This document shows positions 1 through 64,000 of a stretch of 64,000 bases of DNA, piece after piece. Both the position numbers and the translations under genes were made by a program. The notes beneath the pieces were generated by a model that saw only the letters and a list, made by a program, of their open reading frames with translations, ran no database searches and was not told where the DNA came from. The stretch lies in IMG/VR virus record IMGVR_UViG_3300044731_002337, positions 230,774 through 294,773 of that record. One strand, 5' to 3'. The number at the start of each line of letters is the position of its first letter. Positions within the stretch are counted from its first letter, which is position 1.

Positions 1-624
1 GAGGGAATATCCCAATATGGAATGAATTGTGGTACATTACCTTATCAATCGCCTCAACGATTAAAGGATGGCAAGTGTTCCAAGGCAGATGATATGTGGG
101 CTTTGGGAGTTATATTTTGGCAGATGCAAAATAAGAGATTACCTTATCCAGATCATTTCGATTGTGTTTTGGATTATCGATTCTTCTGGGCACAAGGAAT
201 TTGTGTAAAGGGTGTCACGTTAAGTGAGATATGTTGGAAGAAGGATGCATGTGTGAAGAGATTGATGGAGCATTTACAAATTTCATGGGTTACCGCAGGT
301 GTGCATGACTATGTTCCCGCAGGTGTGCATGACTATGTTACGCCACAAGATACGATGATGATGATGATGATGAAAAAGAGTAATCATAATAATAATAATA
401 AGACATGGGAGATTACAAGGGAGGAATTGGGTGAAGTGGAAGGAAAAGAGTGGATATGGAAATGGGTAAATAAGGTACAAAATGGATTACATAAACGTGG
501 AGCTACTTACAATCGGAATGAGTTGATAGGTTATGTAAAGCAATGTTTTGAATATATATGGTTAGAAGGTAAAGTGGATCCAAGTATTTTATATCATATG
601 TTATGTATTTCCGATGATGAATAA
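1..624 (+). CDS. Ser/Thr protein kinase, C-terminal part (5' truncated by window edge)
   Basis: CGTLPYQSPQ (GTxxYxxPE-like) and ADDMWALGVIFWQM (subdomain IX); frame is open from base 1. Confidence 0.8.
   Translation, partial: EGISQYGMNCGTLPYQSPQRLKDGKCSKADDMWALGVIFWQMQNKRLPYPDHFDCVLDYRFFWAQGICVKGVTLSEICWKKDACVKRLMEHLQISWVTAGVHDYVPAGVHDYVTPQDTMMMMMMKKSNHNNNNKTWEITREELGEVEGKEWIWKWVNKVQNGLHKRGATYNRNELIGYVKQCFEYIWLEGKVDPSILYHMLCISDDE
291..341 (+). repeat. 2x24-bp direct repeat element, in frame (TAGVHDYVPAGVHDYVT)
   Basis: taccgcaggtgtgcatgactatgttcccgcaggtgtgcatgactatgttac; 48/51 nt identical to 35701-35751. Confidence 0.95.
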
Positions 625-663
625 ATATTGATTTTTCAAAAAGTAAAGTTGTTGTTGTTGTTG

Positions 664-1119
664 ATGGAATCTTTATTTCCTGGGTTGATGGAAAGTGTGT
701 CGGGTGAATCAGAGGAGGCTCATGTAGTATCATTTTATGTAGTACAAGCCTTGTCTAGAATTCATTTTCCAGAACCTAAAACATTAACAAGAGTCGAGGT
801 CGAAGTTATGCAAGGGGAGCCTAGATATCATGTACCATATGAACAGAAAGAGATTCGTCTTTGGTGTGTTCCTGTAGAATTGCAAGTATTTCCACCTAGA
901 ATTATTAGATGCCGATTACCATCGAGTCGTCCTCATAGTACAAATTCCAATACACACCAATTGAGTCATCATCATTCATCGAAACAGTTGGTAGTGAAAC
1001 CATTATCATCTACGGTGACGGATATCTCCCGATTGGGATTTGACATTTCATATCTCCAGTCGTTTGTGTTTATACCTGTGACTCGCTTAGGGTTTGACAC
1101 TACATGTCTTCTTCCTTGA
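664..1119 (+). CDS. hypothetical protein
   Basis: ORF fills the gap between kinase and D5 genes; first ATG at 664; no recognisable motif. Confidence 0.5.
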   Translation: MESLFPGLMESVSGESEEAHVVSFYVVQALSRIHFPEPKTLTRVEVEVMQGEPRYHVPYEQKEIRLWCVPVELQVFPPRIIRCRLPSSRPHSTNSNTHQLSHHHSSKQLVVKPLSSTVTDISRLGFDISYLQSFVFIPVTRLGFDTTCLLP

Positions 1120-3161
1120 TTGAAAATCCAACGGGGCCATGGAAGAATGATCCTCGTTTGGTAGTGAATTGTACTCGTATTGGCGCTGTAAATGATGTGA
1201 TGAACATGATCTATCAACGGCCCTATGTAGAGGAGGAAGTGGAAGCACAATTGGTCACGTTTGCGGATCATCATTGGGAGGAAATGACACGTCACTTGGC
1301 TACTTTCCCCTTAAATGAAGAGAGAACTCAAGCCGAGTTATTAACTTTTTTACAATATTTCCATAAGCTTTTTTGTTTTAATAACAAGGGTGATATGGAG
1401 GCCTTGACACGTATTGGTAAAGTGTATAGTGATACGTTGGCCATGTCATCCAAGTATGAACAATTATATGGACAATTACAATTGGTGGAGACCCATTTAA
1501 CGCGTCAAGGTTTTTTGGATGTCAATACGCAAGTGGGTCGTGAATTGAAATGTATGATTACACGGATTTCCATGGCGTTACGAACCTCGTATGAAGTGAT
1601 TGTGGGGATACGTCTATTGCGTCATTCCAATGATCCTGGTCTACGTAGTGCATTACTTAGTATGACCTCGCAAACATTTAAACCCCCCTCTTCTGAAAAT
1701 CAAGGGGTGGAAAAGCAACCCAGGCAAAAACTATTAGACTTTTATTTGGAATATGCTTTCAATCGACAATATCGAAAGGCTGGTAATTATTTGTACAAGC
1801 CAGTGTTCAATGAGGAGGGCATATTCGTGCATGCCTATGAGAGACATCAATCGATTATGCAATTCATTTGTGAAGCATGTTTCCCAGAGACACAAAACGC
1901 TTTTTGGTTCAATATCCTGTCAAGCAACGTAGGGGTCATTCCTTATTTACATAGTATGTTAAAGGAATTGAAGTTTGAGAGGTTACCTATTTTGGAGTAC
2001 AATCGAGACATTTTTGCGTTTACTAATGGGTTGTATGTATTGCCATTGAGACAATTTTTTTGGTTCCGGCCACCACCAGGATGTCGTTCTACTAATGAGT
2101 TGAGTGGTAATTTGACGGCAATCAAGTATCACAAGTTGTTTTTCGATGATGTACGTATGACTCAGGAATTTATGGGTGGTGATTTACGTAATCCGTTGAA
2201 TATTACAATGCCCAATATCAAGTCCATCTTCACACTACAAGGATTTACAGACAGGGAAATGTTTTTCATCTTTGCGTTATTGGGACGATTGTTTCATATG
2301 GGTAAACGATTTGATAATTGGAGTGTTTTCCCATGGTTTTTGGGTATTGGTGCCACGGGTAAGAGTACGATTCTCAAGTTGATTGCCATGATGTATAACC
2401 CTGAAGACATTGGATATTTACCAAATAAGCCATCTGAAGCTTTCTCCTTGGCTACTGCTTATACTGGTCTATTGTTCTTGGCATTGGATATAGATAATCA
2501 CTTTTCATTGGATCAAGCTACGTTTTGCTCGATTGTCTCTCATGAACAAGTGGTGGTCAATGTCAAGAATAAGGATCAGATTTCGATGGAGTGGTTATCA
2601 CATGGGGCGGCCGCAAGTAATTTGATGCCTTCCAAATTTCATAGTGTGGGCAATAACTTGTCTCGTCGTATCATCAATATCGAGTTTGCGTACATTGTGA
2701 AGAATATGAATCCCAATCTCTTTGAAATGTGTCTACGAGAGATTCCAGAGTTTCTGCATGTGTGCAATTCATGTTACTTGATGGCGGCCGAGCGTTTCCA
2801 CAATGTGTCGTTCAAATCGGTGTTGCCTCAAAAATTCAAGGAAATGGAGAAGAGGTGTTTACGCGAGATGAATCCTGTTGACTCGTTTGTGAGTGAAGCC
2901 TGTATTGTATTGAGTATGGATGAGAAGAAGAGTATGAGTAAGAATGATTTTACCAAGGCTTACAAATGGTGGGTGGCTCAAAACAATTTACCACAGCAAC
3001 AATGTAAACTCAATAGTGTGGCCTTCAGCTCGTTACGTACGTATGGAGTCCATGAAGTGAATCATGGTCATGGTGGAGCCATTTTGGAAAACATTATTCT
3101 TCAACCCCACGTGATACCTCTCATTGCGGAATGGGAACAAAGTAAAGGTGGTGGTGGCTAA
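1104..3161 (+). CDS. D5-like SF3 helicase/ATPase (no AEP domain recognised)
   Basis: FAFTNGLY (D5_N-like), ALLGRLF...DNWSVFPWFLGIGATGKST Walker A, AAASN motif C, NLSRRI arginine finger. Confidence 0.9.
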   Translation: MSSSLIENPTGPWKNDPRLVVNCTRIGAVNDVMNMIYQRPYVEEEVEAQLVTFADHHWEEMTRHLATFPLNEERTQAELLTFLQYFHKLFCFNNKGDMEALTRIGKVYSDTLAMSSKYEQLYGQLQLVETHLTRQGFLDVNTQVGRELKCMITRISMALRTSYEVIVGIRLLRHSNDPGLRSALLSMTSQTFKPPSSENQGVEKQPRQKLLDFYLEYAFNRQYRKAGNYLYKPVFNEEGIFVHAYERHQSIMQFICEACFPETQNAFWFNILSSNVGVIPYLHSMLKELKFERLPILEYNRDIFAFTNGLYVLPLRQFFWFRPPPGCRSTNELSGNLTAIKYHKLFFDDVRMTQEFMGGDLRNPLNITMPNIKSIFTLQGFTDREMFFIFALLGRLFHMGKRFDNWSVFPWFLGIGATGKSTILKLIAMMYNPEDIGYLPNKPSEAFSLATAYTGLLFLALDIDNHFSLDQATFCSIVSHEQVVVNVKNKDQISMEWLSHGAAASNLMPSKFHSVGNNLSRRIINIEFAYIVKNMNPNLFEMCLREIPEFLHVCNSCYLMAAERFHNVSFKSVLPQKFKEMEKRCLREMNPVDSFVSEACIVLSMDEKKSMSKNDFTKAYKWWVAQNNLPQQQCKLNSVAFSSLRTYGVHEVNHGHGGAILENIILQPHVIPLIAEWEQSKGGGG

Positions 3162-3186
3162 TAGTATATTATATTTGTTTTTATTC

Positions 3187-3909
3187 TTATTTTGTGAGGA
3201 TGGATGGAGGTCTAATAGTACGATTGAAAAAGGTGATGACTGAAGCAGAAGTGGAGTCTTTATGCCATGAGTTACCGGTGATTGTATGAATATAAGGTCC
3301 GTCAAGAGTTTGTAATAATGGGGATAAGTGAATACGGTATTTCTTGTGATTAGGTAATGAATGATAGGCATCTGAAATAATACCTGGACCAGTGGTAAAT
3401 AATACATGGAAATAATAAATACGTTGTAATACTGATTTATAAGGATTGTATTTAAAAGGGGTGTATAGGAGGTACCAAACATGAACCCAAAAGGAGTGTT
3501 CAGGTATGGACCACATGAATGCATTGGTAAGATTTTGTGTGCCTACATCGCTATCCTTTTTACATATGCCGAGAACAAGTTGTTCATTCTGAAGTTTGGG
3601 GTAAAGTTCGGTGAAGAATTCCTTGGTGGGTACATTATCAAAGTCTGAATAGATGCCGCCATAATGATAGAGTACAAAGTAACGAAAGGTGTCGGCCCGT
3701 TGAATGCCATACGTATAGGCTCTAAATTTGGATAAAAACCAAGGGAAATGGGTAGCAATGAATTGATCAATGGCTTGGTCATCCCAATACATATACGTGA
3801 ATCCATATTCTTGTGCTAAGCGAGTCCATGTATGGTGTGAGTCAACCCATTGTGTTAAAAGAGTGTCAGGTGGACCTTTCCATGTCTGATGAATAATTTT
3901 GGGAATCAT
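3187..3909 (-). CDS. GT32 glycosyltransferase, SUR1/Och1 (MIPC synthase-like) family
   Basis: IPKIIHQTWK, FPWFL, IQRADTFRYFVLYHYGGIYSDFD (DxD), LTNAFM, TTGPG, GNSWH. Confidence 0.9.
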   Translation of the reverse strand: MIPKIIHQTWKGPPDTLLTQWVDSHHTWTRLAQEYGFTYMYWDDQAIDQFIATHFPWFLSKFRAYTYGIQRADTFRYFVLYHYGGIYSDFDNVPTKEFFTELYPKLQNEQLVLGICKKDSDVGTQNLTNAFMWSIPEHSFWVHVWYLLYTPFKYNPYKSVLQRIYYFHVLFTTGPGIISDAYHSLPNHKKYRIHLSPLLQTLDGPYIHTITGNSWHKDSTSASVITFFNRTIRPPSILTK

Positions 3910-4631
3910 GGTGTTTTTATTATGGCTTGAGAACGTGTCAGAATATCATGAAGCGCTTGAGTAGCGGACGCATTATTCGCTGGAGGAATGGCAAACATGG
4001 CAAACATCTTTTCCGTATCAAACATATTCACATGGTCCACAAAGAGAATCAATAAGATGCACACTACATGACGAAGATCCAATATAGAGGCTTGGGCAAT
4101 AATTTGAACTAGTGTCCCTAGAGGAATAGAGGAGTACGTGGTCATGAATTGATGCACCTGTGGCGATAAGGACTCTTTCCACCCTTCCAGTTTCATGGTT
4201 TTGATGAGATTATCATACATGTCATTAGTGGGGTCAGGAATGTCGTGAAGCATTTTCACCAAGTTGGTAATAATCGTATCATGTACATTGGGAAGCTGGA
4301 GGATACAGGGTTTGAAAATGGTATCAAAGTGTCGACAAAGGGTCTTGATAGCCGAATCATATTGTAAAGATTCTTCCAATGAGAGTGGCGGTTCGGTTTG
4401 GGTTGAATGATTGCGCCATTCCAACCAATCATATCCTCGATGATAAGCTAAATCATGAACCAATTGAGGAAATCCAAGGTGTTCTGAACCAAAATAGTTC
4501 TCCATCGCTTGGATAGGTGTGGTTTGGGCATAGGCTTTCAATACAGTCGAAAGAGAAACATGTGATGGAGGTATTGCTAACAATTGATCACCACTCTGAA
4601 TCCACATGAGAAGTAGTGGTAGTTTGTACAT
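3906..4631 (-). CDS. divergent Skp1-like (BTB/POZ) protein
   Basis: N-terminal IQSGDQ...LSTVLK and C-terminal LVQIIAQASILDLRHVV...TEKMFAMFAIP resemble Skp1 (LxSSD...SxTIK; LILAANYLDIKGL...PEEIRKTFNI). Confidence 0.6.
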   Translation of the reverse strand: MYKLPLLLMWIQSGDQLLAIPPSHVSLSTVLKAYAQTTPIQAMENYFGSEHLGFPQLVHDLAYHRGYDWLEWRNHSTQTEPPLSLEESLQYDSAIKTLCRHFDTIFKPCILQLPNVHDTIITNLVKMLHDIPDPTNDMYDNLIKTMKLEGWKESLSPQVHQFMTTYSSIPLGTLVQIIAQASILDLRHVVCILLILFVDHVNMFDTEKMFAMFAIPPANNASATQALHDILTRSQAIIKTP

Positions 4632-4923
4632 TGTGATCTTCTTGATTTGATCGGGAGATTGCCAAGTCTATCATATTAGCTAAATGAATATTAGAATGTA
4701 CGTGTGTTAATCTAGAATGTAACCATATAAAGCTATAATGAATAATTAATAAAATACTACCCAAGATATAAAAGATGGAAATATCAAATAGGGATGCAAG
4801 TCGTTGAACTGTAGTAGTAGTGCCTTCATGTGTTGATGTTGTTGTTGTTGCCATCGTAGTAGAAGAGTTCTGATTTCCATGGATAGGATCAGTTGTTGCA
4901 AAATAATCAGGTGCAAGGTTCAT
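4588..4923 (-). CDS. small membrane protein
   Basis: Thr-rich N-terminus, one hydrophobic segment, upstream A-tract on the minus strand. Confidence 0.55.
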   Translation of the reverse strand: MNLAPDYFATTDPIHGNQNSSTTMATTTTSTHEGTTTTVQRLASLFDISIFYILGSILLIIHYSFIWLHSRLTHVHSNIHLANMIDLAISRSNQEDHNVQTTTTSHVDSEW

Positions 4924-4982
4924 AGTTTTTTTTTTTATTCAATAAAGAAATATAAAACAAAAAAAGTAAAGGGGATTACGTG

Positions 4983-5570
4983 ATGGATTTACCGTATGAG
5001 TTTAAAAAAGTAACACTGGATAAGGATCATCGATGGACATATAAGGAGATGATGTTTTTCTTGGTATGGGTTCAAATTGTATCTGTATGTAATCTGGTAC
5101 TATTTGCAGGTACATGGATGGTGGAAAGTGATCGTTTTTGGATGTCAGTAACTAATTTACTCTTGAGATGGTTGTTATTATTGTTTACAGTGATAAGTAT
5201 TATTTTAGGAGTATTTATTATGACCCGACCTAAATCTGATTTCCAATTTGAATGGTGTTATCGAGTGAATGCGCCACAGGATATGGTTGATGATTACATG
5301 AATTACGATGTGTTGACGGATAATCCTTCTTATAGACCTCCATTGAATGCTTCGGTGAATTGGAAGAAGCAGAATCCTACACCGGCGCCAACGATAAGGT
5401 TTGATGCCTTGGAGAAAAATGTGGAGGAGTTGCAAGTGGAGTTGGAAGATAAAGAGGATCAATGGAGACGTGGAGATGTTTCCGATCTCATTTTACAACA
5501 ATCGAAACAAAAAAATACAGAAAAATCAAAGAACCAGAAGAAGAAGACGAAGAAGAAGAACATAAGATGA
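4983..5570 (+). CDS. two-TM membrane protein with coiled-coil and basic tail
   Basis: Two hydrophobic helices; ATGA overlap with the next gene. Confidence 0.65.
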   Translation: MDLPYEFKKVTLDKDHRWTYKEMMFFLVWVQIVSVCNLVLFAGTWMVESDRFWMSVTNLLLRWLLLLFTVISIILGVFIMTRPKSDFQFEWCYRVNAPQDMVDDYMNYDVLTDNPSYRPPLNASVNWKKQNPTPAPTIRFDALEKNVEELQVELEDKEDQWRRGDVSDLILQQSKQKNTEKSKNQKKKTKKKNIR

Positions 5571-7303
5571 ATCAATTAGTAGTACGTGTGAAATATCAAG
5601 CATTGCCCATGTATGAAGATGGAGTTACGACTAGATCAACCTATCTTTTGGATATATACAGTTTGATTTCTCGTATTTCATTGAATATGATTTTGGGGGC
5701 AATGGTGAAACATGGGATAGTGTATGAGGTCAATATTCGTACTGAGCATGTAGAGGTTCATGCGAAATATGCGGATCAGTTATGGGGAATGATAGCGGAC
5801 CAAGGGTGGGAACTTCACAATACTTCAACGCCCATGTTTGTATTTGATTTGTTAAAGAGGTTTGAGATGAAACGCAAAGTGGTGGATTCAATGGAGGAGA
5901 TACGTGATAAGATTACCCCCATGATATTTGACTGTATGAGGCCATATCAGCAGACATTGGTCAAGATTGGGGTCGAAAGGAATGATGTATTTATTGCGGA
6001 TGAAATGGGTACAGGAAAGACATTCACTGCATTGGGTATTGCGAGATATTGGAATGACAAGACCTTGATTATTACTTTGCCAAACATTATGTACAATTGG
6101 TATGACGAGATTTTGAATCGTATGGACTGGGATAGAAAGAGTGTTATGATATGTCAGAGTACTAAAAAAGTCATCAAATCGGATTGGGGGGATGAAGGAG
6201 TAAAGGTGATTATCATACCTTATGGCATATTATCAAATAAGGAGGTTAGGTCCAAATGTAAAGAGTGGGCTAACACGTTAGTTTTGGATGAATGTCATTC
6301 CGTAAAGAATTTAACAGCCAAGAGAACTCGAGCTGTATTAGATATTTCGCCTAGTATGCTGCATCGTATTATCTTGTCTGGATCGCCATTTGAAAAGAGT
6401 TGTGAAATTTATTCGCAAATGAAAGTATTGGATCCGTTAGGTACACCACCATTTTTCCATTACGATACCAAGAAAACTATTGTGTCACGTGAAGATTTTG
6501 CATCTCGTTATTGTGATCCCAAGAGAGTCATGTTCAAAGGTGGGTTCCCGCAATGGGAGTTTAAAGGGAATGTGCATCAAGAAGAATTGAAAGTCGTAGT
6601 ATCCCAATTCATGGTCAGGCGATTGAAAAAGGATGTGTGTACCCAATTACCTATGAAGGTCAGGCATCGACATGATTTACCAGAAGTGGAAGGAATGTTT
6701 GTCGAGGAGATATTGAAGGAAATGTATTCAGGAAGGGTTATTGATCGAAGTAAGTATACTGAGGCGATCACCATGACCTGTGAACACAAATTACCTCATG
6801 TCATTACCCATGTGAAGGAAGTATTATCAAATCAACTAGAACATGGAAAGATTGTCTTGTTTTTCCATCACATGAAGATGAAGGAAGCATTGATGGACAT
6901 ATGTGAAGAATTGGGACTTGAGTATATCATAATTGATGGAAGTGTTGGTGCAGAGCAAAGACATGCATTACAAGGTCGATTTCAAAAAGAGGAATCATGT
7001 CGTGTAGCATTGTTGTCGATTAAAGCGTCTGGAACGGGAACCAATTTTACGGCGGCATCCAATGTGATTATGACGGAGATATTGCCAACAGCTGCCGATA
7101 TGTTTCAAGCAGAGGATCGTTGTCATCGTATGGGACAAACTTCGGTAGTGAATGTAACGTATCTGGTATTACCCAAATCAGTGGATGAAGTGCATGTACA
7201 ATTGATTGTAAAGAAGTTTGTGAGGTCATCTGCGGTAATGGATCAAGAGAAGCAAGGTGTGGACATGACACGAAAACGGAAGATTCAAGTAATTTCTGAG
7301 TGA
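5567..7303 (+). CDS. SNF2-family ATPase, SMARCAL1/ZRANB3-like
   Basis: IADEMGTGKT, VLDECH, LSGSP, MVRRLKKDVCTQLP, IDGS, LLSIKASGTGTNFTAA, QAEDRCHRMGQ; start placed at the ATGA overlap (ORF extends to 5462). Confidence 0.92.
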   Translation: MNQLVVRVKYQALPMYEDGVTTRSTYLLDIYSLISRISLNMILGAMVKHGIVYEVNIRTEHVEVHAKYADQLWGMIADQGWELHNTSTPMFVFDLLKRFEMKRKVVDSMEEIRDKITPMIFDCMRPYQQTLVKIGVERNDVFIADEMGTGKTFTALGIARYWNDKTLIITLPNIMYNWYDEILNRMDWDRKSVMICQSTKKVIKSDWGDEGVKVIIIPYGILSNKEVRSKCKEWANTLVLDECHSVKNLTAKRTRAVLDISPSMLHRIILSGSPFEKSCEIYSQMKVLDPLGTPPFFHYDTKKTIVSREDFASRYCDPKRVMFKGGFPQWEFKGNVHQEELKVVVSQFMVRRLKKDVCTQLPMKVRHRHDLPEVEGMFVEEILKEMYSGRVIDRSKYTEAITMTCEHKLPHVITHVKEVLSNQLEHGKIVLFFHHMKMKEALMDICEELGLEYIIIDGSVGAEQRHALQGRFQKEESCRVALLSIKASGTGTNFTAASNVIMTEILPTAADMFQAEDRCHRMGQTSVVNVTYLVLPKSVDEVHVQLIVKKFVRSSAVMDQEKQGVDMTRKRKIQVISE

Positions 7304-7325
7304 ATACTAGAAAAAAAAAAAGGAA

Positions 7326-7757
7326 ATGGAAAAACATAATGTGAATAAAATGTGTATTCGAAATAATCCGGGTTCGAAAGAGATGATTCAGTCTGAAAAG
7401 AGGGTTCCGATTACCTTGTTACCTGCGAATACGAGTGATGCTATAGGTCGGTTAAAGAGTAATCCTAAATTTGAGAGTCTAGTTTTACGTACCCAGTTTG
7501 CGGCAGATACAAATACATTAAAGCATGTAAAGCCGATGATGTCATTGTATACGAATTATCCGAAAGAGGTAAAATTATTGTTTTCCGATTCGGCACTAGA
7601 ACGAGTGAAGCGGATAATTCAGGAGTATCCCTTGTTGGAGAGAAATGTCCACGCCGCGAGAGATAGGGATTGTGAACAAGTACCTGAAGGGGGGAGAAGC
7701 GGGTGGAGGAGGAGGAGGATACTTCCCCAAATTTATTATGCGGGGGGTTCTAGCTAG
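7326..7757 (+). CDS. hypothetical protein
   Basis: ORF preceded by an A11 tract; overlaps the next ORF. Confidence 0.55.
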   Translation: MEKHNVNKMCIRNNPGSKEMIQSEKRVPITLLPANTSDAIGRLKSNPKFESLVLRTQFAADTNTLKHVKPMMSLYTNYPKEVKLLFSDSALERVKRIIQEYPLLERNVHAARDRDCEQVPEGGRSGWRRRRILPQIYYAGGSS

Positions 7758-8523
7758 TCTCTTTCATGATGAGACAAGAGTAGCTAAAATCTTTCATGAG
7801 TTACGCAAGGCAGAATCGGGTGATACATGGATGGTGGAAATGCTCATGAACTTGAAAATTATGAACTTTGGAGGAACTTTATCCCCTTTCATACTCAAGT
7901 GTGAAAGCATACACGAAGAAGAACGTGTCATTGTATTTCCTTATTGCCATCAAATAGATATCATTCACTATATGGAGCGTAACCGTTGTTCGGAAGAGCT
8001 CCTGTTGAAATGGGTGGACCAAATGATTGATGCAGTGTATTGTTTACATGAACATCTCGAGATTGCGCATATGGACTTATCATTGGAAAACTTCATGTTG
8101 ACTCAAGATTTGGAAATACGTTTGGGGGATTTTGCACAAGCGTGTCATGCGAATTCAGTGTTAACTATTACGGGGTCAATTGGCAAGAAATCGTATGGGG
8201 CATATGAGATATTTGCGCGAGATACGGTGTATAATCCAAAGACTTGTGATATGTGGTCATTAGGCATTTGCATCTTTGCCATGTTTTTCAATTGCCTATT
8301 ATGGTTTTCTCATCGCGACTCTCGATTTATCGGTTTTATTCATAATCAAGGCCAGTTTTGGGAAAAGTTGGAAGAAGCAATCAAACAAGTAAAAGGGGAA
8401 CAACAAGATGTGATCACTTTCAAGATCCTCAAGTTGGTGAAAAGACTTGTGGTGTTGAATCCGGATGAACGCATGACCATTAAGGAACTAAAACAAGAAA
8501 TGATGACGATGATAATAAAATAA
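7645..8523 (+). CDS. Ser/Thr protein kinase (divergent)
   Basis: RVAKIF, HMDLSLENFML, GDFAQA, GKKSYGAYE, CDMWSLGI, NPDERMTI; start uncertain. Confidence 0.88.
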   Translation: MSTPREIGIVNKYLKGGEAGGGGGGYFPKFIMRGVLASLFHDETRVAKIFHELRKAESGDTWMVEMLMNLKIMNFGGTLSPFILKCESIHEEERVIVFPYCHQIDIIHYMERNRCSEELLLKWVDQMIDAVYCLHEHLEIAHMDLSLENFMLTQDLEIRLGDFAQACHANSVLTITGSIGKKSYGAYEIFARDTVYNPKTCDMWSLGICIFAMFFNCLLWFSHRDSRFIGFIHNQGQFWEKLEEAIKQVKGEQQDVITFKILKLVKRLVVLNPDERMTIKELKQEMMTMIIK

Positions 8524-8532
8524 AAACGGGAA

Positions 8533-8868
8533 ATGACAAATGAAAGCATTACAGTAAATATGAATGTAGAAGAAATAGACTTTATGATTGCTGATTTAAC
8601 TACGAAACTTACACATCAAAAACATGTTATATATATTTTGAAAACTAAGAAACATGATCGGTTTGCAGCGTTACAAGTGAATACAGCGTGTCACCGCATG
8701 AGTAAAATGCAAACTGATTTAGACTTCTTGCATTTATTAAAGCAGCAATTAGAAATGGGGACACAAGATGATCAATGGCTAATGGATTTCCCCATTTATT
8801 TGAGTACCATTCAAAAGATGAGGTTGAAATATGCCTCCTTATTGGCCAAGGCAGCCAACTTGAAATGA
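8533..8868 (+). CDS. hypothetical helical protein
   Basis: Tiles the gene map; no motif. Confidence 0.55.
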   Translation: MTNESITVNMNVEEIDFMIADLTTKLTHQKHVIYILKTKKHDRFAALQVNTACHRMSKMQTDLDFLHLLKQQLEMGTQDDQWLMDFPIYLSTIQKMRLKYASLLAKAANLK

Positions 8869-8874
8869 ACAAGA

Positions 8875-9186
8875 TCAAGCATCAAATTCATGGCGGGGAA
8901 CAGAGATTCGAATCTTGACATGTGAAATGGTAAAGTCCAGGATAATGAAGGGTGGATGATGGCGTCGAGAAGCAATATGAATGATTGGATCCGTTTTGGC
9001 CGTGTCGAGAATCTTGACAATTTGTGCTGCTATCACTTTAGATTCCTCCGGATACGTTCGAAAATACTTGCGTAAACATTCAATGGAAGTATAGGTATGC
9101 CGTGTAAATCGATCACTCTTCTTTGGTTGAAGACTTGCATTCGCCCGGGATAAAAAACGGGAAGCGCGTGACAAGTTCCGATCCAT
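8875..9186 (-). CDS. hypothetical basic protein
   Basis: Tiles the gene map; shares an upstream motif with 9263-10123. Confidence 0.5.
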   Translation of the reverse strand: MDRNLSRASRFLSRANASLQPKKSDRFTRHTYTSIECLRKYFRTYPEESKVIAAQIVKILDTAKTDPIIHIASRRHHPPFIILDFTISHVKIRISVPRHEFDA

Positions 9187-9216
9187 AATGATTCATGTTG
9201 CTTTATTTCCATCCAT

Positions 9217-9248
9217 GCGGAAAATCCAAAAAAAAACAGGAAAAATGT
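9217..9248 (-). promoter_or_regulatory. candidate promoter motif, copy 1 (minus strand T9-GGATTTTCCGC)
   Basis: gcggaaaatccaaaaaaaaacaggaaaaatgt, near-identical to 10133-10162; both lie upstream of minus-strand ATGs. Confidence 0.45.
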
Positions 9249-9262
9249 ACATAATAAAATTG

Positions 9263-10123
9263 TTATGACTCATTTATTTGTAATTGGTTCCACATGTATT
9301 TGGCGATGTCTACATTGGGTGAGGTTGGGTTTTCTATAATGAATTCTTGTAGGGTAAGAGTCATGGCGAGTCGATCTAGGCCGTGTTGATGATTCTGTTC
9401 GCTGATATGATAGGGAGAGCCAAAATCAATGAGTTTCAGTGTGAATGAGGGGGTTTTGAGGTAGCCAATATTAGATAGACACAAATCATGGTGAAATAGT
9501 TTGTGGTGAGACATGTAGTGGAGCATATCTTGAAGTTGTTTGACAATCATATCCGCTTCCGTTTGCGTGATGGGTGAGGAAGAGTGAAGTAGTAAGTCTT
9601 CTAGGGTTCCATCCAATTGTTGCATGAGGATGCAGTAATAAGTGGTTTGCAAATATGTAATGGTAAAGTGTTCAATGGGTACAACGCCCAGATTATGATG
9701 GTAAAATAGTCGCATATGGTCGACTTCATTTTGGTAATATAAAGAGTTGGTGGAGATTTTGAGAACAACTGGTTGACATTGAAAGAGGACAAGAAAGGCT
9801 ACACCAAAGCATCCATGATTAAGGTATTGGATAAATTGGAACTTGATAGGGGACAAGAGGGAGATGGATCGAATATGGTCAATGATGAAAAGTTGTTGTT
9901 GAGTAATGTGCGATTGGACGTTAGGGAGAAATTCATTAGCAATGTCCATGAACGTTTGTGTGGTGAGCCGATGATAAGTTGGATCATGGGTTGGTTGAGA
10001 TTGATAGAAACGGATAGCTGTATCTAGAATATAACGATTGCCATATGATAGATGTACATATCCTGGTCTGGAAGTAATTTGTGCAATCAGATCTTGTTTC
10101 ATTTTGTTCAATGTACAAGACAT
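9263..10123 (-). CDS. protein kinase-like protein with short C-lobe
   Basis: GCFGVAF Gly-loop, VVLKIS, NEV, HHDLCLSNIGY, KLIDFG. Confidence 0.85.
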   Translation of the reverse strand: MSCTLNKMKQDLIAQITSRPGYVHLSYGNRYILDTAIRFYQSQPTHDPTYHRLTTQTFMDIANEFLPNVQSHITQQQLFIIDHIRSISLLSPIKFQFIQYLNHGCFGVAFLVLFQCQPVVLKISTNSLYYQNEVDHMRLFYHHNLGVVPIEHFTITYLQTTYYCILMQQLDGTLEDLLLHSSSPITQTEADMIVKQLQDMLHYMSHHKLFHHDLCLSNIGYLKTPSFTLKLIDFGSPYHISEQNHQHGLDRLAMTLTLQEFIIENPTSPNVDIAKYMWNQLQINES

Positions 10124-10132
10124 GATGAAGCG

Positions 10133-10162
10133 GCGGAAAGTCCAAAAAAAATAGAAATATGT
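10133..10162 (-). promoter_or_regulatory. candidate promoter motif, copy 2 (minus strand T8-GGACTTTCCGC)
   Basis: gcggaaagtccaaaaaaaatagaaatatgt, about 10 nt upstream of the kinase ATG. Confidence 0.45.
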
Positions 10163-10217
10163 GAAGAATTCCGATGTTGGATATCGGGGTAATTCAAAGT
10201 GGGAAAAAAAAACAGAG

Positions 10218-10751
10218 ATGGAGTGGATACAAACTTATTTCCGTTGGGGTGGAAGGCTTAAGGGGGTTATTCTTGGTATTGTGGATAGACAATCAAGATT
10301 AGTTACTGATTTTACGGAACTTGCATTACGTGATCAATATTTCATCAAGAGCTATGATGTGGAATCGCCATTGGAAAGTGTGGCTATGAAGCAAGGCTAT
10401 GGAGAAGTGATGGAAGATGGATATACCTATGATTTTGTGTCGAGGAATATTGATTCACCTTTGGTATGCAAGAAGTTGGAACAATTTTTACAATCAGTTG
10501 GTAAGGAGGAATCGGCTCTGATTGGACAAGTTTCAAATGAAGTTCAAATAGAAGTGATTCGACGTTATGGTGGAATAGTGATTGATATTTCAAGTCCAGT
10601 AAATCGACCATTAATCTCTAGTGTCGAGGTGGAAGGACATGTATTGGAATTTCCTTTGGTTCACCCCTCTTTACTTAAAGTGGATGCTGTGATTCCATGT
10701 GCTACAGTGGACCAAGTCTTGACCAAGATATATGAGTTACAAAAGAAGTAA
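10218..10751 (+). CDS. dNMP kinase-like protein, P-loop degenerate
   Basis: C-terminal half LIGQVSNEVQIEVIRRYGGIVIDIS...VDAVI resembles dNMP kinases (ISDVRFxNE..IR..GG.VI.I); ILGIVDRQSR lacks GxxGxGK. Confidence 0.45.
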   Translation: MEWIQTYFRWGGRLKGVILGIVDRQSRLVTDFTELALRDQYFIKSYDVESPLESVAMKQGYGEVMEDGYTYDFVSRNIDSPLVCKKLEQFLQSVGKEESALIGQVSNEVQIEVIRRYGGIVIDISSPVNRPLISSVEVEGHVLEFPLVHPSLLKVDAVIPCATVDQVLTKIYELQKK

Positions 10752-10778
10752 ATAAATAAAAAAAAGAAGAGAGGAAAC

Positions 10779-11351
10779 ATGGCGATTAATGTGCATTGTT
10801 TTGAGAATATGTCGGTACCTATGAAATGTAAAGATTGTTCATGTTATCGAGCTGGAGGTAATGAAGGGTTAAGTGCTGAACGTTTGAGTCACATATTGAG
10901 TAATCGAACTAAAGATATTGTATTGATTGATACGCCGAATCAGGTAAATGAATTAGTGGATTGGGAGGATGTGGCGGATATTGATTATCATATTGTAGCC
11001 ATGTCTGAGGGTATCATGAAGTTTGCTTATGTAACAGATCGTCATGGTATATTTTCACCACTTTTACCTGAGCAAGTGATTGGAATGGATGTAGTGGAAG
11101 CATTACCTAATTATTGGTATGGAATGTTAAAGAGGTATTATATCCAAACATTGGAAGGAAGGTTTAAAACGGCCATGTTAATGAAGATTGGTATGATTCG
11201 ATTGGTTCATACATTTCCAATGAAGGATAAAAAGGGGCAGATTATTGGGGCATTGATAATGATATTACCGCCAAGTATTCGTTTTCAAGCTGGTTTAGAG
11301 GAGATTGGTCATGAAGAGAGGACGGTTCCTATATCGCAAGTCATGGAATAA
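10779..11351 (+). CDS. stand-alone PAS/PAC domain protein with Cys-rich N-terminus
   Basis: PEQVIGMDVVEALP, YYIQTLEG, LVHTFPMKDKKGQIIGALIMI match the PAS_4/PAC pattern; HC-x8-CKDCSC at the N-terminus. Confidence 0.75.
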   Translation: MAINVHCFENMSVPMKCKDCSCYRAGGNEGLSAERLSHILSNRTKDIVLIDTPNQVNELVDWEDVADIDYHIVAMSEGIMKFAYVTDRHGIFSPLLPEQVIGMDVVEALPNYWYGMLKRYYIQTLEGRFKTAMLMKIGMIRLVHTFPMKDKKGQIIGALIMILPPSIRFQAGLEEIGHEERTVPISQVME

Positions 11352-11373
11352 AAAAAAGAAAAGAAAGAAAAAT

Positions 11374-12867
11374 ATGAGTATTCGAAAGGTATTTACATCG
11401 AATAAGAGGGTATGGTTTGGTGTAGCTTTAGTATGTATTGCTGTAGGTGTGGTAACATCGATGATTGTGAAGGATAGGAATTCAAGTGGACCTGCAGTGA
11501 AAGAGGGGGAATATATTGCCAATAATACTACGACCGTGAAAGGGGGTGTTGATAAGGTAGTGAATGTGGGAGAATCAGATACGAATAATGATGTGGTGAC
11601 AATATATGATCCGTCAATTGTTCCAGCATTGACAAGTGTGACTATTCAGGATGTATACAACACGAGTTTTGAGGCACATTTTGGGGATGCAATACCGCAC
11701 ATGACAAACTATGGGAGTACTTTTTGGTATTTGGAGAATGGGGAGGTATGGATGTATGTGGCAGGAGGAACATTGAGAGTCTATAAGAGTGAATGGCAGC
11801 TAAACAGTACAACAGGTAGACATGAATTAGTTAGGGATACTTTGAAAGCCACATTTACAACAGGAATAGGTCAGGTGTATAATGTAATGTCAGTAGGAAC
11901 AACGAATACGGTATTGGTAGCATGTGATTGGAATGTAAACGAGTTGAGATGGCCAACGCAGGTCAAGGTGATTACGAATTATGCAGTGTCAAGAGACATC
12001 TCAAGAACCTATAAATTGATGAGGGACGAGTTGTTTGGTAGAGGAATTCGATTTGGTGATGTGATGAGAATGGGGGGTAGTGATGATTTGATTTATATTC
12101 TTGGAGAAGAGTATAGCCCAGAGACCAAGCATGGAATTATCTATGTGTATGATGTGGTAGACTTTGATTTGGTACGAATGATTGTCGATCCTAAATTGGT
12201 AAGTTTATTGGTTGCTGGATATGAGTATGAAGAAAGTGTTAGTTATAATGGTCATAGTCTATCATTTGATGTATCGCCTGATGGATTATCGTTGGCTGTG
12301 GGATGGCCTAATGGAGATATTCGTGATACCTTGATTGCACTACCAGGAAGTCAACAACATATGCCTAAAGGATTTTTCATGTTATTTAATGATCAAGGTA
12401 AAGCTGTTACAAATCCATTAGATCCTTATATGTACATTACACGAATAACGAATAAGGAGGTGGCTACGGATGGACGATTTGGAAAGGTAGTGAGGTGGTG
12501 GACATCGAATTATGTTATGGTCACGACAAATGCGGATAATATTATATATACGTATGAGGTATCTGGGCAATCAACTCCTACTCTAGTTACTAAATTACGT
12601 TTTGCTGAGCGTGTAGTAGATATCAAATATCCTCACTTTGTATTGACGACCAGTTTTTTGTATTATGTCGATTGGCAGAGACCATTTACATCATCATCAT
12701 CGTCATCATCATCGTCGGGTTCCACTATCTCTACAGGGCAAGTAGTTACTGTAAACTCATTTGGGACATTTGTGATAAGGGATAAGCGAGCAGTTTTAAA
12801 GTATCAAAGTGGCAGAGCTATAAGTAATGCTTCATGGTATGAGATCATTGGTACTACTACAGGGTAA
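11374..12867 (+). CDS. type II membrane protein with predicted beta-propeller ectodomain
   Basis: N-terminal TM; beta-rich; FG-GAP/WD-like segments (FDVSPDGLSLAVGWP, GRFGKVV); ATG follows an A-tract. Confidence 0.6.
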   Translation: MSIRKVFTSNKRVWFGVALVCIAVGVVTSMIVKDRNSSGPAVKEGEYIANNTTTVKGGVDKVVNVGESDTNNDVVTIYDPSIVPALTSVTIQDVYNTSFEAHFGDAIPHMTNYGSTFWYLENGEVWMYVAGGTLRVYKSEWQLNSTTGRHELVRDTLKATFTTGIGQVYNVMSVGTTNTVLVACDWNVNELRWPTQVKVITNYAVSRDISRTYKLMRDELFGRGIRFGDVMRMGGSDDLIYILGEEYSPETKHGIIYVYDVVDFDLVRMIVDPKLVSLLVAGYEYEESVSYNGHSLSFDVSPDGLSLAVGWPNGDIRDTLIALPGSQQHMPKGFFMLFNDQGKAVTNPLDPYMYITRITNKEVATDGRFGKVVRWWTSNYVMVTTNADNIIYTYEVSGQSTPTLVTKLRFAERVVDIKYPHFVLTTSFLYYVDWQRPFTSSSSSSSSSGSTISTGQVVTVNSFGTFVIRDKRAVLKYQSGRAISNASWYEIIGTTTG

Positions 12868-12931
12868 AAACAAAAAAAAATGGGAATATATTTTTTCATA
12901 CACCCCAATAAAAAAAAACAAGAGACAGAAA

Positions 12932-13195
12932 ATGTCATTGACCGATAACGAAAAGATTGGTATTGGCGTTGGCGTTGGAGTTCCACTTGGACTTTTAGCT
13001 ATAGCATTGTTAATTTTCATTGCTTTGGCATGGTATGATCCAAATTCGTGGGCAGGGAGGAAATGGGCTAGATTGAGAGGAGGTAGTACTGATACTGCTC
13101 CACTCTTAACAGATCTGCAGCAGCAACAACCATCAGATCAACAAGGTCTAGACGGTGTTGAACAGTTAAGTGCTTATTCTTTATCCTTCTTCTAA
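12932..13195 (+). CDS. small single-TM protein
   Basis: KIGIGVGVGVPLGLLAIALLIFIAL Gly-rich TM; ATG follows an A-tract. Confidence 0.7.
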   Translation: MSLTDNEKIGIGVGVGVPLGLLAIALLIFIALAWYDPNSWAGRKWARLRGGSTDTAPLLTDLQQQQPSDQQGLDGVEQLSAYSLSFF

Positions 13196-13231
13196 AAATT
13201 AAAAGATGTAAGAAAAAAAGAAAAAAAAAAG

Positions 13232-14407
13232 ATGATAGTAGGATATACGACGGGGACTTTTGATTACCTGCATGAAGGACATATTCGTATTTTACGCGGT
13301 ATGAGAAAGTTGTGTGATCGTCTGATAGTAGGATTGACCACTGATGAATTGGCGGTGAAGCAAAAGAGGGCAACTATCATGTCATTTGATCATCGTCGGG
13401 TATTGTTGGAGAGTTGTAAGTGGGTATCTCATGTAGTGGAGCATCATGGGGAGTCTAAAATTGTAGCGTATGAAAAGTTACGGTTTCATAAATTATTTAT
13501 TGGGGATGATTATTTTGGATCTCGAGAGTATCTTGAGGTTAATGAAAAGTATCCTGAAGTAGAGATTGTGGTGATTCCAAGGACTTCCAATGTGTGTACA
13601 TCGCAGTTATGGGAGAGTTTAAATAAACGTGTGTTACATGACATGAGTATTATGCATATGGGTGTAGGATCAAGTGTCATTCGTCGCATTGGTGAACGTT
13701 TGGTGACCAAGACAATTAATTTAGGGTACACTGAAGTCTATGGTGAGCGAACAGCCAATGTATATCATTTTCCTATTCCTGTACCTCGTAATTGGGCCAG
13801 AGTGAATACTCCAGCAGTACATCCAAATTATCCTGGAGTGAATGGATTCCGGGAGATTGATGGAGGTGATATGTGGCATGGAAAGTCATGGTATCCTTAT
13901 GATGAGCATCGTGTCATTTATCAATCACCTCAAAAGTGGAGTTGTGTCTATCCTTTGGAGGAGAAGAAGCGTCCAAGTATGGTAGTGGAATTGATCGGTC
14001 GTTATGGTGGTGATACATTAGCACATTGGGTGGAATTCAAGTATCATCGTGATGAATTTCGAAGGTTGATTAAGCAAGTTTTAAGGATCATTATGGAGGA
14101 ATTGGCGCCTCAAGATTTTGTGCATGGTGATGTGCATTGTAGGAATGTGTTGGTGGATGGTCGTGGACAAGTCAGTTTAATTGATTTTGGGTGGTGCACG
14201 CATGGATCGTTTGTGATGCAGAGTGATGAACGTGAGGAGCATCAAAGTCGAGTGAAGGATTTATTTGATGTGATGCATTTTCGAGATAGTGTGGAAAAGT
14301 TATTGGTGGAGGAATTGGGATTAAGTTCGTTGTGGGGCGTTCATGCGACGGATTTTCTGACGTTTTCGAATGTACACAATGATGATAGGGAGCCACATGC
14401 AGAGTAG
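13232..14407 (+). CDS. cytidylyltransferase (TagD/ECT-like) fused to a kinase-like phosphotransferase domain
   Basis: GYTTGTFDYLHEGH (HxGH), LIVGLTTD, IGDDY, PRTSNVCTS; C-terminal FVHGDVHCRNVLV...LIDFGW. Confidence 0.85.
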   Translation: MIVGYTTGTFDYLHEGHIRILRGMRKLCDRLIVGLTTDELAVKQKRATIMSFDHRRVLLESCKWVSHVVEHHGESKIVAYEKLRFHKLFIGDDYFGSREYLEVNEKYPEVEIVVIPRTSNVCTSQLWESLNKRVLHDMSIMHMGVGSSVIRRIGERLVTKTINLGYTEVYGERTANVYHFPIPVPRNWARVNTPAVHPNYPGVNGFREIDGGDMWHGKSWYPYDEHRVIYQSPQKWSCVYPLEEKKRPSMVVELIGRYGGDTLAHWVEFKYHRDEFRRLIKQVLRIIMEELAPQDFVHGDVHCRNVLVDGRGQVSLIDFGWCTHGSFVMQSDEREEHQSRVKDLFDVMHFRDSVEKLLVEELGLSSLWGVHATDFLTFSNVHNDDREPHAE

Positions 14408-15682
14408 GAATGAGGAGGCAATTAATAAAATAACATGCCAGTTGCATAAACCTTGTTCGGGTATAGGTGTTGTGGTAATATAGGGTTCATTGGTCTTGGC
14501 TTCTTGATCTAAAGTAGGGGCCCATCGTTCGATAATGTCCCGTTGTTCTTTGGAGAAGTTTTGGTGGCCACATGTGATATGATGGGAGCCAGTGATGTAA
14601 TTGTTAGCACCTTGAACATTGATTAATTGTTGGCAGATATCCACTTTGCAGTCACGATCCATCATGCGTCGAAAGATAAATCCTTGTTCAAGACATTTGG
14701 GGCCAAAACAGATGACAGGTAATTCTGGGTTATTGATGAGTTTCTCTTCGCGTAGACAGGTACATGCTATATCATTGGGTGTAGTGGTGCAAAGGTTTGT
14801 GATATATGTTTCGCATTCAGATATGGGTAAATAAAAGGGGATATCTCCAATATACCATGGTTCACGACGGACACAACTATCGTATTTATGTTGTTCTTCA
14901 GTCTTGTTGCAGGTGATGGTAATGGATTTGATGAATGAGAGGACTTTTTCCTTTTTCACATTGTAAATGTATGGGGTGCCAAAGGAAGGTGGAGCAAGAT
15001 AGACTGGTGTATTGGTGAGGTCGCTATCACGTTGAGGCAATAGAGGGTCGCCCATGAAAGGGTAATTTATGCTATTGGGAAAATATTCGACCACATCCTC
15101 TGAGGGCAGGTTTTCATAGGCGCCATCAACATTAACTCGTCTTTTCTGGTAGGTGTACTTGAGCCATTCTTCTTCAAAAAATGGGTTATCACCCGCGTTA
15201 AAGAGTACGGTACCATTTAACGTAATGGAGCGTGTAGTGATTGTCTCGACATACCGAATAGGGTAAGATTTACTGTCACTAAACCTAAATAATATTTCCC
15301 TATCATTCACTTGTATATTGGCTGAATAGATAAACATGTCGAATGCCGCCTGATGTTCTGATTTGGGTACAATGGCTTTGGTAATCGTCACCGTATAGTG
15401 TTGAGGAACTATGATGGACCTAATTGGATTGAATAGATCTATATGTGCAACAAAGTGGCGACCATGGCGCAATTCAAATACGCTATGAGATGTGTTAGCG
15501 ATGTTAGAGTTACGTTGTAGTGAATTATTATCATAGTTGAATAGAACAGAATTAGTGGTTTCTTGAAAATCAACACTCGAAGACATGGACCATTTCATAC
15601 CATTACAATCAGGACCACTAAAAAAGAAAGGCTGTGGAATAGTAGAAGGTACATAATTCTTAAGAAATTTATAACAATCCAT
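14321..15682 (-). CDS. poxvirus A16/G9/J5-like Cys-rich membrane protein
   Basis: CETYITNLC...ACTCL...ICFGPKC...DCKVDICQQLIN...ITCG followed by a C-terminal TM. Confidence 0.7.
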   Translation of the reverse strand: MDCYKFLKNYVPSTIPQPFFFSGPDCNGMKWSMSSSVDFQETTNSVLFNYDNNSLQRNSNIANTSHSVFELRHGRHFVAHIDLFNPIRSIIVPQHYTVTITKAIVPKSEHQAAFDMFIYSANIQVNDREILFRFSDSKSYPIRYVETITTRSITLNGTVLFNAGDNPFFEEEWLKYTYQKRRVNVDGAYENLPSEDVVEYFPNSINYPFMGDPLLPQRDSDLTNTPVYLAPPSFGTPYIYNVKKEKVLSFIKSITITCNKTEEQHKYDSCVRREPWYIGDIPFYLPISECETYITNLCTTTPNDIACTCLREEKLINNPELPVICFGPKCLEQGFIFRRMMDRDCKVDICQQLINVQGANNYITGSHHITCGHQNFSKEQRDIIERWAPTLDQEAKTNEPYITTTPIPEQGLCNWHVILLIASSFLLCMWLPIIIVYIRKRQKIRRMNAPQRT

Positions 15683-15730
15683 TATTATCTTTTTCTTTTT
15701 GTATTGTGAGAGCGTAATAAAAGACTAGTT

Positions 15731-18700
15731 TTATTTTGGAAAAGGTGTTTTGGGTCGTGATGGTTGTGGAATAACAGGAGGAGGAGGAGGAGGAGGTGAT
15801 GTATTGAGTAAGGCTTTGATGGCACGTACAGTATTATACCACATCGGTTGATCTTGTTCATAGAAAGGTTGTGTTTTAATGTAATCTTGATACTCTTGTA
15901 AACGTGTAGCAAGTTCAACAAAACGAAGAGTGAGTAATGGTTTCTGTGGGTTATTCAAATCTCTCATGATGGCATTAGGTAAGGCTGAAATAGGTTTACC
16001 TTGTAGTTTGAATGTGATGAAATAGATGGTGTAGAAGCTGAGTAATAGGGGAGATAGATTGAATTTGGGGCAGGTAATAACATTGCGAGCTTCTAAAAGT
16101 TGATCCCCTTCAATTTTGGAGCCATTGATCCATTCCACAGTGATACCTTCGCCGAAAGCTGTACTCAAGGCGGCATCCAAGGCATCATTGCTGAATATGT
16201 CCATGCCTAATTTACCAAGGAGATCAACGCGATAGAGTTTCTTGGTTTGGGGTTCATAGATGAGAATGTTGGTATGTTTGGCGTAAGTAGAGGCGCTACT
16301 GACTTTCAAGAAAGCTATGCAGAATTGTTTGGTACTGGATTTCATATGGGCGATGAACTGTTCATGACGGTGACCAAGTGAAGTACCATTCCATACCATG
16401 AAGAATTCCAGATTATTGGTAGGAATAGCTACATCAACACTATGTACCTTGTCAAGTAAAGTTCGAAGAATACTATAGAGAGTAATAAGCATAAATTGAT
16501 TGTTACCTGAAAAGCCTTCATGAAGTCGTTTCATAGTATCACAAATGGTTTGAAGTTCTTTTGGTGTATATTCACGTTTGATTTGCATTTCTGTTTGATT
16601 GAATTCTAGGATTTGACGGTCAATGCCTGAGAAAACGGATGACATACTTGAGATATCAAACATGCCAGCCACGGTATCTGCTGTATCATAGTAACGGAAC
16701 GCTCCATTTGATCCTTCATGAAGTAGGATGAGGTCTGAGGAGATAACTTCTTCTTTATTGGTGGCATGCCATTTGATTTTATAGGTATCATTTTGCACAT
16801 CTTTGGATAGGATGACGGCTTGATTGCCCTGATCACCAATGACATCGTTAACATTGAATGCGGGGACGACAGCTTTGTGGGGTACGAGAACGGGGAAACT
16901 ATCTTCAGGTTTCATGGGGAAAGCCATTCCTTCATAGTAGATGACGTTATGACGATTGATACGGCGGTGTACTTTGAAAGGAATTTGGATATTGTTGCGA
17001 TCTAAATGTTTATTACCTTCATAATCTACGGCATTTCGTTTGGCAATGTTAAAGACGACACGACATAGATTTTCGCCTTTGCATCGTTCAAGATGTAATG
17101 TCTCTCGATGAACTTTTTCAAAAATGAATTGGCCATCACTGGAGGTGGAGCATAAGAGGACGATGCGGGTCATGGCGCCGAATCCATGATAGAATTTTTG
17201 GTTCTTGGATTTACACATGCGGGCAATACGACTTGAAGTTTGTTCAAATTCAGTGCGGGTACGACATGGTTCAATCATATACAATATAGGCACATCATAC
17301 AAATCAATACCTTCACGATTGTTGGCATCATAGATAAATAATTTGATTCGTTCACCATGAGGATTTAGTTTTGTATCATTGAAATTGTCACGAATACCTT
17401 TAGCCCGTGGATCCTCTGGTGCTTCATTTTCTTCCTCTTCTTGTTCTTCTTGTATTGCTGCTGCCTTCCTATTCTTCTTATTCTTAGGGGCGGCGGCAGG
17501 AGCTGCTTTTTTATTATTGTTTTTGGGGGCAGGATCCTTTTGTAGAGATGAGATATATACGAATGAGATTTTGGTGGGGTCAGGTGAAGCGGATAGATCA
17601 TTTGTCATATCTTGAAACCATTCAGGGAAACAATGGAGAGCCCATACAATCATTTCGGAACCATATAAATCCTTTGCTGCATCAGAGGTAGTATTACAAG
17701 TAAGAGAATATTTTTGGTTGGGATTTTTTTGATGCTCTTTACGAATATGGGTCATGAATTGGTATACGACAGGACAAAACATTTCAATCCAATGTTGTTT
17801 GGGTACATCATAATTTGGCCTATTCGTTATATTATCTGCACGTTTACCAATGATATTGGCTTCACCATACACAACACCATCTTTAACTTCCTGTTTCTTC
17901 CTTCCAGCTCCCCCCTTCTTTGGTTTGGCTGGTACTTCTCCTTCTACTTCTTCTTGTACTTGTTGTTTCTTATTCTTTCTGGGTTTCCTTTCTGGTTTGG
18001 GTTTAGTTACTATTACTTCATCTTCTACTTCATCTTCTGGTACTTGTTGTTTCTTATTCTTTCTTGGTTTCCTTTCTGGTTTGGGTTTAGGTACTGATTG
18101 TTTCAAGTCTACATTCTTGTTATTCTTCCTTGTTTGAAGTTTGTAATTTTTGGCATGAGCGATGGGTGGTTCATCAAGGAGTAGAGGAGGTTGATGTAGT
18201 GCGAGCCCCATTTCTTCATGTGTAAGTTGGAATGGGTTAACGATACCTTGACGTAATTGTTTGGTGAGTTGTTCATCTGTCTTCTTACTGTAAGTACGTG
18301 TAACGCCATCATAATTGAAGAAATCGAGTGAATCTTTACGGTGAAGAATTTCCTCATTGGTGATCTGGGTATCTGTCTTGTATTGGGAATAAATGGTCTC
18401 TCGAAGACGCTTGATGGATTCAGGGGTAGCATCAAATCGGGTGCGTGAGAATTCGGCGTACCAGCGTTCAATGACATCTTGGTGTGGTAGGTGATTAGAC
18501 GAATCATACATCATGGAGAGTTGGAAAAAGCGTTGGTAGATATCTTCATGATCAACACCCTGAGCTTGTAATGTCTTGACGTGATGGAGAATCTGTTGAT
18601 AGTGAATTTGGAAAAGGGGAACACTAATGACTTCTGAAATGACTTTTTGGGCAAACTTGGTTGGATCTTTATTTGCTGGAGCATAGGTAGTGTTATGATC

Positions 18701-21127
18701 TAAGGCGCGTTCAAGCTTCAATAATGATTCAGGGGTTAATTGGTATGTATCTTTATTGATGTAGTCGTCCCATTTGTGATCACGAACGAGTGGGAGGCGA
18801 TTTTGTGGTTCTCTATGGAGTAAGTTTACGATCCAAAATAAGTCATTAGGGTCATTGTTCATAATGGTGGCAGAGACAGGGAAAAACCGGAAATCAATAT
18901 CTTGACCGGCAAAGATAGTGCTATTGTTGGTGAGTCTTTGCTGATATGCCTGGTAAAGGACATAGGCTAACAAGTCACGCCCACGTATCTTATCATCATC
19001 AATAAAACGGTATTTGATGTAATCGGGACCGTAAATATCCTGTTGTGTGAAACCTGGATGTTCAAAGATTTCGTGCCATGGACTTTTATCGCTTCGACTT
19101 AGGATGTTGTGTGCCTCATCAATGACAAGACATAGTTTACCTGTAATCTTTTTGGCCTTGGTTTGGGCAGCTTGTGTAATGTGTCGATTGGGGAGTTTTA
19201 ATTTGGCGGCTAGAGCATTCACGATTTCCTTGTATACACTGGTATCCGTCTTGGTTAAGCCAATGCCATATGTTTTCTTCAAATCTGCAAATACATTCTG
19301 ATTGTTAGCGTCGGTCATACGTGCAATTTCCTTGTCACGTAACTGGTTGGCTTCTTCTTCCGTTTTACCGTTACTGAGGGCATTGGTACGAACTAGGTCT
19401 AGCTTTTTGCGAGCAGCAACAGAGCACATATCTTTGATGTAGCCTTCCCAGAGTTGAGTGCGTGATTGGGAGTTGGGGGTGACCCAGATAAGTTCGTATT
19501 GATGGTGTTGGAAATTGTTGCTGATGAGATTGGTGACTTTACATGTTTTGCCGGCGCCAGTGGAATCCATGATGAGTAAGCCAGCCGATTCAGAGGTGCG
19601 ATCATATTGGTTGATGACTTCATATTGATGAGGTTCGAATTTAAACCATTTACCTTCCCATGAACATTTCATTTCGGTAAGATTTTTAGAATCAATGGCT
19701 TCTTTAGGTTTCACAAAATCAATATCTGCCTCCTTCTTATCATATCCAAAGGCTTGGTCGATCACATAGTTGGTATCGTGGTATTCCAACTTATAAATGG
19801 CAAATACCCAAGATGGAGATTTACGATCATGTTTCTCATAAGGAATAATGCTTCGACTAAGTTTAGGTTTCAATCGAGCAAATTGAGTTTCATCCATGAT
19901 TACTGCGACTTGGCCGGTATTGTCATCAATCGCTACGTATTTGGCCCGGGCATGTCTAGCCATAGCAACACCCCTTTTGAATCGTTCCACATTTGATAAG
20001 CCCCGTAGTTCCATACGATCCGCATATTTTTCAATCGATATGGTAGAGCGAATTTGGCCACCCAAGTAGTAGTGAAATTCGGTAGCGTGAGGTAAATGTG
20101 CTAATGCATTATCTGCTTTTGCCTTGACATGAAATACTTGGGCATCTGAAACGTTGATGTAGCTATCCGTTTCATATAATCGGTTTTGAAAATACAATAA
20201 TGGTTCAGCGAAATACCCTTGAAATATCTCGTGTTGCGAGTTGGTAAATACTTCAGCGGGTGCAAAATGTTTTAAAGCTGGGTTTTGTTTGGGTTGTGCA
20301 ATGGCGTGAGCTTTGGCAAGTTCTTCGTCTGTGGGAATTTCCATGAGTGGGCCGGGAAGAGGTAATGGTCGTAAAGGTGCTGGTGGTGGTGGTATAGCTT
20401 GTGATGCCGCCTCATTAGGTAAAGGTACCGATTTAGGTCCAAACAACTTTGCAAAAAATCCACGACCCTTCTTCTTCTTTTGACCTAATGTATCTGATTT
20501 CGGTCGAACTGCATTCATCTGTGGAGAAGGTATCACTTCTGTCTTGGGTAATACATTAGGTTTCACGGCTGGTAAAGGCGAAGGTATTACTTCTGTTTTG
20601 GGCAATACATTAGGCTTCACGGATGGTAAAGGAGTTTCTGCTTTGGTGACTGAGGAATAAGATACAAGCTTAGGTTGCTGTGGTGGTGGTGGTGGATTCT
20701 CTAATTGAGTTGATGAGGAGGAATAAGCTACAAGTTTAGTTGGTTTTTGTGGTGGTGGATTTTCTAATTGGGTTGATGAGGAGGAATAAGATACAAGTTT
20801 AGGTTGCTGCGGTGGTTTTTGTTGTGGTGGATTTTCTAATTGGGTTGATGAGGAAACAGAAGATGCATAAGGAACAAGTTTATTTAATGGAGCTTGGGGA
20901 ATAGGCAAGGTAGGATTTGTTGGAGCCATTGTTTGCATTTTGTTGAGTTGGGGACCTTTAGTTCTTCTTCCTTCTTCTTCTTCTCTTTCTAATGGTGGGG
21001 TTATTACTTCATTGGATGGTAAAGGTAAAGGTGCTACAGGTGGTTGTGGTGGTGGTCGTGGTGGTTTTGTGGTCACCTTGGGTTTCATTCCAGCCAGTAA
21101 TTGGGGTTTATAATTTTGTTGCAACAT
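15731..21127 (-). CDS. giant multidomain SF2 helicase (D6/D11-like) with Pro-rich N-terminus, Tudor-like and peptidase-like C-terminal domains
   Basis: GLLIMDSTGAGKT, LVIDEAHN, VSAT, REGIDLYDV, EQTSSRIARMC. Confidence 0.8.
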   Translation of the reverse strand: MLQQNYKPQLLAGMKPKVTTKPPRPPPQPPVAPLPLPSNEVITPPLEREEEEGRRTKGPQLNKMQTMAPTNPTLPIPQAPLNKLVPYASSVSSSTQLENPPQQKPPQQPKLVSYSSSSTQLENPPPQKPTKLVAYSSSSTQLENPPPPPQQPKLVSYSSVTKAETPLPSVKPNVLPKTEVIPSPLPAVKPNVLPKTEVIPSPQMNAVRPKSDTLGQKKKKGRGFFAKLFGPKSVPLPNEAASQAIPPPPAPLRPLPLPGPLMEIPTDEELAKAHAIAQPKQNPALKHFAPAEVFTNSQHEIFQGYFAEPLLYFQNRLYETDSYINVSDAQVFHVKAKADNALAHLPHATEFHYYLGGQIRSTISIEKYADRMELRGLSNVERFKRGVAMARHARAKYVAIDDNTGQVAVIMDETQFARLKPKLSRSIIPYEKHDRKSPSWVFAIYKLEYHDTNYVIDQAFGYDKKEADIDFVKPKEAIDSKNLTEMKCSWEGKWFKFEPHQYEVINQYDRTSESAGLLIMDSTGAGKTCKVTNLISNNFQHHQYELIWVTPNSQSRTQLWEGYIKDMCSVAARKKLDLVRTNALSNGKTEEEANQLRDKEIARMTDANNQNVFADLKKTYGIGLTKTDTSVYKEIVNALAAKLKLPNRHITQAAQTKAKKITGKLCLVIDEAHNILSRSDKSPWHEIFEHPGFTQQDIYGPDYIKYRFIDDDKIRGRDLLAYVLYQAYQQRLTNNSTIFAGQDIDFRFFPVSATIMNNDPNDLFWIVNLLHREPQNRLPLVRDHKWDDYINKDTYQLTPESLLKLERALDHNTTYAPANKDPTKFAQKVISEVISVPLFQIHYQQILHHVKTLQAQGVDHEDIYQRFFQLSMMYDSSNHLPHQDVIERWYAEFSRTRFDATPESIKRLRETIYSQYKTDTQITNEEILHRKDSLDFFNYDGVTRTYSKKTDEQLTKQLRQGIVNPFQLTHEEMGLALHQPPLLLDEPPIAHAKNYKLQTRKNNKNVDLKQSVPKPKPERKPRKNKKQQVPEDEVEDEVIVTKPKPERKPRKNKKQQVQEEVEGEVPAKPKKGGAGRKKQEVKDGVVYGEANIIGKRADNITNRPNYDVPKQHWIEMFCPVVYQFMTHIRKEHQKNPNQKYSLTCNTTSDAAKDLYGSEMIVWALHCFPEWFQDMTNDLSASPDPTKISFVYISSLQKDPAPKNNNKKAAPAAAPKNKKNRKAAAIQEEQEEEENEAPEDPRAKGIRDNFNDTKLNPHGERIKLFIYDANNREGIDLYDVPILYMIEPCRTRTEFEQTSSRIARMCKSKNQKFYHGFGAMTRIVLLCSTSSDGQFIFEKVHRETLHLERCKGENLCRVVFNIAKRNAVDYEGNKHLDRNNIQIPFKVHRRINRHNVIYYEGMAFPMKPEDSFPVLVPHKAVVPAFNVNDVIGDQGNQAVILSKDVQNDTYKIKWHATNKEEVISSDLILLHEGSNGAFRYYDTADTVAGMFDISSMSSVFSGIDRQILEFNQTEMQIKREYTPKELQTICDTMKRLHEGFSGNNQFMLITLYSILRTLLDKVHSVDVAIPTNNLEFFMVWNGTSLGHRHEQFIAHMKSSTKQFCIAFLKVSSASTYAKHTNILIYEPQTKKLYRVDLLGKLGMDIFSNDALDAALSTAFGEGITVEWINGSKIEGDQLLEARNVITCPKFNLSPLLLSFYTIYFITFKLQGKPISALPNAIMRDLNNPQKPLLTLRFVELATRLQEYQDYIKTQPFYEQDQPMWYNTVRAIKALLNTSPPPPPPPVIPQPSRPKTPFPK
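17950..18095 (-). repeat. in-frame duplication KPKPERKPRKNKKQQV x2
   Basis: Two near-identical copies of ttgttgtttcttattctttctNggtttcctttctggtttgggtttag. Confidence 0.9.
20525..20880 (-). repeat. in-frame repeats (VKPNVLPKTEVIPSP x2; KLVxY..SSSTQLENPP x3)
   Basis: Visible tandem peptide and DNA repeats in the helicase N-terminus. Confidence 0.85.
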
Positions 21128-21153
21128 CTTTCCTTCCTTTTTTTGTTTTTTTT

Positions 21154-21483
21154 CTACAAGTGTTGTGATTTTTTTAGTCTAAAACTTTTGAGTAAAGCAT
21201 CGGATATTGGGGGAGATGGATTTACTAATGAAAAGTATTTGGATACTTTACTCTTTTCCACATTTCGAATAATATTTTCAATTTGTGTTTTTTCAGCATG
21301 ACATGTACCACATAAAGGTACTAGATTATCAATATGATTAGATCCTCCATCACTCAATGGAATATGATGATCAACATGAAAACTGGGCTTTAACATTTCA
21401 TGACATTCAAAACAGGTCCACTTACATTTGTAAGCAATACGTAATCGCATCGCTGGACTAGGTTTATGACGCTTTTGAGACAT
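21154..21483 (-). CDS. HNH endonuclease
   Basis: CFEC...HVDHHIPLSDGGSNHIDNLVPLCGTCHAEKT. Confidence 0.92.
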   Translation of the reverse strand: MSQKRHKPSPAMRLRIAYKCKWTCFECHEMLKPSFHVDHHIPLSDGGSNHIDNLVPLCGTCHAEKTQIENIIRNVEKSKVSKYFSLVNPSPPISDALLKSFRLKKSQHL

Positions 21484-21537
21484 GTTCTTGTATTAATGTT
21501 TTTTTTTTTTGATTTCTTCTTTCTTTAAGAAGGGGAA

Positions 21538-22650
21538 TTAGGGATCGGAGGATGGAGAAGGTAAAAAAGCATCTACATGAAGATATTGCCCTCGAACTTC
21601 TCCTACCAAATACGAGAGAATAAGAATACCAATAGCAATAAGTAGCGCAATACCTGCATATACTATATATCGAGTAGCCACACCAATTGTATCAATCACT
21701 ACAGCAATAGGTTGAAACACCATATTACCTAATGAATCAAGTGTGATTTGTTTATCGAGTACGTCAGAGATGGCATTGATGAGGGTATCGCTAAGTATTT
21801 GGGTGGCGATGGAGCTCTCAGTGACTTGTTTGGTGATGGAGTTGTAGACGCTTTCTTGGGTGATGCCGTTAATAATACCATCAGACATGCGTAGAGTGAT
21901 CATTTGGTTATTTTGAATGTTGGAAAGTAATTGGGAGAGAAAAGTTTGGTTTACGACTTGAGTGGTACGGCTGACTACATCTTGAACAATTTTATTTACC
22001 GGGTTTTTACCACCCACAGCTTCAGCTACTACATTGAGAATGTCTGTATTTTCAGTAAGAAACTGTTTTAGAGTTGCTGAAAAGTCTTCGACAAACTGAT
22101 TACTATTGGTGATTTCAGAGATGCAGTCTACCGTAATCGCATGTTCAGAACTTCCCAAGATGGTCGACTGAGTGGTATTACTCAACACGCAGGCTTTACA
22201 ATGGCGTAATCCACAAAGATTTAAACGGGTTACAAGTGCTTCGTATTCATCCGTAATGGAAAGTTTAATAGTTGGATCCTTGTATAATAAATTTCGTTGC
22301 ATTTGATGTTGTTGTAAAATGCCTGCAAAATTGTCTTCGTAGCATTGGCGACATACAGGGTTGGCTTCATATACACTTGTTGTATTATTGGGGTAACATC
22401 CAATCGATATAAGTTGTCGACTCGATACTTGATTGGAACAGTTTTGAACACCTTTAAAAATGGAATAGGATATCACTTGATGAAAAGTATTGACAATGGC
22501 GACTTTCTCAGTTCGACAATTGTTTTTAGGTACTTTAGGGGTTTTTATACCAAATCCAGCATTCAGTCCTAACGAAACAGGATTAAAGGTAGCTGCCATA
22601 TTAACTCCAGTGATAAGACCACCAAGTAGTGAAGAACAATTACCACCCAT
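21538..22650 (-). CDS. myristoylated L1/F9-like virion membrane protein
   Basis: MGGNCS (MGxxxS), conserved Cys pattern, C-terminal TM; paralog of 28483-29562. Confidence 0.7.
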   Translation of the reverse strand: MGGNCSSLLGGLITGVNMAATFNPVSLGLNAGFGIKTPKVPKNNCRTEKVAIVNTFHQVISYSIFKGVQNCSNQVSSRQLISIGCYPNNTTSVYEANPVCRQCYEDNFAGILQQHQMQRNLLYKDPTIKLSITDEYEALVTRLNLCGLRHCKACVLSNTTQSTILGSSEHAITVDCISEITNSNQFVEDFSATLKQFLTENTDILNVVAEAVGGKNPVNKIVQDVVSRTTQVVNQTFLSQLLSNIQNNQMITLRMSDGIINGITQESVYNSITKQVTESSIATQILSDTLINAISDVLDKQITLDSLGNMVFQPIAVVIDTIGVATRYIVYAGIALLIAIGILILSYLVGEVRGQYLHVDAFLPSPSSDP

Positions 22651-22705
22651 AATAAGGTTTTTTTTTTGGAGTGGGAATAGTAAAAAAAAATAAAGCAGAG
22701 GAGGG

Positions 22706-23353
22706 ATGAGTCGATTGAGTGAACGTATTTATTTCAATATTTTAAAGTCGGTGTATATAATTTCTACGCATGGTAAGATCCCTAGTAAATTGAATAAGCA
22801 TGGATATGAGCCGGATAATTTGGTGGAAGGTAGTCAAAAATATCTGTACAACAAGTTAAAAGCTGGTGATTTACCACAGACCATTTGTGATTTTATTCGA
22901 AAATATTATAATCCAGAGGTTCAAGTATCAAAGAGAAGACGAAAGCGTCGTGTAGTAGTTCCTCCAGCTCCAGTTCCAGCGGTGGTTGTTGCGGGAGTAC
23001 TTCCTGCAGCGGTAGTGGCTCATGATGAAGAATGGAAGAATTATGTGATGCGTATTGGTCGTGGTCGTTCCTATTATATGAGTCAAGATCCGGCGTTAGT
23101 AGGGGGGATCAAAGAGTTTGTGGGTCGTAAAGCAGCTTGGTTTCGGTTAGAGCGAAATAGGATACAAGGAAAAGATTTGGCCAGAATTTATCGTGTTGAT
23201 CCAGCGAAGAAAGTGGAGATACGAAAGGCGATACATGACAATCAATTGGAAGTGGAGCAGAATTGGAAGGAGTTATTTTATTTGTATTGTGTGGTGACTA
23301 ATGATCGACGTGGAATTGCGAGTTACGGAAAGTTTATTAGGGGGTCAAAATGA
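22706..23353 (+). CDS. hypothetical basic protein with NLS-like KRRRKRR
   Basis: ORF follows an A-tract; no family recognised. Confidence 0.65.
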   Translation: MSRLSERIYFNILKSVYIISTHGKIPSKLNKHGYEPDNLVEGSQKYLYNKLKAGDLPQTICDFIRKYYNPEVQVSKRRRKRRVVVPPAPVPAVVVAGVLPAAVVAHDEEWKNYVMRIGRGRSYYMSQDPALVGGIKEFVGRKAAWFRLERNRIQGKDLARIYRVDPAKKVEIRKAIHDNQLEVEQNWKELFYLYCVVTNDRRGIASYGKFIRGSK

Positions 23354-23374
23354 ATCCAAATAAAAAATGAGGAA

Positions 23375-23989
23375 TTATGGCATGGCAGTAGTGGTTTGAT
23401 AAATGACATGTCCTGAGAAGATGAGTGGAGATGTAGTGATTGTAGTGGAAGGTGTAACAATTTGACATGTCATGGTATCGCACCATTGAGTATTGGGGAG
23501 TGTAGCGAATAGACGAACACTTACTGTAGGAACACCAGAGATATCACATGATCCAATTAAGGGGGTCATATGTGGGGCATAGATGCGTACGGGTAGAGTC
23601 ACATTGAATGTAATGGACGTAACATTTGTGAGGGGGGCATCTCGACATGTGATGATGAATAAAAACCGTAGATCGATGAATTCACCATAAGGTTTACCTA
23701 AGAATTGGGAGTTAGTGGTATCAATCGCGATATTGGAGATAGGGGCAGCATTGACTAATAAATTAAAGGTTGTATTTGTGATGGATGAATATTGCCAAAT
23801 TTCTTCTGTTTGTTGTAAGTCTATCGCTTGAATGATGGGGGAGTTGCGTAACGCGAGCATCACCTCTGCTTGAATATGATCATTGATGCTGGGGAATGTA
23901 TTAGGGAACCCTATGAGGATTACGCACAAGGTAGCAGCTCCCAAGGCAATAAATAGTGTAAAGAGTAGGAGTGAAGTTTGCCACTTCAT
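23375..23989 (-). CDS. type II membrane protein with beta-sandwich (RBP-head-like) C-terminus
   Basis: N-terminal TM; KPYGEFIDLRF...NVTLPV...FSGHVIYQT pattern shared with 57301-58020. Confidence 0.55.
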   Translation of the reverse strand: MKWQTSLLLFTLFIALGAATLCVILIGFPNTFPSINDHIQAEVMLALRNSPIIQAIDLQQTEEIWQYSSITNTTFNLLVNAAPISNIAIDTTNSQFLGKPYGEFIDLRFLFIITCRDAPLTNVTSITFNVTLPVRIYAPHMTPLIGSCDISGVPTVSVRLFATLPNTQWCDTMTCQIVTPSTTITTSPLIFSGHVIYQTTTAMP

Positions 23990-25959
23990 GATGTTTTTTT
24001 ATCTTGATAGTGTCGAAATTGTAATTTTTCAAGTTTTAGTCGATGTTGTCTTCTCATGTACCAATAAACTAATAAGGCAAAAATAGCAATACCCATAGCA
24101 ATAAAGGAAGTGATGCCTAACAATGTCATATCCCACATACCAGGTCCAGTACTGACTTGAGGTGCATTTTTGGTGATGGAAATGGATCCTGAATTTGGTT
24201 TCACACTTAAAATGGTACTATTGGTATTCGTTTGACTGGTACATATGACATTGGAAGTACTATTTAGATTAATAGCTGATCCATCAATATCAATCTTTTG
24301 TTCGCATACATTTTGGTTACATCGAAGTTCTTTTTGTAGTCTAGTTTTGTAGACATTGGATCGTGCATCATTACAAGAGTTGATTAAGCAATGGAGAGAG
24401 AGTGCGGTGGAATCTTGAAACATGTCTTGTAGCGCTTGGGCTTGAGTTACACAGGTACAAGCAGTCTTCAATCGATCATCAATATTCCTTTTGCAATACG
24501 AAATCATATGTTCATCACATAATGGTGATCCATGATAGTAGGCTTTAAGAGAGATATTGTCAATAGTAACATCCCACATTCCAGCACATAGCATGGCTTT
24601 TTCATAGTCCCATCCAAAGTTGTGGTTTTTGAATGCGATGTTGACTTCAGCGATGGTTCCTTCAATGCGCCAGGGTTTAGGGCAGGAGCAGCCTTCGATA
24701 CCGGGGTGTGTATCGTGGACGGCGGCGAATATGGTAGTGCGAAACATGATGTGGGCTAAATAATGATATAGACTATTTGGTACACAATCACATGGACTTG
24801 TTGTACTTATGGTTGCGGGATCTTCAACATTTTGACCAAGACCTGCACATTCATTGAGAGCTGTTCTAGGGTCATTAATATCTTGTATATTATAAGTGAG
24901 TTTAGGGTAAGGATCGACCCATTTACCTCGACGATAGATAGCACACACACGATCAAAAAGGTAGTCAGCTCCACCAGGTGTAGTACCGTTTGTGGCGTTT
25001 TGCCAGTCACTATAGAGCATCAAGTCACCTACAAAATTTCGACTACCCCAAGGATTACTATTAATGGTATCACCCCAGATCAAAGTAGTGCCGGGTGTAT
25101 AATTGTTAGAGTTGGATGGTCCATTCATGAAGTAGCTGTCTAATTGTTGGTAACGATCACCTGTAGTGCTTGTGCAAATAGTAAGGGGATTCAAGTTTTG
25201 AGTAAAATCTTTTTTCAATGCATCTGTACTATATTTCAAGAGTTGAGAGAGGGCGCCTTGAGCTGGAGTGAGCGCTTTTCTTCCCGTACTATTGTATTCA
25301 TTCACCATGTAACCTGTTTGTCTATAATATTTATTGTTATCGCTATACATTTTGGTCATTTCATCGCATCGACGGCCATTTTGGTAATAGATGCTCACTG
25401 AAGGTAAAAAGGGGGAGCCACAAGAGACAATACTCCGGTTCATTTTCGATTTGAATTGGTAGAGAGAGTCAACATTACCTGCTGCAATAGTGGAAGGATC
25501 ATTGTTTATGGTATTCGTACGACCAAACTCTGTACTATCATAATCAGAACATGCACTAATACCATCTGAGAAATGATTCCATACTAATGGTTTATCATTT
25601 AGATTAGAATAGACGCCTCCTTCTACCCATACTTGACCACGTTCAGTTACTCGTGTAGCTATATCCTCATCCCATTTCGCTTTGAACCCTACTTTCATGT
25701 TTGAAGGAATAATCATACTTTGGATCAAGGGTAAAGGGCAGTTTTGGGTGTCTGCCCATTGATTATTGGAGCACCAAATTGACTTGGGATTGAAATAACC
25801 CATTCCCACATGACGTGTTGTAGGCGTCCATTGTGACCCATTTCCAGGGCAATCTACATCACGAAAGAATTGGGGTAAAGTAGGAACACCTTGTTCATAA
25901 GAAAGAATCATGGGTAGAATGGAGCGTTGACATGGTGATGGTTTCGTATCTTTAGACAT
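23986..25959 (-). CDS. poxvirus A16/G9/J5-like Cys-rich membrane protein (large)
   Basis: CDEHMISYC...ACTCV...HCLINSC...YKT...CNQNVCEQKIDI...VICT plus C-terminal TM. Confidence 0.72.
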   Translation of the reverse strand: MSKDTKPSPCQRSILPMILSYEQGVPTLPQFFRDVDCPGNGSQWTPTTRHVGMGYFNPKSIWCSNNQWADTQNCPLPLIQSMIIPSNMKVGFKAKWDEDIATRVTERGQVWVEGGVYSNLNDKPLVWNHFSDGISACSDYDSTEFGRTNTINNDPSTIAAGNVDSLYQFKSKMNRSIVSCGSPFLPSVSIYYQNGRRCDEMTKMYSDNNKYYRQTGYMVNEYNSTGRKALTPAQGALSQLLKYSTDALKKDFTQNLNPLTICTSTTGDRYQQLDSYFMNGPSNSNNYTPGTTLIWGDTINSNPWGSRNFVGDLMLYSDWQNATNGTTPGGADYLFDRVCAIYRRGKWVDPYPKLTYNIQDINDPRTALNECAGLGQNVEDPATISTTSPCDCVPNSLYHYLAHIMFRTTIFAAVHDTHPGIEGCSCPKPWRIEGTIAEVNIAFKNHNFGWDYEKAMLCAGMWDVTIDNISLKAYYHGSPLCDEHMISYCKRNIDDRLKTACTCVTQAQALQDMFQDSTALSLHCLINSCNDARSNVYKTRLQKELRCNQNVCEQKIDIDGSAINLNSTSNVICTSQTNTNSTILSVKPNSGSISITKNAPQVSTGPGMWDMTLLGITSFIAMGIAIFALLVYWYMRRQHRLKLEKLQFRHYQDKKTS

Positions 25960-26012
25960 TTATTATGATATATTTTCTTTTTTGATTTCCTTTTTTTTTC
26001 TTCTAGTTTGGA

Positions 26013-26978
26013 TTATGACTTGATGATGGTAGGCGTGTGATCACAAGAGATAGCCAGCGTTTCCAATGAAGTGGTAGATTTCTTAAAGGTGAGACAATAT
26101 GCATCAGGAAGTAGAGGTGGTGGTGTATGATCAACAGCTGCTGATTTGGAGGGGGATAAATAGGGTTGAATATAAGATTGCCAAATAGAATCAAATATAG
26201 GTGTAGCGGACATGACCTGTGCTGATTCATGTAACCGGACACCTTCTATACTAGCATGTTTGGGTAGTAAGGTAGAATAGAAATGGGGTACAGGAATGGA
26301 GACAATAAAACGAATACGAAAGGGAATGTCGAGGGTTGTAGTGACTTTGGGTAGATGGTTGGTTAGATAATAGTTTGGAGCGGTAATAAGGGAGTGTTCT
26401 TCAAATGCTTTATCAAATAGTTCCATAGTAATAATATTTCGTGCTTTCATGCCCTTTTGCCAAATGTAATCGATGTAGTGTGAGGTGGATGATTTGGCGG
26501 TGGCTTGTTTTTGGTAAGGGTCCATGTTGGTGATGAGTTGGGAGGTAAGGGGAGCATAAGAGATGAGATATTCTGTTTCATGGATATAATAGAGATGAGT
26601 GGTTTGCATGAGGGGCATCCATACATGTTCAAAGAAATCAGTTGGAGTAGAGTGTTTTGTGAAATAGGGTTTACCTTTCCATGCTTGAAGTGTGAATTCA
26701 TATTCTCGTCGACCACAGATGAGTATGAGATGGTGTTTTAGTTTGAGTAAGAGTTTACAGATGAGTTCGAGGTCACGCCATATGATGGTTTTGGATTTCT
26801 TCTTGGGTAGCCAGTTACCTAGAATGACCAAGGTGGAAGTAGTGGGTTGAGGGATAAGTTGATGATGTCCTTCAGGGGTTCGAACAGCTTCAAACAAGTG
26901 ATTGATATCGATGAGTTGGGTAAGGAGAGTTTGATAATTTCCGTTACAATTGGAAAAACATAATAATGGGTTTTTCAT
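26013..26978 (-). CDS. calcineurin-like metallophosphoesterase fold, apparently inactive
   Basis: FSNCNGNY (GDxHG), VILGNWL (GDxxDRG), ICGRRE (GNHE), ISYAP (VHAG) in the correct order and spacing, metal ligands replaced. Confidence 0.55.
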   Translation of the reverse strand: MKNPLLCFSNCNGNYQTLLTQLIDINHLFEAVRTPEGHHQLIPQPTTSTLVILGNWLPKKKSKTIIWRDLELICKLLLKLKHHLILICGRREYEFTLQAWKGKPYFTKHSTPTDFFEHVWMPLMQTTHLYYIHETEYLISYAPLTSQLITNMDPYQKQATAKSSTSHYIDYIWQKGMKARNIITMELFDKAFEEHSLITAPNYYLTNHLPKVTTTLDIPFRIRFIVSIPVPHFYSTLLPKHASIEGVRLHESAQVMSATPIFDSIWQSYIQPYLSPSKSAAVDHTPPPLLPDAYCLTFKKSTTSLETLAISCDHTPTIIKS

Positions 26979-27820
26979 GTGGGCTGGATGTTTTCTTTTT
27001 TAGGAGGTAGTGGAATATGGTAACCTAGAGGTAGACATTCAATGTGAGATGGAACATGAAGTAGAAATTGTCTCAATTCATCTGGAGTATTATGGAAACA
27101 AAGTGGTAATTTATAACATTTATCCATATAGCATGACGTACATTCTGGTACAATATCAGCCTTGGATTTATCTCCTGTGAACATAATCTGGTATGGACCT
27201 CGACACAGTTCAGGTGGGAACAAAATAGGCAAGACACGTTTCATAGCGTGAGAAAGGGAAGGATGTAATGTAACGGTAAGTTGGTGTCGCATTGATTTCA
27301 ATAAAATTTCCAAACCAGTTCGATTGATGTAAATAGAAAGAGGCGTCGTTGAACTAAAGATACGTTGTTGTAACATGTGTTGCGATTGAGATAATGAGGG
27401 AATAGGCGTATAGGAATCATCATGTTTCTCAAACGAATCATCATAATAAAGGGTAGAACATACTAGAAAGGGTTGAAGAAAGGTAGAAATGGATGATGTA
27501 TCCCAAATTCGGAAATCACCTGTATATCCAGTGTAAATCTGGGTTGACTTATCATAGAGGATTATCCCTGTAGACCCAGCACAATGATGAGTAGGTATCA
27601 GTTGAATTGTATGCATAGGTGTTTCATAGTTTTGGAAATAAGCTAATGGAATGATACATAGTTTCTTATCAAAGGGTAGTAGTTGGTGGGTCATGGAAGA
27701 AGTAATAACAATACCACGAAATGATTTCTTAGGACCTTGAATGTGATCATGATGATGATGGGTAATAATAACAATGGTCTCTGTTGTAGAATGACGTGGA
27801 AAACGATCAATATGAATCAT
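26975..27820 (-). CDS. MBL/beta-CASP nuclease, SNM1/Apollo/Artemis-like
   Basis: IDRF, THHHHDHIQG, HHCAGS, YTGDFR, LYYDDSF, FHNTPDELRQF. Confidence 0.85.
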   Translation of the reverse strand: MIHIDRFPRHSTTETIVIITHHHHDHIQGPKKSFRGIVITSSMTHQLLPFDKKLCIIPLAYFQNYETPMHTIQLIPTHHCAGSTGIILYDKSTQIYTGYTGDFRIWDTSSISTFLQPFLVCSTLYYDDSFEKHDDSYTPIPSLSQSQHMLQQRIFSSTTPLSIYINRTGLEILLKSMRHQLTVTLHPSLSHAMKRVLPILFPPELCRGPYQIMFTGDKSKADIVPECTSCYMDKCYKLPLCFHNTPDELRQFLLHVPSHIECLPLGYHIPLPPKKENIQPT

Positions 27821-27841
27821 TAATTCTTGTTTTTTTTTATT

Positions 27842-28441
27842 TTAGCCTTTTTTAATAAGTTTTGTAATGGCTTGTTTGATATCTGGTGTAATAGGTTGAG
27901 TTGTTTCCAGATAACGTAAATAATGGTCAATGGTATCGAATAATGAAGGAACTGGACTTGGTGAGGCCGTCCTAGGGTTGAGAATGGAAGGGGAAACGGA
28001 TTTCGAATGTGGATGTGGTAAAGAAATGTCAACAAAACCTTGAGGTTGGTTCCGTGGTATAGGCAGTAAGCGCTCACATACTTGGCGTAAAGTTGGATCA
28101 GTAATCAGTGCTAAATATTCTGGGATACGATCACCTAAGAATTGTTGTACTAATGGATCTGGATTACGGATAACTATGTCTTCATGATCTCGAATTAGTT
28201 TTTTCGGTTTGGGAGGTTGTTTTTGTCTCGCCATATTACTAGATGATTCTGCATCTTCAGGATTAAAAGGTTGAATGGCTAATGAAGTACTGATCTCGGG
28301 TATGGATGGTGGTGGTAACATTGAGGATGATGGTTGAGAAATACGTAAAGAGGCAAACATGGAGTGAAAGGAATTACCCTTCATATGAAAATGTTGTTGA
28401 AAGAGTTTAGCCCATGTTTGTGTTGACTTAGACCATACCAT
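27842..28441 (-). CDS. hypothetical protein
   Basis: ORF flanked by minus-strand A-tracts. Confidence 0.6.
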   Translation of the reverse strand: MVWSKSTQTWAKLFQQHFHMKGNSFHSMFASLRISQPSSSMLPPPSIPEISTSLAIQPFNPEDAESSSNMARQKQPPKPKKLIRDHEDIVIRNPDPLVQQFLGDRIPEYLALITDPTLRQVCERLLPIPRNQPQGFVDISLPHPHSKSVSPSILNPRTASPSPVPSLFDTIDHYLRYLETTQPITPDIKQAITKLIKKG

Positions 28442-28482
28442 ATTTTGTTTGTTTTTTTTTTTGACTTTTTTTTTTCTTGTAT

Positions 28483-29562
28483 CTATTTGTTGAAATATTT
28501 TGGTAATATAATCTCTTTAGGGTTAGAGGAAAAGGAGAATAGAGGTTTGTGATAATAAGACGTGAGATGTGGTTGTGTCGAATGTAGTAGTTTTTCTTCA
28601 ACTTTATGTCCATCCCGTGTAAGACCAATGCTAATGTTTCGATATTCCCATATTGTAATGCTTAACACATAGAATGCAGCGAGACACATGACAATCATGA
28701 CGGCGATAATGATATATCCCATAGCAGAGGAAAGTACTTCTGTAATTTCAGAGTTGGCTGTAAGGAAACCTGCAGCTAATGTACCAGTAATATTATTTTG
28801 ATCATGTAACGTTTGAAGTGTTTCCCATTCAGAATCAGACATGATGGAGCTAAATACATTGTTATCAGCTAGATATTTGACTACCGAGTTGTAAGTTGAT
28901 TGTTGTGTAATACCACGGATAGTAGCCGAGTTACCAAAGCTATAATCAAGCACTTGGTTGTTTTTGGACACATTGCTCACATTGGTAAGTAGGTTATTGG
29001 TGACAATGTTTTTTACACGGTTACTGATATTATTAATTACGGATTGCGAGTCATTACCTCCAATGATGTTGGCTATGCTACCAAATACATCGTAATCTGT
29101 GCTGAGTTTTTGTGTTATAGCGCTGGTTAGTGATTGGGCGACTTGGTTTTGGATATCATTGGTGGCTTGACATTCGACAGACGTATTCACAACATTGCTT
29201 TGGGAAATATTTTCGATAACACATGCTTTGCAGTAATTCACACCACAGCTTCGTAATTCTTCAGCGACATAATGTAAATCTTTATTGATGTTGGGGCGAT
29301 AACTGATGTTTTGATCAACACGTGCTAGATTAAGATATCGTGCATATTCTTCCTTTTTTTTGTTGAGTACGCTTTGTATGCAGTTACGACAGGCATAATT
29401 GGATTCGTAAGCAGAGTTAAAGGAAGTAGTGTGACAATTGATTCGCAGTGCTTGGGTGCTTGTGGTTTGGCCGGCACAATTCATGGTGATGTTAGTGACG
29501 ATGTTGGCGGTCATTTCATTTAATTGATTTGTAATAACGCTACGACTCACAGTACTACCCAT
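28483..29562 (-). CDS. myristoylated L1/F9-like virion membrane protein
   Basis: MGSTVS, N/Q/S/T-rich helical body, conserved Cys, C-terminal TM. Confidence 0.78.
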   Translation of the reverse strand: MGSTVSRSVITNQLNEMTANIVTNITMNCAGQTTSTQALRINCHTTSFNSAYESNYACRNCIQSVLNKKKEEYARYLNLARVDQNISYRPNINKDLHYVAEELRSCGVNYCKACVIENISQSNVVNTSVECQATNDIQNQVAQSLTSAITQKLSTDYDVFGSIANIIGGNDSQSVINNISNRVKNIVTNNLLTNVSNVSKNNQVLDYSFGNSATIRGITQQSTYNSVVKYLADNNVFSSIMSDSEWETLQTLHDQNNITGTLAAGFLTANSEITEVLSSAMGYIIIAVMIVMCLAAFYVLSITIWEYRNISIGLTRDGHKVEEKLLHSTQPHLTSYYHKPLFSFSSNPKEIILPKYFNK

Positions 29563-29640
29563 GTTTTATAGGTGAATGTGATTATTTTTTCTTTTTATTT
29601 GGTGAAATTTAATAATCATAATAGGGAAAAAGAAAAAAAA

Positions 29641-30708
29641 ATGGCATTGATACTTGCGGGGGCAGCAGCTGGAGCGGGTGTAATAGGTGGATTGTTTGGA
29701 GGTGGAGGTACCTATTTGACTATTAATAATCGTATCGTCAATGATATGACAGTTAGAGTGGCTATGGAATCAAGTACCTCTTGTATCTCACAGCTGGAAG
29801 GTTCTGAAACATTTAGTATTGATAGTAGTAAAACTTCTTATTATGAGTTAACAGGGCCAGATAGTACATGTGTATTGTGTCAGAATGTATTGAGTACTGT
29901 ATTGGCAGATCGTCAGAATTTAGAGACCACGTTGCAAATTATGGGGGTACCTTTTCAAACCATCAATCCAGATTTCGTCAGAGACTATAACAATAATGAA
30001 TCCGATTTAAGTCCATGTGCACTCATGTGTAGAGATATTGTAGTGCAAGAGGTGTCACAAATTTCCAAATTTAGTTCGGATGTAAGTTGTCAAGTCTCCA
30101 CCACATCGAATACCGAGATTCAGCAATCGTTCAAGGCGAGTATTGAAAGTCATATGAAGAATCAACAGGATTTTTTTGGTAAAGTATTGGGTAGTTTATA
30201 TAAGTTGAAATCGAATATCACTACAGATTTGGCTAATGTCATGTCAGCTGCCATTTCAACCCGGTTACAACAGAATTTAGTGGCCGAGGCAAGAGTGTTA
30301 CAAGAGATAAGTATAGGTAATGCTGGAGGTAATTCTCATTCAGTGTATGTGAATAATGTGAAGCAATCATTTACATTGCAACAAGTAGGGACGATGAAGG
30401 TAGTGAATAATATTGTGGATCAATTGAAGCAAAGTGCACAGTTTAGTATTTTGCAGCAGTTGACAAATAAGAATGATACGATAGGTGGTTTATCAGAGGC
30501 TTTTGTTAAGTTTTTCAAAATTTGGAGCGTATTTATTAAGAATACAATTGGTCAATTGTTTGTGATATTTATTATGCTGCTCATCATTTTATTATTTTAT
30601 AAATCATATCAATATACCATGACCAGTGCAGCCATGCAAAAGAGAAACGAAAGGATTCACGATAAGATTAATGAAGATAAAGAAGCAGCACATAAGAATG
30701 AACTATAA
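29641..30708 (+). CDS. L1/F9-like virion membrane protein without N-terminal MG; Gly/Ala-rich leader
   Basis: Same Cys skeleton and C-terminal TM as 28483-29562; ATG follows an A-tract. Confidence 0.7.
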   Translation: MALILAGAAAGAGVIGGLFGGGGTYLTINNRIVNDMTVRVAMESSTSCISQLEGSETFSIDSSKTSYYELTGPDSTCVLCQNVLSTVLADRQNLETTLQIMGVPFQTINPDFVRDYNNNESDLSPCALMCRDIVVQEVSQISKFSSDVSCQVSTTSNTEIQQSFKASIESHMKNQQDFFGKVLGSLYKLKSNITTDLANVMSAAISTRLQQNLVAEARVLQEISIGNAGGNSHSVYVNNVKQSFTLQQVGTMKVVNNIVDQLKQSAQFSILQQLTNKNDTIGGLSEAFVKFFKIWSVFIKNTIGQLFVIFIMLLIILLFYKSYQYTMTSAAMQKRNERIHDKINEDKEAAHKNEL

Positions 30709-30718
30709 TAATAAAAAA

Positions 30719-31684
30719 ATGATGTTGAAGAAACAAGGTCCAAAAAGGGTAGAAGAAGAAACAGTTGAGGTATTGGATTTCAAGCCAATGTTAGCATATC
30801 ATTTCGTTGGTGAAAAAAAGAGTAAAAAACGAGGGTTTACAAGTGAATTATCAAGTGGGATAGATGAGGGGAAAGGTGTGGTATTTGAAAAGGGGAAAGA
30901 GGGACATTATGTGGTGAATCCAGTGGGATGGTATATGTCTAAAAAATTGAATGGTATTCGAGGTATTTGGTATAATGGGGTGATGAGATCAAGGATAGCA
31001 TTACAGGAAAAGGAAGTTAGGGTATTAGTGACACCTGAATGGATGAAGTTGGTATTACCCAATGATATTATTTTGGATGGCGAGTTATATTTAGGGAAGG
31101 ATCGTTTTTATGAGTCGATGAATATTATCCATGGTAAGATGGAGGTGTGGAAGGAGATGAAATATTATCTATTTGATTGTTATGTGGAGAATATGCCATT
31201 TGCAGCACGAGTAGCACGTTTGAGACAGGTACATGAAAAGATTGTGTTACGATGGAATGAATTATTTCCGGGGAAAGAGTGTCCGATTATATATCATAAG
31301 CAATATGTGATTGAGAGTTGGCCGCGAGCCTATGAGGAGTTTAAGAAATGGATAGTGGAAGATAAAGAGGAAGGGGCCATACTAAAGAATGGTAAAGCCA
31401 TGTACAAGCAGGGAAGAAGTTATGACATGTTGAAATGGAAAGTGCAGTTTAGAAGAAGGGCAATGATTGTGGGGTTTAATTTGAAAGGGGGTAAAGATGA
31501 ATTGAAATCATTGAAATGTGTATGGCCTGAAACAAAGGATTCCATGTTTTCTGTATCGGGTGGATTGAATGCTGGTTTACGTCGTGAATATAAAGATATT
31601 TTCCATATAGGTGATACAATTCTCATTAGTTATTATGAAGCCACGTATAATGATAAACCAGTTTCCGCCGTAATTATATTTTGA
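30719..31684 (+). CDS. ATP-dependent DNA ligase (minimal; KxNG motif I)
   Basis: KPMLA, SKKLNGIR, LDGELY, YYLFD, EGAILK, GRSYDMLKWK, OB-like C-terminus. Confidence 0.9.
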   Translation: MMLKKQGPKRVEEETVEVLDFKPMLAYHFVGEKKSKKRGFTSELSSGIDEGKGVVFEKGKEGHYVVNPVGWYMSKKLNGIRGIWYNGVMRSRIALQEKEVRVLVTPEWMKLVLPNDIILDGELYLGKDRFYESMNIIHGKMEVWKEMKYYLFDCYVENMPFAARVARLRQVHEKIVLRWNELFPGKECPIIYHKQYVIESWPRAYEEFKKWIVEDKEEGAILKNGKAMYKQGRSYDMLKWKVQFRRRAMIVGFNLKGGKDELKSLKCVWPETKDSMFSVSGGLNAGLRREYKDIFHIGDTILISYYEATYNDKPVSAVIIF

Positions 31685-31709
31685 TGAGGAAACAAAAAGG
31701 AGAGAAAAT

Positions 31710-31922
31710 ATGAAGCATGCTACATTGCCGGTCACCAACATTCGATATTCGTTCAAGGTAAAGGAGGGTAAGGCGGTGGTTGTGGAAAATATTCCATTAA
31801 CCTATAAGGCAATTGAAAAAAATTTGGAGGAGTTGGAAGAAAAGTTACAAAAGATCACACTACCAAATGATTCCAAGAGTATGATTCCAAGGTATTGTGG
31901 TTTAAAAAAAGAAAATAAATAA
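31710..31922 (+). CDS. small hypothetical protein
   Basis: ORF follows a purine-rich leader. Confidence 0.5.
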   Translation: MKHATLPVTNIRYSFKVKEGKAVVVENIPLTYKAIEKNLEELEEKLQKITLPNDSKSMIPRYCGLKKENK

Positions 31923-31940
31923 ATAAATAAATAAATAAGG

Positions 31941-32195
31941 ATGAGGTGGTTTCTTATTATGACGTTTATGTGTTTGGTATGGTATACATTTGTTCTTATT
32001 GTGGTACATAGCCGAATCAGGGGAATACTTCAACAACTAAATGAAATAGAAGAATTATCACCATCCTCGATTACGTATGAAAGGATAACTATTCCAGATG
32101 TACTTCAATTATCGAATGCACCTATAAGATCAGATTGGAATGGAAGGCCAATACTTAAGAAACACCTTAAAGACAATTATCGTGATGAAGAGTAA
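31941..32195 (+). CDS. small single-TM protein
   Basis: N-terminal hydrophobic helix; preceded by a (TAAA)n run. Confidence 0.6.
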   Translation: MRWFLIMTFMCLVWYTFVLIVVHSRIRGILQQLNEIEELSPSSITYERITIPDVLQLSNAPIRSDWNGRPILKKHLKDNYRDEE

Positions 32196-32230
32196 AATAT
32201 ACTACTACCAAAAAAAATAAAAGAAGAAAA

Positions 32231-33727
32231 ATGCCAGGTGATGGTGTAATTGGAAGTATATGTGTGCTAGTCGTTTATATCATTATCTTAGGCGTTAGTT
32301 TATCATGGCCATATAAACAAAATAAAGCTGCCAATGTGAATAATGAAACGAATAAAAGGTCAAAACATAGAACCGGCATCACAAAATCACAAAACAATAC
32401 AGAACAAACAACTAATGCCAATCAAACAGGAACAACTGGACAACCTACACCAGTGAGAAAACCAGAAAGAGAAGTTACAAACTTAACAAATATAGGTACA
32501 CCAATCAGACCACAAATACCGCAAACGCCACACGCAGTAGTTTCAAGACCAGCCAACATGATAAGTACACGATTGGGTCAATCACCGAGAACGGCTCCAA
32601 TGTCAGCCCATGCATCACGTACACCAATCAAACCACAAATTCCGCAGACGCCACAAACAGTTCCAAAATCAGCCGGCATGAGAGGTGCATTAATGAAAGA
32701 ACCACATACAACACCTCCAAGGTCAATCGACGAAGTCAGTACCACGAGTGAGGATAGTGATGATAGTGGGGTTAGTGAGTATGAGGAAGTCCGGGGTGGC
32801 GATGCTGCTACACCCGCGTTAGAGTTACCAAATGAACCCATAGGTAGCGGTTTGACGAAAGAAGAGGAAGAATATTTAGAAACAGAACAAAAGTGGGCTT
32901 GGGAAAGCATTGGCAAAACACGTGATAATATTAGAAATGTGTTTAATCGGTGGTACCTGGCAATACCAAAAGATACACAAAACTTAAAAACAGCTGTGGA
33001 AGAAGCGATTCAAAAAGAAAACACGCTCAAGTTCGGATTAAACTGGTTTGGACAACTTGACCCTGAAAAGCCTAGAGAAACATTAAACAACGCTATCATA
33101 GCATGGAACGATTTTGTGGGTACGAGCTGGGCAGGTCTTTCAAAATACGAAGCGGCAACTCATGTGGAAGTACTGAAAGAAAAGATAAAACAAAATATTA
33201 ACAAACTACTTATTGCAGGGTTGCGTAAAGTAAATGATGTAGATATAACGATAAAAGAAGAGGTTTATTATACCTTTGAAAAATATCAAGCTCTGATGAA
33301 TGAGGATAATATTGCAGAATTAGTGGAGCAGCACAAAGTAATTTCAAAGTTACGAATAGCGTTAACTCCACTTTTTAATTCGGTAAAAGATAACAATGAC
33401 GCACCGTTTGATTGGGCTAAACTAACCCTGAAAGACATTGAGGAACAAGTGACAGCGTACTTTGAAAGCAAGTTCATGAAAATAAGAGATTATGGTGATG
33501 AAGTTGGATTGTTAAGACGAGTTTGTCGGACAATAATAGATCAGTTCAATATAACAGTAACAGACAATACTATTAATGCGGAATATGTAATTACAAAATT
33601 TATCGAAATAATAAACAAGTGGAAAAATTCTAGAAAGAATAATAATAATAGTTGGAACCAGAATGAATTTATGGAATTTGTTGACCCCAGCCGAATATCC
33701 GGAAGGAAACGAAGAGCGAACAAATAA
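32231..33727 (+). CDS. membrane-anchored protein, tandem family member 1
   Basis: TM VIGS..VVYIIILGVSLSWPYK; disordered linker; shared domain (EYL...W...AV..AI..EN...FGL.WF). Confidence 0.8.
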   Translation: MPGDGVIGSICVLVVYIIILGVSLSWPYKQNKAANVNNETNKRSKHRTGITKSQNNTEQTTNANQTGTTGQPTPVRKPEREVTNLTNIGTPIRPQIPQTPHAVVSRPANMISTRLGQSPRTAPMSAHASRTPIKPQIPQTPQTVPKSAGMRGALMKEPHTTPPRSIDEVSTTSEDSDDSGVSEYEEVRGGDAATPALELPNEPIGSGLTKEEEEYLETEQKWAWESIGKTRDNIRNVFNRWYLAIPKDTQNLKTAVEEAIQKENTLKFGLNWFGQLDPEKPRETLNNAIIAWNDFVGTSWAGLSKYEAATHVEVLKEKIKQNINKLLIAGLRKVNDVDITIKEEVYYTFEKYQALMNEDNIAELVEQHKVISKLRIALTPLFNSVKDNNDAPFDWAKLTLKDIEEQVTAYFESKFMKIRDYGDEVGLLRRVCRTIIDQFNITVTDNTINAEYVITKFIEIINKWKNSRKNNNNSWNQNEFMEFVDPSRISGRKRRANK

Positions 33728-33800
33728 CAATTAAAGATAGGATATTCTTCAATAAGTATAAATTAAATGGCGAAATAGTAGTAATACAATAAAAATAAAA

Positions 33801-34748
33801 ATGCAAGATGGCAGTGTGATTGGAAGTCTAATTACGATAGTAGTGTATGTAATTATCTTGGGTATCAGTTTATCGTGGCCATACAAGCATGAGGCCAATG
33901 CACAAGTTGTCGAAAGCATGGGGGAAAATAATATAGAAACATCTACTAAACATGCCGCACAATCAAATAACGTTAAAGAATCTACATCAAGAATTGACGC
34001 TCCATATTTAACCAAAAAACGAAAACAACCAGACTATTCTAATGTCAAACCTCATTCCCCAATAATACCCAATTTACATCAAAAAAGTGAACCAGAGGAA
34101 AAGTCAGAATTATCAACGATAGTGGAGGAAGAAGAAACAGGAGACTCGGGGCCATGGGATGAGGAGAGTGATGCTGAAGAAGAATTATTTCATACAGTCA
34201 GCACAGTAGTGTTGGCACCGCCAGAAATTAGTACTGATGAAGAAGATGGGCGGGAGATCGATGCGAATGGTTATACCAAGAAAGAGAGGGACTATTTACA
34301 ACCATATAATACACAAATATGGGATGTAGTAGAATTGTGGAAATGGAAAAAGTGGTTTATAAAAAGGTTTGAGGATTACTACTTGACACTGGGAAAATTC
34401 AAGAATAGTGATTTAGTCTTGGCGGTAAAATCGGCAATAACAGAAGAAAACAAACAAACTTTCGGGTTGAAATGGTTTAAAAATCGTGATCTTAATACCA
34501 ATGATATTTCGGAATTAACTGAAGCTAAGCGGGAGTGGCAGAAATTTATGGATGAAAGAAGGATGAAAAAGAACCAACAATACAAAAACTATCCACCCGA
34601 TACTCACGCAAATCTTCTTCTCCAGGAGATTAAAGAACGAATTAATGAGAAAATATGGAATATTACAGATAAATTGGGAAAAATACAAGAAACTGATTAC
34701 GATACCAGGGAAAAATATGAAACATTAATGAAAAGATTGACGGAATAA
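33801..34748 (+). CDS. membrane-anchored protein, tandem family member 2
   Basis: TM VIGS..VVYVIILGISLSWPYK; LAVKSAITEENKQTFGLKWF. Confidence 0.8.
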   Translation: MQDGSVIGSLITIVVYVIILGISLSWPYKHEANAQVVESMGENNIETSTKHAAQSNNVKESTSRIDAPYLTKKRKQPDYSNVKPHSPIIPNLHQKSEPEEKSELSTIVEEEETGDSGPWDEESDAEEELFHTVSTVVLAPPEISTDEEDGREIDANGYTKKERDYLQPYNTQIWDVVELWKWKKWFIKRFEDYYLTLGKFKNSDLVLAVKSAITEENKQTFGLKWFKNRDLNTNDISELTEAKREWQKFMDERRMKKNQQYKNYPPDTHANLLLQEIKERINEKIWNITDKLGKIQETDYDTREKYETLMKRLTE

Positions 34749-34780
34749 ATTGACAAGATGAAGAAAAAAAGTAAACAACT

Positions 34781-36340
34781 ATGAATTATGGTGCAATAGT
34801 TATGATTCTCTTATACATTGTCATAGTACTGGCCATGCACTGGAATGTGGATGGAGTTCTACTACAAAGACAACGCATGAAAGGTGTAACATTATTAACG
34901 CCCAGAGATCAAGTGCCACAATCAAAGACCGGCAAGCAAGTAGCACAATCAAAGACCGGCAAGCAAGTAGCACAATCAAAGACTAGGAAACGAGTACCAC
35001 AATCAGAGACTAGAAATCGAGTACTAAAATTAGAGACTAGACATCAGGTAGTATCAAGACAATATGAAAAAAGGAGTGAAATATCAGAAGATTATGTTAA
35101 ATTTTTTTGTATTAAAAATGGAGTATTATGGGATACATATCAAGTGGAAACACGTAGGGACGTTTTGAAGGCATTTCGTGAGTATATACTTCCAATACCA
35201 GAGACTGAAGATTTACGTGAGATCGAACATTTTATTCGAGAAAAATTGGATACGACTCTGGGGTGGTTTAAGGTAAAATCTGAATCATTTAATAATGTAG
35301 TAGAGGAATTATATACTGTCATTGCAAAGTATACCGATGTTATGAACACAGTCATGGATCCTTTTCCATATCAATGGAACCCTGAAGATATAAATGCATA
35401 TAGAGTATGGTTACAAGAATGGGCTAAAGATAGAAACATTAATCCTATACCTAATTCATATGAAGAGTTTTGCGATATACGAGGTACTGCACAGATCAAG
35501 GCATCAAGAGGGACACCAGCACCGATAATACCAAAAGAAATAACACCGGAACGAAAGAGAGTATCACGCACAGAGAAACCATATAATACTGATACAGATA
35601 TTGTCGAGTTGATAACTACCCATGAATCCAGTAGTGTCAAGAGCGATTCAAGCTCAGGCTCAGGCTCAGATTCAGATACATTTCATGAAGTTCTATCTGG
35701 TACCGCAGGTTTGCATGACAATGTTCCCGCAGGTGTGCATGACAATGTTACCTCTTCGAATGAATCAGAAGTTACCACTTCAAGTGGATCAGAGAAAGGA
35801 CTGCAAAAGGCGGCTGAAACAATCTCTAAACCCAAATCTGAAGATGATATGTCTGAGGAGGAATTGAACTATTTGAAGTTTGAGAATGAGTTATGGGAAG
35901 GGGAGGATTTCGGTAAGAAAAAGTCGCGATTTTGGAAGGAGTTTCCACAAAAATATCTAGTTCTGACTCATCCACGTCCCTTTTTTCCTACTTCAAAACA
36001 GATAGACGTAGCAGTGGGAAATGCAATAGAGAGTGAAAAATCAAACCTTTTGGGATTAGGTTTATTTGGAAAATTGGATGCAGATAATATTTTAACATTG
36101 TTACAGTGTATTCGTGAGTATAAGAGGTTTATAAAATATTGGCAAAGAGATTGGTGGTGGTTTAACAAATATAATTATCGACCTGAAACACATGACAAAG
36201 ATTTGGAGAAGGTTGTTGGATGTAAACATTATAAAGATAAATCTAGTTATGTCCAATATACACCAGAATATCTAGCATGTGTTGCAAAAGTTAGCAAGGC
36301 AATTACGTGGTTTCAAAAGGAGCATCCAGCAAATTTATAA
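34781..36340 (+). CDS. membrane-anchored protein, tandem family member 3 (shared domain apparently twice)
   Basis: N-terminal TM; VAVGNAIESEKSNLLGLGLFGKLD and YRPETH match members 1 and 2. Confidence 0.8.
   Translation: MNYGAIVMILLYIVIVLAMHWNVDGVLLQRQRMKGVTLLTPRDQVPQSKTGKQVAQSKTGKQVAQSKTRKRVPQSETRNRVLKLETRHQVVSRQYEKRSEISEDYVKFFCIKNGVLWDTYQVETRRDVLKAFREYILPIPETEDLREIEHFIREKLDTTLGWFKVKSESFNNVVEELYTVIAKYTDVMNTVMDPFPYQWNPEDINAYRVWLQEWAKDRNINPIPNSYEEFCDIRGTAQIKASRGTPAPIIPKEITPERKRVSRTEKPYNTDTDIVELITTHESSSVKSDSSSGSGSDSDTFHEVLSGTAGLHDNVPAGVHDNVTSSNESEVTTSSGSEKGLQKAAETISKPKSEDDMSEEELNYLKFENELWEGEDFGKKKSRFWKEFPQKYLVLTHPRPFFPTSKQIDVAVGNAIESEKSNLLGLGLFGKLDADNILTLLQCIREYKRFIKYWQRDWWWFNKYNYRPETHDKDLEKVVGCKHYKDKSSYVQYTPEYLACVAKVSKAITWFQKEHPANL
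34910..35044 (+). repeat. 27-bp in-frame tandem repeat, about 5 units (QVAQSKTGK-like)
   Basis: caagtagcacaatcaaagaccggcaag and progressively diverged copies. Confidence 0.9.
35701..35751 (+). repeat. 2x24-bp direct repeat element, in frame (TAGLHDNVPAGVHDNVT)
   Basis: 48/51 nt identical to 291-341. Confidence 0.95.
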
Positions 36341-36997
36341 TTAGTATACTTGTTCAAGTTTGAAATGGGTGGTGATGAATTGTTGGTATGAGTTGATGGA
36401 GGTTTGAAATGATTCCAAGTCGGTTTGGTGTGGATGTTCAGTGATTTTGAATGCATTACAAAAGAGTTGGAGTTGATCGCGTGTATGGGTGAATTGGTGA
36501 ATAAATTGGAAAATAGAAGTACGCAAGTGAAGGATAACGTAGAGTTCTTCTTTTTGGGGTGTATGTTTTCCCTGAGGTAAGTGATCGACCATGGATTTCA
36601 ATTGAGTAAATTTATCATTCATCTGAGTCATGATATCTTGTAGAATGTGGTATTGTTCTTTTATGTAATTTGTAATGTGTTCTTGTGCTTTGGTGTCTAG
36701 TGGGATGGCTGGGAAGTTCTTGACGGATACATTTTTAATGGGTACTTTAGTAGCGATATAGGCTTCAACACGTTTTTGTTTGGTGTTACGTACCCAGACT
36801 GAAATGCAAATGTAGGCCAAGATGTTGAGTAATCCGGAGATGCCCGCCATAGTAGTATCTTTTTTGGACACTAGCGTCATGGTAACAATGAAAGAGGCGG
36901 AGAAAAGAGAGACGGCAATGATAACCCAAGGATCTAATAATTCACGTAATAGAGTAAATTGTTCTTTTAAGCGCATTTGTTCTTTTTCTTGGGGCAT
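36341..36997 (-). CDS. two-TM membrane protein with helical C-terminus
   Basis: Two hydrophobic helices followed by a coiled-coil-like region. Confidence 0.65.
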   Translation of the reverse strand: MPQEKEQMRLKEQFTLLRELLDPWVIIAVSLFSASFIVTMTLVSKKDTTMAGISGLLNILAYICISVWVRNTKQKRVEAYIATKVPIKNVSVKNFPAIPLDTKAQEHITNYIKEQYHILQDIMTQMNDKFTQLKSMVDHLPQGKHTPQKEELYVILHLRTSIFQFIHQFTHTRDQLQLFCNAFKITEHPHQTDLESFQTSINSYQQFITTHFKLEQVY

Positions 36998-37836
36998 TCA
37001 TGTTTTTCCAATGTGGAGAGAAAAGTGATACATTGAGTACAGCATTTCCAATTTTCATCTCCGACAAATTCGTCTGTATAATCGAATTCCCTTTTCCGTT
37101 TAGGGGCTTGTGATTCTAGTTGACGTTTCAATTCAATGCCGGTTTGTTGGTTGAGGTTGCGCCACGTATCCTTGGTTGATAACACATTGGACAAGAGAAC
37201 TGAAACCGGGAAATATTTTTTGAATGGTTTGGTGTTGAAAATGCGGGAAAGAGCTTGTGCATCAGCTAAGGCATTATGATGATCTGGCATGTCAAACCCG
37301 CACCAGCATAGATGTACAATATTGAGTCGAAAGGATTCAATCTTGGTCGTGGGATGGCAAATGGGTGATTCGTAGATGGATTTGTGTTTCTTGAGTAATT
37401 TATAAGAGTCAATAAAGCCGTAAACACGAGAGGAAGTCATCCATTCTTCAAAAGGGATGGGTGGATCGCTATTTAACATGTTACAATATAGAATCTTATC
37501 ATCAAAGGCCCGTCCATTATGGGCAATGAGGATGATAGGTTTTTGAAAAGTGGTTAGCCAGGTTTTAAATTGTTCGAGAACAGTGGTGAATGGCTGGGCA
37601 TTTTCCGCCTTGAGTTTGGCCGCAGAAATATGGTGAATATGTTCTGAGGTGATGGGTAGATTGGTAGTAATGTATTGATGAAATTCAGAGAGGACTCTTT
37701 GTGTGACTTTACCAATTTCAGAGAGTTTCTTAGAGGGTTCATAGATGGTAGCTACTGCACCCAATGAAATGATATGATCAATTTGGGTTTTTAATCCAGT
37801 TGTTTCTGTATCATAGAATACAAATACATGGGACAT
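36967..37836 (-). CDS. DEDDh 3'-5' exonuclease (DnaQ/TREX-like)
   Basis: FYDTETTG, AHNGRAFD, FIDS, HNALADAQAL. Confidence 0.92.
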   Translation of the reverse strand: MSHVFVFYDTETTGLKTQIDHIISLGAVATIYEPSKKLSEIGKVTQRVLSEFHQYITTNLPITSEHIHHISAAKLKAENAQPFTTVLEQFKTWLTTFQKPIILIAHNGRAFDDKILYCNMLNSDPPIPFEEWMTSSRVYGFIDSYKLLKKHKSIYESPICHPTTKIESFRLNIVHLCWCGFDMPDHHNALADAQALSRIFNTKPFKKYFPVSVLLSNVLSTKDTWRNLNQQTGIELKRQLESQAPKRKREFDYTDEFVGDENWKCCTQCITFLSTLEKHECPKKKNKCA

Positions 37837-37921
37837 TTTCTCTATCTTGCTTGAGAGTATTCCGATCTAAAATCACAAGAGGGAATAATTCAAACAAATA
37901 AACAAGAGAAAGAAAAAGGAA

Positions 37922-38617
37922 ATGTGGTCAGCGTTACCGGTTCGTTCGTCACAGAAGAGAAGAAGGGAAGTAGAGGAGTATCAAGCGCCTCCAAGGTTAC
38001 GTAATTGTCAAGTGGGAGATGAACAATTTACAGATGAAGATGGACGTATTGCATCGGAAGAAGAGGAGGAGGAAGAAGAGGAAGAAGAGGAGGAAGGATC
38101 TGATTCTTCTTATGTGGATGGGGAAGAAGATGACGAAGAAGAGGAGGAGGAAACGAGTGATTCGGAAGATGGGGATGAAGTGGAGGAGGAGGATGATGTG
38201 AATGAGTTATTGGTCGAGGCGAATAAGATTAAGGATAGGGTGGATGTGGAGACAAGGGGTAAAAGGGAAAGAGTTCGTCGTGAAGCATGGTTTCGTAAGG
38301 TAGTTAAAATATGGGAGGAATGGGAAGCGAGTAAGACGGAATTTAAGATTGTGAATCATAAGCCTCGTGGAACATTTTGGGGGAAGCATGAACCAGATTA
38401 TGCAATATGTGTACGTGGAGGTGGTAATGACTATTATGTATATATATTAGAATCGGGTGCCTTGCGATGTGAGTGTGAAGATTATGAAACGATGGAGATT
38501 CAAGAGATGGTACAGCACTTAAAAGAAAAACATCAACATGGCGTGTCAGCGTCTAGTACAAAAATATGTGGAGGAAACCAAACAGATGATGCCAGCGCTG
38601 AGTGCCTCCACAAGTGA
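37922..38617 (+). CDS. acidic (poly-Glu) hypothetical protein
   Basis: Long E/D tract followed by a globular region. Confidence 0.6.
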   Translation: MWSALPVRSSQKRRREVEEYQAPPRLRNCQVGDEQFTDEDGRIASEEEEEEEEEEEEEGSDSSYVDGEEDDEEEEEETSDSEDGDEVEEEDDVNELLVEANKIKDRVDVETRGKRERVRREAWFRKVVKIWEEWEASKTEFKIVNHKPRGTFWGKHEPDYAICVRGGGNDYYVYILESGALRCECEDYETMEIQEMVQHLKEKHQHGVSASSTKICGGNQTDDASAECLHK

Positions 38618-39248
38618 TAAAACAAATTGGTTATTAACTGAAAATTGGAAGTGTTATGTAGGTGGTACATCCTATGATATGAGTAATTGTCATAATGTAA
38701 ATGATGCAGAACCTGTATTCAAACTTCATCAATCTGGCTTCTTTTCATGGATCAATGAACGTGGAATGCAATGTATTAATCATATTACAGGAGTATTTAC
38801 TCAAGTGAAGGATAATAGTTCAGGTGGATATACGTATCAGCCACCATCAGCTACGAGTTCGGGTACATCACCTCATGAATGTTGGCAAGAATGTATGTAT
38901 GTCACAAGAGAAAAGAGTGCAACAGAGCCTTGTGTGAATTGTATTATGTTACAATTGAGTAGTAAACCAAGTTTATGTGTCCCTTCGATTACGAGGGAGA
39001 TGATGACGGATACGATTGAGTGTCAGATGATGTTGATACCAGAGTTATTAACGGAGGAGGCGGAGATTGATTTTCCTCAAGTGTGGCATATATTGCAAAC
39101 GGATTCACTTAAGAGTGGTGGATTGGATACGACTACTTTGATTCTTATTATTGTCTTTTCCATTGTGGGGGCTTTGATTACTTATATTCTATTTGACCGT
39201 TACTGGTTTCATGCATCATTGGCGACATTGAGTAAAAAAGATTCATAA
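38538..39248 (+). CDS. Cys-rich protein with C-terminal TM (probable virion membrane protein)
   Basis: Multiple Cys including CxxC and CxxxC; C-terminal TM LILIIVFSIVGALITYILF. Confidence 0.65.
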   Translation: MACQRLVQKYVEETKQMMPALSASTSDKTNWLLTENWKCYVGGTSYDMSNCHNVNDAEPVFKLHQSGFFSWINERGMQCINHITGVFTQVKDNSSGGYTYQPPSATSSGTSPHECWQECMYVTREKSATEPCVNCIMLQLSSKPSLCVPSITREMMTDTIECQMMLIPELLTEEAEIDFPQVWHILQTDSLKSGGLDTTTLILIIVFSIVGALITYILFDRYWFHASLATLSKKDS

Positions 39249-39985
39249 CCGAGTACATAAGTTGTATTGATGGATTGATAATGAATGTAACATGGCATAC
39301 TTACAATACATGGTTTGACTGTTTTCTTTGGAGTGGATGGTTGTTGTTGTTCATGGAGCCGTATCATGAGGTATCGATGTTTATCTTCTTGTATCATGGG
39401 GAAAAAGGGTATAGTTTCTTGTAGGTGGGGGAATTGCATCATGTAAGGTGTACCATGAGTGATAGTGAGTTGTCGAAAGGGTGAAGGTAGATGTGGTGGT
39501 AGAACAGGTGGATTCATGGGGATAGTCGCCGTAATGGTGGGTAAAGGTGGAGTATGTAAAGGATTATGAGGAATAATCTTGTGTTGTGTATACGGCCATT
39601 GAGGTTCATGTTTGATCATATAGTCAATGTAGAGTGACATGAACATGGTGAGTAATGGTTTAGAGTTGCCACAACGAAAGGAAAAAATGCTGCGATTATC
39701 ACGGGAGACATCAAATAGCTTTTCGATGGAGCAATGATGGTGGAGCAAGTAGAAGGTGAGATGTTGGTATAATAAGTTGGGGTCACATTTTTGGAAGCGT
39801 TGAATATCATGGGGTGTTAATTGGTAGCGATGCCAATAAGTAGGTAGCATGCATGGTGTAGGTGTAAAAGAAATGGAAAGAGTGAATTGGGCACGAGCAC
39901 GTGGTGTGACAATATGATGTTGTCGATAATGACGTTTACCTTCTTCCAACTCATAATGTAAAATAATAGTCTCTGGTATATCCAT
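39209..39985 (-). CDS. hypothetical protein
   Basis: ORF tiles the gene map. Confidence 0.6.
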   Translation of the reverse strand: MDIPETIILHYELEEGKRHYRQHHIVTPRARAQFTLSISFTPTPCMLPTYWHRYQLTPHDIQRFQKCDPNLLYQHLTFYLLHHHCSIEKLFDVSRDNRSIFSFRCGNSKPLLTMFMSLYIDYMIKHEPQWPYTQHKIIPHNPLHTPPLPTITATIPMNPPVLPPHLPSPFRQLTITHGTPYMMQFPHLQETIPFFPMIQEDKHRYLMIRLHEQQQPSTPKKTVKPCIVSMPCYIHYQSINTTYVLGYESFLLNVANDA

Positions 39986-40003
39986 TTTATTTGTTTGTTT
40001 GGA

Positions 40004-41068
40004 TTAATTCGACTCCTCTTCATCTAAACACAATTCCTTTTCCCATTCATTCATGAGTTGAGATATCTCATCATTTGCATGACCTGAAAATAGACTTGAT
40101 TCTTGCATAACTTTTTGCATAGACGCATCATCCCCATCTTTCATAGCTTCCATCACACGCTGAATTTCATGGCTATTCTCAGACCACAAGTATTTCTTCA
40201 CTGTATCTTGAAGCTCTGTATCTGAAAGCCATACAGTCTTCAATAATTCGATATGATTCGCAGGTAACCATTTCAAACAATCATCATAATTTTGAGTCGA
40301 AAAGGCTTGATATACATACACGCGTGACTTGTGATCTGGTAAGCTGATAGGTGAAGAGGAAGAAGAAGAAGAAGAAGAATTGGTATTTGTCTTTTTAACC
40401 CAATCATCCCAAGGATCAGGTACATTGGATTGTATGGCGGAGAGAACATATTGGATGGATTCAAAGATGAAGGCGACTTTCGATTCCCCTTGTTTCATGA
40501 GTCGTTTGAATAGCCGTTGAAATTCCTTGTTATGTTGTAGACAATTCCTAACGTGTCCCATGAGATCACCAGCAGAAATGCTTTGATTATCCTTGAGAAG
40601 AATGGTGAGAATTTTACGTACCTCTGGAATATTATTATAAATGGAATTCATAATGGATAGACGATAAATATCAACAAAGATATTCCAAAAAATTCCTTTG
40701 CTGGTATGATCAAATAAACTATAACGGTATACGAAATCATAACCTGGTGCATCAAAAATCATGGCAAAGATATCAATGCCTTCATTGTAAGTGAAAAATT
40801 GTACATCTCGAGCGAGTAATAAATTGGAGGCATCTTTACAGCTGGCAAAGAAACGTGTACATGCAACACTGGTCGTAGGATCTGCTTGAATGATCTTATA
40901 CCATTTCTGATAAGCCTCATTTGCAATCTCTAATTGTTCTTGTGCTTTCACATCTTCCTCAAAGTCGGGTGCTTGTAATCCCTTGTTTTGAGCTAAGATA
41001 AATTCAAGAAAGTTTTTATTGAAATTGACTTCAAGGTTGGAAATGCAATTATCGAGTGAGCTTGTCAT
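40004..41068 (-). CDS. hypothetical alpha-helical protein
   Basis: 354-aa ORF with an upstream A-rich leader. Confidence 0.7.
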   Translation of the reverse strand: MTSSLDNCISNLEVNFNKNFLEFILAQNKGLQAPDFEEDVKAQEQLEIANEAYQKWYKIIQADPTTSVACTRFFASCKDASNLLLARDVQFFTYNEGIDIFAMIFDAPGYDFVYRYSLFDHTSKGIFWNIFVDIYRLSIMNSIYNNIPEVRKILTILLKDNQSISAGDLMGHVRNCLQHNKEFQRLFKRLMKQGESKVAFIFESIQYVLSAIQSNVPDPWDDWVKKTNTNSSSSSSSSSPISLPDHKSRVYVYQAFSTQNYDDCLKWLPANHIELLKTVWLSDTELQDTVKKYLWSENSHEIQRVMEAMKDGDDASMQKVMQESSLFSGHANDEISQLMNEWEKELCLDEEESN

Positions 41069-41104
41069 GTCCTGTCCTCTTCTTTTTCTATTTCCTTTTA
41101 TTTT

Positions 41105-42235
41105 TTATTTCTTCATTTCCATTTTTTTTTGTGTTTGACAAGCACATACTTGCGAATAATAACGTGGTAGAATGACCCATACAAGAATACCCCAAAGCAA
41201 TAGTAAACCAATAACTAATAGTGTCATCCATGTATAACTAGCATGCCATCCAGAGAATACATGATTGGTGACAGTAGGTGAAATATGTCGTGTTAGTAGT
41301 ACTGAAGGTGTCCATTCTAAATCGACCTGTATTGGATAATGATCTGAAAGGGTATTTTCTATGGTCCAGGTATGATGTAATAATCCAATGGGAGTTTGAT
41401 AAGGTGGAACTTGGGGAATGATAATGGTTTGTGATAGATGTATGGGTTGGAACTCATTGGTGAGTAAAAGGGCATAATCAATCCATTCTTGTGGACAGCA
41501 AGGACATTGATGCATAGACCAATATTCATCAACACATCCATGAGGGTATTGAGCATTGGTATAATATTCAATATTATCTAACCCTACTAAAGGATTTTTA
41601 GTTGGATCCATGGTAAATTCTTGGGTTGATGATGATGATGATGATGATAAGGGTATATTGGTAGCTTGAAGGATTTGTAAGACATGTTGATTTTGGGAAT
41701 TGGGAATATTAAAGTCGCCAATAATCAATGTAGGCTCATGGGGAGGAATATGATGCTGATCAATAAAGTGATGCAATTGTTGGAGCTGTTCAAGACGAAT
41801 CGAATGGGCAGTTGGAGTTTGCCATGCATGCAAATGTGTCATAAATAGATGAACTGAAGTAGATGAATGAACATCCAATTGTACATACAACATATTCTTA
41901 TCTGCTAAACAATCTGAGCCTTCACAATCAGTACGATAAGAAATATCATTGGTCGCAAGAATAGGGTGTTTACTATATACGGTAATACCAGCACGAACAA
42001 TGTTGATATTGATACGTTGTTCGGTAAAGTGTGAGAAGCCTAAAGAGATCAAGGTTTTACGAAGTTCTAATTCTAAATGAATGGGGATAAGTTCTGCAAA
42101 CATGAATACGTCAACCTCATGATGGTAAGAGGTAATCCATTTGGCAATTTGGGTGAGACGTTCTTCTTGGGCGATAAAACGTAAAGGTTTGGGAACTGGC
42201 ATCATGACATTGAGGAATACAATACGTAATTTCAT
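41105..42235 (-). CDS. EEP-family phosphodiesterase, sphingomyelinase C-like, with C-terminal TM
   Basis: FLNV, FAEL, YSKHPI, DCLADK, THLHA, GDFNI, WIDY, LSDHYPI, then a TM. Confidence 0.82.
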   Translation of the reverse strand: MKLRIVFLNVMMPVPKPLRFIAQEERLTQIAKWITSYHHEVDVFMFAELIPIHLELELRKTLISLGFSHFTEQRININIVRAGITVYSKHPILATNDISYRTDCEGSDCLADKNMLYVQLDVHSSTSVHLFMTHLHAWQTPTAHSIRLEQLQQLHHFIDQHHIPPHEPTLIIGDFNIPNSQNQHVLQILQATNIPLSSSSSSSTQEFTMDPTKNPLVGLDNIEYYTNAQYPHGCVDEYWSMHQCPCCPQEWIDYALLLTNEFQPIHLSQTIIIPQVPPYQTPIGLLHHTWTIENTLSDHYPIQVDLEWTPSVLLTRHISPTVTNHVFSGWHASYTWMTLLVIGLLLLWGILVWVILPRYYSQVCACQTQKKMEMKK

Positions 42236-42306
42236 AATGGATTATGTTCTTCTTTTTTTTTTCATGAGTTCAAGTGAAAAACAAGGGGGGTAATGGTAAT
42301 ATAAAA

Positions 42307-42867
42307 ATGGCATGTGATGAAATATTGCGCGTGATAAAGGGGAATATGAAAAAGGTGGATTTATTACCACGTATGTATAGTGAAGTGGATTGTCAAGGGG
42401 ATATGATAAGTGTATGTCATGGACGTCATTCTATTCCATTCCCTATCAAATCCATGATTGTACCTATTACGTGTACATTGCAGTTTGTGGATTCAGAACA
42501 TCGATGGGATTCAGAGTATGATCATGAGTTACATGGAGAAATGATTCGTGATGTGGAAGAAGTTATTGAACAATGGTATAATGAGGCCAGAACAAGGAAA
42601 TTTTATCAGAGTTGGTCTGAAGCGGATGTAGTGATGGTTGAAAAGGATAAAGTCATGTCCTATTATGATCAAGTGAAAAAGAAATGTCAAGAAACCAAGG
42701 ATGATGAATGGTGTCAATATGTGACGGGTGATGATAATGAATATAAGGGTTCATTTTGGGAATGGATTGTTGTCATGATGTGTTTACTCGTCATTATTAT
42801 AATTTTTTGGTACCTATGGAATAAAAAAATAGATGAGCAGCAACAATTACGGGAAACAATACATTAA
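42307..42867 (+). CDS. small Cys-containing membrane protein related to the A16/G9/J5-like paralogs
   Basis: PRMYSEVDCQG...PIKSMIVP shared with 14321-15682 and 23986-25959; C-terminal TM. Confidence 0.65.
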   Translation: MACDEILRVIKGNMKKVDLLPRMYSEVDCQGDMISVCHGRHSIPFPIKSMIVPITCTLQFVDSEHRWDSEYDHELHGEMIRDVEEVIEQWYNEARTRKFYQSWSEADVVMVEKDKVMSYYDQVKKKCQETKDDEWCQYVTGDDNEYKGSFWEWIVVMMCLLVIIIIFWYLWNKKIDEQQQLRETIH

Positions 42868-43495
42868 TGGATTTCATTATTTCATGGAGGTTCGATATAT
42901 GAATCGTCCATTTAGTGAGCAACGTGATGCATGGATGGCTTTATCTGAAGAAAAGAAACAGGAATTGGATGGTATTGCATTTAGGTCCCAGTATCAACAA
43001 TCAGGAAATAATGTAGACATGGAGGAGACTAATGAGGCCAAGGGTATTACTAAAAAATATGATACAGGATATAATGTGTTTTGTGCCGAATTAACTAAAA
43101 AAACGAGTTACATTACAAAAGAGCAGTGGGATGGTTTGCGTGATGAGCAGAGACAGACATTGCAAGGGCTGATAGGGCAAGAATTGGAGAATGTCGGATT
43201 GGAGGAATTAAATACTATGATAGGGACTTGTTTGTCGAGTCGATGGAGTGAACGTCAAAAGAAGATGTTTCGAGAGATGGTACCTTCCATGACAGCTTCC
43301 AATATGGCGCAAAAGAATAAAGAAGCTGGTGAATTGTGGAAATCATTACCCGTAGAAAAGAAGAATCATTATGCTCGTATTGCTTATCTAAGTAAAATCA
43401 AATTTGTAGACCAATTGAAAAAAAGAAAACCTCCCAAGAAACACCGTGAAGCGTTATCTGATTTGTCGGATAAGATGACTCAATTAGAAGTATAA
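42833..43495 (+). CDS. HMG-box protein
   Basis: NGFHYFM...AWMALSEEKKQ and TGYNVFC...KEAGELWKSLPVEKKNHY. Confidence 0.75.
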   Translation: MSSNNYGKQYINGFHYFMEVRYMNRPFSEQRDAWMALSEEKKQELDGIAFRSQYQQSGNNVDMEETNEAKGITKKYDTGYNVFCAELTKKTSYITKEQWDGLRDEQRQTLQGLIGQELENVGLEELNTMIGTCLSSRWSERQKKMFREMVPSMTASNMAQKNKEAGELWKSLPVEKKNHYARIAYLSKIKFVDQLKKRKPPKKHREALSDLSDKMTQLEV

Positions 43496-43511
43496 TAATA
43501 AAAAAAGAAAG

Positions 43512-44165
43512 ATGTTTATTGGTATTGATTATTCACCTCTTTGTGTAGCCTTAGTAACTCGTGATGATCGTAGTGGTGAATTTTATAGTCAAGTAGCCTA
43601 TTATCATGGGGTACATGGACAGAGACAAGAATTGGTATACCCTAATTGGAAGATTACCGTTCATCGATTTCGACAGAATCAAGATGACATTGCTCATTAT
43701 CAACATATCAAACAATTTGTGATCAATGTGATTCGTCGTTGGAAGGAACGTTATGATGAGGGGGGAGAAGGAGGAGGTGAACCGATTGGATTGGAAGATA
43801 ATTTACATCACTATACAGGTTCGAATCAATTTGCACAAATGGCAGAGATTAAAGCGATTCTAGCCTTGGCATTTCGTGAATTGAATTGGAATTATATGTT
43901 GATTAGTGCGACATCAGCACGGGCTATGTGGATACGTATGCCACCTTCTATTCGACATGAATGGTCAAGACGTAATCAGTTGACAACAAAACGTCGTTTA
44001 TTGGAATTATTTCAGATTCGAAATCATTTTCGGTTTCCATCTCATCAACATCCTTATAGTGATATTATTGATGCCTATGTACAACATCAAGCAGTTTCGA
44101 CAAGACCTGTAGCTCCACCACGTCGTAATAAGTATGCAACTCGACTACTACGTGATTTCCTATGA
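43512..44165 (+). CDS. RuvC-like Holliday junction resolvase
   Basis: MFIGIDYS, IGLED, TTK, SDIIDAY acidic residues in RuvC order. Confidence 0.75.
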   Translation: MFIGIDYSPLCVALVTRDDRSGEFYSQVAYYHGVHGQRQELVYPNWKITVHRFRQNQDDIAHYQHIKQFVINVIRRWKERYDEGGEGGGEPIGLEDNLHHYTGSNQFAQMAEIKAILALAFRELNWNYMLISATSARAMWIRMPPSIRHEWSRRNQLTTKRRLLELFQIRNHFRFPSHQHPYSDIIDAYVQHQAVSTRPVAPPRRNKYATRLLRDFL

Positions 44166-44723
44166 TTGATGAGTCGCGATAATTTGGTCAATACGCTGTT
44201 GAGTATGTTGTAAGTATTGTCGTGCATCAAATTTGCGACACTTGTGAAGGATTTGGAGAAAGTGTTCTTGGGCTCGTGCGTACACAATGTCTTGAAAGGG
44301 TTTGAATGCGTGTACATCATCGGTACCACAATATTGTAAAATGGTTTCTTTAAAATCGGTAAGGTACTTGACAGCAAGTCGAAAATGTTGATACGCGATA
44401 TCTAGACTCTTTTGAGTAGGAAATGTTTCCTTAGTTAGAATACCACGTTCAATGGTAAGCATGTTATCCAAATACACTACTAATTGTTCATAATAAAAAG
44501 GGTTCAATTTAGACCAATGTTCCATGACTTTGAGGGCTTGAACAAGGTCATAATCTTGATAGATAGCATCCATATCAGGAATACTGAGTTGAATGGGCTT
44601 ACGTGTTTTGTAAGTAATGAGACGACTTGCTAATCCAGCAGCACTTAAACCAGCTGCTACAACTGCTAAATTTTTACCTTGTGAATATAAATCTTCTTTA
44701 GAAAGTGGGATATTGAACTGCAT
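44160..44723 (-). CDS. hypothetical protein with N-terminal hydrophobic helix
   Basis: ORF with A-tract leader. Confidence 0.65.
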   Translation of the reverse strand: MQFNIPLSKEDLYSQGKNLAVVAAGLSAAGLASRLITYKTRKPIQLSIPDMDAIYQDYDLVQALKVMEHWSKLNPFYYEQLVVYLDNMLTIERGILTKETFPTQKSLDIAYQHFRLAVKYLTDFKETILQYCGTDDVHAFKPFQDIVYARAQEHFLQILHKCRKFDARQYLQHTQQRIDQIIATHQS

Positions 44724-44857
44724 TTCTCTCCCTTTTTTTTGGTGAGTAGTTTTTTCAGATCATGTTTCTTGTTCTGTATTTTTTTTTTGAGTTTAAGGTA
44801 TTACTAGGAAAGGGTAAGAGGTAATTTATGGAAGGATAAATAAAAAAAAAAATACAT

Positions 44858-45409
44858 ATGTATGCAGGTGATCCTGGATATTTTGAGTATGATGACAAGT
44901 ATGCACCATTATGTGTGAAAACAGCTCGTCCTACAGGCCATGTTCCTGATATTGTACCCATTTTACAATCTTATTATAATGATACCTATTCTTATGGACA
45001 AAAACATGCATGGGCAATTCAACCATCAGGAATATCTGCGGCAGAAGCAGCTTTTTTATTGATGAAGGGGAGAATGACCAAGACTCCAACGCCATATCGA
45101 AAGAAACCACAACGAAATATGGTATGTATTACCGAACAAGAAGTGTTACATTGTTCCATCGAGGTTGTAAAATTATATAAACAAATGTTACAAATTGATG
45201 ATAACCATGCGAGTATTTTGCAGCATGTATTGCAGTTACCAAGTTATTATTGTAATGATATTGTTCCTCGTATCACGCAGCAGGTAAAGCAATTTTTGAA
45301 ACAGTATCAGTTAACGGCTCGTCAATATACCAAGGTATTGAAAGTGGCTCAACCTCAATTGTCACGAATCATTGCGCGGTATTATCAGGAACGAAAGGCT
45401 AAAGGGTGA
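44858..45409 (+). CDS. hypothetical protein
   Basis: ORF with A-tract leader. Confidence 0.65.
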   Translation: MYAGDPGYFEYDDKYAPLCVKTARPTGHVPDIVPILQSYYNDTYSYGQKHAWAIQPSGISAAEAAFLLMKGRMTKTPTPYRKKPQRNMVCITEQEVLHCSIEVVKLYKQMLQIDDNHASILQHVLQLPSYYCNDIVPRITQQVKQFLKQYQLTARQYTKVLKVAQPQLSRIIARYYQERKAKG

Positions 45410-45900
45410 GTGTAAAATAGGAAAAGGTAGATGATGGTTGCATGTCTCCAATGTAATTGTTGTTGAGGTTGTACAAAGAGATAGTGCGGTAAATGATGGA
45501 GTCCAAGTGGATGTAATGGGTGTTGGGTTATGTATATACTCCATATCACAAATAAAACTCGAAGTGGGTAATCAAGCCATAATAATATGAAAATGATCCA
45601 TGGTAAATAATGGAATTGAGTGAACTTGGGGAAGAATAAGAACCAACGATGTCCAATTCCCGGTAATGGATAAAAGGGTTTATGTAGTTGTGGTGTTGGA
45701 CGGAATAAGTATCGATGTTGCCAGGTTAGGTAGTTGATAGTCCATGGTAAAAGACATGTGGCGATCACAAAAGAGATGGATACATTAGGATGATAAATGA
45801 TCCAATAGAGAAGACGAAGTTGACTAACTAAAATAATATAGGGCCGGAAAGTATAATATTCCGATTGTCTCCTAAGGGGTAACTGAATGTGAGAATACAT
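45385..45900 (-). CDS. hydrophobic multi-TM hypothetical protein
   Basis: Aromatic and hydrophobic ORF filling the gap; head-to-head with the primase gene. Confidence 0.5.
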   Translation of the reverse strand: MYSHIQLPLRRQSEYYTFRPYIILVSQLRLLYWIIYHPNVSISFVIATCLLPWTINYLTWQHRYLFRPTPQLHKPFYPLPGIGHRWFLFFPKFTQFHYLPWIIFILLWLDYPLRVLFVIWSIYITQHPLHPLGLHHLPHYLFVQPQQQLHWRHATIIYLFLFYTHPLAFRS

Positions 45901-45915
45901 TTTTGGAAAAAAGAA

Positions 45916-47430
45916 ATGGAAGAGCAATATAAACCTTTTTCAATTCGGGAATCTCAAAACTTAAAGTCATTGGCATTTTTCAAACAACGTAATTGGGCAT
46001 TAACTACTGTGGACTTGAATGAGAATCGTTTATATTCGAATTTGAAATCATTATGCCCTTATCCACGATTCACTCAAATTTGTGGTGGCCATAATATTTA
46101 CTTTCCTTATGCAGAGAGATTCAATGTATTGGCCATGATTGCTTCGGATTTGAAACAAGAAAAGTTTGGTTATTTCAATCAGATTGCGTACAATGCACCT
46201 GGAGAAGGTTTTCGATTGGTCATTGATTTGGATGCGGAGAATCGGGTCTTGACACCACCTGAATTAGTGAAAATTACTGGCTTATTGGATAAGGTCTTGT
46301 GCAAGTATTATGCTGGACAAGCTTCTATCCCAATCTTTGTATCTACTTCGGGTCCCAAGTGGAAGAATGGTTCGGAATGCTTATCGGTGCATATGGTGGC
46401 CCATGTTCAAGTCTCATTTATGGAAGCTAAGCAATTGATTTATAGTTATCGTACCTTGATGACCTCGGAGGAAGGCGTGGACATGAGGGGATTAACCTTG
46501 GATGATGCTATTTACAAGGATAAGAGTAGCAAGACCATTTATGAATCGTGCAACCTGCGTATGATTTATTCTTACAAGAAGGAAAAGTGTATCAATCCGG
46601 AGGAAAATCATCAGAATTGTATGATGTGTATGGGAAGTGGTAGTTTGACAGTGACCAAGTTTTATGTCCCTAAATTTGTCATGTGGAATGGGAAATTGGA
46701 TACGGAATTGTTCAAGACGACACATGGAGATTTTGTTCAAGTGTTTCGGAATCATGGTCTATGGGTGGAGGCTGATCATGATGTAATGCAAGGGTATGCG
46801 ATTCCTCATGGCACCTTATCCTATGAGAATGAAGCCTCGTTTGAAGAAGATATTGTGCAAGGCAAGGTGAAGTCACGTAAGAGGAAACGAAGATATGATG
46901 AACAGCCTATTAGTGATACAAGCATGGTGAAACGTTTTCAATGTGCATTACGTCAGATTACGGATCATGGGGTTAAACCTTTCCCTCATATTAGGGTTAG
47001 ACATATGACTGAATATAAGTCGACGACGATTCATACTGTAACGATTTATGTCGTGGGAGAAGGAGCAGGCAATTGCTTGTATACCAAGGTGGATCATGGT
47101 GAAGGGCGAATCTTTTTTGAATATGATGTCAAGAATGTCAAGCTCAAATTGGGATGTTTTTCCGAAAAGAAGGCAACTTGTGCTCAATGGAAGGATAAGA
47201 AGTCGTGTATTGAATTTCCAATTGAGCCTTGGGTATTTACTGGAACTGATCCAAAACAATTACCTGAAGGAACTCACAATGCTGAAATTACGAGTCTAGT
47301 GACTAGGGCGCGTTATGCCATGACACAACAATTACCACCCGATACCAGTTTGTCTACCTTGATGAGACTCACATTTCAAAACCCTCATTGCCAATTCATC
47401 ATTTCATCACCGCAACTCTCATCCCAATAA
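45916..47430 (+). CDS. archaeo-eukaryotic primase (PrimPol/herpes-NCLDV type) with C-terminal Zn-binding region
   Basis: FRLVIDLD (DxD), SVHMV, DDAIYK...NLRMIYSYK, C-terminal C..H..C..C (CLY...DH...GCFS...C). Confidence 0.8.
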   Translation: MEEQYKPFSIRESQNLKSLAFFKQRNWALTTVDLNENRLYSNLKSLCPYPRFTQICGGHNIYFPYAERFNVLAMIASDLKQEKFGYFNQIAYNAPGEGFRLVIDLDAENRVLTPPELVKITGLLDKVLCKYYAGQASIPIFVSTSGPKWKNGSECLSVHMVAHVQVSFMEAKQLIYSYRTLMTSEEGVDMRGLTLDDAIYKDKSSKTIYESCNLRMIYSYKKEKCINPEENHQNCMMCMGSGSLTVTKFYVPKFVMWNGKLDTELFKTTHGDFVQVFRNHGLWVEADHDVMQGYAIPHGTLSYENEASFEEDIVQGKVKSRKRKRRYDEQPISDTSMVKRFQCALRQITDHGVKPFPHIRVRHMTEYKSTTIHTVTIYVVGEGAGNCLYTKVDHGEGRIFFEYDVKNVKLKLGCFSEKKATCAQWKDKKSCIEFPIEPWVFTGTDPKQLPEGTHNAEITSLVTRARYAMTQQLPPDTSLSTLMRLTFQNPHCQFIISSPQLSSQ

Positions 47431-47473
47431 AAATAAACATAATTACAAAAAAAAAAAAGAAAACAAGGAAGAA

Positions 47474-48484
47474 ATGTCTGATGTTTATTTATTACCATTA
47501 CGTTTAAATTTGGAGGAAGCTCCTTTTCCTACTATTATTTTTATGGGCAAGAGAAATTCAGGGAAGAGTTCTGGAATGAAGGCCGTATCCAAAATGTTGA
47601 ACAAGTATAAAGTATGTGTTTGGTCAGGAAATAGAGAGACTAGAAATAATTGGGCCAAATGTTTAGATAGTCGAGCTACTGTATTTGGAGCAGATAAACA
47701 TGGTGTATCCAAATTGAAATCGATTATAGAATACAATCAAAGTAAAGTTGATGAATATGATATTTTGAATAAGGGGGAGTTACCGGCGAAATATCATTGT
47801 CTATTTATCTTTGATGATGTTACGGGTACAAGGGCATTTCGAAGTGCTGAATTTATGGAAGATTTGTTTTCAAATGGTCGACATTATTATATTGCGATTA
47901 TCATTGCGACACAACATGTCAGACATTTACCACCTAGTGTTCGTAGTAATGCGGATTATATCTTTTTATATCATTTAAATAAGAGACCTTTAGAACAAAT
48001 ACATGATGAGTTGATTGAAGAGCCAGACGATAAACATGCCTTTATTGATTTAGTTCGACAAGTTACAGGTAAGAAGGATCCAGCTACAGGTAAACGAATT
48101 CGGTATTCCATAGTATATGATAACGTCAATTGCCATGATGACTTGTCTGAGCAGTTTAGTATTTTTTGGTCCGGTCCTAAGAAATATTTTGAGAATTTGA
48201 AATTAGGTCATCCTAAATGGAGGGAATGGAATAAGAAACATTTTATAGATATAGGTAAACAAGCTATCTTGAAAAAAGCACGTGTCAAGGAACAAAAGAA
48301 GAGATTAGCGTCTCATTATGTACCACAGTTTGCCCATTTACGTATGGATCATGATTATTATGTACCACCACAAGAAGGAGAAGAGTTGGAAGGTGAAGGT
48401 GAAGGATATGAAACACATCACATCTCTACCAAAAAAACTAGTTTACGTTTACATATGCCCAAAGTTATGATGGTAGCTGAATAA
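47474..48484 (+). CDS. A32-like virion packaging ATPase
   Basis: IIFMGKRNSGKS, LFIFDDV, FSNGRHY, ATQH..LPPSVRSNADY. Confidence 0.93.
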   Translation: MSDVYLLPLRLNLEEAPFPTIIFMGKRNSGKSSGMKAVSKMLNKYKVCVWSGNRETRNNWAKCLDSRATVFGADKHGVSKLKSIIEYNQSKVDEYDILNKGELPAKYHCLFIFDDVTGTRAFRSAEFMEDLFSNGRHYYIAIIIATQHVRHLPPSVRSNADYIFLYHLNKRPLEQIHDELIEEPDDKHAFIDLVRQVTGKKDPATGKRIRYSIVYDNVNCHDDLSEQFSIFWSGPKKYFENLKLGHPKWREWNKKHFIDIGKQAILKKARVKEQKKRLASHYVPQFAHLRMDHDYYVPPQEGEELEGEGEGYETHHISTKKTSLRLHMPKVMMVAE

Positions 48485-48550
48485 ACGCATCTAGATAATG
48501 AAAAAAAAAATCAAATGTAAAGGAAAGAAGAAAAAAAATAAATAATAGAG

Positions 48551-49903
48551 ATGAGTAGTAGTTGGTCACAAGATGTTATTGGTCTTTATGAAGATAGTGA
48601 ACGACTAGTAGTCGAAGTGGAAGACATTATTGAAGGAGTAGATATTCCAGAAAGGACTGAAGGAAAACATGAAAATGAAGAAGAAGAAGAAGAAGAAGAA
48701 AATGAATCAATAACTATTTTATCACATCATGTAGATGAATATATATATGATGAGGATGTACCAGGTGATGGTCATGAATTTTGTTTAAAAAGTATTCCTA
48801 GTGAAGTATCCTCCTTAGTGTATGTGGTGGCAAATCATGAACATTCCTTTGTACCTACCATGATGCTTTCAAATCGTCCTGGTCGTAAAGTATATGTTGG
48901 ACGTAATGAGTTGGTGTTAGTGACTGGCCATAATCAACATTTAGCCATGACACAAGATAATCAATTCCTTATTGCCCGTGAAATACAGATTCTGCGTGAT
49001 TTGATTGGGGTCGATCATGTCATGCAGATTAAACAAGCCATAATGTTTGATAACCCTGAATATTTTGGGTTTATTACGCCGTATTATCGTGGAGTTAATG
49101 CGACGAAAGCGATTCAGGGTAATTTATATTTGATTAGTAAGTTTATGAAACAGTTATTGGGGGCGGTAGCAGATATCCATGAGCGAGGTATTGTTCATCG
49201 AGACTTGTGTTTTGAAAATGTGGTGTGGAATCCATTACGTGAAGAATTGACTATCATTGATTTTGATTTGGCTGTACCATTACGTAAAGAGGGGTATTAT
49301 ATTCGAGCTGGGCGTGAAAACTATGATGCTCCAGAAAAGACGAAAGCCATGGACTATTTTGGGAATAGGGTAGAATGGAATTCAGAATCACCCAAAGTGC
49401 CACCTTATAATGAATTGGTCGATGAATATGCTTGTGGTATCATGCTATGGATGTTACTAAGTGAATCCACTGATGCCCCATCACATGCGGATATCAAGAA
49501 ATGGTATCAAAAAGTGCAACGAAAGAAACTAGATAAGAAAGACCCTGAAATTCATTTTACCATGGGATTGTTAGCCACATTACCTAGCAATCGAACATCA
49601 GCCCGTAATGCCTTGAATCATCCATTCTTAACCGATACAGAACCTGATAAAGCCTATATCGATTTTCGTGCAGAGATGGATGAATTCGTACATGAACAAG
49701 AAGAAGAAGAAGAAGAAGAAGAGGAGGAGGATACCGCAGATGATGAGGATGATGAGGATCCTGAATGTGAACCAGAGAAAGAAGAAGAAGTGGCAAAGGA
49801 AGATGGGGATGATGATGATCCAGAGAAAGAAGTGGTAAACAAAGAACTTGAAGATGAGGATGAGGATGAGGATGATTTGGTGATTGAAGAAATTGTGGAG
49901 TGA
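48551..49903 (+). CDS. Ser/Thr protein kinase-like protein with acidic termini
   Basis: REIQIL, VHRDLCFENVV, IIDFDLA, YDAPE, DEYACG, RTSARNALNHPF. Confidence 0.85.
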   Translation: MSSSWSQDVIGLYEDSERLVVEVEDIIEGVDIPERTEGKHENEEEEEEEENESITILSHHVDEYIYDEDVPGDGHEFCLKSIPSEVSSLVYVVANHEHSFVPTMMLSNRPGRKVYVGRNELVLVTGHNQHLAMTQDNQFLIAREIQILRDLIGVDHVMQIKQAIMFDNPEYFGFITPYYRGVNATKAIQGNLYLISKFMKQLLGAVADIHERGIVHRDLCFENVVWNPLREELTIIDFDLAVPLRKEGYYIRAGRENYDAPEKTKAMDYFGNRVEWNSESPKVPPYNELVDEYACGIMLWMLLSESTDAPSHADIKKWYQKVQRKKLDKKDPEIHFTMGLLATLPSNRTSARNALNHPFLTDTEPDKAYIDFRAEMDEFVHEQEEEEEEEEEEDTADDEDDEDPECEPEKEEEVAKEDGDDDDPEKEVVNKELEDEDEDEDDLVIEEIVE

Positions 49904-49946
49904 GTTTGTAATGCAGGCTATATGGACAAAAATTGGGATAAATAAA

Positions 49947-50564
49947 ATGGAGGATTTAGTACATGCGTTATCGAATGTGATTAATGTGGAGGAAGTGAAT
50001 CGTCGTCGTATTGCTGAGGAATTAGTGTTATCTTTAGTGAAACGAATGAATATGGCTGATTTTTGTTACACTGTACAGCCATGGTTTGGATTTTCATCAG
50101 CTGAGTTATCTGAGTTGGATGGTATTGAACATAAACGTGTAGAAAAGTTGTTCCGAAGATATCAAAAGTACAAGAAGCCTTATGTGACGTGGTGGTTCTT
50201 AGGGTATTTCAGACACATGTCCCCTGAACAATTGGGAGATTTCATTTCTCAAGTCATGGAGGAAGATATTGATGAACTTGATATTACCCATTTCCTCACC
50301 CGTTTCAAATCATTCGATGCTTCCCATTTTGATGAAAGTAAATTATTTCGGTATGACAAGAACTGGTATCGTGTCACATTCCGTAACATTCAATGGGATG
50401 ATTCTACCACCTTGAACCTTACATGTGAAGTCAAGTTGACCGACGAGGAAGTTCATGCTTTGGGTGTCAACCTATGTAAACCCATTCTCTTCAACCCACG
50501 TAATCGTGAACTGAATCGTAAATTGGTAGACTATCATCTCGCCAAAGCTGGTGTAGCTTCATGA
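49947..50564 (+). CDS. hypothetical protein
   Basis: ORF; start could also be 49911. Confidence 0.65.
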   Translation: MEDLVHALSNVINVEEVNRRRIAEELVLSLVKRMNMADFCYTVQPWFGFSSAELSELDGIEHKRVEKLFRRYQKYKKPYVTWWFLGYFRHMSPEQLGDFISQVMEEDIDELDITHFLTRFKSFDASHFDESKLFRYDKNWYRVTFRNIQWDDSTTLNLTCEVKLTDEEVHALGVNLCKPILFNPRNRELNRKLVDYHLAKAGVAS

Positions 50565-50656
50565 GGCAATAAAACTTTTCAAAAATAACAAACATGATTC
50601 TGACTCAAAAAGCATAGAAGAAAAAGAAGAAAGTAAAAAAAGAAAACGAAACGTAA

Positions 50657-51184
50657 ATGTCTTATGCATTGTTTAATGGTGTATGGGTATTAGATAAGAG
50701 TAGGAATTCCAATTTAAGCCCTCTATTAGAAGCTATGGGTAGAAGTCGTTTTGAAGTGAGTTGTGTTTCTTCAGCAGATGAAATTTTTACATTAGAGTTA
50801 ATAACACCTAAACATGGCCATAAAGATGCGATTACGTTTCATAAAAAGGTGGAAATTTATTTACAAGATACCGTATTGAAATTGTTCGCCATGTTTAAGC
50901 CCAGTATCACCCGAATCAAGTATGAAAATCAATTCTTGTGTGATGGTGTATCACGAGATCATCCGAATGATTCCAAATCGTTTGGTTCATGTAATGCAGT
51001 ATGTTATATTACAGCAGATAATCATATTATTATTCGATGGTATATGAATGATAAACGTCGCATTATGATATCAGATCATTTCATTCATTCCGATGGAAAT
51101 CTCATTGTGGATATTTCTATTTCTCATCAAGGGAAAAGCACAATCGAGGTCCAATCTAGAAAAGTATACATAAAGAAAAATTAG
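50657..51184 (+). CDS. FABP/calycin-like beta-barrel protein
   Basis: FNGVWVLDKSRNSNLSPLLEAMG (FxGxWxL..S.N....L.ALG) and terminal RKVYIKK. Confidence 0.6.
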   Translation: MSYALFNGVWVLDKSRNSNLSPLLEAMGRSRFEVSCVSSADEIFTLELITPKHGHKDAITFHKKVEIYLQDTVLKLFAMFKPSITRIKYENQFLCDGVSRDHPNDSKSFGSCNAVCYITADNHIIIRWYMNDKRRIMISDHFIHSDGNLIVDISISHQGKSTIEVQSRKVYIKKN

Positions 51185-51192
51185 AATCTATA

Positions 51193-51786
51193 ATGGAGAA
51201 GAAGATTCGTAAGAAGAAGCAAATTGAGGAGGGGGGAATGGTAGATTTAGGTGTTTTTACACAATCGCCATTAGCCAAGAAAACCAAAGTCGCAACCCAA
51301 AAAAATCAAAACAAGAAGAAGAAGAATGATGAAAGGTTTTACATGTTTAAAAAATTTGCCAAGGATGTATTTAATGACCCTTTGACCTTGGAAGATTTTC
51401 AACGTTGGTCACCCTACTTTAAGGCCACAATGACCTTGGCTGAATATAAGAGATTGCAAGGTCAAGTTGATATATCCATGATTGAATATGTATCTCTATT
51501 AAGTGCCAAACATCGTAATGTCTCCCATAAAGAGGATATGGAAGGTATTAATGAGAGTGGTTTAATGGCTATAACGGATTTTATTCATTGTACGGAATAC
51601 ATGGCCAAATGGCAAGTAGATTGGTTAGTGAAATTAGGATGGACTACTGATACGACAGGCTATAGTATTAATACGGTTTCATTCAGTTCTGCAGAATTAA
51701 TGACTTCAGGTGTGGAATGGCTTGGTATGGTCATCAAATTATCGTGTCGCATGATAGAGTTTGCTTCACCATTATCACCAGTATGA
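51193..51786 (+). CDS. hypothetical protein with basic N-terminus
   Basis: ORF; convergent overlap with the next gene. Confidence 0.6.
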   Translation: MEKKIRKKKQIEEGGMVDLGVFTQSPLAKKTKVATQKNQNKKKKNDERFYMFKKFAKDVFNDPLTLEDFQRWSPYFKATMTLAEYKRLQGQVDISMIEYVSLLSAKHRNVSHKEDMEGINESGLMAITDFIHCTEYMAKWQVDWLVKLGWTTDTTGYSINTVSFSSAELMTSGVEWLGMVIKLSCRMIEFASPLSPV

Positions 51787-52880
51787 TCATAATAACCCAT
51801 TACATGTAAAGGCCTTCGAATGTGATGTTCATCTAATAATTGTTCACGATAACGAATCATTTCAGTAAATTCTTTGCAAAAGTCTTGTACTACATAGATA
51901 CGTCCTTTCTTATGTTTTGGATGAACATTCAATAAAAACATGTGTTCCACTTGATATCCGTATTGTTGTAACATCCATTTAAGACCTGATTGTTGGATAC
52001 CATACGTATTGATCTTATTATTAGTAATATGTCCACATGGCCCATATCCATGAGTCACATTCCAGAAACTAGTATAATCAATATTATCGCATCGCTTCAA
52101 GTCAATAATGGATAGCAATTTAGGGTTTGATTTGTTTTGGAGAATAATATCTGGAGATCCGGCCAATAATGCTGGTGGATAACATAAAGGCTGCTCTGTC
52201 CAAAATATATCCCAATCCCAAAACTTTTTATCCTCATAAATCTTTAAAAATTGCTCAACACACACCTTATTCTCCGGATGAATGGTCTGTTGCTCAAATG
52301 GTATACCATTCAAAAATAACTCAATATTACGATGAAATTCAGTACCTAGATCTCTTGCTTCATCCCATTTAGCTTGAATATCCTCCACACATAAACAATT
52401 GTAATACTTATAACTTGGTTGATTCACACGTGTCGCATGAGACTTACTGTTAATCATTCGTTCTGATTCTTTGGTCGCATTAAACCCTGTGAAAAAACAA
52501 CTAATAAATTTAGTCAGCGAAATCACATTTTGAGAGGACCCATAAATATAATAACTATGACCTTCAGCTACAAATAATACAGCATCTTGCATGGGGTGAT
52601 AATTCTTTCGATTCCAGTAACGATGTGGTAATTGTCGATCCGCATAAATGAGTTGCTTCATATGTTCCACTGAAATATCTGGTGGATAAACTTCTTTTGT
52701 ACATAACAATGTTGCTGTTGACACCATCAATGAAGTTGGTTCGACAAATGGTTCACTACGTTGGAAATTATAGAGTGGAATGATGGGTGCTGGTGCTGTT
52801 ACTGCGGTTTTTGTTGTCTCCGTTTCATCCTCTTCCACTTCCATTTCATTAAGTTCAGTAATATCAATAGTAGTAGTCAT
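51660..52880 (-). CDS. PD-(D/E)XK exonuclease (RecB/Cas4/YqaJ-like)
   Basis: GTEFHRNIE, TEQ, AGSPDII, IIDLKR, YGIQ. Confidence 0.85.
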   Translation of the reverse strand: MTTTIDITELNEMEVEEDETETTKTAVTAPAPIIPLYNFQRSEPFVEPTSLMVSTATLLCTKEVYPPDISVEHMKQLIYADRQLPHRYWNRKNYHPMQDAVLFVAEGHSYYIYGSSQNVISLTKFISCFFTGFNATKESERMINSKSHATRVNQPSYKYYNCLCVEDIQAKWDEARDLGTEFHRNIELFLNGIPFEQQTIHPENKVCVEQFLKIYEDKKFWDWDIFWTEQPLCYPPALLAGSPDIILQNKSNPKLLSIIDLKRCDNIDYTSFWNVTHGYGPCGHITNNKINTYGIQQSGLKWMLQQYGYQVEHMFLLNVHPKHKKGRIYVVQDFCKEFTEMIRYREQLLDEHHIRRPLHVMGYYDHTGDNGEANSIMRHDNLMTIPSHSTPEVINSAELNETVLIL

Positions 52881-53023
52881 TGATTAGTAACTCTTTTTTT
52901 GTTATTATCTTATCTCAGTACTATCCCAATTCATTAAACCCATTCTGATCATGATGAGGAAAACAAGTAATAATTAAGGAATCAAAATAACAGAAAAAAA
53001 AAAGAAATAATACGAAAAAAAGT

Positions 53024-53257
53024 ATGAATGCACATGATGAGGCAGTCATTGAATATATCAAATCGGATCAGCCCAATGCATATACCATTATTCCATGGTC
53101 TAATGTGACTGTAGGTGAATACGCTAATCAATTAATTGCCTTTCACATATTACGCAAGAAGAATTTATTCATGGTACCAAATATGAAACCCAAACTTCGA
53201 TCAACTCGACAACGTCATAAAAATAAAGAAGTCATCAAAAAAAGAACTCCATCATGA
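53024..53257 (+). CDS. small hypothetical protein
   Basis: A-tract leader; ATGA overlap with the next gene. Confidence 0.6.
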   Translation: MNAHDEAVIEYIKSDQPNAYTIIPWSNVTVGEYANQLIAFHILRKKNLFMVPNMKPKLRSTRQRHKNKEVIKKRTPS

Positions 53258-53937
53258 ATCATCAAAGTTTTTTATGTGAACGCTTAACTGCTTCCTTACG
53301 ATTAACTTTTATTAAATTAGATAGTCAACTCAAACAATTTATCATTATGAGAAAATGTGAAATTACACCACAAAAGATTATCCAATTATTATCAACCAAC
53401 TTTTCTGCCCTCTATTTAACAATCATTTATCCTGGACATATCCAATGTAGTAGCGATTTCCAAAACTTTAGTTGGCATGCCAATTTTCAAATCGATCTCA
53501 ATACTGATTTTTGGGCCTTGTGTTGGTCCACTTTTATTGATCGAATTTCCATGGAACCACATATCCTGATTGATAATGTTTCACATGGAAATCGTGTTCT
53601 TGAATTATGGATTCAATCGATTATGGATCGTTTTTGGGGCCATGTTAAATTTCCAAGTCAATCAGAGGATAGGAATCGTCGTCACCATAAGTATAATGAT
53701 TCCTCATCCTCTTCTTCCTCCTCTTCTTCTGCAACAAGTGAGGATGAAAATGATGAGGTGGAGGAGGATAATCATATGGTACAGCATATGAATCCATTTC
53801 GTGTAACAATACCTCAATCACAACCGCCAATGAACAACAACAACAATAAGAAAAAGAGAGGAAGAAGAGTAGAAAAGAAAAAAAGAGATCCTTCCACTTC
53901 TCCATCCTCCTCTTCCTTTGATTCAGATGTTTCGTAA
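53254..53937 (+). CDS. hypothetical protein with low-complexity C-terminus
   Basis: Poly-S, poly-N and basic tail. Confidence 0.6.
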   Translation: MNHQSFLCERLTASLRLTFIKLDSQLKQFIIMRKCEITPQKIIQLLSTNFSALYLTIIYPGHIQCSSDFQNFSWHANFQIDLNTDFWALCWSTFIDRISMEPHILIDNVSHGNRVLELWIQSIMDRFWGHVKFPSQSEDRNRRHHKYNDSSSSSSSSSSATSEDENDEVEEDNHMVQHMNPFRVTIPQSQPPMNNNNNKKKRGRRVEKKKRDPSTSPSSSSFDSDVS

Positions 53938-55363
53938 AACTAAACAGTACATTAGTTTTGGGTTATTTGGGTTTGGAATCTTATTAATGCTCATTGGAAT
54001 TATCATTATCACCGTCATGGATGTAAAGAATAATAATACGATTGCCCATGATATTACTTATTCTTTTGAAACACAAAGTACACCACCAGATCAGTTTAGT
54101 AAACCAACACCCAAAGCTGTAAGTGATTTTCGTTTAAGAGATGCATCTATCTCTACCTTGATGTATTATAATGATTTCTCCATTACTTCACCACCAGTAT
54201 GGAAATTAAATTACAATGATAGTGATGCTGATATTAAAGATATGGTAACCAAGAACATGGATAAGACTTTTTCATTTTCGAATTTCGTCTTTTGGTATCA
54301 TGATTCCACATTAAATTTATTATGTTCTTCCCCTGATGGATATAGTCGATTATCCAATGTACTCATAGGTGAATCAGAGGGCACCATGACTATAGTTCCT
54401 AAGCCTATGGACTTGAGTATTGTCTATTTACCTCAACGTAACATACAAGCCAATGTGACCAAAGTAGGTCGAGCTATCGCATTGAGTCATGATAATCAAC
54501 GACTCTATGTCTCCTATTACCCTACAGACAATATTGAAGGACGTGTCTACCATAAAGACCAAACAAGTAGTAACTTCCCTTCCACACCTTTACTCAATCT
54601 TAAACATAAATTATGTGGCGCCATCTCCATCTTCCATTGGAATGATATCAACTTGGAATGGACCTTACAAACTACAATACAACATCCTTTTGGTAGCCGT
54701 ATTGAGATCAACGGTCAATTCGATCATTTTGGAAAATTCATTACACCTTGGACCATGCGAAACTATGTCACACAACAAGACACCTACATGTTTACCACAT
54801 TTTCCATTGGCCATTCCAACCTACACTATTTTATTACCTACCAAGAAGATGGTACATTGTACAATTATTTCTCCACCTATTTACTCAATGTATCCCAATT
54901 GATTGTCGATGAGTCATGGTTATTTATCGCCTCTGAATCTAATGAAGTATATACCTATTCATGGAATCATAACTTGAAAACATGTACTGAAGTTCAACGT
55001 ATTTTATCGATAAGTAATCCTCCCATTTGCTATTGGAATAAAATATTATATATATACCCTAAAGTCTATGAGGTTGACAATGGAAAATGGACTGAAAATA
55101 CACAAAAAAAATTAACTACAAGTGATTCACGAACTATTAAACAGTTGGTTACAGATCCATTACATCAAATTGTGGTGGCTGTAGGAGCAACATTCTATAT
55201 TATTTTCCCTATTTCCATTATTACGCCTACGCCATTAATTCGTGAAGGATTACTCCAAGAACCTAAAGTAGTACAAGTTCAATTTGTATCCCAAACTAGT
55301 TTTGTCATTATCATGTCCACCGAATCTGCCTTTTATTGTGACGTCTATAAAACTTCCGAGTAA
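53927..55363 (+). CDS. type II membrane protein with predicted beta-propeller ectodomain
   Basis: N-terminal TM; VGRAIALSHDNQRLYVS, GAISIFHW, DHFGKFI FG-GAP-like segments. Confidence 0.6.
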   Translation: MFRKTKQYISFGLFGFGILLMLIGIIIITVMDVKNNNTIAHDITYSFETQSTPPDQFSKPTPKAVSDFRLRDASISTLMYYNDFSITSPPVWKLNYNDSDADIKDMVTKNMDKTFSFSNFVFWYHDSTLNLLCSSPDGYSRLSNVLIGESEGTMTIVPKPMDLSIVYLPQRNIQANVTKVGRAIALSHDNQRLYVSYYPTDNIEGRVYHKDQTSSNFPSTPLLNLKHKLCGAISIFHWNDINLEWTLQTTIQHPFGSRIEINGQFDHFGKFITPWTMRNYVTQQDTYMFTTFSIGHSNLHYFITYQEDGTLYNYFSTYLLNVSQLIVDESWLFIASESNEVYTYSWNHNLKTCTEVQRILSISNPPICYWNKILYIYPKVYEVDNGKWTENTQKKLTTSDSRTIKQLVTDPLHQIVVAVGATFYIIFPISIITPTPLIREGLLQEPKVVQVQFVSQTSFVIIMSTESAFYCDVYKTSE

Positions 55364-55405
55364 ACTAATAAAGAGAGAAGATTAAAAAAAAAAACAAAAA
55401 TTATC

Positions 55406-55864
55406 ATGGATGAGTTTGATAAGATCTTACATGAAGAAACTCGTGAGGTAGAGACAGCAAGTCATTCAGGGCATAGTCTTGTTCCTTTACCTGAACCTAT
55501 GAATTTACCTGAACCCCTGGTATTACCTTCACCACTTGTCGGTATTACCATGTATCAACATCATCATCATGAGTATACCTCCTCCTCCTCTTGTAGTAGT
55601 CGTTCCTTAGTAAGCAAAGAAGATGCTTTGAATTTTACGGCATGGTTATGTCCAGAGAGGGAAGAACCATGTCACCCTTTACCTGAGCGACCCACTGAAG
55701 AAATTCCCGGATCCATATTTACAGATACCGCACAATTTGATGCATGGAAGAGTCGCCGAATCATTCAAGAAGATGATGCAGCAGCAGATAAATTAGTGAA
55801 AGATGCGTTCATCCAAAAACTGAAACCACCACATTCGGGAATACCAAAAGAAGACTTGCCATGA
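55406..55864 (+). CDS. hypothetical protein
   Basis: A-tract leader; ATGA overlap with the next gene. Confidence 0.6.
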   Translation: MDEFDKILHEETREVETASHSGHSLVPLPEPMNLPEPLVLPSPLVGITMYQHHHHEYTSSSSCSSRSLVSKEDALNFTAWLCPEREEPCHPLPERPTEEIPGSIFTDTAQFDAWKSRRIIQEDDAAADKLVKDAFIQKLKPPHSGIPKEDLP

Positions 55865-56796
55865 AACAACATACAATACTCCAAGTGGATTCCTTTCTCT
55901 CCATGTTACAAGGATGTCTTTTATGGTCAGACACAGTACGAATTGAAATTGATGCCGAAGAACATATCTCACTTGACCTTTCTGATCCGGAAGGGCTAGG
56001 ATGCATATCATGTTTCTCCTCCATGGAACCCATGAACCATAACCATTCCATTTCCCACCTCTTCCTCATTGATCAACTCATTGACGCATTACAAATGATT
56101 AGTAAACATAATCATCAACACGGTGTCTATTTACAATTCTCCTCGGATCGAGCCAAGTTTATCAATCTACAACACGAATACATGACACAAGATATCCCCA
56201 TTTGCGATTATAGACCGCTTCATAAATTCCACCATATCGCTTTCCCCACCACAGATTATATCTCACTCCATTATCCCAGCGCTGAATGGAACCACATGAT
56301 TCAAACCTTTTGTATCTTTGCTGGAAGTCGTGGATCACCATTACAATATCACATGGACATTGATAAAGACAAGAGACTCATCACGTTACATCTACATATG
56401 ACTACTGATGCAGGACATAGTGTAGATATGAACATCAAATGTAAAGCTGCAAATGAAATTGGACGTAATCTAGGCACATCAGACATTCAAGTCGATGAAA
56501 TTCCATTTTCGTCTTGCACTTCTTCCTCTTTACATGGACAAGTTTGTTTACATAATTTACTTAATTCATGTCGCTTAACCACTACATCACCTCATTCTAC
56601 CCTACTATTTCATCGCACTGGTATCTATCAACAAATTACACCATTCACACCTCCACCCAAACCGGCATTCCCTTACCAAACTGGACAACAACGCAACAAA
56701 ACACAACATGGACCCAGACCCACCCCTGAATTCCCATACTACATCCACATGTTCTACGTCAGTGTACCCGATCTCGATCCTTCCTCATTCTCATAA
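55861..56796 (+). CDS. divergent PCNA-like sliding clamp
   Basis: Pattern recalls PCNA: FLSMLQG...VRIEID..ISLDLSD; IDQLIDALQMI; TDYISLHYPSAEWNHMI (cf. EYSCVVKMPSGEFARI). Confidence 0.5.
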   Translation: MKQHTILQVDSFLSMLQGCLLWSDTVRIEIDAEEHISLDLSDPEGLGCISCFSSMEPMNHNHSISHLFLIDQLIDALQMISKHNHQHGVYLQFSSDRAKFINLQHEYMTQDIPICDYRPLHKFHHIAFPTTDYISLHYPSAEWNHMIQTFCIFAGSRGSPLQYHMDIDKDKRLITLHLHMTTDAGHSVDMNIKCKAANEIGRNLGTSDIQVDEIPFSSCTSSSLHGQVCLHNLLNSCRLTTTSPHSTLLFHRTGIYQQITPFTPPPKPAFPYQTGQQRNKTQHGPRPTPEFPYYIHMFYVSVPDLDPSSFS

Positions 56797-56900
56797 TATG
56801 TGCGCATACCAACCATAAGACATAAAACAAAACTACCAAATAACAAAAAAACACTCTTCTTCTTCTTCTTGTTTTTTTTTGTTGGTCTTATTCCTTGTTC

Positions 56901-57266
56901 ATGGGTCATTGGTATACTAAACCTATTCAATCCAAAGAATGTCGATTAATGGGCATCATGAATCCTGAACATACCATTATCTGGCCTTCTACATGGCAGG
57001 AATTAATTGATTATCTTTCACAAATGCACCCTGAAGCAAGACATATTCAATATTGTATCTTTTTAACAGCATTAGGTGAAAAAAGAATCTATAATGAAGC
57101 CTCTTATGCTGCTATGATACCCGCTCTCAAAATATATGATGGAAACATTCATGTCTACTCCGTTTTTCTATGGCAAGTCATTCTCCCCAATCAAGAAACC
57201 TTATGGTTATCAACCCATTTAGATTTAAAAGTATTACCTTCCTGGGAAAAAATTAAACATACCTAA
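56901..57266 (+). CDS. hypothetical protein
   Basis: ORF tiles the gene map. Confidence 0.55.
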   Translation: MGHWYTKPIQSKECRLMGIMNPEHTIIWPSTWQELIDYLSQMHPEARHIQYCIFLTALGEKRIYNEASYAAMIPALKIYDGNIHVYSVFLWQVILPNQETLWLSTHLDLKVLPSWEKIKHT

Positions 57267-57300
57267 TAAAAAAAAAGAACAAAAAAATATATTAATTACC

Positions 57301-58020
57301 ATGAGTGATGAAGGTGAAGAAGGTTACACTAGTCCGAAAAAAGTCAAAGCTTCAGATACAAACTTACGATGGGCTGTTGGAGTCTTAACATTACTTGTTG
57401 TGACTATTGCTGTATTTCTAGGTATACAATTAGTTAATCTAGATGAATTCCCAGGCTTCAAGAGTAAAGTCAATACTCTTATTGCCACTAAACTCTTACC
57501 TGTAACCAATACCATTAACGCCAATGCAGCTAGAACACCAAGTGAATGGATCTCCATGACACCTATAGTCTCAGTATTCAATGCTACTGGTAACACCAAA
57601 ACCACCACCACTTTTGCATATGTACTCAATACCAATCTACCAGCTAAAGCATCCTTCTTCTGGTACCGAAAAACAGGCAAGTTTGTAGAAGTCTATTATG
57701 TGATTGATGTCATACAAAGTAATGGAGCTGCTACTACTTCGACTGATACGGTACGAATATATATCACATTACCCACCAATCATAATGCCTATGCTACTGC
57801 AGCGTCCCAAAGAATACCCGCCAGTATCAATGTTACCCTCTTGAGCGATGTCAGTTTAAATACTATCATCCCCATCAAAAAAGTAGATCTCAGAACGAGT
57901 GACGCCCCACAAACTGGTAAATCCACCGAATTCGATCAATTGTATTTCGATATGGTATTCGGTTCAAGTGCAACCTACAATATCTCTCTATCAGGTACTT
58001 TTGTCTATGTTACACCTTGA
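57301..58020 (+). CDS. type II membrane protein with phage RBP-head-like C-terminal domain
   Basis: TM, then WYRKTGKFVEVYY...IYITLP...LSGTFVYVT, a pattern typical of tail-fibre/RBP heads. Confidence 0.6.
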   Translation: MSDEGEEGYTSPKKVKASDTNLRWAVGVLTLLVVTIAVFLGIQLVNLDEFPGFKSKVNTLIATKLLPVTNTINANAARTPSEWISMTPIVSVFNATGNTKTTTTFAYVLNTNLPAKASFFWYRKTGKFVEVYYVIDVIQSNGAATTSTDTVRIYITLPTNHNAYATAASQRIPASINVTLLSDVSLNTIIPIKKVDLRTSDAPQTGKSTEFDQLYFDMVFGSSATYNISLSGTFVYVTP

Positions 58021-58034
58021 TTTTTTTTTGTTTC

Positions 58035-58159
58035 CATCAAGGAGGTTACCTAAATTGCATCAAGGAGGTTACCTAAATTGCATCAAGGAGGTTACCTAAA
58101 TTGCATCAAGGAGGTTACCTAAATTGCATCAAGGAGGTTACCTAAATTGCATCAAGGAG
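58035..58159. repeat. perfect 23-bp tandem array (catcaaggaggttacctaaattg) x5 plus a 10-nt partial unit
   Basis: Units start at 58035, 58058, 58081, 58104, 58127 and 58150 (partial); no spacers. Confidence 0.97.
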
Positions 58160-59171
58160 ACACCAATTGAAGTCGTGATAACAATTCAAGTGTCACTTTT
58201 GGATGTTCGCACTTGTATTTCCCTTGATGATACATGACACTCTTAATTAATTGATTGGCTTCCATCTCTTCCTGAGTGACTATTGGCCCCATATTTCTCA
58301 ATGCATGTCGTGGCATAGTGATTAATGGTGGTGGAATAGCGGTCGACAAAGATCCCAATGAACGATGATACGATAACATATTACAATACACCATTGTTGC
58401 GGAAGAACGAACTTGCGGATCATAACGTAACATTGGTCGAATCACATGTTTCCATAACTTGTCATGAGGAAAATAAAGATCTAAAAATTGTAAATAGACC
58501 TCTTTATAATCTCTGGTCAAGTACCAATAGATTTGTTCATATGATAATAGACAATATTCTTTTGACATAATCTTACGTAATTGGTTATATCGCCACCAAC
58601 CAGGTTTATAATAACTATACAATAATCCCAAGGTAAAAATAATTTCTTTTTGTAATAATACTTCCAACCATAATATCCCTAATGCCCAAATATCTGAATT
58701 ACAATGACGGGTAATCATTCCAGCTACCTCTTGCAATTCAGGTGGTCGATAACGTACATGATACTCTTCCACCCATAATGAACTATGACTCTGCATTCGA
58801 GCATGACCATAATCAATCAATATCCCCCTTTGATCTTTTGTCATACATATATTATCCAACTTGATATCATAATGAATCACATGCAACGCATTATGCAAAT
58901 ACACCAATCCTGATATCACATCCCAAAAAATCTGAAACCAATTTACATCCATATTATATTGTAATGTCGCATGATAACGTGGCATCTTCATTGTCAAATA
59001 GTCATCTTGATACCCCAACTCATACACCTTGTTCAAATGTGGGTGATCCCCTGTTTGCAATAAAATATACGATTCTACAATAAACGTTGAATGACATTTT
59101 ATATGTATATGCTTTGATACATGCTTTCGATACAAATCTACATATCCATAATTACAACGTATTCTCTTCAT
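58152..59171 (-). CDS. Ser/Thr protein kinase (CDK-like YRPPE)
   Basis: NYGYV, IHYDIKLDNI, LIDYG, YRPPE, DIWALG, MLRYDPQVR. Confidence 0.85.
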   Translation of the reverse strand: MKRIRCNYGYVDLYRKHVSKHIHIKCHSTFIVESYILLQTGDHPHLNKVYELGYQDDYLTMKMPRYHATLQYNMDVNWFQIFWDVISGLVYLHNALHVIHYDIKLDNICMTKDQRGILIDYGHARMQSHSSLWVEEYHVRYRPPELQEVAGMITRHCNSDIWALGILWLEVLLQKEIIFTLGLLYSYYKPGWWRYNQLRKIMSKEYCLLSYEQIYWYLTRDYKEVYLQFLDLYFPHDKLWKHVIRPMLRYDPQVRSSATMVYCNMLSYHRSLGSLSTAIPPPLITMPRHALRNMGPIVTQEEMEANQLIKSVMYHQGKYKCEHPKVTLELLSRLQLVSP

Positions 59172-59258
59172 TTTGTTCTTTTTAATTATTATCCCTCCTT
59201 CTCCCTCTGAAAAAAAAAGACAAATCAACAAATATAAAAAAAAAAATAAACCAATACT

Positions 59259-60695
59259 ATGGCTGTTACAGGTCCACAAATAGCAACTATTGCTGTTGTA
59301 TGTAGCGTCATCTTCGCTTTACTCTTATTATTGCTATTTCGCAAATGGAATAACAGAAGAAATACAACACGACACAATTCATTTGCTAGAACACAAAAAC
59401 CACAAAGAATAACCAACAATGAACGAACTAGAGATATATCCAACACCACACAAAAACTGTCTGGTGTAGCATCTACTGGTTCGGGTAGAAATGATTCTGA
59501 CCCCACAAAAAACTTGTCTGATGGTAATGATTCTGGTGTAGCATCTGCTGTGTTGCGTAAAAGAAAATCTGACCATAATAGTGAATCTGATAAACCATGG
59601 AGACTCTCTAAACGTAACAAAAATCAAGAAACACATGAACAAAGAGTACCAAACCAACCAAATTCGATTGATATACCATTGACCTTAGTGCAGCCAGTTC
59701 AACCATCACATGCACTTGAAATTCGTCCAAATCAAGAACGAAACATGACGAAATTTGTAAGACTTTTCTGGTCTGATACATATAAGAATGTATTTGAACC
59801 TATTGTCACTGGCATCAACCAATTTTTAGGGTTCGTATTTGGGGGCAGAAGACCACGAAAAGCAGAAAATTCATTAGTAGAAACAGTCATGGTACATTTT
59901 GCACAACACGATGGTATGATAAGGTATCCACCACTATATCCACTCATTACTCTAGCTTATAATATCGTTGATCATAATTCCTTGGAGATGTACTTTTGTT
60001 ATATTATCACATGTCTGTATCAATCGAGTAATCTTTACATAATCACTCAAGCAATAATCACTAGTGAGTTAAATAAGAATTCACCGATTGTTCAAGCCGC
60101 AATTGATCTTTTTCCTTTTTTGCAATTGTATAAACGTAGAGGGAATATTCTCTTCCCAGAATTTGAAAAACTTATTCGCTATTGGATTGAATTGAACAAA
60201 TCCAAACTCAACTCGGACAGAATGATGATCGAAAAAGTCAATAGTGATAGTGAGTCAATACCATCTTCATCTACTTCCCCTGAGTCATCTGTTCTTGTTG
60301 CGCATCCCCCTATTGTTCAAGCGTACATCAACTATCTACAAACAGATATACATAATGATCCGGATCAGATTGATTTTGTACCATCACATTATGATCGACT
60401 CCAGATTGAGGATTATGCCCAACCAAATCAACTATCACGTAATAATCAACTCCAGATTGAGGGTTATGAACCATCAAATCAACATGTTAGTAGACGAGAA
60501 CACCCAACCTATTACAAAGTCATCTGTACAATAGAAGGGATTATAGTTGTTACTCTCATGGGCGCTCTTATCACATTACCAAATCGAGACGTGTATTATA
60601 CCAACACGGAACTTTCTTCAGATCTCCTAATAGCCTACAAAAACTTGATGTTCTTTCTTTTCGGACAATGGGGTAATGGACGTTATTACCAATGA
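59259..60695 (+). CDS. N-terminally TM-anchored hypothetical protein
   Basis: TM followed by a basic stretch and disordered linker; internal short duplications (SGVAS x2, LQIE.Y x2). Confidence 0.7.
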   Translation: MAVTGPQIATIAVVCSVIFALLLLLLFRKWNNRRNTTRHNSFARTQKPQRITNNERTRDISNTTQKLSGVASTGSGRNDSDPTKNLSDGNDSGVASAVLRKRKSDHNSESDKPWRLSKRNKNQETHEQRVPNQPNSIDIPLTLVQPVQPSHALEIRPNQERNMTKFVRLFWSDTYKNVFEPIVTGINQFLGFVFGGRRPRKAENSLVETVMVHFAQHDGMIRYPPLYPLITLAYNIVDHNSLEMYFCYIITCLYQSSNLYIITQAIITSELNKNSPIVQAAIDLFPFLQLYKRRGNILFPEFEKLIRYWIELNKSKLNSDRMMIEKVNSDSESIPSSSTSPESSVLVAHPPIVQAYINYLQTDIHNDPDQIDFVPSHYDRLQIEDYAQPNQLSRNNQLQIEGYEPSNQHVSRREHPTYYKVICTIEGIIVVTLMGALITLPNRDVYYTNTELSSDLLIAYKNLMFFLFGQWGNGRYYQ

Positions 60696-60778
60696 TCATA
60701 TCCATGGTATTTGTGAAAAGGGAATAAAACAAGAAAAGAAAAGAAACAAAGAAAGAAAGAAAAAAAAAGGAAGAAAAC

Positions 60779-60958
60779 ATGTCATCCTGGGAAGATTGGA
60801 CTTATTTTGGTCTCATTATTGCTTTATTCACATTGTTACTCTTTATTGCTATATGCTCCTTATGGCGTTGCTTCTTCCCCCTCATTCATTGCCGTATATG
60901 TCTACGTCAATTACAATGTAGCAATCCACAATGCAATAATAATAATAATCGAATATAA
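60779..60958 (+). CDS. 59-aa single-TM Cys-rich microprotein (not in the ORF track)
   Basis: MSSWEDWTYFGLIIALFTLLLFIAICSLWRCFFPLIHCRICLRQLQCSNPQCNNNNNRI; ATG directly follows a ~55-nt A-rich leader. Confidence 0.65.
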   Translation: MSSWEDWTYFGLIIALFTLLLFIAICSLWRCFFPLIHCRICLRQLQCSNPQCNNNNNRI

Positions 60959-61011
60959 TTCTTAAAAAAAAAGAAAAGAAAAAGAAACATAATCATCATT
61001 ATCGTCACCTC

Positions 61012-61878
61012 ATGAATACCTTGTTCACATGTGCTGTGATTCTCATGTTTTTACTCCTGATTCTTTACCTCTACATGATTACTCACACCACATATCGACC
61101 TTGGATCATGATCATGAGCTACCTAGATACAAACCTCAAAAACCTCTTTAGATCACTCGATAAAGATCCACGAATCATCAATCAAACTGCCATTCACATT
61201 AAAGCAGCAGACATCATCATGACAACACAGCAACAGCAACAGCAACAACAGCGGCAGAAAGAAGTTTGGGTATGTTTCCATGGAAAAGGAGGATCTGCTA
61301 ATCGTTTTGCTGAAATTAAAAATCGTATTTGTCCTGATCCACATGTTGAATTATACATGTATGAATATCCGGGACATGGATTCCGTTATCGTACTTCTTC
61401 CTTAGGTGATATGGAAACATGGATTGTTGACATTTCCACTTTCTACTATTATTTACGACATATCTATCCCCCTACTACCAAAATTGTCTTTTGGGGCTTC
61501 TCATGGGGCGGATACATTGCCTCCCAAGTCGCTGCTCGATTAGCTATCACCCCAACACCCGTTGATCAAGTCCTATTAATCAGCCCTTTTTCTCATTATT
61601 CAGATGTCGGTACACTAGGCAAACTACTCTCCACCCGAACCAATCATCTCCTCCATAACTTACGCATCCCTCATCACCAACAATTACAACATTGGCATGT
61701 ACTCCTACTACGCAGCGATAATACCATCAACCAATACTCAAAAGATAAATGGAAACCTCTCCATTCCATTACCGTCATCCATGATAAACCATACTATGAT
61801 AACACTACACACAACACCGTCATTGGATCCCCTGAATACTTACAATGGCTATCTACTATTCGACTCTCACCACAATAA
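61012..61878 (+). CDS. alpha/beta hydrolase (ABHD13/17-like) with N-terminal TM
   Basis: CFHGKGG, YEYPGHG, GFSWGG nucleophile elbow, SDNTI (Asp), THN (His). Confidence 0.85.
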   Translation: MNTLFTCAVILMFLLLILYLYMITHTTYRPWIMIMSYLDTNLKNLFRSLDKDPRIINQTAIHIKAADIIMTTQQQQQQQQRQKEVWVCFHGKGGSANRFAEIKNRICPDPHVELYMYEYPGHGFRYRTSSLGDMETWIVDISTFYYYLRHIYPPTTKIVFWGFSWGGYIASQVAARLAITPTPVDQVLLISPFSHYSDVGTLGKLLSTRTNHLLHNLRIPHHQQLQHWHVLLLRSDNTINQYSKDKWKPLHSITVIHDKPYYDNTTHNTVIGSPEYLQWLSTIRLSPQ

Positions 61879-61904
61879 AACATTTTTCTTTTTTTTTTAT
61901 TTAT

Positions 61905-62132
61905 TTATTTCAAACAATAATGACATTTGGTTAATCCCAACTTTTCTTGTCTTGGAATCATGGATACCAGTTCATGAAAATCAGTCACAGCGCAAGTCTC
62001 ATCATGTGGCGTCTTCAAAATGTCCTCCCATGTCATCTCCAACATTCCTCTCGCTTTCAAACTCTTTATCACCTCATACAACACCTTTGGACTAGCAATA
62101 TTATGTGAATTCATCATCATTATCATCATCAT
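61905..62132 (-). CDS. small hypothetical protein
   Basis: Short ORF ending in CHYC; support is weak. Confidence 0.35.
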   Translation of the reverse strand: MMMIMMMNSHNIASPKVLYEVIKSLKARGMLEMTWEDILKTPHDETCAVTDFHELVSMIPRQEKLGLTKCHYCLK

Positions 62133-62348
62133 TTCCTCCTCTTCTTCTTACCTCTTATTACTATCCACCAATCGAACCAAACATTCACGACAAGATGAGG
62201 ATAATTCCCCAATATTGGTCTTCTCCTCCTCCATACATGAACAACATTCCTCCATTTGTTGTGTTTCTTGTGTCTTGCTTTGTTATATATATATATCATT
62301 ATAAGGTTTTCTATGCCTATCGGGACTTGTCATCACCATTTTTTTTTG

Positions 62349-62741
62349 TTATAGTTTGGAAGGTAAACAGGATGATAATCGATAACGTGATAATTCTTCA
62401 GGATGCCAAGGTGTTGCTTTCATGACCACAAGAATCGTTTTAAATAATAATACATTACCTTTTTGTATATTGTCCACATGTAAATGTCTCATAAACCTTT
62501 CATATTCTTTTTGAACAATATATTCATTGGTTATTTGAAGTTGAGAAAAATGATCTGCAAAATGTTTACCAATTTGATACCACATTGTACTAGGAACATG
62601 CTTACGATATTTCAACTTACCATCATGAATCCAATATTCTACTTCAATTACCCATTCCAAATAAGCTACATTCAATGATTCATGTATACCCTCATACGTA
62701 TATCTACCTAATGGAGACACCACCAATAACTCTGGATTCAT
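62349..62741 (-). CDS. hypothetical protein
   Basis: ORF preceded by A-tract and (TAAA)n on the minus strand. Confidence 0.6.
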   Translation of the reverse strand: MNPELLVVSPLGRYTYEGIHESLNVAYLEWVIEVEYWIHDGKLKYRKHVPSTMWYQIGKHFADHFSQLQITNEYIVQKEYERFMRHLHVDNIQKGNVLLFKTILVVMKATPWHPEELSRYRLSSCLPSKL

Positions 62742-62920
62742 TTGCTGATGTTTATTTATTTATTTATTTTTTTCATTTCACATCTCACATCATAACCTCA
62801 CTCACTATCCTTATCCCCATGACAACAGGTAACTTCTCGTTCATTCGAAGAGGCAACATATAACAATACCATATTACCACAGAAAAAAAAAAGAAAAAAA
62901 TAACAAAGAAGGGAAACATT

Positions 62921-63985
62921 ATGGAATTTGGTATTCATTCACCTATAGGCATTACATGTCAGGATCAACATACATTAACCATTCATGACTTTATTCAAGA
63001 TCCTACTACCATCACATTACTTCACCAATTATTCCAAACCTATAATCACCCTCATTTTTTACCCCATGAAATAGAGAAGCTACATTACGTGGATGATTAT
63101 TTAGACATACCCCTCATACAAGCAACATTAGATTATTCTTATGAAGCATATCATCGTCTAATTCGTAATCAATGTACTATCATTCCCTCTTGGTACCTCA
63201 ATAATGCAGTCATGGTTGATATGGCACTTGAACATCACCATTATCCTACTTTTGTTCACGCTTATCAACATATGGCTGAAACAAATGATATCATATGGTG
63301 TATGACTGCTGCTCACTATCAACACCTTGACATTGTTCAATTCCTTCATCAGCGTATCATGAACAAACATAATCCACCTCCACCTCTCTATCTTGCTTAT
63401 TCCTTCGCCAATCACCTAGAAGGCTTAACTTGGATCCTCTCCTCTTGTCCATGGTATCCTATCGACTTACAAGTATACAAACAATCTGCTAAACTTGGTA
63501 ACTTGTCCTGTCTGAAATTACTACTCACGGCCAATACTAATACTAATACTAATATGACGGATGACGAATATAATGATATACTCTATGAGGCAGCTCTTCA
63601 TGGTCATCTTGATTGTGTTGACTACCTTGTATCACAACATCATTTTACTATGGATGAAACGATTTGTTGGGCGGCTGCTAAAAATGGCCATTTATCCATT
63701 TTACAATACCTTCATGAACACAACTGTCCGTGGGATCGAACCACGACTTTTGTGGCAACTACTTATAATCATCTACCCTGTTTAGAATACGCCGTCAATC
63801 ATGGATGCCCCGTAGATTGTTATACTAGTTCACAAGCCGCTGCTCAAGGTCATTTACACATCCTACAATTCCTACATCAAAATGCTTCCTGCCCTTGGGA
63901 CCACCATACCCTCCTCTTCGCACATCTACACAACCACACACACATCTACCATTACGCACTCACACACAACTGCCCCCAATCATAA
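62921..63985 (+). CDS. ankyrin-repeat protein (CPWD type)
   Basis: AALHGHLDCVDYL, AAKNGHLSILQYLHEHNCPWD, AAAQGHLHILQFLHQ..CPWD. Confidence 0.92.
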   Translation: MEFGIHSPIGITCQDQHTLTIHDFIQDPTTITLLHQLFQTYNHPHFLPHEIEKLHYVDDYLDIPLIQATLDYSYEAYHRLIRNQCTIIPSWYLNNAVMVDMALEHHHYPTFVHAYQHMAETNDIIWCMTAAHYQHLDIVQFLHQRIMNKHNPPPPLYLAYSFANHLEGLTWILSSCPWYPIDLQVYKQSAKLGNLSCLKLLLTANTNTNTNMTDDEYNDILYEAALHGHLDCVDYLVSQHHFTMDETICWAAAKNGHLSILQYLHEHNCPWDRTTTFVATTYNHLPCLEYAVNHGCPVDCYTSSQAAAQGHLHILQFLHQNASCPWDHHTLLFAHLHNHTHIYHYALTHNCPQS

Positions 63986-64000
63986 TCACTCGCCACTTCA

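What the first reader, a model, noticed from the sequence alone, without database searches (positions are those of the whole stretch)
291..35751. Same 2x24-bp element inserted in frame in two unrelated genes 35 kb apart
Seen: 291-341 (kinase C-terminal linker) and 35701-35751 (linker of a membrane-family protein) are 48/51 nt identical. Both are two 24-bp units read in the same frame (AGVHDYVP / AGLHDNVP). The first copy is bounded by a GTTAC direct repeat (289-293 and 337-341), the second by GGTAC/GTTAC. The flanking sequences are unrelated. Inference: a small mobile or gene-converted coding repeat tolerated in disordered linkers, analogous in concept to Rickettsia palindromic elements, or a dispersed protein-binding DNA site.
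Basis: seen in the sequence. Interest (0 to 1): 0.78.

Follow-up and report, generated by a model that had tools for sequence, protein, structure and literature searches.

The report
Dispersed in-frame 24-bp repeat family
The two matching 48-bp inserts belong to a family of short 24-bp tandem repeats found at 14 or more places in an uncultured lake giant virus, inside unrelated genes in either orientation and in four different reading frames, so the family is copied around as DNA and is not kept for the peptide it encodes.

Summary
Window 292-339 and 35702-35749 each hold two 24-bp units, 48/51 identical, with 0 expected by chance.

The window is the last 64 kb of a 294,773-bp Nucleocytoviricota contig from lake water. 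That genome carries two unit types, A (ACCGCAGGTTTGCATGACGATGTT) and B (ACCTCTTCGAATGAACCAGAAGTT). They share only the GTT|ACC junction. Together they occur at 14 or more loci, as 1 to 12 units, pure or mixed.

- **Coding context:** at least 10 loci lie inside unrelated ORFs (a kinase, ankyrin proteins, membrane proteins and others), in both orientations.
- **Reading frames:** all four stop-free frames are used. The only array whose period is not a multiple of 3 (23 bp) is non-coding.
- **Boundaries:** arrays are n x 24 + 5 bp and are bounded by GTTAC.
- **Relatives:** orthologous kinases in three relatives lack the insert. A related virus carries A units (92-96% identical) in non-orthologous genes.
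- **Assembly support:** independent metagenome assemblies span the junctions.
- **Structure:** the arrays show no hairpin potential.

Best reading: a selfish or neutral dispersed minisatellite. It is copied between sites by microhomology-guided templated insertion or gene conversion, expanded by slippage, and filtered by selection for intact frames. A role as a DNA-binding site, or insertion by an enzyme, is not excluded.

The parts
1..624 (+). 3' part of a Ser/Thr protein kinase gene (host gene of array 1). The array lies in the linker between the kinase domain and a conserved C-terminal domain.
   Evidence: Pfam Pkinase match. Alignment with three full-length orthologues at 51-53% identity.
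289..341 (+). Array 1: GTT + two A units (292-315 and 316-339) + AC. Read as TAGVHDYV / PAGVHDYV.
   Evidence: Absent from the orthologous kinases in L014, L015 and L016.
34781..36340 (+). Host gene of array 2: a 519-aa ORF with an N-terminal hydrophobic anchor and low-complexity linkers. No detectable homologue.
   Evidence: Both protein searches return only the protein itself. The gene in the same position in a relative is not homologous.
35699..35749 (+). Array 2, A part: GGT + two A units (35702-35725 and 35726-35749). Read as TAGLHDNV / PAGVHDNV.
   Evidence: Spanned without differences by contigs of runs X1, X2 and X3.
35750..35797 (+). Array 2, B part: one B unit (35750-35773, read as TSSNESEV) followed by a degenerate B-like unit (35774-35797).
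   Evidence: (TRF row 35747-35793).
62828..62859 (-). Solitary B unit (62831-62854), preceded by the last 5-6 nt of an A unit and followed by ACC. It lies in the 180-bp spacer between the divergent genes 62349-62741 (-) and 62921-63985 (+, ankyrin).
   Evidence: the repeat finder I6: 91% complementary over 32 nt to 35745-35776.

Best explanation
A selfish or neutral dispersed minisatellite of a giant virus. Two 24-bp units (A and B) share only the GTT|ACC junction and spread as DNA. In the proposed mechanism, a segment of an existing array (one to a few units) is copied into a new site that offers a GTTAC-like microhomology. This happens by template switching during replication or repair, or by ectopic gene conversion, and leaves the structure GTTAC-[units]-GTTAC. 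The seeded array then grows, shrinks and homogenises locally by slippage or unequal exchange. About 90% of the genome is coding, so most insertions land in genes. Only insertions that keep the frame survive: a period that is a multiple of 3, read in one of the four stop-free frames, and located in a linker, loop or terminus. The survivors add short, probably disordered, 8-residue modules to unrelated proteins. SHOWN: the family acts at the DNA level; it is dispersed; insertions are absent from orthologues; the boundaries have a constant phase; blocks and hybrid units are shared; the junctions are real. INFERRED: the copying mechanism and the neutrality of the insertions.
For: (1) The family has 14 or more loci in one genome, holding 23 A and 32 B units (counts that include the related viruses' copies).
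(2) The host ORFs are unrelated: kinase, ankyrin proteins, membrane proteins, a 1571+ aa protein and others.
(3) Both orientations and all four stop-free frames are used: TAGLHDxV, VTSSCKPA, NIVMQTCG, and for B TSSNEPEV, LPLRMNEK, VTSGSFEE. Periods of 24, 27 or 21 bp occur in ORFs. The only 23-bp array has no open frame.
(4) Boundaries have a constant phase. The left flank ends in GTT in 7 of 13 arrays and the right flank starts with AC in 10 of 13.
(5) Multi-unit blocks are shared. The ACC-A / YCC-A dimer occurs in array 1, array 2 and L001. The A-A-B order occurs in array 2 and L001. The intergenic copy carries an A tail plus a B unit. L001 has a 21-bp A/B hybrid joined at the shared ATGA.
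(6) Units are more alike within arrays than between them, 0.92 against 0.87-0.88.
(7) Three orthologous kinases lack array 1, and L015 has GTGAC (Val-Thr) at the empty site.
(8) A relative whose neighbouring genes are 67-79% identical at protein level carries A units 92-96% identical, in non-orthologous genes.
(9) Independent assemblies span array 2. Depth there rises from 13 to 610, and loose ends show many different flanks.
Against: No copying event was observed and no polymorphic empty site was found within a population. GTTAC is part of the periodic unit, so the apparent 5-bp duplication is not independent proof of insertion. The units are far better conserved between diverged viruses than neutral DNA should be, which also fits a constrained DNA function or an enzyme-recognised site. 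The constant boundary phase is tighter than usually expected from microhomology alone. Unit counts of the long arrays (7 to 12 units) exceed the length of short reads and may be wrong. Only about 40% of the genome was inspected directly; the rest was sampled by pattern matches.
Confidence: 0.55

Rival explanations
1. The units are recognition sites for a sequence-specific DNA-binding protein, for example one involved in genome packaging, replication, chromatin or transcription. On this view they are kept all over the genome by selection on the DNA itself, and the coding frames are incidental.
For: An invariant core is kept in every context: in A, positions 6-8 (AGG), 13-17 (CATGA) and 21-24 (TGTT), with GCATGAC and CC nearly invariant; in B, ACC, CTTC, AA and GTT. 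Variation is confined to three positions per unit. Units are 92-96% identical between viruses whose proteins are only 67-79% identical. Three B-type copies lie in intergenic DNA, one of them between divergent promoters.
Against: At least 10 of 14 loci lie inside ORFs, roughly as expected from random landing in a dense genome. Orientation is not consistent. Copy number per locus ranges from 1 to 12. A probable old copy at an orthologous site (L004 3614-3637 against L017) appears to have decayed as fast as its flanks (weak evidence). No binding protein is known.
Confidence: 0.15
2. An enzyme-driven mobile cassette. A nuclease, recombinase or transposase acts at GTTAC, for example making a staggered 5-nt cut, and inserts 19-bp cores so that the 5-bp target is duplicated. 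Repeated insertion into the regenerated target would build tandem and mixed A/B arrays.
For: Arrays are n x 24 + 5 bp with GTTAC at both ends and a constant phase in 11 of 13 arrays. A and B units are interleaved in L001 and in array 2. The empty site in L015 reads GTGAC.
Against: There are no terminal inverted repeats or hairpins. No associated enzyme was identified. GTTACC is not over-represented in the window. Shared multi-unit blocks, and the intergenic copy that starts inside an A unit, argue for copying of array segments and against unit-by-unit insertion.
Confidence: 0.15
3. Protein-level modules: the repeats are kept because the encoded peptides (AGLHDNVT, TSSNEPEV) have a function, and they spread by exon-shuffling-like recombination.
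For: B is mostly read in one frame (TSSNEPEV: array 2, L021, L033b, L181) and resembles Ser/Thr/Glu/Pro-rich linkers.
Against: The same DNA is read in four frames giving unrelated peptides, on both strands, and it also occurs in non-coding DNA. The variable positions change the amino acid and are not wobble positions.
Confidence: 0.05
4. Assembly or chimera artefact of a metagenome assembler at short repeats.
For: Assembly graphs break at these repeats. Several Logan contigs end in the array, and depth there is inflated.
Against: Contigs from three different samples and studies span array 2 with 0 differences. Array 1 lies inside a 31-kb contig. All arrays in ORFs keep the frame. The IMG/VR contig and the window are identical wherever they overlap.
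Confidence: 0.02

Closest known systems
Rickettsia palindromic elements (RPEs; MITE-like selfish DNA in protein-coding genes)
   Same: A repeat family defined at the DNA level, inserted in frame into many unrelated genes and tolerated as extra peptide segments (review PMC10969869).
   Different: RPEs are about 150 bp, palindromic, single-copy at each site, bacterial, and each encodes one conserved peptide. Here the units are 24 bp, non-palindromic, tandem, read in four frames, and found in a giant virus.
Candida glabrata megasatellites (SHITT / SFFIT motifs)
   Same: Tandem coding motifs recur in non-paralogous genes. Motifs transfer between arrays, with gene duplication and ectopic recombination proposed as mechanisms (PMC2919712).
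   Different: Megasatellite motifs are 135 to more than 300 bp, sit in one frame under purifying selection on the peptide, and occur in eukaryotic cell-wall genes. Here units are 24 bp with no conserved frame.
Tandem repeats of Borg extrachromosomal elements (aaTRs)
   Same: Short tandem repeats pervade a giant virus-like genome, both intergenic and within ORFs. [quoted passage not shown]
   Different: Borg repeats are perfect, specific to each locus and 'arise independently'. Here a single unit family is dispersed over many loci and shared with a related virus, and units are about 88-92% identical.
Mycobacterial interspersed repetitive units (MIRUs) (from my own knowledge, not checked here)
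   Same: A minisatellite family dispersed at tens of loci in one genome, with a variable number of units per locus.
   Different: MIRUs are 46-101 bp, lie in intergenic regions of operons, and are bacterial. They are not read in several frames inside unrelated genes.

Membership tests
RPE / MITE-type elements | Length about 100-150 bp, one copy per site | tested here: not met
   Units are 24 bp and arrays hold 1 to 12 units.
RPE / MITE-type elements | Palindromic structure or terminal inverted repeats | tested here: not met
   DNA folding of four arrays gives z-scores from -0.83 to +1.70 against shuffles.
RPE / MITE-type elements | In-frame insertion in unrelated ORFs | tested here: met
   At least 10 ORF-embedded arrays in unrelated proteins.
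Dispersed minisatellite family (MIRU-like) | Head-to-tail units of 10-100 bp, with the same unit family at many loci | tested here: met
   14 or more loci in one 294.8-kb contig.
Dispersed minisatellite family (MIRU-like) | Unit number varies between strains | tested here: inconclusive
   Logan contigs drop variants. Only the one read-laying run showed no clear length variant at array 2.
Megasatellites | Motif of 135 bp or more, conserved in one reading frame | tested here: not met
   Units are 24 bp and four frames are used.
Megasatellites | Motifs shared between non-paralogous genes | tested here: met
Borg-type aaTRs | Period divisible by 3 inside ORFs; other periods only outside | tested here: met
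   Periods of 24, 27 and 21 bp in ORFs. The 23-bp array L033 13792-13880 has no open frame.
Borg-type aaTRs | Units specific to each locus, arising independently, and perfect | tested here: not met
   The same units occur at many loci, with 0.92 identity within arrays.
Transposable element with target-site duplication | Direct repeat of the target flanking the insert | tested here: inconclusive
   GTTAC lies on both sides in 7 of 13 arrays, and with one mismatch in most others. GTTAC is itself part of the periodic unit.
Transposable element with target-site duplication | Cognate transposase, recombinase or nuclease | not tested
   No candidate was identified. The L001 host protein has no Pfam match.
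Arrays of protein-binding sites (iteron-like) | Specific binding protein | not testable with these tools
   Needs a pull-down or EMSA experiment.
Arrays of protein-binding sites (iteron-like) | Preference for non-coding or regulatory DNA | tested here: not met
   At least 10 of 14 loci lie inside ORFs.

The most novel reading that the evidence does not exclude
A new kind of site-specific mobile cassette in giant viruses. A 19-bp core plus a regenerated 5-bp GTTAC target would be written by a virus-encoded enzyme into genes and spacers, and would be built to be stop-free in four frames. It would thus act as a generator of 8-residue modules in proteins. Alternatively the same units could be a genome-wide DNA signal that the virus maintains.
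Probability: 0.12. Interest if true: 0.85.

Novelty: new variant of a known kind. Interest (0 to 1): 0.62.

Why it matters
Selfish DNA that settles inside protein-coding genes without breaking them is rare. It is known mainly from Rickettsia (RPEs) and, as motif jumps, from yeast megasatellites. Here one very short tandem unit family is read in four frames in unrelated giant-virus proteins and is shared with a related virus. This gives a clean natural case in which DNA-level spread can be told apart from protein-level selection. It shows one way giant viruses acquire new linker or disordered segments. The constant GTTAC boundary offers a concrete handle for testing templated-insertion mechanisms against enzyme-driven ones. 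The arrays would also serve as ready-made strain markers for this virus in lake time series.

Tried and rejected
- **Phage database:** a search of the first 3.2 kb found no match.
- **Virus naming:** homologues of D5 and A32 are all unnamed metagenomic proteins. The A32 Atlas search gives only the phylum. The family remains unknown.
- **Assembly GCA_013558295 / JACCDN in papers:** nothing found.
- **Orthologues of the 519-aa host of array 2:** none found by word search or by the exhaustive HMMER search. The gene in the same position in a relative (L196 581-2608) is not homologous. It holds a 13-nt stretch identical to the 3' half of an A unit, but the local alignment is not significant.
- **Generic scan GTTACC-N18-GTTACC-N18-GTTAC in viral contigs:** swamped by chance hits and uninformative.
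- **GTTACC frequency:** not over-represented in the window.
- **Single 17-18-mer hits in other viral contigs (L005-L013, L018-L060):** single, non-tandem chance matches.
- **Hairpin or palindrome idea:** rejected.
- **Rfam and tRNA scans of the window:** nothing.
- **The 23-bp repeat at 58035-58159:** it contains GGTTACC, but it is local and not part of the family.
- **More distant relatives:** 41 kb at 47-53% identity (L193, L195) and prokaryote genomes hold no A or B units.
- **Closer kinase orthologues in IMG/VR:** only the same contig was returned.
Full report
**Observation.** Window 291-341 and 35701-35751 are 48/51 identical. Each holds two head-to-tail 24-bp units. A 24-mer search allowing 3 mismatches finds exactly these four units, with 0.00 expected in 100 dinucleotide-preserving shuffles. 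TRF and the repeat finder report them independently. The frame reads TAGVHDYV in the C-terminal linker of a Ser/Thr kinase, and TAGLHDNV in a 519-aa protein with an N-terminal hydrophobic anchor.

**Genome.** The window is identical to the last 64 kb of IMGVR_UViG_3300044731_002337, a contig of 294,773 bp. The same genome also exists as a 299,086-bp JGI/NCBI contig and is found in lake-water metagenomes. It is a member of the Nucleocytoviricota. It encodes an A32-type packaging ATPase (47474-48484), a D5-like primase-helicase (1104-3161) and an SNF2 helicase. It also has at least seven Ser/Thr kinases, ankyrin proteins and an AP-endonuclease-like protein. GC content is 36-40%, and GC skew follows the coding strand. 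No named relative was found. The nearest proteins are 67-78% identical and come from other metagenomes.

**The family is much larger than two copies.** There are two unit types:
- A = ACCGCAGGTTTGCATGACGATGTT
- B = ACCTCTTCGAATGAACCAGAAGTT

They share only the GTT|ACC junction and an internal ATGA. Pattern scans of the viral collection, followed by mismatch and nhmmer scans of the fetched loci, give these loci in this one genome:

| Locus | Content |
|---|---|
| window 292-339 | 2 A |
| window 35702-35797 | 2 A + 1 B + a degenerate B |
| window 62831-62854 (-) | 1 B |
| L001 3256-3492 | about 10 mixed A/B units, including a 21-bp A/B hybrid |
| L002 1044-1115 | 3 A |
| L004 3614-3637 | 1 A |
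| L021 2014-2181 | 7 B |
| L033 4003-4098 | 4 A |
| L033 14410-14697 | 12 B |
| L055 2001-2096 | 4 B |
| L181 8920-8943 | 1 B |
| L181 1347-1380 | 1.6 B |
| L189 1-107 | a 27-bp B variant, 4 or more units |
| L033 13792-13880 | a 23-bp B derivative, 4 units |

In total I hold 23 A and 32 B units, counts that include the six A units of L191/L192 and the B-like unit of L014. This roughly matches the jump in word depth from 13 to 610 at the repeat in run X1. Most copies have therefore probably been found.

**It is a DNA-level entity, not a protein motif.** Both units are stop-free in the same four of six frames. The other two frames are closed by the TGA in ATGA and by the TAA in GGTAAC. Every array that lies in an ORF uses one of the four open frames, and all four are used:
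- **A, sense:** TAGLHDxV in the kinase, in the 519-aa protein and in L192.
- **A, antisense frame 1:** VTSSCKPA in L001 and in the loop between two membrane helices in L002.
- **A, antisense frame 2:** NIVMQTCG in L004, in the L033 ankyrin protein and in L191.
- **B, sense:** TSSNEPEV in array 2, L021, the L033b ankyrin protein and the 1571+ aa ORF in L181.
- **B, sense +1:** LPLRMNEK at the C-terminus of the L055 protein.
- **B, antisense:** VTSGSFEE in L001.

The host proteins are unrelated. Three B-type copies are in non-coding DNA. The only array whose period is not a multiple of three (23 bp) has no open frame at all. The variable positions (A: 10, 19, 20; B: 11, 17, 19) change amino acids and are not wobble positions.

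**Anatomy.** Arrays begin and end at a constant phase. The left flank ends in GTT in 7 of 13 arrays, and the right flank begins with AC in 10 of 13. The arrays are therefore n x 24 + 5 bp, bracketed by GTTAC. Units are more alike within arrays (0.92) than between arrays (0.87-0.88), which points to local expansion.

Multi-unit blocks are shared between loci:
- The ACC-A / YCC-A dimer occurs in array 1, array 2 and L001.
- The A-A-B order occurs in array 2 and L001.
- The intergenic copy at 62828-62859 carries the last 5-6 nt of an A unit in front of its B unit, 91% matched over 32 nt to 35745-35776.
- L001 contains a hybrid unit joined at the ATGA shared by A and B.

Array segments are therefore copied and recombined as blocks. 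The arrays have no hairpin potential (z from -0.83 to +1.70), and GTTACC is not over-represented in the window.

**Relatives and empty sites.** Contigs of related viruses (L014/L017, L015, L016; D5 70-78% identical) are syntenic with the start of the window. Their kinases are 51-53% identical to ours and lack the 16-residue insert and the adjacent poly-Met and poly-Asn runs. At the empty site L015 reads GTG ACT (Val-Thr, GTNAC).

A metagenome scan for the A-A junction found only two contigs, both from the JACCDN01 assembly that also holds those relatives:
- **L191:** 2 A units, antisense frame, in a 201-aa ORF, plus a degenerate A unit in a neighbouring paralogue.
- **L192:** 3 A units, sense frame, in a 227-aa ORF.

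L191's neighbouring genes are 67-79% identical in protein sequence to genes next to L001 and L021. Its A units are 92-96% identical to ours, yet they sit in non-orthologous genes.

L014/L017 also hold one B-like unit (21/24 matches; nhmmer E = 0.0015) in the orthologue of the L004 gene. It sits at a different position from our A unit. At the position of our A unit, the relative has a 29-bp stretch bounded by GTTAC that is only about 73% similar (and my reading of it). This suggests an old, decayed copy, but it is not significant on its own.

More distant relatives (41 kb examined) and prokaryote genomes have no A or B units.

**Reality of the junctions.** Contigs of three runs from different samples and studies span array 2 with no differences:
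- X1: 3133 nt
- X2: 870 nt
- X3: 369 nt

Array 1 lies inside a 31-kb contig in X1. Loose ends show many distinct flanks, including a strain with diverged flanks that also carries the array in the kinase. Unit counts of arrays longer than a short read (L021, L033b) remain uncertain.

**Mechanism.** I commit, at about 0.55, to a selfish or neutral dispersed minisatellite:
1. Array segments are copied into new sites by microhomology-guided template switching or ectopic gene conversion at GTTAC-like sequences, which gives GTTAC-[units]-GTTAC.
2. Arrays then expand and homogenise by slippage.
3. Selection removes every insertion that breaks a frame, so that only multiples of three, in one of the four open frames, in linkers, loops or termini, are seen.

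The steps shown and the steps inferred are separated in the explanation section.

Two rivals stay open at about 0.15 each. The first is a conserved DNA-binding signal, favoured by the strong conservation of the units between diverged viruses. The second is an enzyme acting at GTTAC, favoured by the very regular boundaries. A peptide-level function (0.05) and an assembly artefact (0.02) are essentially excluded.

**Comparison with known systems.**
- **Rickettsia palindromic elements** (PMC10969869) work similarly but fail the membership test on length and palindromy.
- **Candida glabrata megasatellites** (PMC2919712) share the transfer of motifs between non-paralogous genes, but they are 135 bp or longer and conserved in one frame.
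- **Borg tandem repeats** (PMC9879509) share the rule that only multiples of three occur in ORFs, and the flanking partial repeats. However, they are locus-specific and perfect.
- **MIRUs** (my own knowledge) are dispersed minisatellites, but intergenic.

I found no description of a dispersed 24-bp family read in four frames in a giant virus. I therefore rate it a new variant of a known kind.

**Caveats.** Only the window and about 90 kb of other pieces of the genome were read directly. The remainder was sampled only through exact-pattern hits, so diverged copies may be missed. No population-level empty allele was seen. The taxonomic family of the virus is unknown.

Noticed in passing
window 58035-58159: A perfect 23-bp tandem repeat of 5.4 copies (unit CATCAAGGAGGTTACCTAAATTG) lies between genes 57301-58020 (+) and 58152-59279 (-). 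It contains GGTTACC but occurs only at this locus in the viral collection.
   Followed up: yes
window 34910-35040: A 27-bp coding tandem repeat of 4.9 copies (QVPQSKTGK-like) lies near the N-terminus of the same 519-aa protein that carries array 2. This ORFan is a mosaic of several different repeats.
   Followed up: partly
window 354-401: (ATG)n and (AAT)n runs encoding MMMMMM and NNNN lie directly downstream of array 1. They too are absent from the three orthologous kinases.
   Followed up: partly
L017 4260-5279 and L004 3374-4324: The orthologous proteins end in Tyr/Ser/Pro heptad-like repeats (SPSYKPTSPMYCP...), reminiscent of the RNA polymerase II CTD. The relative has many more copies than our virus.
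   Followed up: no
window, whole: At least seven Ser/Thr protein kinase genes lie in 64 kb: 1-624, 7645-8523, 9263-10123, 13232-14407 (fused to a cytidylyltransferase-like domain), 48551-49903, 58152-59279 and others.
   Followed up: no
window 1-64000: GC skew is strongly positive where genes are on the + strand and turns negative from about 52 kb, although several long ORFs there are still on the + strand. The window is the terminal 64 kb of the IMG/VR contig (contig 230,774-294,773).
   Followed up: partly
L196 700-880: The gene in the same position as the array-2 host in a relative has a 39-bp repeat (SEHDVVE-like). It contains GCATGACGTTGTT, identical to the 3' half of an A unit and in the same frame. 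This may be a trace of the origin of A, or chance (about 0.07 expected in all relative DNA held).
   Followed up: partly
L191 3196-4852: A cluster of three small paralogous ORFs with similar C-terminal ends. Two of them carry A or A-like units in different reading frames (NNVMQTCG against VTRSCDPPV).
   Followed up: partly
window 17949-18112 and 20526-20854: 84-, 54- and 63-bp tandem coding repeats lie inside the 1798-aa helicase-like ORF (15731-21127, - strand). They are local repeats unrelated to A and B.
   Followed up: no

What the first reader, a model, noticed from the sequence alone, without database searches (positions are those of the whole stretch)
3187..61878. Dispersed sphingolipid/phospholipid remodelling toolkit
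Seen: a SUR1-like GT32 (3187-3909), a membrane-anchored sphingomyelinase-like EEP enzyme (41105-42235), a cytidylyltransferase-kinase fusion (13232-14407), an FABP-like barrel (50657-51184) and an ABHD-like hydrolase (61012-61878). Established: yeast Sur1 mannosylates inositol-phosphoceramide, Isc1/SMases release ceramide, and coccolithoviruses encode de novo sphingolipid synthesis. Inference: this virus may instead remodel lipid head groups (cleave, activate with CDP, glycosylate, carry) for its envelope. The genes are not clustered, so a joint pathway is unproven.
Basis: inference. Interest (0 to 1): 0.62.

Follow-up and report, generated by a model that had tools for sequence, protein, structure and literature searches.

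The report
Giant-virus lipid and glycoconjugate enzyme genes

Summary
All five ORFs are real, conserved genes, and each domain call holds.

- **GT32 (3187-3909):** Pfam Gly_transf_sug.
- **Sphingomyelinase (41105-42235):** a tail-anchored neutral-sphingomyelinase-family enzyme with every catalytic residue. The clade profile hits Bacillus SMase C at 1e-56; the next family is at 3e-6.
- **Fusion (13232-14407):** a TagD/CCT/ECT-like cytidylyltransferase joined to a protein-kinase-like domain.
- **FABP-fold barrel (50657-51184):** model pLDDT 91.
- **Alpha/beta hydrolase (61012-61878):** N-terminally anchored.

The window is the last 64 kb of a 295-kb Nucleocytoviricota contig.

The joint "cleave, activate, glycosylate, carry" pathway is only partly supported.

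- **Sphingolipid arm strengthened:** the contig, outside the window, also holds a second SMase-like paralog, a mini PAP2_C (sphingomyelin/IPC-synthase-type) protein and a fatty-acid hydroxylase.
- **CDP arm reassigned:** the contig has no CDP-alcohol phosphatidyltransferase but does have a LicD/fukutin-family phosphotransferase. In three of four distant contigs the fusion gene lies directly beside a LicD gene, once with a 41%-identical GT32 next to it.
- **Meaning:** fusion, LicD and GT32 most likely add a phospho-alcohol to a glycolipid or glycan.
- **GT32 placement:** it nests in a metagenomic, tail-anchored clade, not with the fungal GT32s, one of which a source names MIPC synthase.

Substrates, host and any envelope role are unknown.

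The parts
3187..3909 (-). GT32 glycosyltransferase (240 aa). It has the N-terminal IPKIIHQTW motif and DFD at residues 89-91, with no signal peptide or transmembrane helix.
   Evidence: PF04488 at 5.8e-16. Och1 (9n3s) at 1.4e-5. A 72% identical syntenic orthologue is in the sister virus (L102). A 41% orthologue sits next to LicD and the fusion in L122. In the tree its clade nests inside tail-anchored metagenomic GT32s and is separate from the fungal/algal clade.
13232..14407 (+). Cytidylyltransferase (residues 1-135) fused to a protein-kinase-like domain (about 138-384); 391 aa in all.
   Evidence: PF01467 at 6.2e-16. TagD (1coz) at 1.8e-16, ECT (3elb) at 8e-13. Model pLDDT 92. N-domain versus TagD: Z 18.6, rmsd 1.3 A, 32% identity. 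Kinase domain: generic ePK fold, Z 12-13, with WbdD among the Foldseek hits. Motifs: HEGH 14-17, RTS 117. K160, D300, N305 and D318 are invariant in 30 homologues; H298, F319 and G320 are nearly so. More than 50 metagenome clusters share the architecture.
41105..42235 (-). Tail-anchored neutral-sphingomyelinase-family phosphodiesterase (376 aa).
   Evidence: E48, H134, D174, N176, D298 and H299 are invariant in 18 homologues, and N9 is present. Clade profile versus PDB: SMase C 1.2e-56 over its full length, SMPD3 2.5e-17, SMPD2 2e-13, next family TDP2 3e-6. Transmembrane helix at 338-356, conserved across the viral clade. A Cys-rich insert (CPCC at 244) is conserved.
38538..41068 (.). Three genes without a known family: 354 aa (-), 258 aa (-) and 236 aa (+, with a C-terminal transmembrane helix). 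They stay next to the SMase gene in three lineages.
   Evidence: Synteny is kept in L010/L015 (34-68% identity) and in L012 (38-43% identity). No Pfam hit. Transmembrane scan.
50657..51184 (+). FABP/iLBP-fold beta-barrel protein (175 aa).
   Evidence: No Pfam, NCBIfam or PDB sequence match. 62 representative relatives at E <= 1e-3. Model pLDDT 91; Foldseek gives FABP3/4, CRABP2 and NanoLuc at E about 2e-7. Atlas structural hit to FABP, TM 0.69/0.85. K169 is invariant and Y171 nearly invariant in the last strand. A 56% identical orthologue is in the sister virus.
61012..61878 (+). N-terminally anchored alpha/beta hydrolase (288 aa).
   Evidence: Hydrolase_4 at 7e-12, Abhydrolase_1 at 2.2e-9. 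GFSWG at 162-166 and a transmembrane helix at 5-23. Only weak solved relatives, E >= 0.08. No relative found in IMG/VR.

Best explanation
The window is the right-hand 64 kb of a 295-kb Nucleocytoviricota contig. The five genes are functional, but they belong to at least two separate modules.

Module A is head-group cleavage. The tail-anchored enzyme at 41105-42235 is a Mg-dependent phosphodiesterase of the neutral-sphingomyelinase family. Its catalytic domain would face the cytosol, and it would release a ceramide (or lyso-lipid) backbone and a phospho-head group from a sphingophospholipid such as SM, CPE or IPC. Elsewhere in the contig the virus also encodes a second SMase-like paralog with a signal-like N-terminus, a 187-aa PAP2_C protein of the sphingomyelin/IPC-synthase type, and a fatty-acid hydroxylase. 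Sphingolipid head-group turnover is therefore a real theme.

Module B is phospho-alcohol decoration. The fusion at 13232-14407 makes a CDP-activated alcohol (CDP-glycerol, -ribitol, -choline or -ethanolamine). A LicD/fukutin-family transferase, encoded 28 kb upstream and outside the window, passes the phospho-alcohol to a sugar. That sugar is built in part by the GT32 enzyme at 3187-3909. The acceptor could be a glycolipid or a glycan. The kinase half either supplies the phosphorylated alcohol or phosphorylates the acceptor sugar.

The FABP-fold protein and the anchored hydrolase plausibly handle hydrophobic ligands, but they cannot be assigned to either module.

Shown: family memberships, catalytic motifs, folds, membrane anchors, gene neighbourhoods. 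Inferred: substrates, topology, acceptor, and any link between the modules.
For: Virus identity: Rpb1, Rpb2, polB, A32, D5-like, Erv1 and RNR genes.

SMase family:
- Searches place it in the family.
- Second SMase-like paralog: 7cne at 2.9e-11, TIGR03395 at 1.9e-14.
- PAP2_C protein: 29.8 bits against a 27-bit cut-off, with SGH and HYTxD motifs, and Atlas score 0.96 to short SMS-like/IPC-synthase clusters.
- FA_hydroxylase: 56.9 bits with His boxes.

Fusion-LicD link:
- Own LicD gene: PF04991 at 64 bits, N-terminal transmembrane helix, DxD motif, FKRP as the only solved relative, and NCBIfam best hit Mf1.
- LicD sits directly beside the fusion in L014, L122 and L123. These fusions are 33-36% identical to ours, so they are independent lineages. 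It is absent from L124.
- L122 has the order fusion-LicD-GT32-GT6, with a GT32 41% identical to ours.
- No PF01066 in the contig, while 13 of 14 control genomes ring.
- GT32 and LicD are the only glycan-type families seen in the Pfam census of the contig.
- The sister virus keeps all of these genes at syntenic places.
Against: - No biochemistry, expression or host data.
- The contig is estimated to be only 55% complete. A CDP-alcohol phosphatidyltransferase or more glycosyltransferases could lie in the missing part, or the host's could be used.
- LicD adjacency rests on four neighbourhoods only.
- One GT32 relative (L127) has neither LicD nor the fusion within 10 kb.
- In this genome the three module-B genes are 9-28 kb apart.
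- The kinase domain resembles ordinary protein kinases at least as much as small-molecule kinases. Choline kinase and APH structures are not among the top matches.
- The PAP2_C hit is only just above threshold, and its nearest clusters are bacterial.
- Three of the four Pfam census lists were cut at 25 families, so 5 families went unseen.
Confidence: 0.55

Rival explanations
1. One reading: SMase cleaves a head group, the fusion re-activates it as a CDP-derivative, GT32 (Sur1-like) glycosylates the sphingolipid, the FABP-like protein carries it and the hydrolase trims it, all to build a virion envelope.
For: All five families are compatible with lipid work. The SMase, fusion and LicD homologues lie within 10 kb of each other in L014. 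Further sphingolipid genes are in the contig. Relatives of the GT32 are tail-anchored, hence membrane-bound. JGI's automatic naming calls three relatives 'IPC mannosyltransferase catalytic subunit'. The LicD family includes a glycolipid phosphocholine transferase, Mf1 (PMC11982090).
Against: No enzyme that would put a CDP-head group back on ceramide or DAG was found; PF01066 is absent. The SMase and the fusion/GT32 genes never sit together except in L014. The SMase has its own conserved neighbours. GT32 falls outside the fungal GT32 clade that holds the MIPC-synthase-named sequence and has no secretory signal, so it would not meet IPC in the Golgi lumen. There is no evidence of an envelope.
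Confidence: 0.12
2. The fusion boosts the host Kennedy pathway by making CDP-ethanolamine or CDP-choline, which host phosphotransferases turn into PE/PC. This would supply membrane, and possibly PE for the virus's own ATG8 homologue. LicD and GT32 would be unrelated.
For: ECT and CCT are clear structural and sequence relatives: 3elb at 8e-13, and Z 15.9 for 4xsv and 3hl4. A viral ATG8 gene lies next to LicD here and in the sister virus, and 2 kb from the fusion in L124. Host enzymes could complete the pathway.
Against: TagD (glycerol-3-phosphate) is the closest relative by every measure. The kinase half shows no likeness to choline/ethanolamine kinases: there is no PF01633 hit and it has a generic ePK fold. 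LicD adjacency in 3 of 4 neighbourhoods is left unexplained.
Confidence: 0.13
3. There is no module at all. The five genes are independent acquisitions with separate roles: SMase for ceramide signalling, cell death or membrane curvature; the kinase half as a protein kinase; GT32 for glycosylating virion proteins; the barrel and the hydrolase for unrelated ligands.
For: The genes are dispersed. Most of the contig's genes have no family, and it carries many protein kinases. The kinase domain looks like an ordinary ePK. Co-occurrence in the sister virus follows from collinearity alone. LicD sits among core genes, next to a probable mRNA triphosphatase.
Against: Repeated fusion-LicD adjacency in distant lineages, and one fusion-LicD-GT32-GT6 row, are hard to explain without functional coupling. 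The covalent fusion of cytidylyltransferase and kinase is conserved in more than 50 clusters.
Confidence: 0.2

Closest known systems
Bacterial sphingomyelinase C / S. aureus beta-hemolysin and eukaryotic neutral SMases (SMPD2, SMPD3, yeast Isc1)
   Same: EEP fold. All metal-binding and catalytic residues are present (N, E, H, D, N, D, H). The clade profile aligns over the full length of Bacillus SMase C at 1.2e-56. It has a C-terminal membrane anchor, as nSMase1/Isc1 do (the latter from my own knowledge).
   Different: About 25-30% identity only. A conserved Cys-rich insert (C..CxCC) and a single tail anchor. It is encoded by a virus. The substrate is unknown; most protists lack sphingomyelin.
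TagD / CCT / ECT cytidylyltransferases
   Same: HxGH and RTxxxST motifs. The model superposes on TagD at 1.3-1.6 A with 31-32% identity.
   Different: Fused to a C-terminal protein-kinase-like domain of about 250 aa. I did not find this fusion described in the searchable literature.
Lic-1 pathway (LicA kinase, LicC cytidylyltransferase, LicD transferase) and M. fermentans Mf1
   Same: The same logic: kinase, then CDP-alcohol, then a LicD-family transferase onto a sugar (PMC10434233; PMC11982090). LicD is the recurring neighbour of the fusion.
   Different: LicC has a different nucleotidyltransferase fold and LicA is a choline-kinase-type enzyme (own knowledge). Here the two activities sit in one chain of other families, and the donor alcohol is unknown.
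Mammalian ISPD - fukutin/FKRP - POMK pathway on alpha-dystroglycan
   Same: A LicD-family transferase, with FKRP as the only solved relative at 1.9e-4. It uses a CDP-alditol made by a dedicated cytidylyltransferase (PMC4873967). A protein-kinase-like enzyme phosphorylates the glycan (POMK; own knowledge).
   Different: ISPD belongs to another cytidylyltransferase family. No dystroglycan-like acceptor is known here. The similarity is one of logic, not of orthology.
GT32 enzymes: Och1, Sur1/Csh1 (MIPC synthase), A4GALT
   Same: Gly_transf_sug domain with the DxD motif.
   Different: 240 aa with no membrane anchor. It nests in a metagenomic clade of short tail-anchored GT32s, apart from the fungal/algal clade that contains a sequence named MIPC synthase.
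Coccolithovirus (EhV) sphingolipid biosynthesis
   Different: EhV encodes de novo synthesis (SPT and others). Here the Pfam census did not list Aminotran_1_2 or TLC-type ceramide synthase; it found cleavage/transfer-type enzymes instead. I did not run dedicated SPT or ceramide-synthase searches.
FABP / iLBP family and Oplophorus luciferase (NanoLuc)
   Same: Ten-stranded barrel with a helix-turn-helix lid, TM by target 0.77-0.83. A KxY motif in the last strand sits where FABPs have RxY (the FABP motif is from my own knowledge).
   Different: 175 aa, about 15% identity, no Pfam hit. BFVD holds no viral counterpart.

Membership tests
Neutral sphingomyelinase family (EEP superfamily) | The catalytic and metal-binding residues of SMase C (Asn, Glu, His, Asp, Asn, Asp-His) are all present. 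| tested here: met
   N9, E48, H134, D174, N176, D298 and H299 are present. All but the N-terminal Asn are invariant in 18 homologues; two truncated rows lack that region.
Neutral sphingomyelinase family (EEP superfamily) | Closer to SMases than to any other EEP subfamily (nucleases, inositol 5-phosphatases, TDP2). | tested here: met
   Clade profile versus PDB: SMase C 1.2e-56, beta-hemolysin 1e-50, SMPD3 2.5e-17, SMPD2 2e-13. The first non-SMase is TDP2 at 3e-6. No DNase I, APE1 or 5-phosphatase is listed at E <= 0.01.
Neutral sphingomyelinase family (EEP superfamily) | Hydrolyses a sphingophospholipid. | not testable with these tools
   This needs an enzyme assay. The NCBIfam equivalog score of 58 bits is far below the 248-bit cut-off, so the protein is not an orthologue of bacterial SMase C.
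CCT/ECT/TagD cytidylyltransferases | HxGH and RTxGISTT-type motifs on the cytidylyltransferase fold. | tested here: met
   HEGH at 14-17; RTSNVCTS from 117, with family consensus RTxxxSTS. TagD Z 18.6, rmsd 1.3 A.
CCT/ECT/TagD cytidylyltransferases | Substrate identity (glycerol-3-P versus phosphocholine versus phosphoethanolamine). | tested here: inconclusive
   TagD ranks first (1.8e-16; TIGR01518 82 bits against a 165-bit cut-off), then ECT, then CCT. No equivalog threshold is reached.
Choline/ethanolamine kinase (head-group kinase) | Match to the Choline_kinase/APH family, or to its structures, ahead of protein kinases. | tested here: not met
   Only weak APH (4.6e-7), ABC1 and Pkinase hits around the catalytic loop. 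Structure search lists ordinary protein kinases (Z 12-13) and WbdD. The catalytic K160, D300, N305 and D318 are invariant, so it is probably an active kinase of unknown substrate.
Sur1/Csh1 MIPC synthase | Groups with fungal Sur1-type GT32 sequences rather than with other GT32s. | tested here: not met
   In a 114-row tree the P0001 clade (aLRT 100) lies inside a metagenomic tail-anchored clade (aLRT 99). The named fungal/algal sequences, including the Fusarium 'MIPC synthase', form another clade. Verified Sur1 and Och1 references were not available, so this is a partial test.
Sur1/Csh1 MIPC synthase | Lumenal catalytic domain, i.e. an N-terminal signal or anchor plus C-terminal transmembrane helices. 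| tested here: not met
   P0001 has no hydrophobic segment. Relatives at 39-48% identity have only a C-terminal helix. The Haematococcus and Penicillium rows have both an N- and a C-terminal helix; the other named fungal rows show only one.
GT32 (Gly_transf_sug) | Pfam domain over the cut-off, with a DxD motif. | tested here: met
   59.4 bits against a 23-bit cut-off; DFD at 89-91.
LicD / fukutin family (partner gene, outside the window) | Pfam LicD over the cut-off, with a DxD motif. | tested here: met
   64 bits against a 22.6-bit cut-off. D116, D117 and D119 of the WDDDID motif are invariant in 4 homologues. FKRP at 1.9e-4.
FABP / iLBP | Ten-stranded beta-barrel with a helical lid. | tested here: met
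   Model pLDDT 91. More than 300 PDB matches at E <= 1e-3; those listed are FABPs, CRABPs and NanoLuc.
FABP / iLBP | Sequence membership (Pfam Lipocalin/Lipocalin_7). | tested here: not met
   No Pfam hit for any of 50 family members, and no profile hit in the PDB.
Alpha/beta hydrolase | GxSxG nucleophile elbow on a Pfam-recognised fold. | tested here: met
   GFSWG at 162-166; Hydrolase_4 at 45.6 bits against a 27-bit cut-off. The Asp and His of the triad could not be assigned because no homologues were available.
Sphingomyelin/IPC synthase-type PAP2_C (outside the window) | Pfam PAP2_C over the cut-off, with SGH and HYTxD motifs. | tested here: met
   29.8 bits against a 27-bit cut-off; SGH at 125 and HYTID at 162. 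Atlas nearest clusters carry PAP2_C in 75-93% of members, score 0.96. The margin is narrow.

The most novel reading that the evidence does not exclude
A lineage of uncultured giant viruses carries its own Lic/fukutin-like pathway. It consists of a single-chain kinase-cytidylyltransferase, a LicD-family transferase and a tail-anchored-type GT32, and it builds a phospho-alcohol-decorated glycolipid or virion glycan. Alongside it is a virus-encoded sphingomyelinase / SMS-like pair that exchanges sphingolipid head groups. Together these would give infected cells or virions a virus-specific membrane surface chemistry.
Probability: 0.3. Interest if true: 0.7.

Novelty: new variant of a known kind. 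Interest (0 to 1): 0.5.

Why it matters
Giant viruses are known to rewire host lipids. The coccolithovirus sphingolipid pathway is the standard example, and it works by de novo synthesis.

Here the evidence points to two other strategies in an uncultured lineage:
- cleavage and transfer of sphingolipid head groups by viral SMase-type and PAP2_C-type enzymes;
- a compact CDP-alcohol/LicD module of the kind bacteria use for phosphocholine mimicry and animals use for dystroglycan.

The full-text library returned no paper pairing LicD with giant viruses and only one preprint noting a neutral sphingomyelinase on a eukaryotic-virus contig.

If confirmed, the fusion enzyme and its LicD partner would be a simple, testable system for how zwitterionic or polyol-phosphate decorations are added to glycoconjugates. 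A 2025 paper calls that step poorly understood (PMC11982090).

The practical lesson for annotation is that 'glycerol-3-phosphate cytidylyltransferase' genes in giant viruses should not be filed under phospholipid synthesis by default.

Tried and rejected
- The genome search on whole records of relatives failed; the loci are not held. Co-occurrence had to be read from +/-10 kb neighbourhoods.
- The search for related loci with single proteins found nothing: P0003, P0001 and P0005. The FABP-family alignment had no stretch conserved enough to scan.
- The fusion alignment in IMG/VR returned one true fusion, from the sister virus. The other 79 kept loci were single-domain TagD-like genes on other viral contigs.
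- PF04451 (NCLDV capsid) was not found in the contig. This is uninformative, because no control genome rang and the contig is incomplete.
- PF01066 was absent.
- The P0004 profile had no PDB sequence hit and no BFVD structural counterpart. Cluster look-ups gave no names.
- Rejected: the second EEP gene as an AP endonuclease. SMase C is its best match; ExoIII models score only 1e-3.
- Rejected: the 277-aa and 327-aa LicD neighbours as module members. The 277-aa protein is probably the mRNA triphosphatase, so their co-location reflects core-gene synteny.

Full report
**What the window is**

The 64-kb window is bases 230,774-294,773 of a single 294,773-bp IMG/VR virus record (JGI 3300044731, Ga0453692_0000001). 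The record is classed as linear, and CheckV estimates it 55% complete. Identical proteins occur on contigs from JGI 3300059473 (299 kb), JGI 3300037541 and Logan SRR27430816, so this is a recurring natural virus.

The contig encodes the following:
- Replication and packaging: DNA polymerase B, A32 packaging ATPase, a D5-like primase-helicase.
- Transcription and mRNA handling: RNA polymerase Rpb1 and Rpb2, Dcp2/NUDIX.
- Nucleotide metabolism: both ribonucleotide reductase subunits, DHFR-TS.
- Others: Erv1, many protein kinases and ankyrin proteins.

It is therefore a member of the Nucleocytoviricota. I did not resolve the lineage or the host. PF04451 (major capsid protein) was not found, but that search rang in no control genome and the contig is incomplete.

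**Check of the observation**

All five coordinates are ATG-started ORFs and all five domain calls were reproduced.

- **GT32 (3187-3909, minus strand).** PF04488 at 5.8e-16. Its best solved relative is Och1 at 1.4e-5, and it carries a DFD motif at residues 89-91.
- **EEP enzyme (41105-42235, minus strand).** PF03372 at 2.6e-8. Its only NCBIfam match is the sphingomyelinase model. All its solved relatives are SMase C or beta-hemolysin. It has a C-terminal hydrophobic helix at residues 338-356.
- **Fusion (13232-14407, plus strand).** CTP_transf_like at 6.2e-16 (TagD 1.8e-16, ECT 8e-13), plus weak kinase-family hits around a HGDVHCRN...DFG catalytic core.
- **50657-51184 (plus strand).** No family hit. 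An AlphaFold model built on 50 relatives has pLDDT 91 and pTM 0.87. It matches FABP3/4, CRABP2 and NanoLuc at E about 2e-7, TM by target 0.77-0.83. The ESM Atlas's own model agrees.
- **Hydrolase (61012-61878, plus strand).** An alpha/beta hydrolase (Hydrolase_4 at 7e-12) with a GFSWG elbow and an N-terminal anchor.

A sister virus contig is collinear with the window at 40-70% protein identity (JGI 3300048686, Ga0485328_0000009, 156.6 kb; also IMGVR_UViG_3300048686_001337). It carries syntenic orthologues of the GT32 (72%), the fusion (64%), the SMase (54%) and the FABP-like gene (56%). The hydrolase would fall at or beyond that contig's end.

**The sphingomyelinase is solid, and it is not alone**

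In 18 homologues the residues E48, H134, D174, N176, D298 and H299 are invariant. A profile of this clade aligns over the full length of Bacillus SMase C at 1.2e-56. It then hits human SMPD3 (2.5e-17) and SMPD2 (2e-13). The first hit outside the family is TDP2 at 3e-6.

The viral clade shares a C-terminal tail anchor and a Cys-rich insert.

The SMase gene keeps the same three unknown neighbours in three lineages: 354, 258 and 236 aa, at 38538-41068.

A Pfam census of all ORFs of 90 aa or more outside the window, followed by targeted searches, found further lipid-type genes:
- **Second SMase-like paralog**, genome 36,997-37,872. It matches 7cne at 2.9e-11 and TIGR03395 at 1.9e-14, and has a signal-like N-terminus.
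- **A 187-aa PAP2_C protein**, genome 133,997-134,557. It scores 29.8 bits against a 27-bit cut-off and has SGH and HYTID motifs. Its nearest Atlas clusters are short 'sphingomyelin synthase-like' and IPC-synthase proteins at score 0.96.
- **A fatty-acid hydroxylase-family protein** with histidine boxes, genome about 192.6-193.2 kb.

**The CDP arm points somewhere else**

The contig has no CDP-alcohol phosphatidyltransferase (PF01066). This is the enzyme that would return a CDP-activated head group to a lipid, and the same search rang in 13 of 14 control genomes.

The contig does have a LicD-family gene at genome 215,038-215,898, which is 28 kb upstream of the fusion and outside the window. 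Its features:
- PF04991 at 64 bits.
- An N-terminal anchor.
- Invariant D116, D117 and D119 within a WDDDID motif.
- FKRP as its only solved relative, 1.9e-4.
- NCBIfam best hit is the Mycoplasma glycolipid phosphocholine transferase Mf1, far below cut-off.

The cytidylyltransferase-kinase architecture occurs in more than 50 metagenomic protein clusters. I looked at four distant neighbourhoods, where the fusions are 33-38% identical to ours:
- **L014:** LicD is divergently adjacent to the fusion. An SMase homologue lies 8 kb away.
- **L122:** the row is fusion, LicD, GT32, GT6. The GT32 is 41% identical to the window's.
- **L123:** LicD lies directly upstream of the fusion. A distant GT32 is 6.5 kb away and a class-3 lipase 2 kb away.
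- **L124:** no LicD within 10 kb, but an ATG8 gene 2 kb away.

The sister virus keeps LicD at the syntenic place.

A counter-example: a 39% GT32 relative on a 190-kb contig has neither LicD nor the fusion within 10 kb.

In the Pfam census, GT32 and LicD are the only glycan-type families detected in the whole contig (three lists were cut at 25 families).

**Structure of the fusion**

The model (pLDDT 92) shows a TagD-like N-domain: Z 18.6, rmsd 1.3 A, 32% identity. CCT and ECT come close behind at Z about 16.

The C-terminal part is a 250-residue protein-kinase-like domain. Its best matches are ordinary protein kinases (Z 12-13). In Foldseek it also matches WbdD, a bifunctional kinase-methyltransferase whose kinase, to my knowledge, phosphorylates a sugar of the O-antigen. 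Choline kinase and APH structures are not among the top matches, so 'head-group kinase' is not shown.

K160, D300, N305 and D318 are invariant, so the domain is probably an active kinase.

**GT32 placement**

In a quick maximum-likelihood tree of 114 GT32 sequences, the window's protein and its close relatives form a clade with aLRT 100. None of them has a transmembrane helix. This clade nests inside a clade of short, C-terminally anchored metagenomic GT32s (aLRT 99).

The named fungal and algal GT32s form a separate clade. It includes a Fusarium sequence that one source calls MIPC synthase.

Verified Sur1 and Och1 references were not available, so 'SUR1-like' stands only at family level. The lack of any secretory signal argues against action on IPC in the Golgi lumen.

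**Most likely mechanism**

I read the five genes as two modules plus two unassigned accessories.

*Module A.* A cytosol-facing, tail-anchored SMase-type phosphodiesterase cleaves a sphingophospholipid head group. The second SMase-like paralog, the PAP2_C protein and the hydroxylase would act on the same lipid class.

*Module B.* The fusion makes a CDP-alcohol. The membrane-anchored LicD enzyme transfers the phospho-alcohol to a sugar that GT32 helps to build. Known LicD-family acceptors are:
- teichoic acid and LPS (Lic-1 pathway, PMC10434233);
- the O-mannosyl glycan of dystroglycan, via FKTN/FKRP with CDP-ribitol (PMC4873967);
- a glucosyl-diacylglycerol, via Mf1, which also uses CDP-ethanolamine (PMC11982090).

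The family assignments, motifs, folds, anchors and neighbourhoods are shown. The donor alcohol, the acceptor, the topology and any coupling between modules A and B are inferred.

**What weakens this reading**
- There are only four independent neighbourhoods.
- The contig is incomplete.
- The kinase domain has no substrate signature.
- The PAP2_C score is marginal.
- The three module-B genes are dispersed over 30 kb in this genome.
- LicD sits beside a probable mRNA triphosphatase and an ATG8 homologue, that is, among unrelated genes.

**Novelty**

The families are all known, and giant-virus lipid genes are known. In the searchable literature I found:
- one preprint noting a neutral sphingomyelinase on a eukaryotic-virus contig;
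- one giant-virus paper listing a glycerol-3-phosphate cytidylyltransferase under lipid genes;
- no paper that mentions LicD together with giant viruses.

The single-chain cytidylyltransferase-kinase with a LicD partner, and the SMase/PAP2_C pair, are best described as new variants of known kinds. I give moderate interest, 0.5.

Noticed in passing
whole contig; sign change at window about 51,000-53,000: There is a strong strand-wide GC skew that does not follow gene orientation. Third-codon-position skew is +0.46 in plus-strand genes and -0.29 in minus-strand genes over genome 1-282 kb. The sign reverses for the last 12 kb or so. Gene orientation is balanced (122 plus, 120 minus). This looks like a replication- or repair-linked mutational asymmetry with a switch point near the right end.
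   Followed up: partly
outside the window: genome 57-116 kb (tubulin) and 176-230 kb (kinesin): The contig encodes a tubulin (PF00091 at 3.6e-43, Tubulin_C at 1.6e-19) and a kinesin motor (PF00225 at 1.5e-79). It also has PP2C, PARG, DHFR-TS and an Aminotran_5 enzyme.
   Followed up: no
outside the window: genome 214,641-215,057 (-), next to LicD: A viral ATG8 homologue (PF02991 at 1.7e-15) lies directly downstream of LicD, and does so in the sister virus too. Another ATG8 gene lies 2 kb from the fusion gene in the distant contig L124. ATG8 is conjugated to phosphatidylethanolamine, so a link to CDP-ethanolamine supply is conceivable but untested.
   Followed up: partly
window 41105-42235 (residues about 233-252): A Cys-rich insert (YPxGC...C.CCPQEW) is conserved across the viral SMase clade and absent from the three most distant (non-viral-like) homologues in the alignment. 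It may be a metal site or a disulfide knot.
   Followed up: no
window 38538-41068: Three family-less genes (354, 258 and 236 aa; the last has a C-terminal transmembrane helix) stay beside the SMase gene in three lineages down to about 40% identity. They are candidates for functional partners.
   Followed up: partly
window 3187-3909 and its relatives: GT32 relatives at 39-48% identity end in a transmembrane helix. The window's protein and its 56-73% relatives stop just before it, which suggests a secondary loss of the tail anchor.
   Followed up: partly
window 7645-8523, 9263-10123, 48551-49903, 58152-59279; also 21154-21483 and 62921-63985: The window has at least four protein-kinase genes, an HNH endonuclease (21154-21483) and an ankyrin-repeat protein at the right end. 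Most other ORFs have no Pfam family.
   Followed up: no
contig left end (genome 1-110): A 27-bp unit (AGTTACCTCTTCGAATGAACAATAAGA) is repeated four times in tandem at the very start of the contig. No terminal inverted repeat with the right end was found.
   Followed up: no
outside the window: genome 0-57 kb: Two proteins match the Kdo/WaaP lipopolysaccharide-kinase family (best 8.8e-8). There are also a GNAT acetyltransferase, a T4-type RNA ligase and a UDG. Three ORFs in separate parts of the contig (0-57, 57-116 and 117-175 kb) carry the Peptidase_S74 chaperone domain; one of them is a 1100-aa protein with a weak legume-lectin-like hit.
   Followed up: no
window 61012-61878 (residues 73-80): A run of eight glutamines sits between the membrane anchor and the hydrolase domain. 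It fits the C-rich coding strand of the skew-reversed tail region.
   Followed up: no

What the first reader, a model, noticed from the sequence alone, without database searches (positions are those of the whole stretch)
14321..42867. Shared beta/gamma-crystallin-like N-terminal motif on the three A16/G9/J5-like proteins
Seen: all three begin with the same split motif P-x-(F/M)-(F/Y)-xxx-DC-x-G ... I-x-S-(M/I)-I-(V/I)-P-x4-(V/L). The instances are PFFFSGPDCNG...IRSIIVPQHYTVTI, PQFFRDVDCPG...IQSMIIPSNMKVGF and PRMYSEVDCQG...IKSMIVPITCTLQF, with variable insertions between the halves. Inference: this recalls a crystallin Greek key (Y/F-xxxx-F/Y-x-G ... ISSxxVP.G..V.L) and may be a Ca2+- or glycan-binding head grafted onto fusion proteins. 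I do not know such a domain in poxvirus A16/G9/J5.
Basis: partly seen in the sequence, partly recalled or inferred. Interest (0 to 1): 0.72.

Follow-up and report, generated by a model that had tools for sequence, protein, structure and literature searches.

The report
Crystallin-like head on giant-virus fusion proteins
The shared N-terminal motif is real: it is the first half of a small beta-gamma-crystallin-like domain at the tip of membrane-anchored giant-virus proteins related to the poxvirus entry-fusion proteins A16/G9/J5, it is conserved across that whole family, and I found no published description of it.

Summary
Both motif halves lie where stated, in three C-terminally anchored ORFs. 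In the 294.8-kb virus record they occur together only in these three ORFs. Degenerate copies sit in two more paralogs outside the window.

A profile search of 1.84 billion proteins found 356 relatives. In an alignment of 127 of them the motif core is nearly invariant: Cys3 124/127, Cys26 125/127, Ser89 106/127, Pro93 125/127.

AlphaFold2 models of two of the three proteins match only beta-gamma-crystallin domains, in PDB, AlphaFold DB and the ESM Atlas. The motif spacing, aromatic(i)-Cys(i+5)-Gly(i+7) then Ser, is the crystallin Greek-key signature with Cys replacing the second aromatic. The fold inference is therefore supported.

- The domain is a family-wide feature, not a local graft.
- Only two of the three proteins carry the J5-like cysteine-rich domain. 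The 186-aa protein is crystallin head, stalk and membrane anchor only.
- The canonical crystallin Ca2+ motif is absent, and nothing bears on glycan binding.

Orthopoxvirus A16 aligns in the J5-like domain (hhalign E 1.2e-4) but not in its N-terminal domain (E 0.4, no structural hit). I infer that the domain is an assembly or regulatory head of the fusion machinery. That function is not shown.

The parts
14321..15682 (-). P0001, 453 aa. N-terminal helix plus crystallin-like domain, J5-like cysteine-rich domain, C-terminal membrane anchor. A giant-virus A16/G9/J5-family paralog.
   Evidence: ORF; orthologues at 44-51% identity; AF2 model with pLDDT 71; hhalign to orthopoxvirus A16, E 1.2e-4.
15365..15682 (-). 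P0001 residues 1-106. Helix 4-9 with Cys3, then the first Greek key: strand 19-21 (FFF), Cys26-x-Gly28 hairpin, a low-confidence variable insert at 40-82, strand 89-91 (Ser89 ... Pro93) and strand 96-106.
   Evidence: pLDDT 87-92 outside the insert; crystallin matches start at residues 3-18 of the model; column conservation.
14972..15364 (-). P0001 residues 107-237. A beta-rich insertion inside the crystallin-like domain, of lower confidence.
   Evidence: strands 121-200, pLDDT 54-83. Only weak galectin- or lectin-like Foldseek hits, not significant.
14903..14971 (-). P0001 residues 238-260. A long hairpin that completes the second Greek key and carries a second Ser motif (FIKSITI).
   Evidence: strand 238-258, pLDDT 74-93; crystallin alignments run to model residues 257-265.
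14570..14899 (-). P0001 residues 262-371. The J5-like domain: eight Cys at 298, 307, 309, 325, 330, 345, 350 and 371, P-V-I-C-F in place of PXXCW, and a Delta-like C350...C371 segment.
   Evidence: Cys spacing 9-2-16-5-15-5-21, against 9-2-20-5-18-5-20 for VACV J5 as given in PMC10100723. hhalign pairs these elements with A16. BLASTP of P0001 against P0002 gives E 3e-6.
14369..14431 (-). P0001 C-terminal transmembrane segment, residues 418-438.
   Evidence: Hydropathy scan; helix 414-448 in the model.
23986..25959 (-). P0002, 657 aa, a second A16/G9/J5-family paralog. The true start is probably the first ATG at 25959, because the conserved N-terminal Cys10 lies upstream of the start used in the database entry (641 aa).
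   Evidence: The A-rich stretch directly upstream of 25959 resembles that of the other paralogs.
25684..25932 (-). P0002 residues 10-92. Cys10 helix and first Greek-key motif (FFRDVDCPG ... IQSMIIPSNMKVGF).
   Evidence: in register with P0001 in the 127-sequence alignment. This protein was not modelled.
24241..24519 (-). P0002 residues 481-573. The J5-like cysteine-rich domain.
   Evidence: Domain HMM E 1.3e-59; Cys spacing 12-2-21-5-18-5-21 for Cys489-Cys573.
24067..24129 (-). P0002 transmembrane segment, residues 611-631.
42307..42867 (+). N-terminal helix, a complete crystallin-like domain, a helical stalk and a membrane anchor. It has no J5-like domain.
   Evidence: The start MAC... fits the family, where the Cys usually lies within residues 2-6.
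42358..42648 (+). P0003 residues 18-114. The two-Greek-key crystallin-like domain.
42754..42816 (+). P0003 transmembrane segment, residues 150-170.
29641..30708 (+). Candidate F9/L1-family membrane protein, 355 aa from the ATG, with a C-terminal anchor. It lies between the paralogs and is context only.
   Evidence: PF02442 match of 19.7 bits, E 1e-4, below the 27-bit cut-off; translation.

Best explanation
The motif is the sequence signature of a conserved N-terminal module. That module is a short helix starting with a nearly invariant Cys, followed by a beta-gamma-crystallin-like double Greek-key domain. In the first a-b hairpin the motif reads aromatic(i)-x4-Cys(i+5)-x-Gly(i+7), so Cys takes the place of the second aromatic of the crystallin signature. 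The 'I-x-S-x-I-V-P' half is the Ser-bearing d strand that leads into the second Greek key.

This module is the membrane-distal head of C-tail-anchored virion membrane proteins of the giant-virus A16/G9/J5 family, which in vaccinia forms the core of the entry-fusion complex. The window's virus has four paralogs with head plus J5-like domain, two of them in the window. It has a fifth protein, P0003, with head plus anchor only.

Shown here: the conservation, the predicted fold, and the family link through the J5-like domain.

Inferred:
- The two invariant Cys form a disulfide that staples the helix to the hairpin. The virus encodes an Erv1/ALR oxidase that could make it.
- The heads act in assembly or regulation at the top of a multi-subunit fusion machine, as the A16/G9 N-terminal domains do in vaccinia. 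They do not bind Ca2+ through the canonical crystallin motif.
For: Motif and paralogs:
- The motif is located exactly and is unique to these ORFs in the genome.
- Two further paralogs carry degenerate copies, for example IIHSLYVPPGVRVTAY.

Family-wide conservation:
- A profile search found 356 relatives at E<=1e-3 and 202 at E<=1e-10.
- In 127 aligned sequences: Cys3 124, Pro18 103, aromatic21 121, Cys26 125, Gly28 85, Pro32 117, Ser89 106, Pro93 125.
- By strict regex, 88 of 133 full-length representatives have both halves plus the J5-like Cys pattern.

Fold:
- The Foldseek PDB top 50 are all crystallin domains, probability 0.96-1.0.
- AlphaFold DB clusters and the ESM Atlas give Crystall, Inhibitor_I36 and Crystall_3 families, plus a Nucleocytoviricota cluster of 131-aa proteins.

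Family link:
- 14 of 86 relatives hit PF03003.
- hhalign of the family against orthopoxvirus A16 gives E 1.2e-4 and pairs CDxFM, PxxC[W/F] and the Delta segment.
- The best BFVD match is a Homavirus protein, E 1.4e-5; a weak match at rank 5 (E 0.02) is annotated G9/A16.

Context:
- Erv1/ALR scores 44 bits in the same genome.
- The role of the A16/G9 N-terminal domains in vaccinia is taken from PMC12802840 and PMC9980159.
Against: - The fold rests on predictions, not on a solved structure.
- The two models share the N-terminal part of their alignments. The second Greek key of P0003 has only pLDDT 50-74.
- No sequence method links the domain to crystallins. Pfam gave nothing. The PDB profile searches gave only a clostrillin hit at E 0.32.
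- P0002 was not modelled.
- PF03003 does not hit the window's own proteins.
- The disulfide and the assembly role are untested.
Confidence: 0.7

Rival explanations
1. The N-terminal module is a diverged homologue of the known poxvirus A16 N-terminal domain ('site B', the F-C...C-S-S-F-I-V-P region). On this reading it is not a separate kind of domain, and the A16 N-terminal domain would be a degenerate crystallin.
For: - The orthopoxvirus A16 fetched here reads ...HCSSFIVPEFAKQYVLI.... This fits the family consensus S-[MLF]-[IY]-[IV]-P.
- It is also the best local hhalign pairing.
- A16 also has Y46-x4-S-x-G53 with the crystallin spacing (read directly).
- The A16 N-terminal domain is alpha/beta with ten strands and two disulfides (PMC9980159).
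Against: - That hhalign pairing has E 0.4 and probability 0.15%, which is not significant.
- The two invariant Cys positions do not correspond to those of A16.
Confidence: 0.2
2. The head is a Ca2+- or glycan-binding receptor-recognition module.
For: - Many microbial beta-gamma-crystallins bind Ca2+, and some crystallin-like domains sit in adhesion proteins such as DdCAD-1, which is among the hits.
- The position at the membrane-distal tip suits a binding role.
- Weak lectin-like matches exist for the P0001 insert.
Against: - The canonical N/D-N/D-x-x-S/T-S motif is absent in all three proteins and in the family. Position -1 to the Ser is Q/G/R/K, and S in only 9 of 127.
- The lectin-like hits have probability 0.2 or less and TM below 0.2.
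- No binding data exist.
Confidence: 0.15
3. The crystallin match is a modelling artefact. The region would be another small beta structure, or the conserved N-terminal Cys and the hydrophobic motif would serve mainly as a lipidation or membrane-targeting signal, replacing the N-myristoyl 'MG' of poxvirus A16/G9.
For: - The family N-termini start M-x(0-5)-C rather than MG. Only 8 of 145 start MG.
- Confidence in the second Greek key of P0003 is moderate.
- The ESM Atlas's own model of P0001 is poor, pLDDT 0.37.
Against: - Two different proteins with very different inserts gave the same fold.
- Four libraries returned only crystallins.
- The signature spacing matches.
- Cys3 and Cys26 are conserved together, which fits a pair.
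Confidence: 0.1

Closest known systems
Beta-gamma-crystallin superfamily (microbial single domains such as clostrillin, Protein S N-domain, spherulin 3a, and the DdCAD-1 N-domain)
   Same: - Predicted two-Greek-key wedge covering nearly the whole of an 82-100-residue crystallin domain at rmsd 2.2-3.3 A.
- Signature spacing aromatic(i) ... Gly(i+7) and the conserved Ser.
   Different: - Cys replaces the second signature aromatic and co-occurs with a second invariant Cys on an added N-terminal helix.
- Pro follows the Ser at +4.
- There is no Ca2+ motif.
- There is no detectable sequence-profile similarity.
- Inserts of 15-58 residues in the first key, and of about 130 residues in the second key of P0001.
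- The domain is fused to a viral membrane-anchored protein.
Poxvirus entry-fusion complex core proteins A16/G9/J5 (Pfam PF03003) and their giant-virus homologues (PMC10100723)
   Same: - C-terminal membrane anchor.
- J5-like eight-Cys helical domain with PxxC[W/F] and a Delta-like C...C segment.
- hhalign E 1.2e-4 to orthopoxvirus A16.
- Relatives hit PF03003.
- Several paralogs in one genome, and a candidate F9/L1 gene nearby.
   Different: - The window's proteins do not reach PF03003 themselves.
- There is no MG myristoylation start.
- P0002 has L-S-L-H-C-L in place of PXXCW.
- The head is crystallin-like, whereas the vaccinia A16 and G9 N-terminal domains gave no crystallin-type match here.
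- P0003 lacks the defining J5-like domain altogether.
Vaccinia A16 N-terminal domain 'site B' (PMC12802840)
   Same: - It sits at the membrane-distal top of the protein.
- It is an aromatic-rich, disulfide-stabilised beta region.
- It has the local string S-F-I-V-P.
   Different: - Not significantly alignable.
- Different Cys pattern (C60/C90 and C70/C128, from PMC9980159).
- No structural hit.

Membership tests
Beta-gamma-crystallin superfamily | A domain built of two Greek-key motifs forming a wedge-shaped beta sandwich | tested here: met
   This is met on predicted structures only. Crystallins are the only strong matches for the models of P0001 and P0003.
Beta-gamma-crystallin superfamily | The a-b hairpin signature Y/F/W-x4-Y/F-x-G | tested here: inconclusive
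   The spacing is kept: aromatic21 in 121/127 and Gly28 in 85/127. The second aromatic is Cys in 125/127.
Beta-gamma-crystallin superfamily | A conserved Ser in the d strand of the Greek key | tested here: met
   Ser89 is present in 106/127. A second Ser motif, FIKSITI, lies in the closing hairpin of P0001.
Beta-gamma-crystallin superfamily | Recognition by the family's sequence profiles (Pfam Crystall PF00030, Crystall_3, Inhibitor_I36) | tested here: not met
   None of the 78 N-domains hits a crystallin profile at E<=1. In the PDB profile searches the best crystallin is clostrillin at E 0.32.
Ca2+-binding microbial beta-gamma-crystallins | The N/D-N/D-x-x-S/T-S motif in each Greek key | tested here: not met
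   P0001 has FNPIRS, P0002 PLPLIQS and P0003 PFPIKS. In the family, position -1 is Q/G/R/K.
A16/G9/J5 (Pox_G9-A16, PF03003) | The J5-like domain with eight Cys (C-x9-C-x-C ... C-x4-C ... C-x4-C ... C; topology 1-2, 3-5, 4-6, 7-8 per PMC10100723) | tested here: met
   P0001, P0002 and the two out-of-window paralogs match by spacing and by HMM. P0003 does not match (E 8.9). The disulfide topology itself was not tested.
A16/G9/J5 (Pox_G9-A16, PF03003) | The PXXCW motif and the disulfide-closed Delta motif (PMC12802840) | tested here: inconclusive
   P0001 has P-V-I-C-F and C350...C371, aligned to A16's P-R-V-C-W and Delta segment. P0002 lacks both the Pro and the Trp. P0003 has neither motif.
A16/G9/J5 (Pox_G9-A16, PF03003) | A match to the Pfam model above its 24-bit cut-off | tested here: not met
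   There is no hit for P0001-P0003 at E<=1, nor in the whole genome at E<=10. 14 of 86 relatives hit at E<=0.01, best 4.8e-6.
A16/G9/J5 (Pox_G9-A16, PF03003) | A C-terminal transmembrane anchor | tested here: met
A16/G9/J5 (Pox_G9-A16, PF03003) | An N-terminal MG myristoylation site (A16 and G9 of poxviruses) | tested here: not met
   The starts are MDC, MSK and MAC. Only 8 of 145 relatives start MG.
A16/G9/J5 (Pox_G9-A16, PF03003) | Presence in the virion membrane and a requirement for entry or fusion | not testable with these tools
   This needs a cultivable relative.

The most novel reading that the evidence does not exclude
The crystallin-like head with its Cys pair is the ancestral membrane-distal module of the Nucleocytoviricota fusion machinery, and the poxvirus A16 N-terminal domain (C-S-S-F-I-V-P, 'site B') is its degenerate descendant. 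Proteins such as P0003, and the 131-aa Nucleocytoviricota cluster in the ESM Atlas, would form a previously unrecognised class of fusion-complex subunit. Such a subunit keeps the head and the anchor, lacks the J5-like core, and joins the complex by crystallin-type domain pairing.
Probability: 0.2. Interest if true: 0.8.

Novelty: new variant of a known kind. Interest (0 to 1): 0.6.

Why it matters
The A16/G9/J5 trimer is regarded as the core of a fourth kind of viral fusion machine, and how it engages membranes is unknown. Work on giant-virus homologues has compared only the J5-like domain (PMC10100723, PMC12456145).

A second, equally conserved domain at the exposed tip gives a concrete target for mutagenesis, antibodies and structure work in cultivable giant viruses. 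It has a recognisable fold and a diagnostic Cys-Cys-Ser-Pro signature. It also gives a better way to annotate these genes in metagenomes, where Pfam finds nothing, and a way to ask what the ancestral complex looked like and how the poxvirus N-terminal domains arose.

It would also add a viral, membrane-anchored, disulfide-modified branch to the beta-gamma-crystallin superfamily.

Tried and rejected
- Pfam on the three proteins and their neighbours found nothing for the motif region.
- PDB sequence searches with single proteins and family profiles gave only transmembrane noise and a clostrillin hit at E 0.32.
- Foldseek with the whole 453-residue P0001 model gave no significant match in PDB or Swiss-Prot. 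The model has several domains and the small domains are lost. VIA-align on every chain and the single-domain P0003 model resolved this.
- The ESM Atlas feature search on P0001 residues 1-270 gave scores below 0.8, which is noise.
- IMG/VR scans found only one related contig for families 1 and 2 and none for P0003. That contig could not be searched further.
- Complex prediction on P0001 residues 1-405 with P0003 residues 1-150 returned no answer (score 0.00). It is no evidence either way.
- A DNA probe for C-S-S-F-I-V-P-E-F also hit an unrelated giant-virus metagenome ORF by chance (L007).
- Chance origin of the motif is rejected on conservation.
- A local graft is rejected because the domain is family-wide.
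- P0003 as a J5 equivalent is rejected because it has no J5-like domain.

Full report
**Where it is.** The window is the last 64 kb of a 294,773-bp linear IMG/VR virus record that CheckV estimates at 55% complete. They lie in three ORFs: 14321-15682(-) (P0001, 453 aa), 23986-25959(-) (P0002, 657 aa) and 42274-42867(+) (P0003; 186 aa from the ATG at 42307). Each ORF ends in a hydrophobic segment followed by basic residues, so all three are C-tail-anchored membrane proteins.

**Is it more than chance?** Among 559 ORFs of the whole record, both halves occur together only in these three. No shuffle out of 300 reproduced even one such ORF. That test is weakened because the pattern was written after seeing the sequences, so conservation is the better test. 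Orthologues at 40-55% identity from metagenomes keep the motif. Across ten N-termini of the three families the invariant residues are Cys3, Pro18, Cys26, Ile87, Ser89 and Pro93, in P0001 numbering. Pairwise and profile-profile scores for the N-termini are individually weak because the insert between the halves varies from 15 to 58 residues.

**More copies in the same genome.** An HMM of the cysteine-rich C-terminal domain shared by P0001 and P0002 (BLASTP E 3e-6) finds two further paralogs elsewhere in the record. They lie at genome 126555-127865(+) and 113195-114589(-), with E 2e-14 and 1.5e-11. Both carry degenerate forms of the same N-terminal motif. One reads IIHSLYVPPGVRVTAY, which looks even more crystallin-like. 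P0003 does not contain the cysteine-rich domain (E 8.9).

**The wider family.** A profile of the three families, searched against 1.84 billion representative proteins, found 356 proteins at E<=1e-3 and 202 at E<=1e-10. The ten I looked up came only from metagenome collections and carried no informative name. In an alignment of 127 of them the N-terminal core is almost as conserved as the cysteines of the C-terminal domain:
- Cys3 124/127
- Pro16 108, Pro18 103
- aromatic21 121
- Asn/Asp25 89
- Cys26 125
- Gly28 85
- aromatic31 106
- Pro32 117
- Ser89 106
- Pro93 125
- Gly/Asn95 90

By strict regular expressions, 88 of 133 full-length representatives show both halves plus the C-terminal Cys pattern. 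The motif is therefore a family-wide domain signature and not something added in this virus.

**What the C-terminal domain is.** Pfam does not hit the window's proteins, and PF03003 finds nothing in the genome. However, 14 of 86 relatives hit PF03003 (Pox_G9-A16), best E 4.8e-6.

I fetched real orthopoxvirus A16 genes from IMG/VR. The probe peptide came from memory; the sequences used came from the tool. hhalign of the family against an A16 alignment gave E 1.2e-4 over 143 columns. It pairs CDxFM...C, LPVxCF with GPRVCW (the PXXCW motif), and the closing C-x4-C...C segment with A16's Delta motif.

The eight-Cys spacing of P0001 is 9-2-16-5-15-5-21. That of VACV J5, as given in PMC10100723, is 9-2-20-5-18-5-20. 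The best BFVD structural match is a Homavirus protein (E 1.4e-5), and a weak match (E 0.02) is annotated G9/A16. P0001 and P0002 are therefore giant-virus members of the A16/G9/J5 family in the broad sense of PMC10100723. P0003 is not.

**What the N-terminal domain is.**

AlphaFold2 on P0003, using 78 N-termini, gave pLDDT 81-94 for residues 1-61 with the same order of elements. Its matches in the four libraries were:
- **Foldseek against PDB:** 50 crystallin domains in the first 50 places, probability 0.96-1.0 and TM about 0.6 by target.
- **AlphaFold DB clusters:** crystallin-family entries.
- **ESM Atlas:** clusters with the Pfam families Crystall, Inhibitor_I36 and Crystall_3, and one cluster of 131-aa Nucleocytoviricota proteins.

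Aromatic21, Cys26 and Gly28 have the i, i+5, i+7 spacing of the crystallin signature Y/F-x4-Y/F-x-G. Ser89 is the Greek-key serine. The strand after Pro93 opens the second key. The comparison with the lens-crystallin signature itself comes from established knowledge of the family. No sequence profile connects the domain to crystallins.

**What it is not.**
- The canonical microbial Ca2+ site (N/D-N/D-x-x-S/T-S) is absent. The residue before the serine is Q, G, R or K, and the upstream acidic or amide pair is missing.
- Vaccinia-type N-myristoylation is not expected, since the proteins start MDC, MSK and MAC.
- The orthopoxvirus A16 N-terminal domain is not detectably the same domain. The best local profile alignment does pair the family's IrSmyIP with A16's CSSFIVPEF, but at E 0.4. 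No A16 or G9 chain appeared among the structural matches. I keep this as a lead only.

**Mechanism.**

Shown: a conserved, confidently predicted crystallin-like head at the N-terminal, membrane-distal end of tail-anchored proteins. In four of the five paralogs it is followed by the J5-like domain, which in vaccinia forms the trimeric fusion core (PMC12802840).

Inferred:
- The two almost invariant cysteines form a disulfide tying the N-terminal helix to the first hairpin. The record encodes an Erv1/ALR sulfhydryl oxidase (44 bits), as other nucleocytoplasmic viruses do for their cytoplasmic disulfide pathway.
- The heads mediate subunit pairing or regulation at the top of a multi-paralog complex. 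This is by analogy with the A16/G9 N-terminal domains (PMC9980159, PMC12802840) and with the known tendency of crystallin domains to pair.

A weak F9/L1-like gene lies between the paralogs (19.7 bits). That fits the reported proximity of the two families (PMC10100723). A co-folding test of P0001 with P0003 gave no answer.

**Literature.** Full-text searches that combined 'crystallin' with A16 and entry-fusion complex, or with Nucleocytoviricota or giant virus, returned no paper using the word for these proteins. In the two candidate papers I opened (PMC12802840 and the 2026 thraustochytrid-virus preprint) the match was 'crystalline'. The comparative study of giant-virus homologues never uses the word and restricted its structural comparison to the J5-like domain. 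The G9 mutagenesis paper discusses only the P(R/Y)XCW motif for giant-virus homologues. Within the library available to me, the head domain is undescribed.

**Verdict.** The fold inference is supported on predicted structures. The 'graft', 'three A16/G9/J5-like proteins' and Ca2+ ideas are not supported. I rate it a new variant of a known kind: a known viral protein family with a previously unannotated, family-wide crystallin-like head.

Noticed in passing
Own genome outside the window: G000:C1:126555-127865(+) (L004, P0163) and G000:C1:113195-114589(-) (L005, P0164): Two further A16/G9/J5-type paralogs carry degenerate copies of the same N-terminal motif. The genome therefore has four paralogs with the J5-like domain plus P0003. 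PMC10100723 reports mostly single copies outside poxviruses and four copies in medusavirus.
   Followed up: partly
window 29641-30708 (+): A 355-aa tail-anchored protein gives a sub-threshold match to Pfam L1R_F9L (19.7 bits, E 1e-4). It is a possible F9/L1 partner gene and lies between the two A16-like genes and P0003.
   Followed up: partly
window 25912-25959 (-): The database version of P0002 (641 aa, P0007) starts at the second Met. That start omits the conserved N-terminal Cys10 and helix. The A-rich stretch directly upstream of the first ATG matches that of the other paralogs, so the first ATG is the likelier start.
   Followed up: yes
window 14972-15364 (-), P0001 residues 107-237: A beta-rich insertion of about 130 residues lies inside the second Greek key. 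It has only weak galectin-, calreticulin- and ERGIC-53-like Foldseek matches (probability 0.2 or less). Its fold and role are unresolved.
   Followed up: partly
Own genome G000:C1:191781-192056 (+) (L025): An Erv1/ALR-type sulfhydryl oxidase (PF04777, 44 bits) is encoded. This fits virus-directed disulfide formation in these cysteine-rich membrane proteins.
   Followed up: partly
ESM Atlas, row 4: A cluster of 130 Nucleocytoviricota proteins of about 131 aa has the same predicted fold, N-terminal helix included (TM 0.48 by the hit). These may be head-only relatives of P0003.
   Followed up: no
window 13232-14407 (+): This ORF fuses a cytidylyltransferase-like domain (PF01467, E 6e-16) to a kinase-like domain (APH, ABC1 and Pkinase hits). 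Its 3' end overlaps the end of P0001 by 87 bp in convergent orientation.
   Followed up: no
window 15731-21127 (-): A 1798-aa ORF lies directly downstream of P0001. Only a helicase-type ResIII match is recognisable, at residues 496-690. The rest is unannotated.
   Followed up: no
window, about 52000: GC skew is strongly positive from 1 to about 52 kb (0.12-0.37) and turns negative to the end of the window (-0.11 to -0.28).
   Followed up: no
window, 80 nt upstream of the starts at 15682(-), 25959(-) and 29641(+); genome 126555(+) and 114589(-): These five starts are preceded directly by A-rich tracts, for example AAAGAAAAAGATAATA-ATG and AATAAAAGAAAAAAAAAAGA-ATG. P0003 (42307) has a shorter A/T-rich stretch. 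This may be a shared promoter or leader feature; it was not tested against other genes.
   Followed up: no
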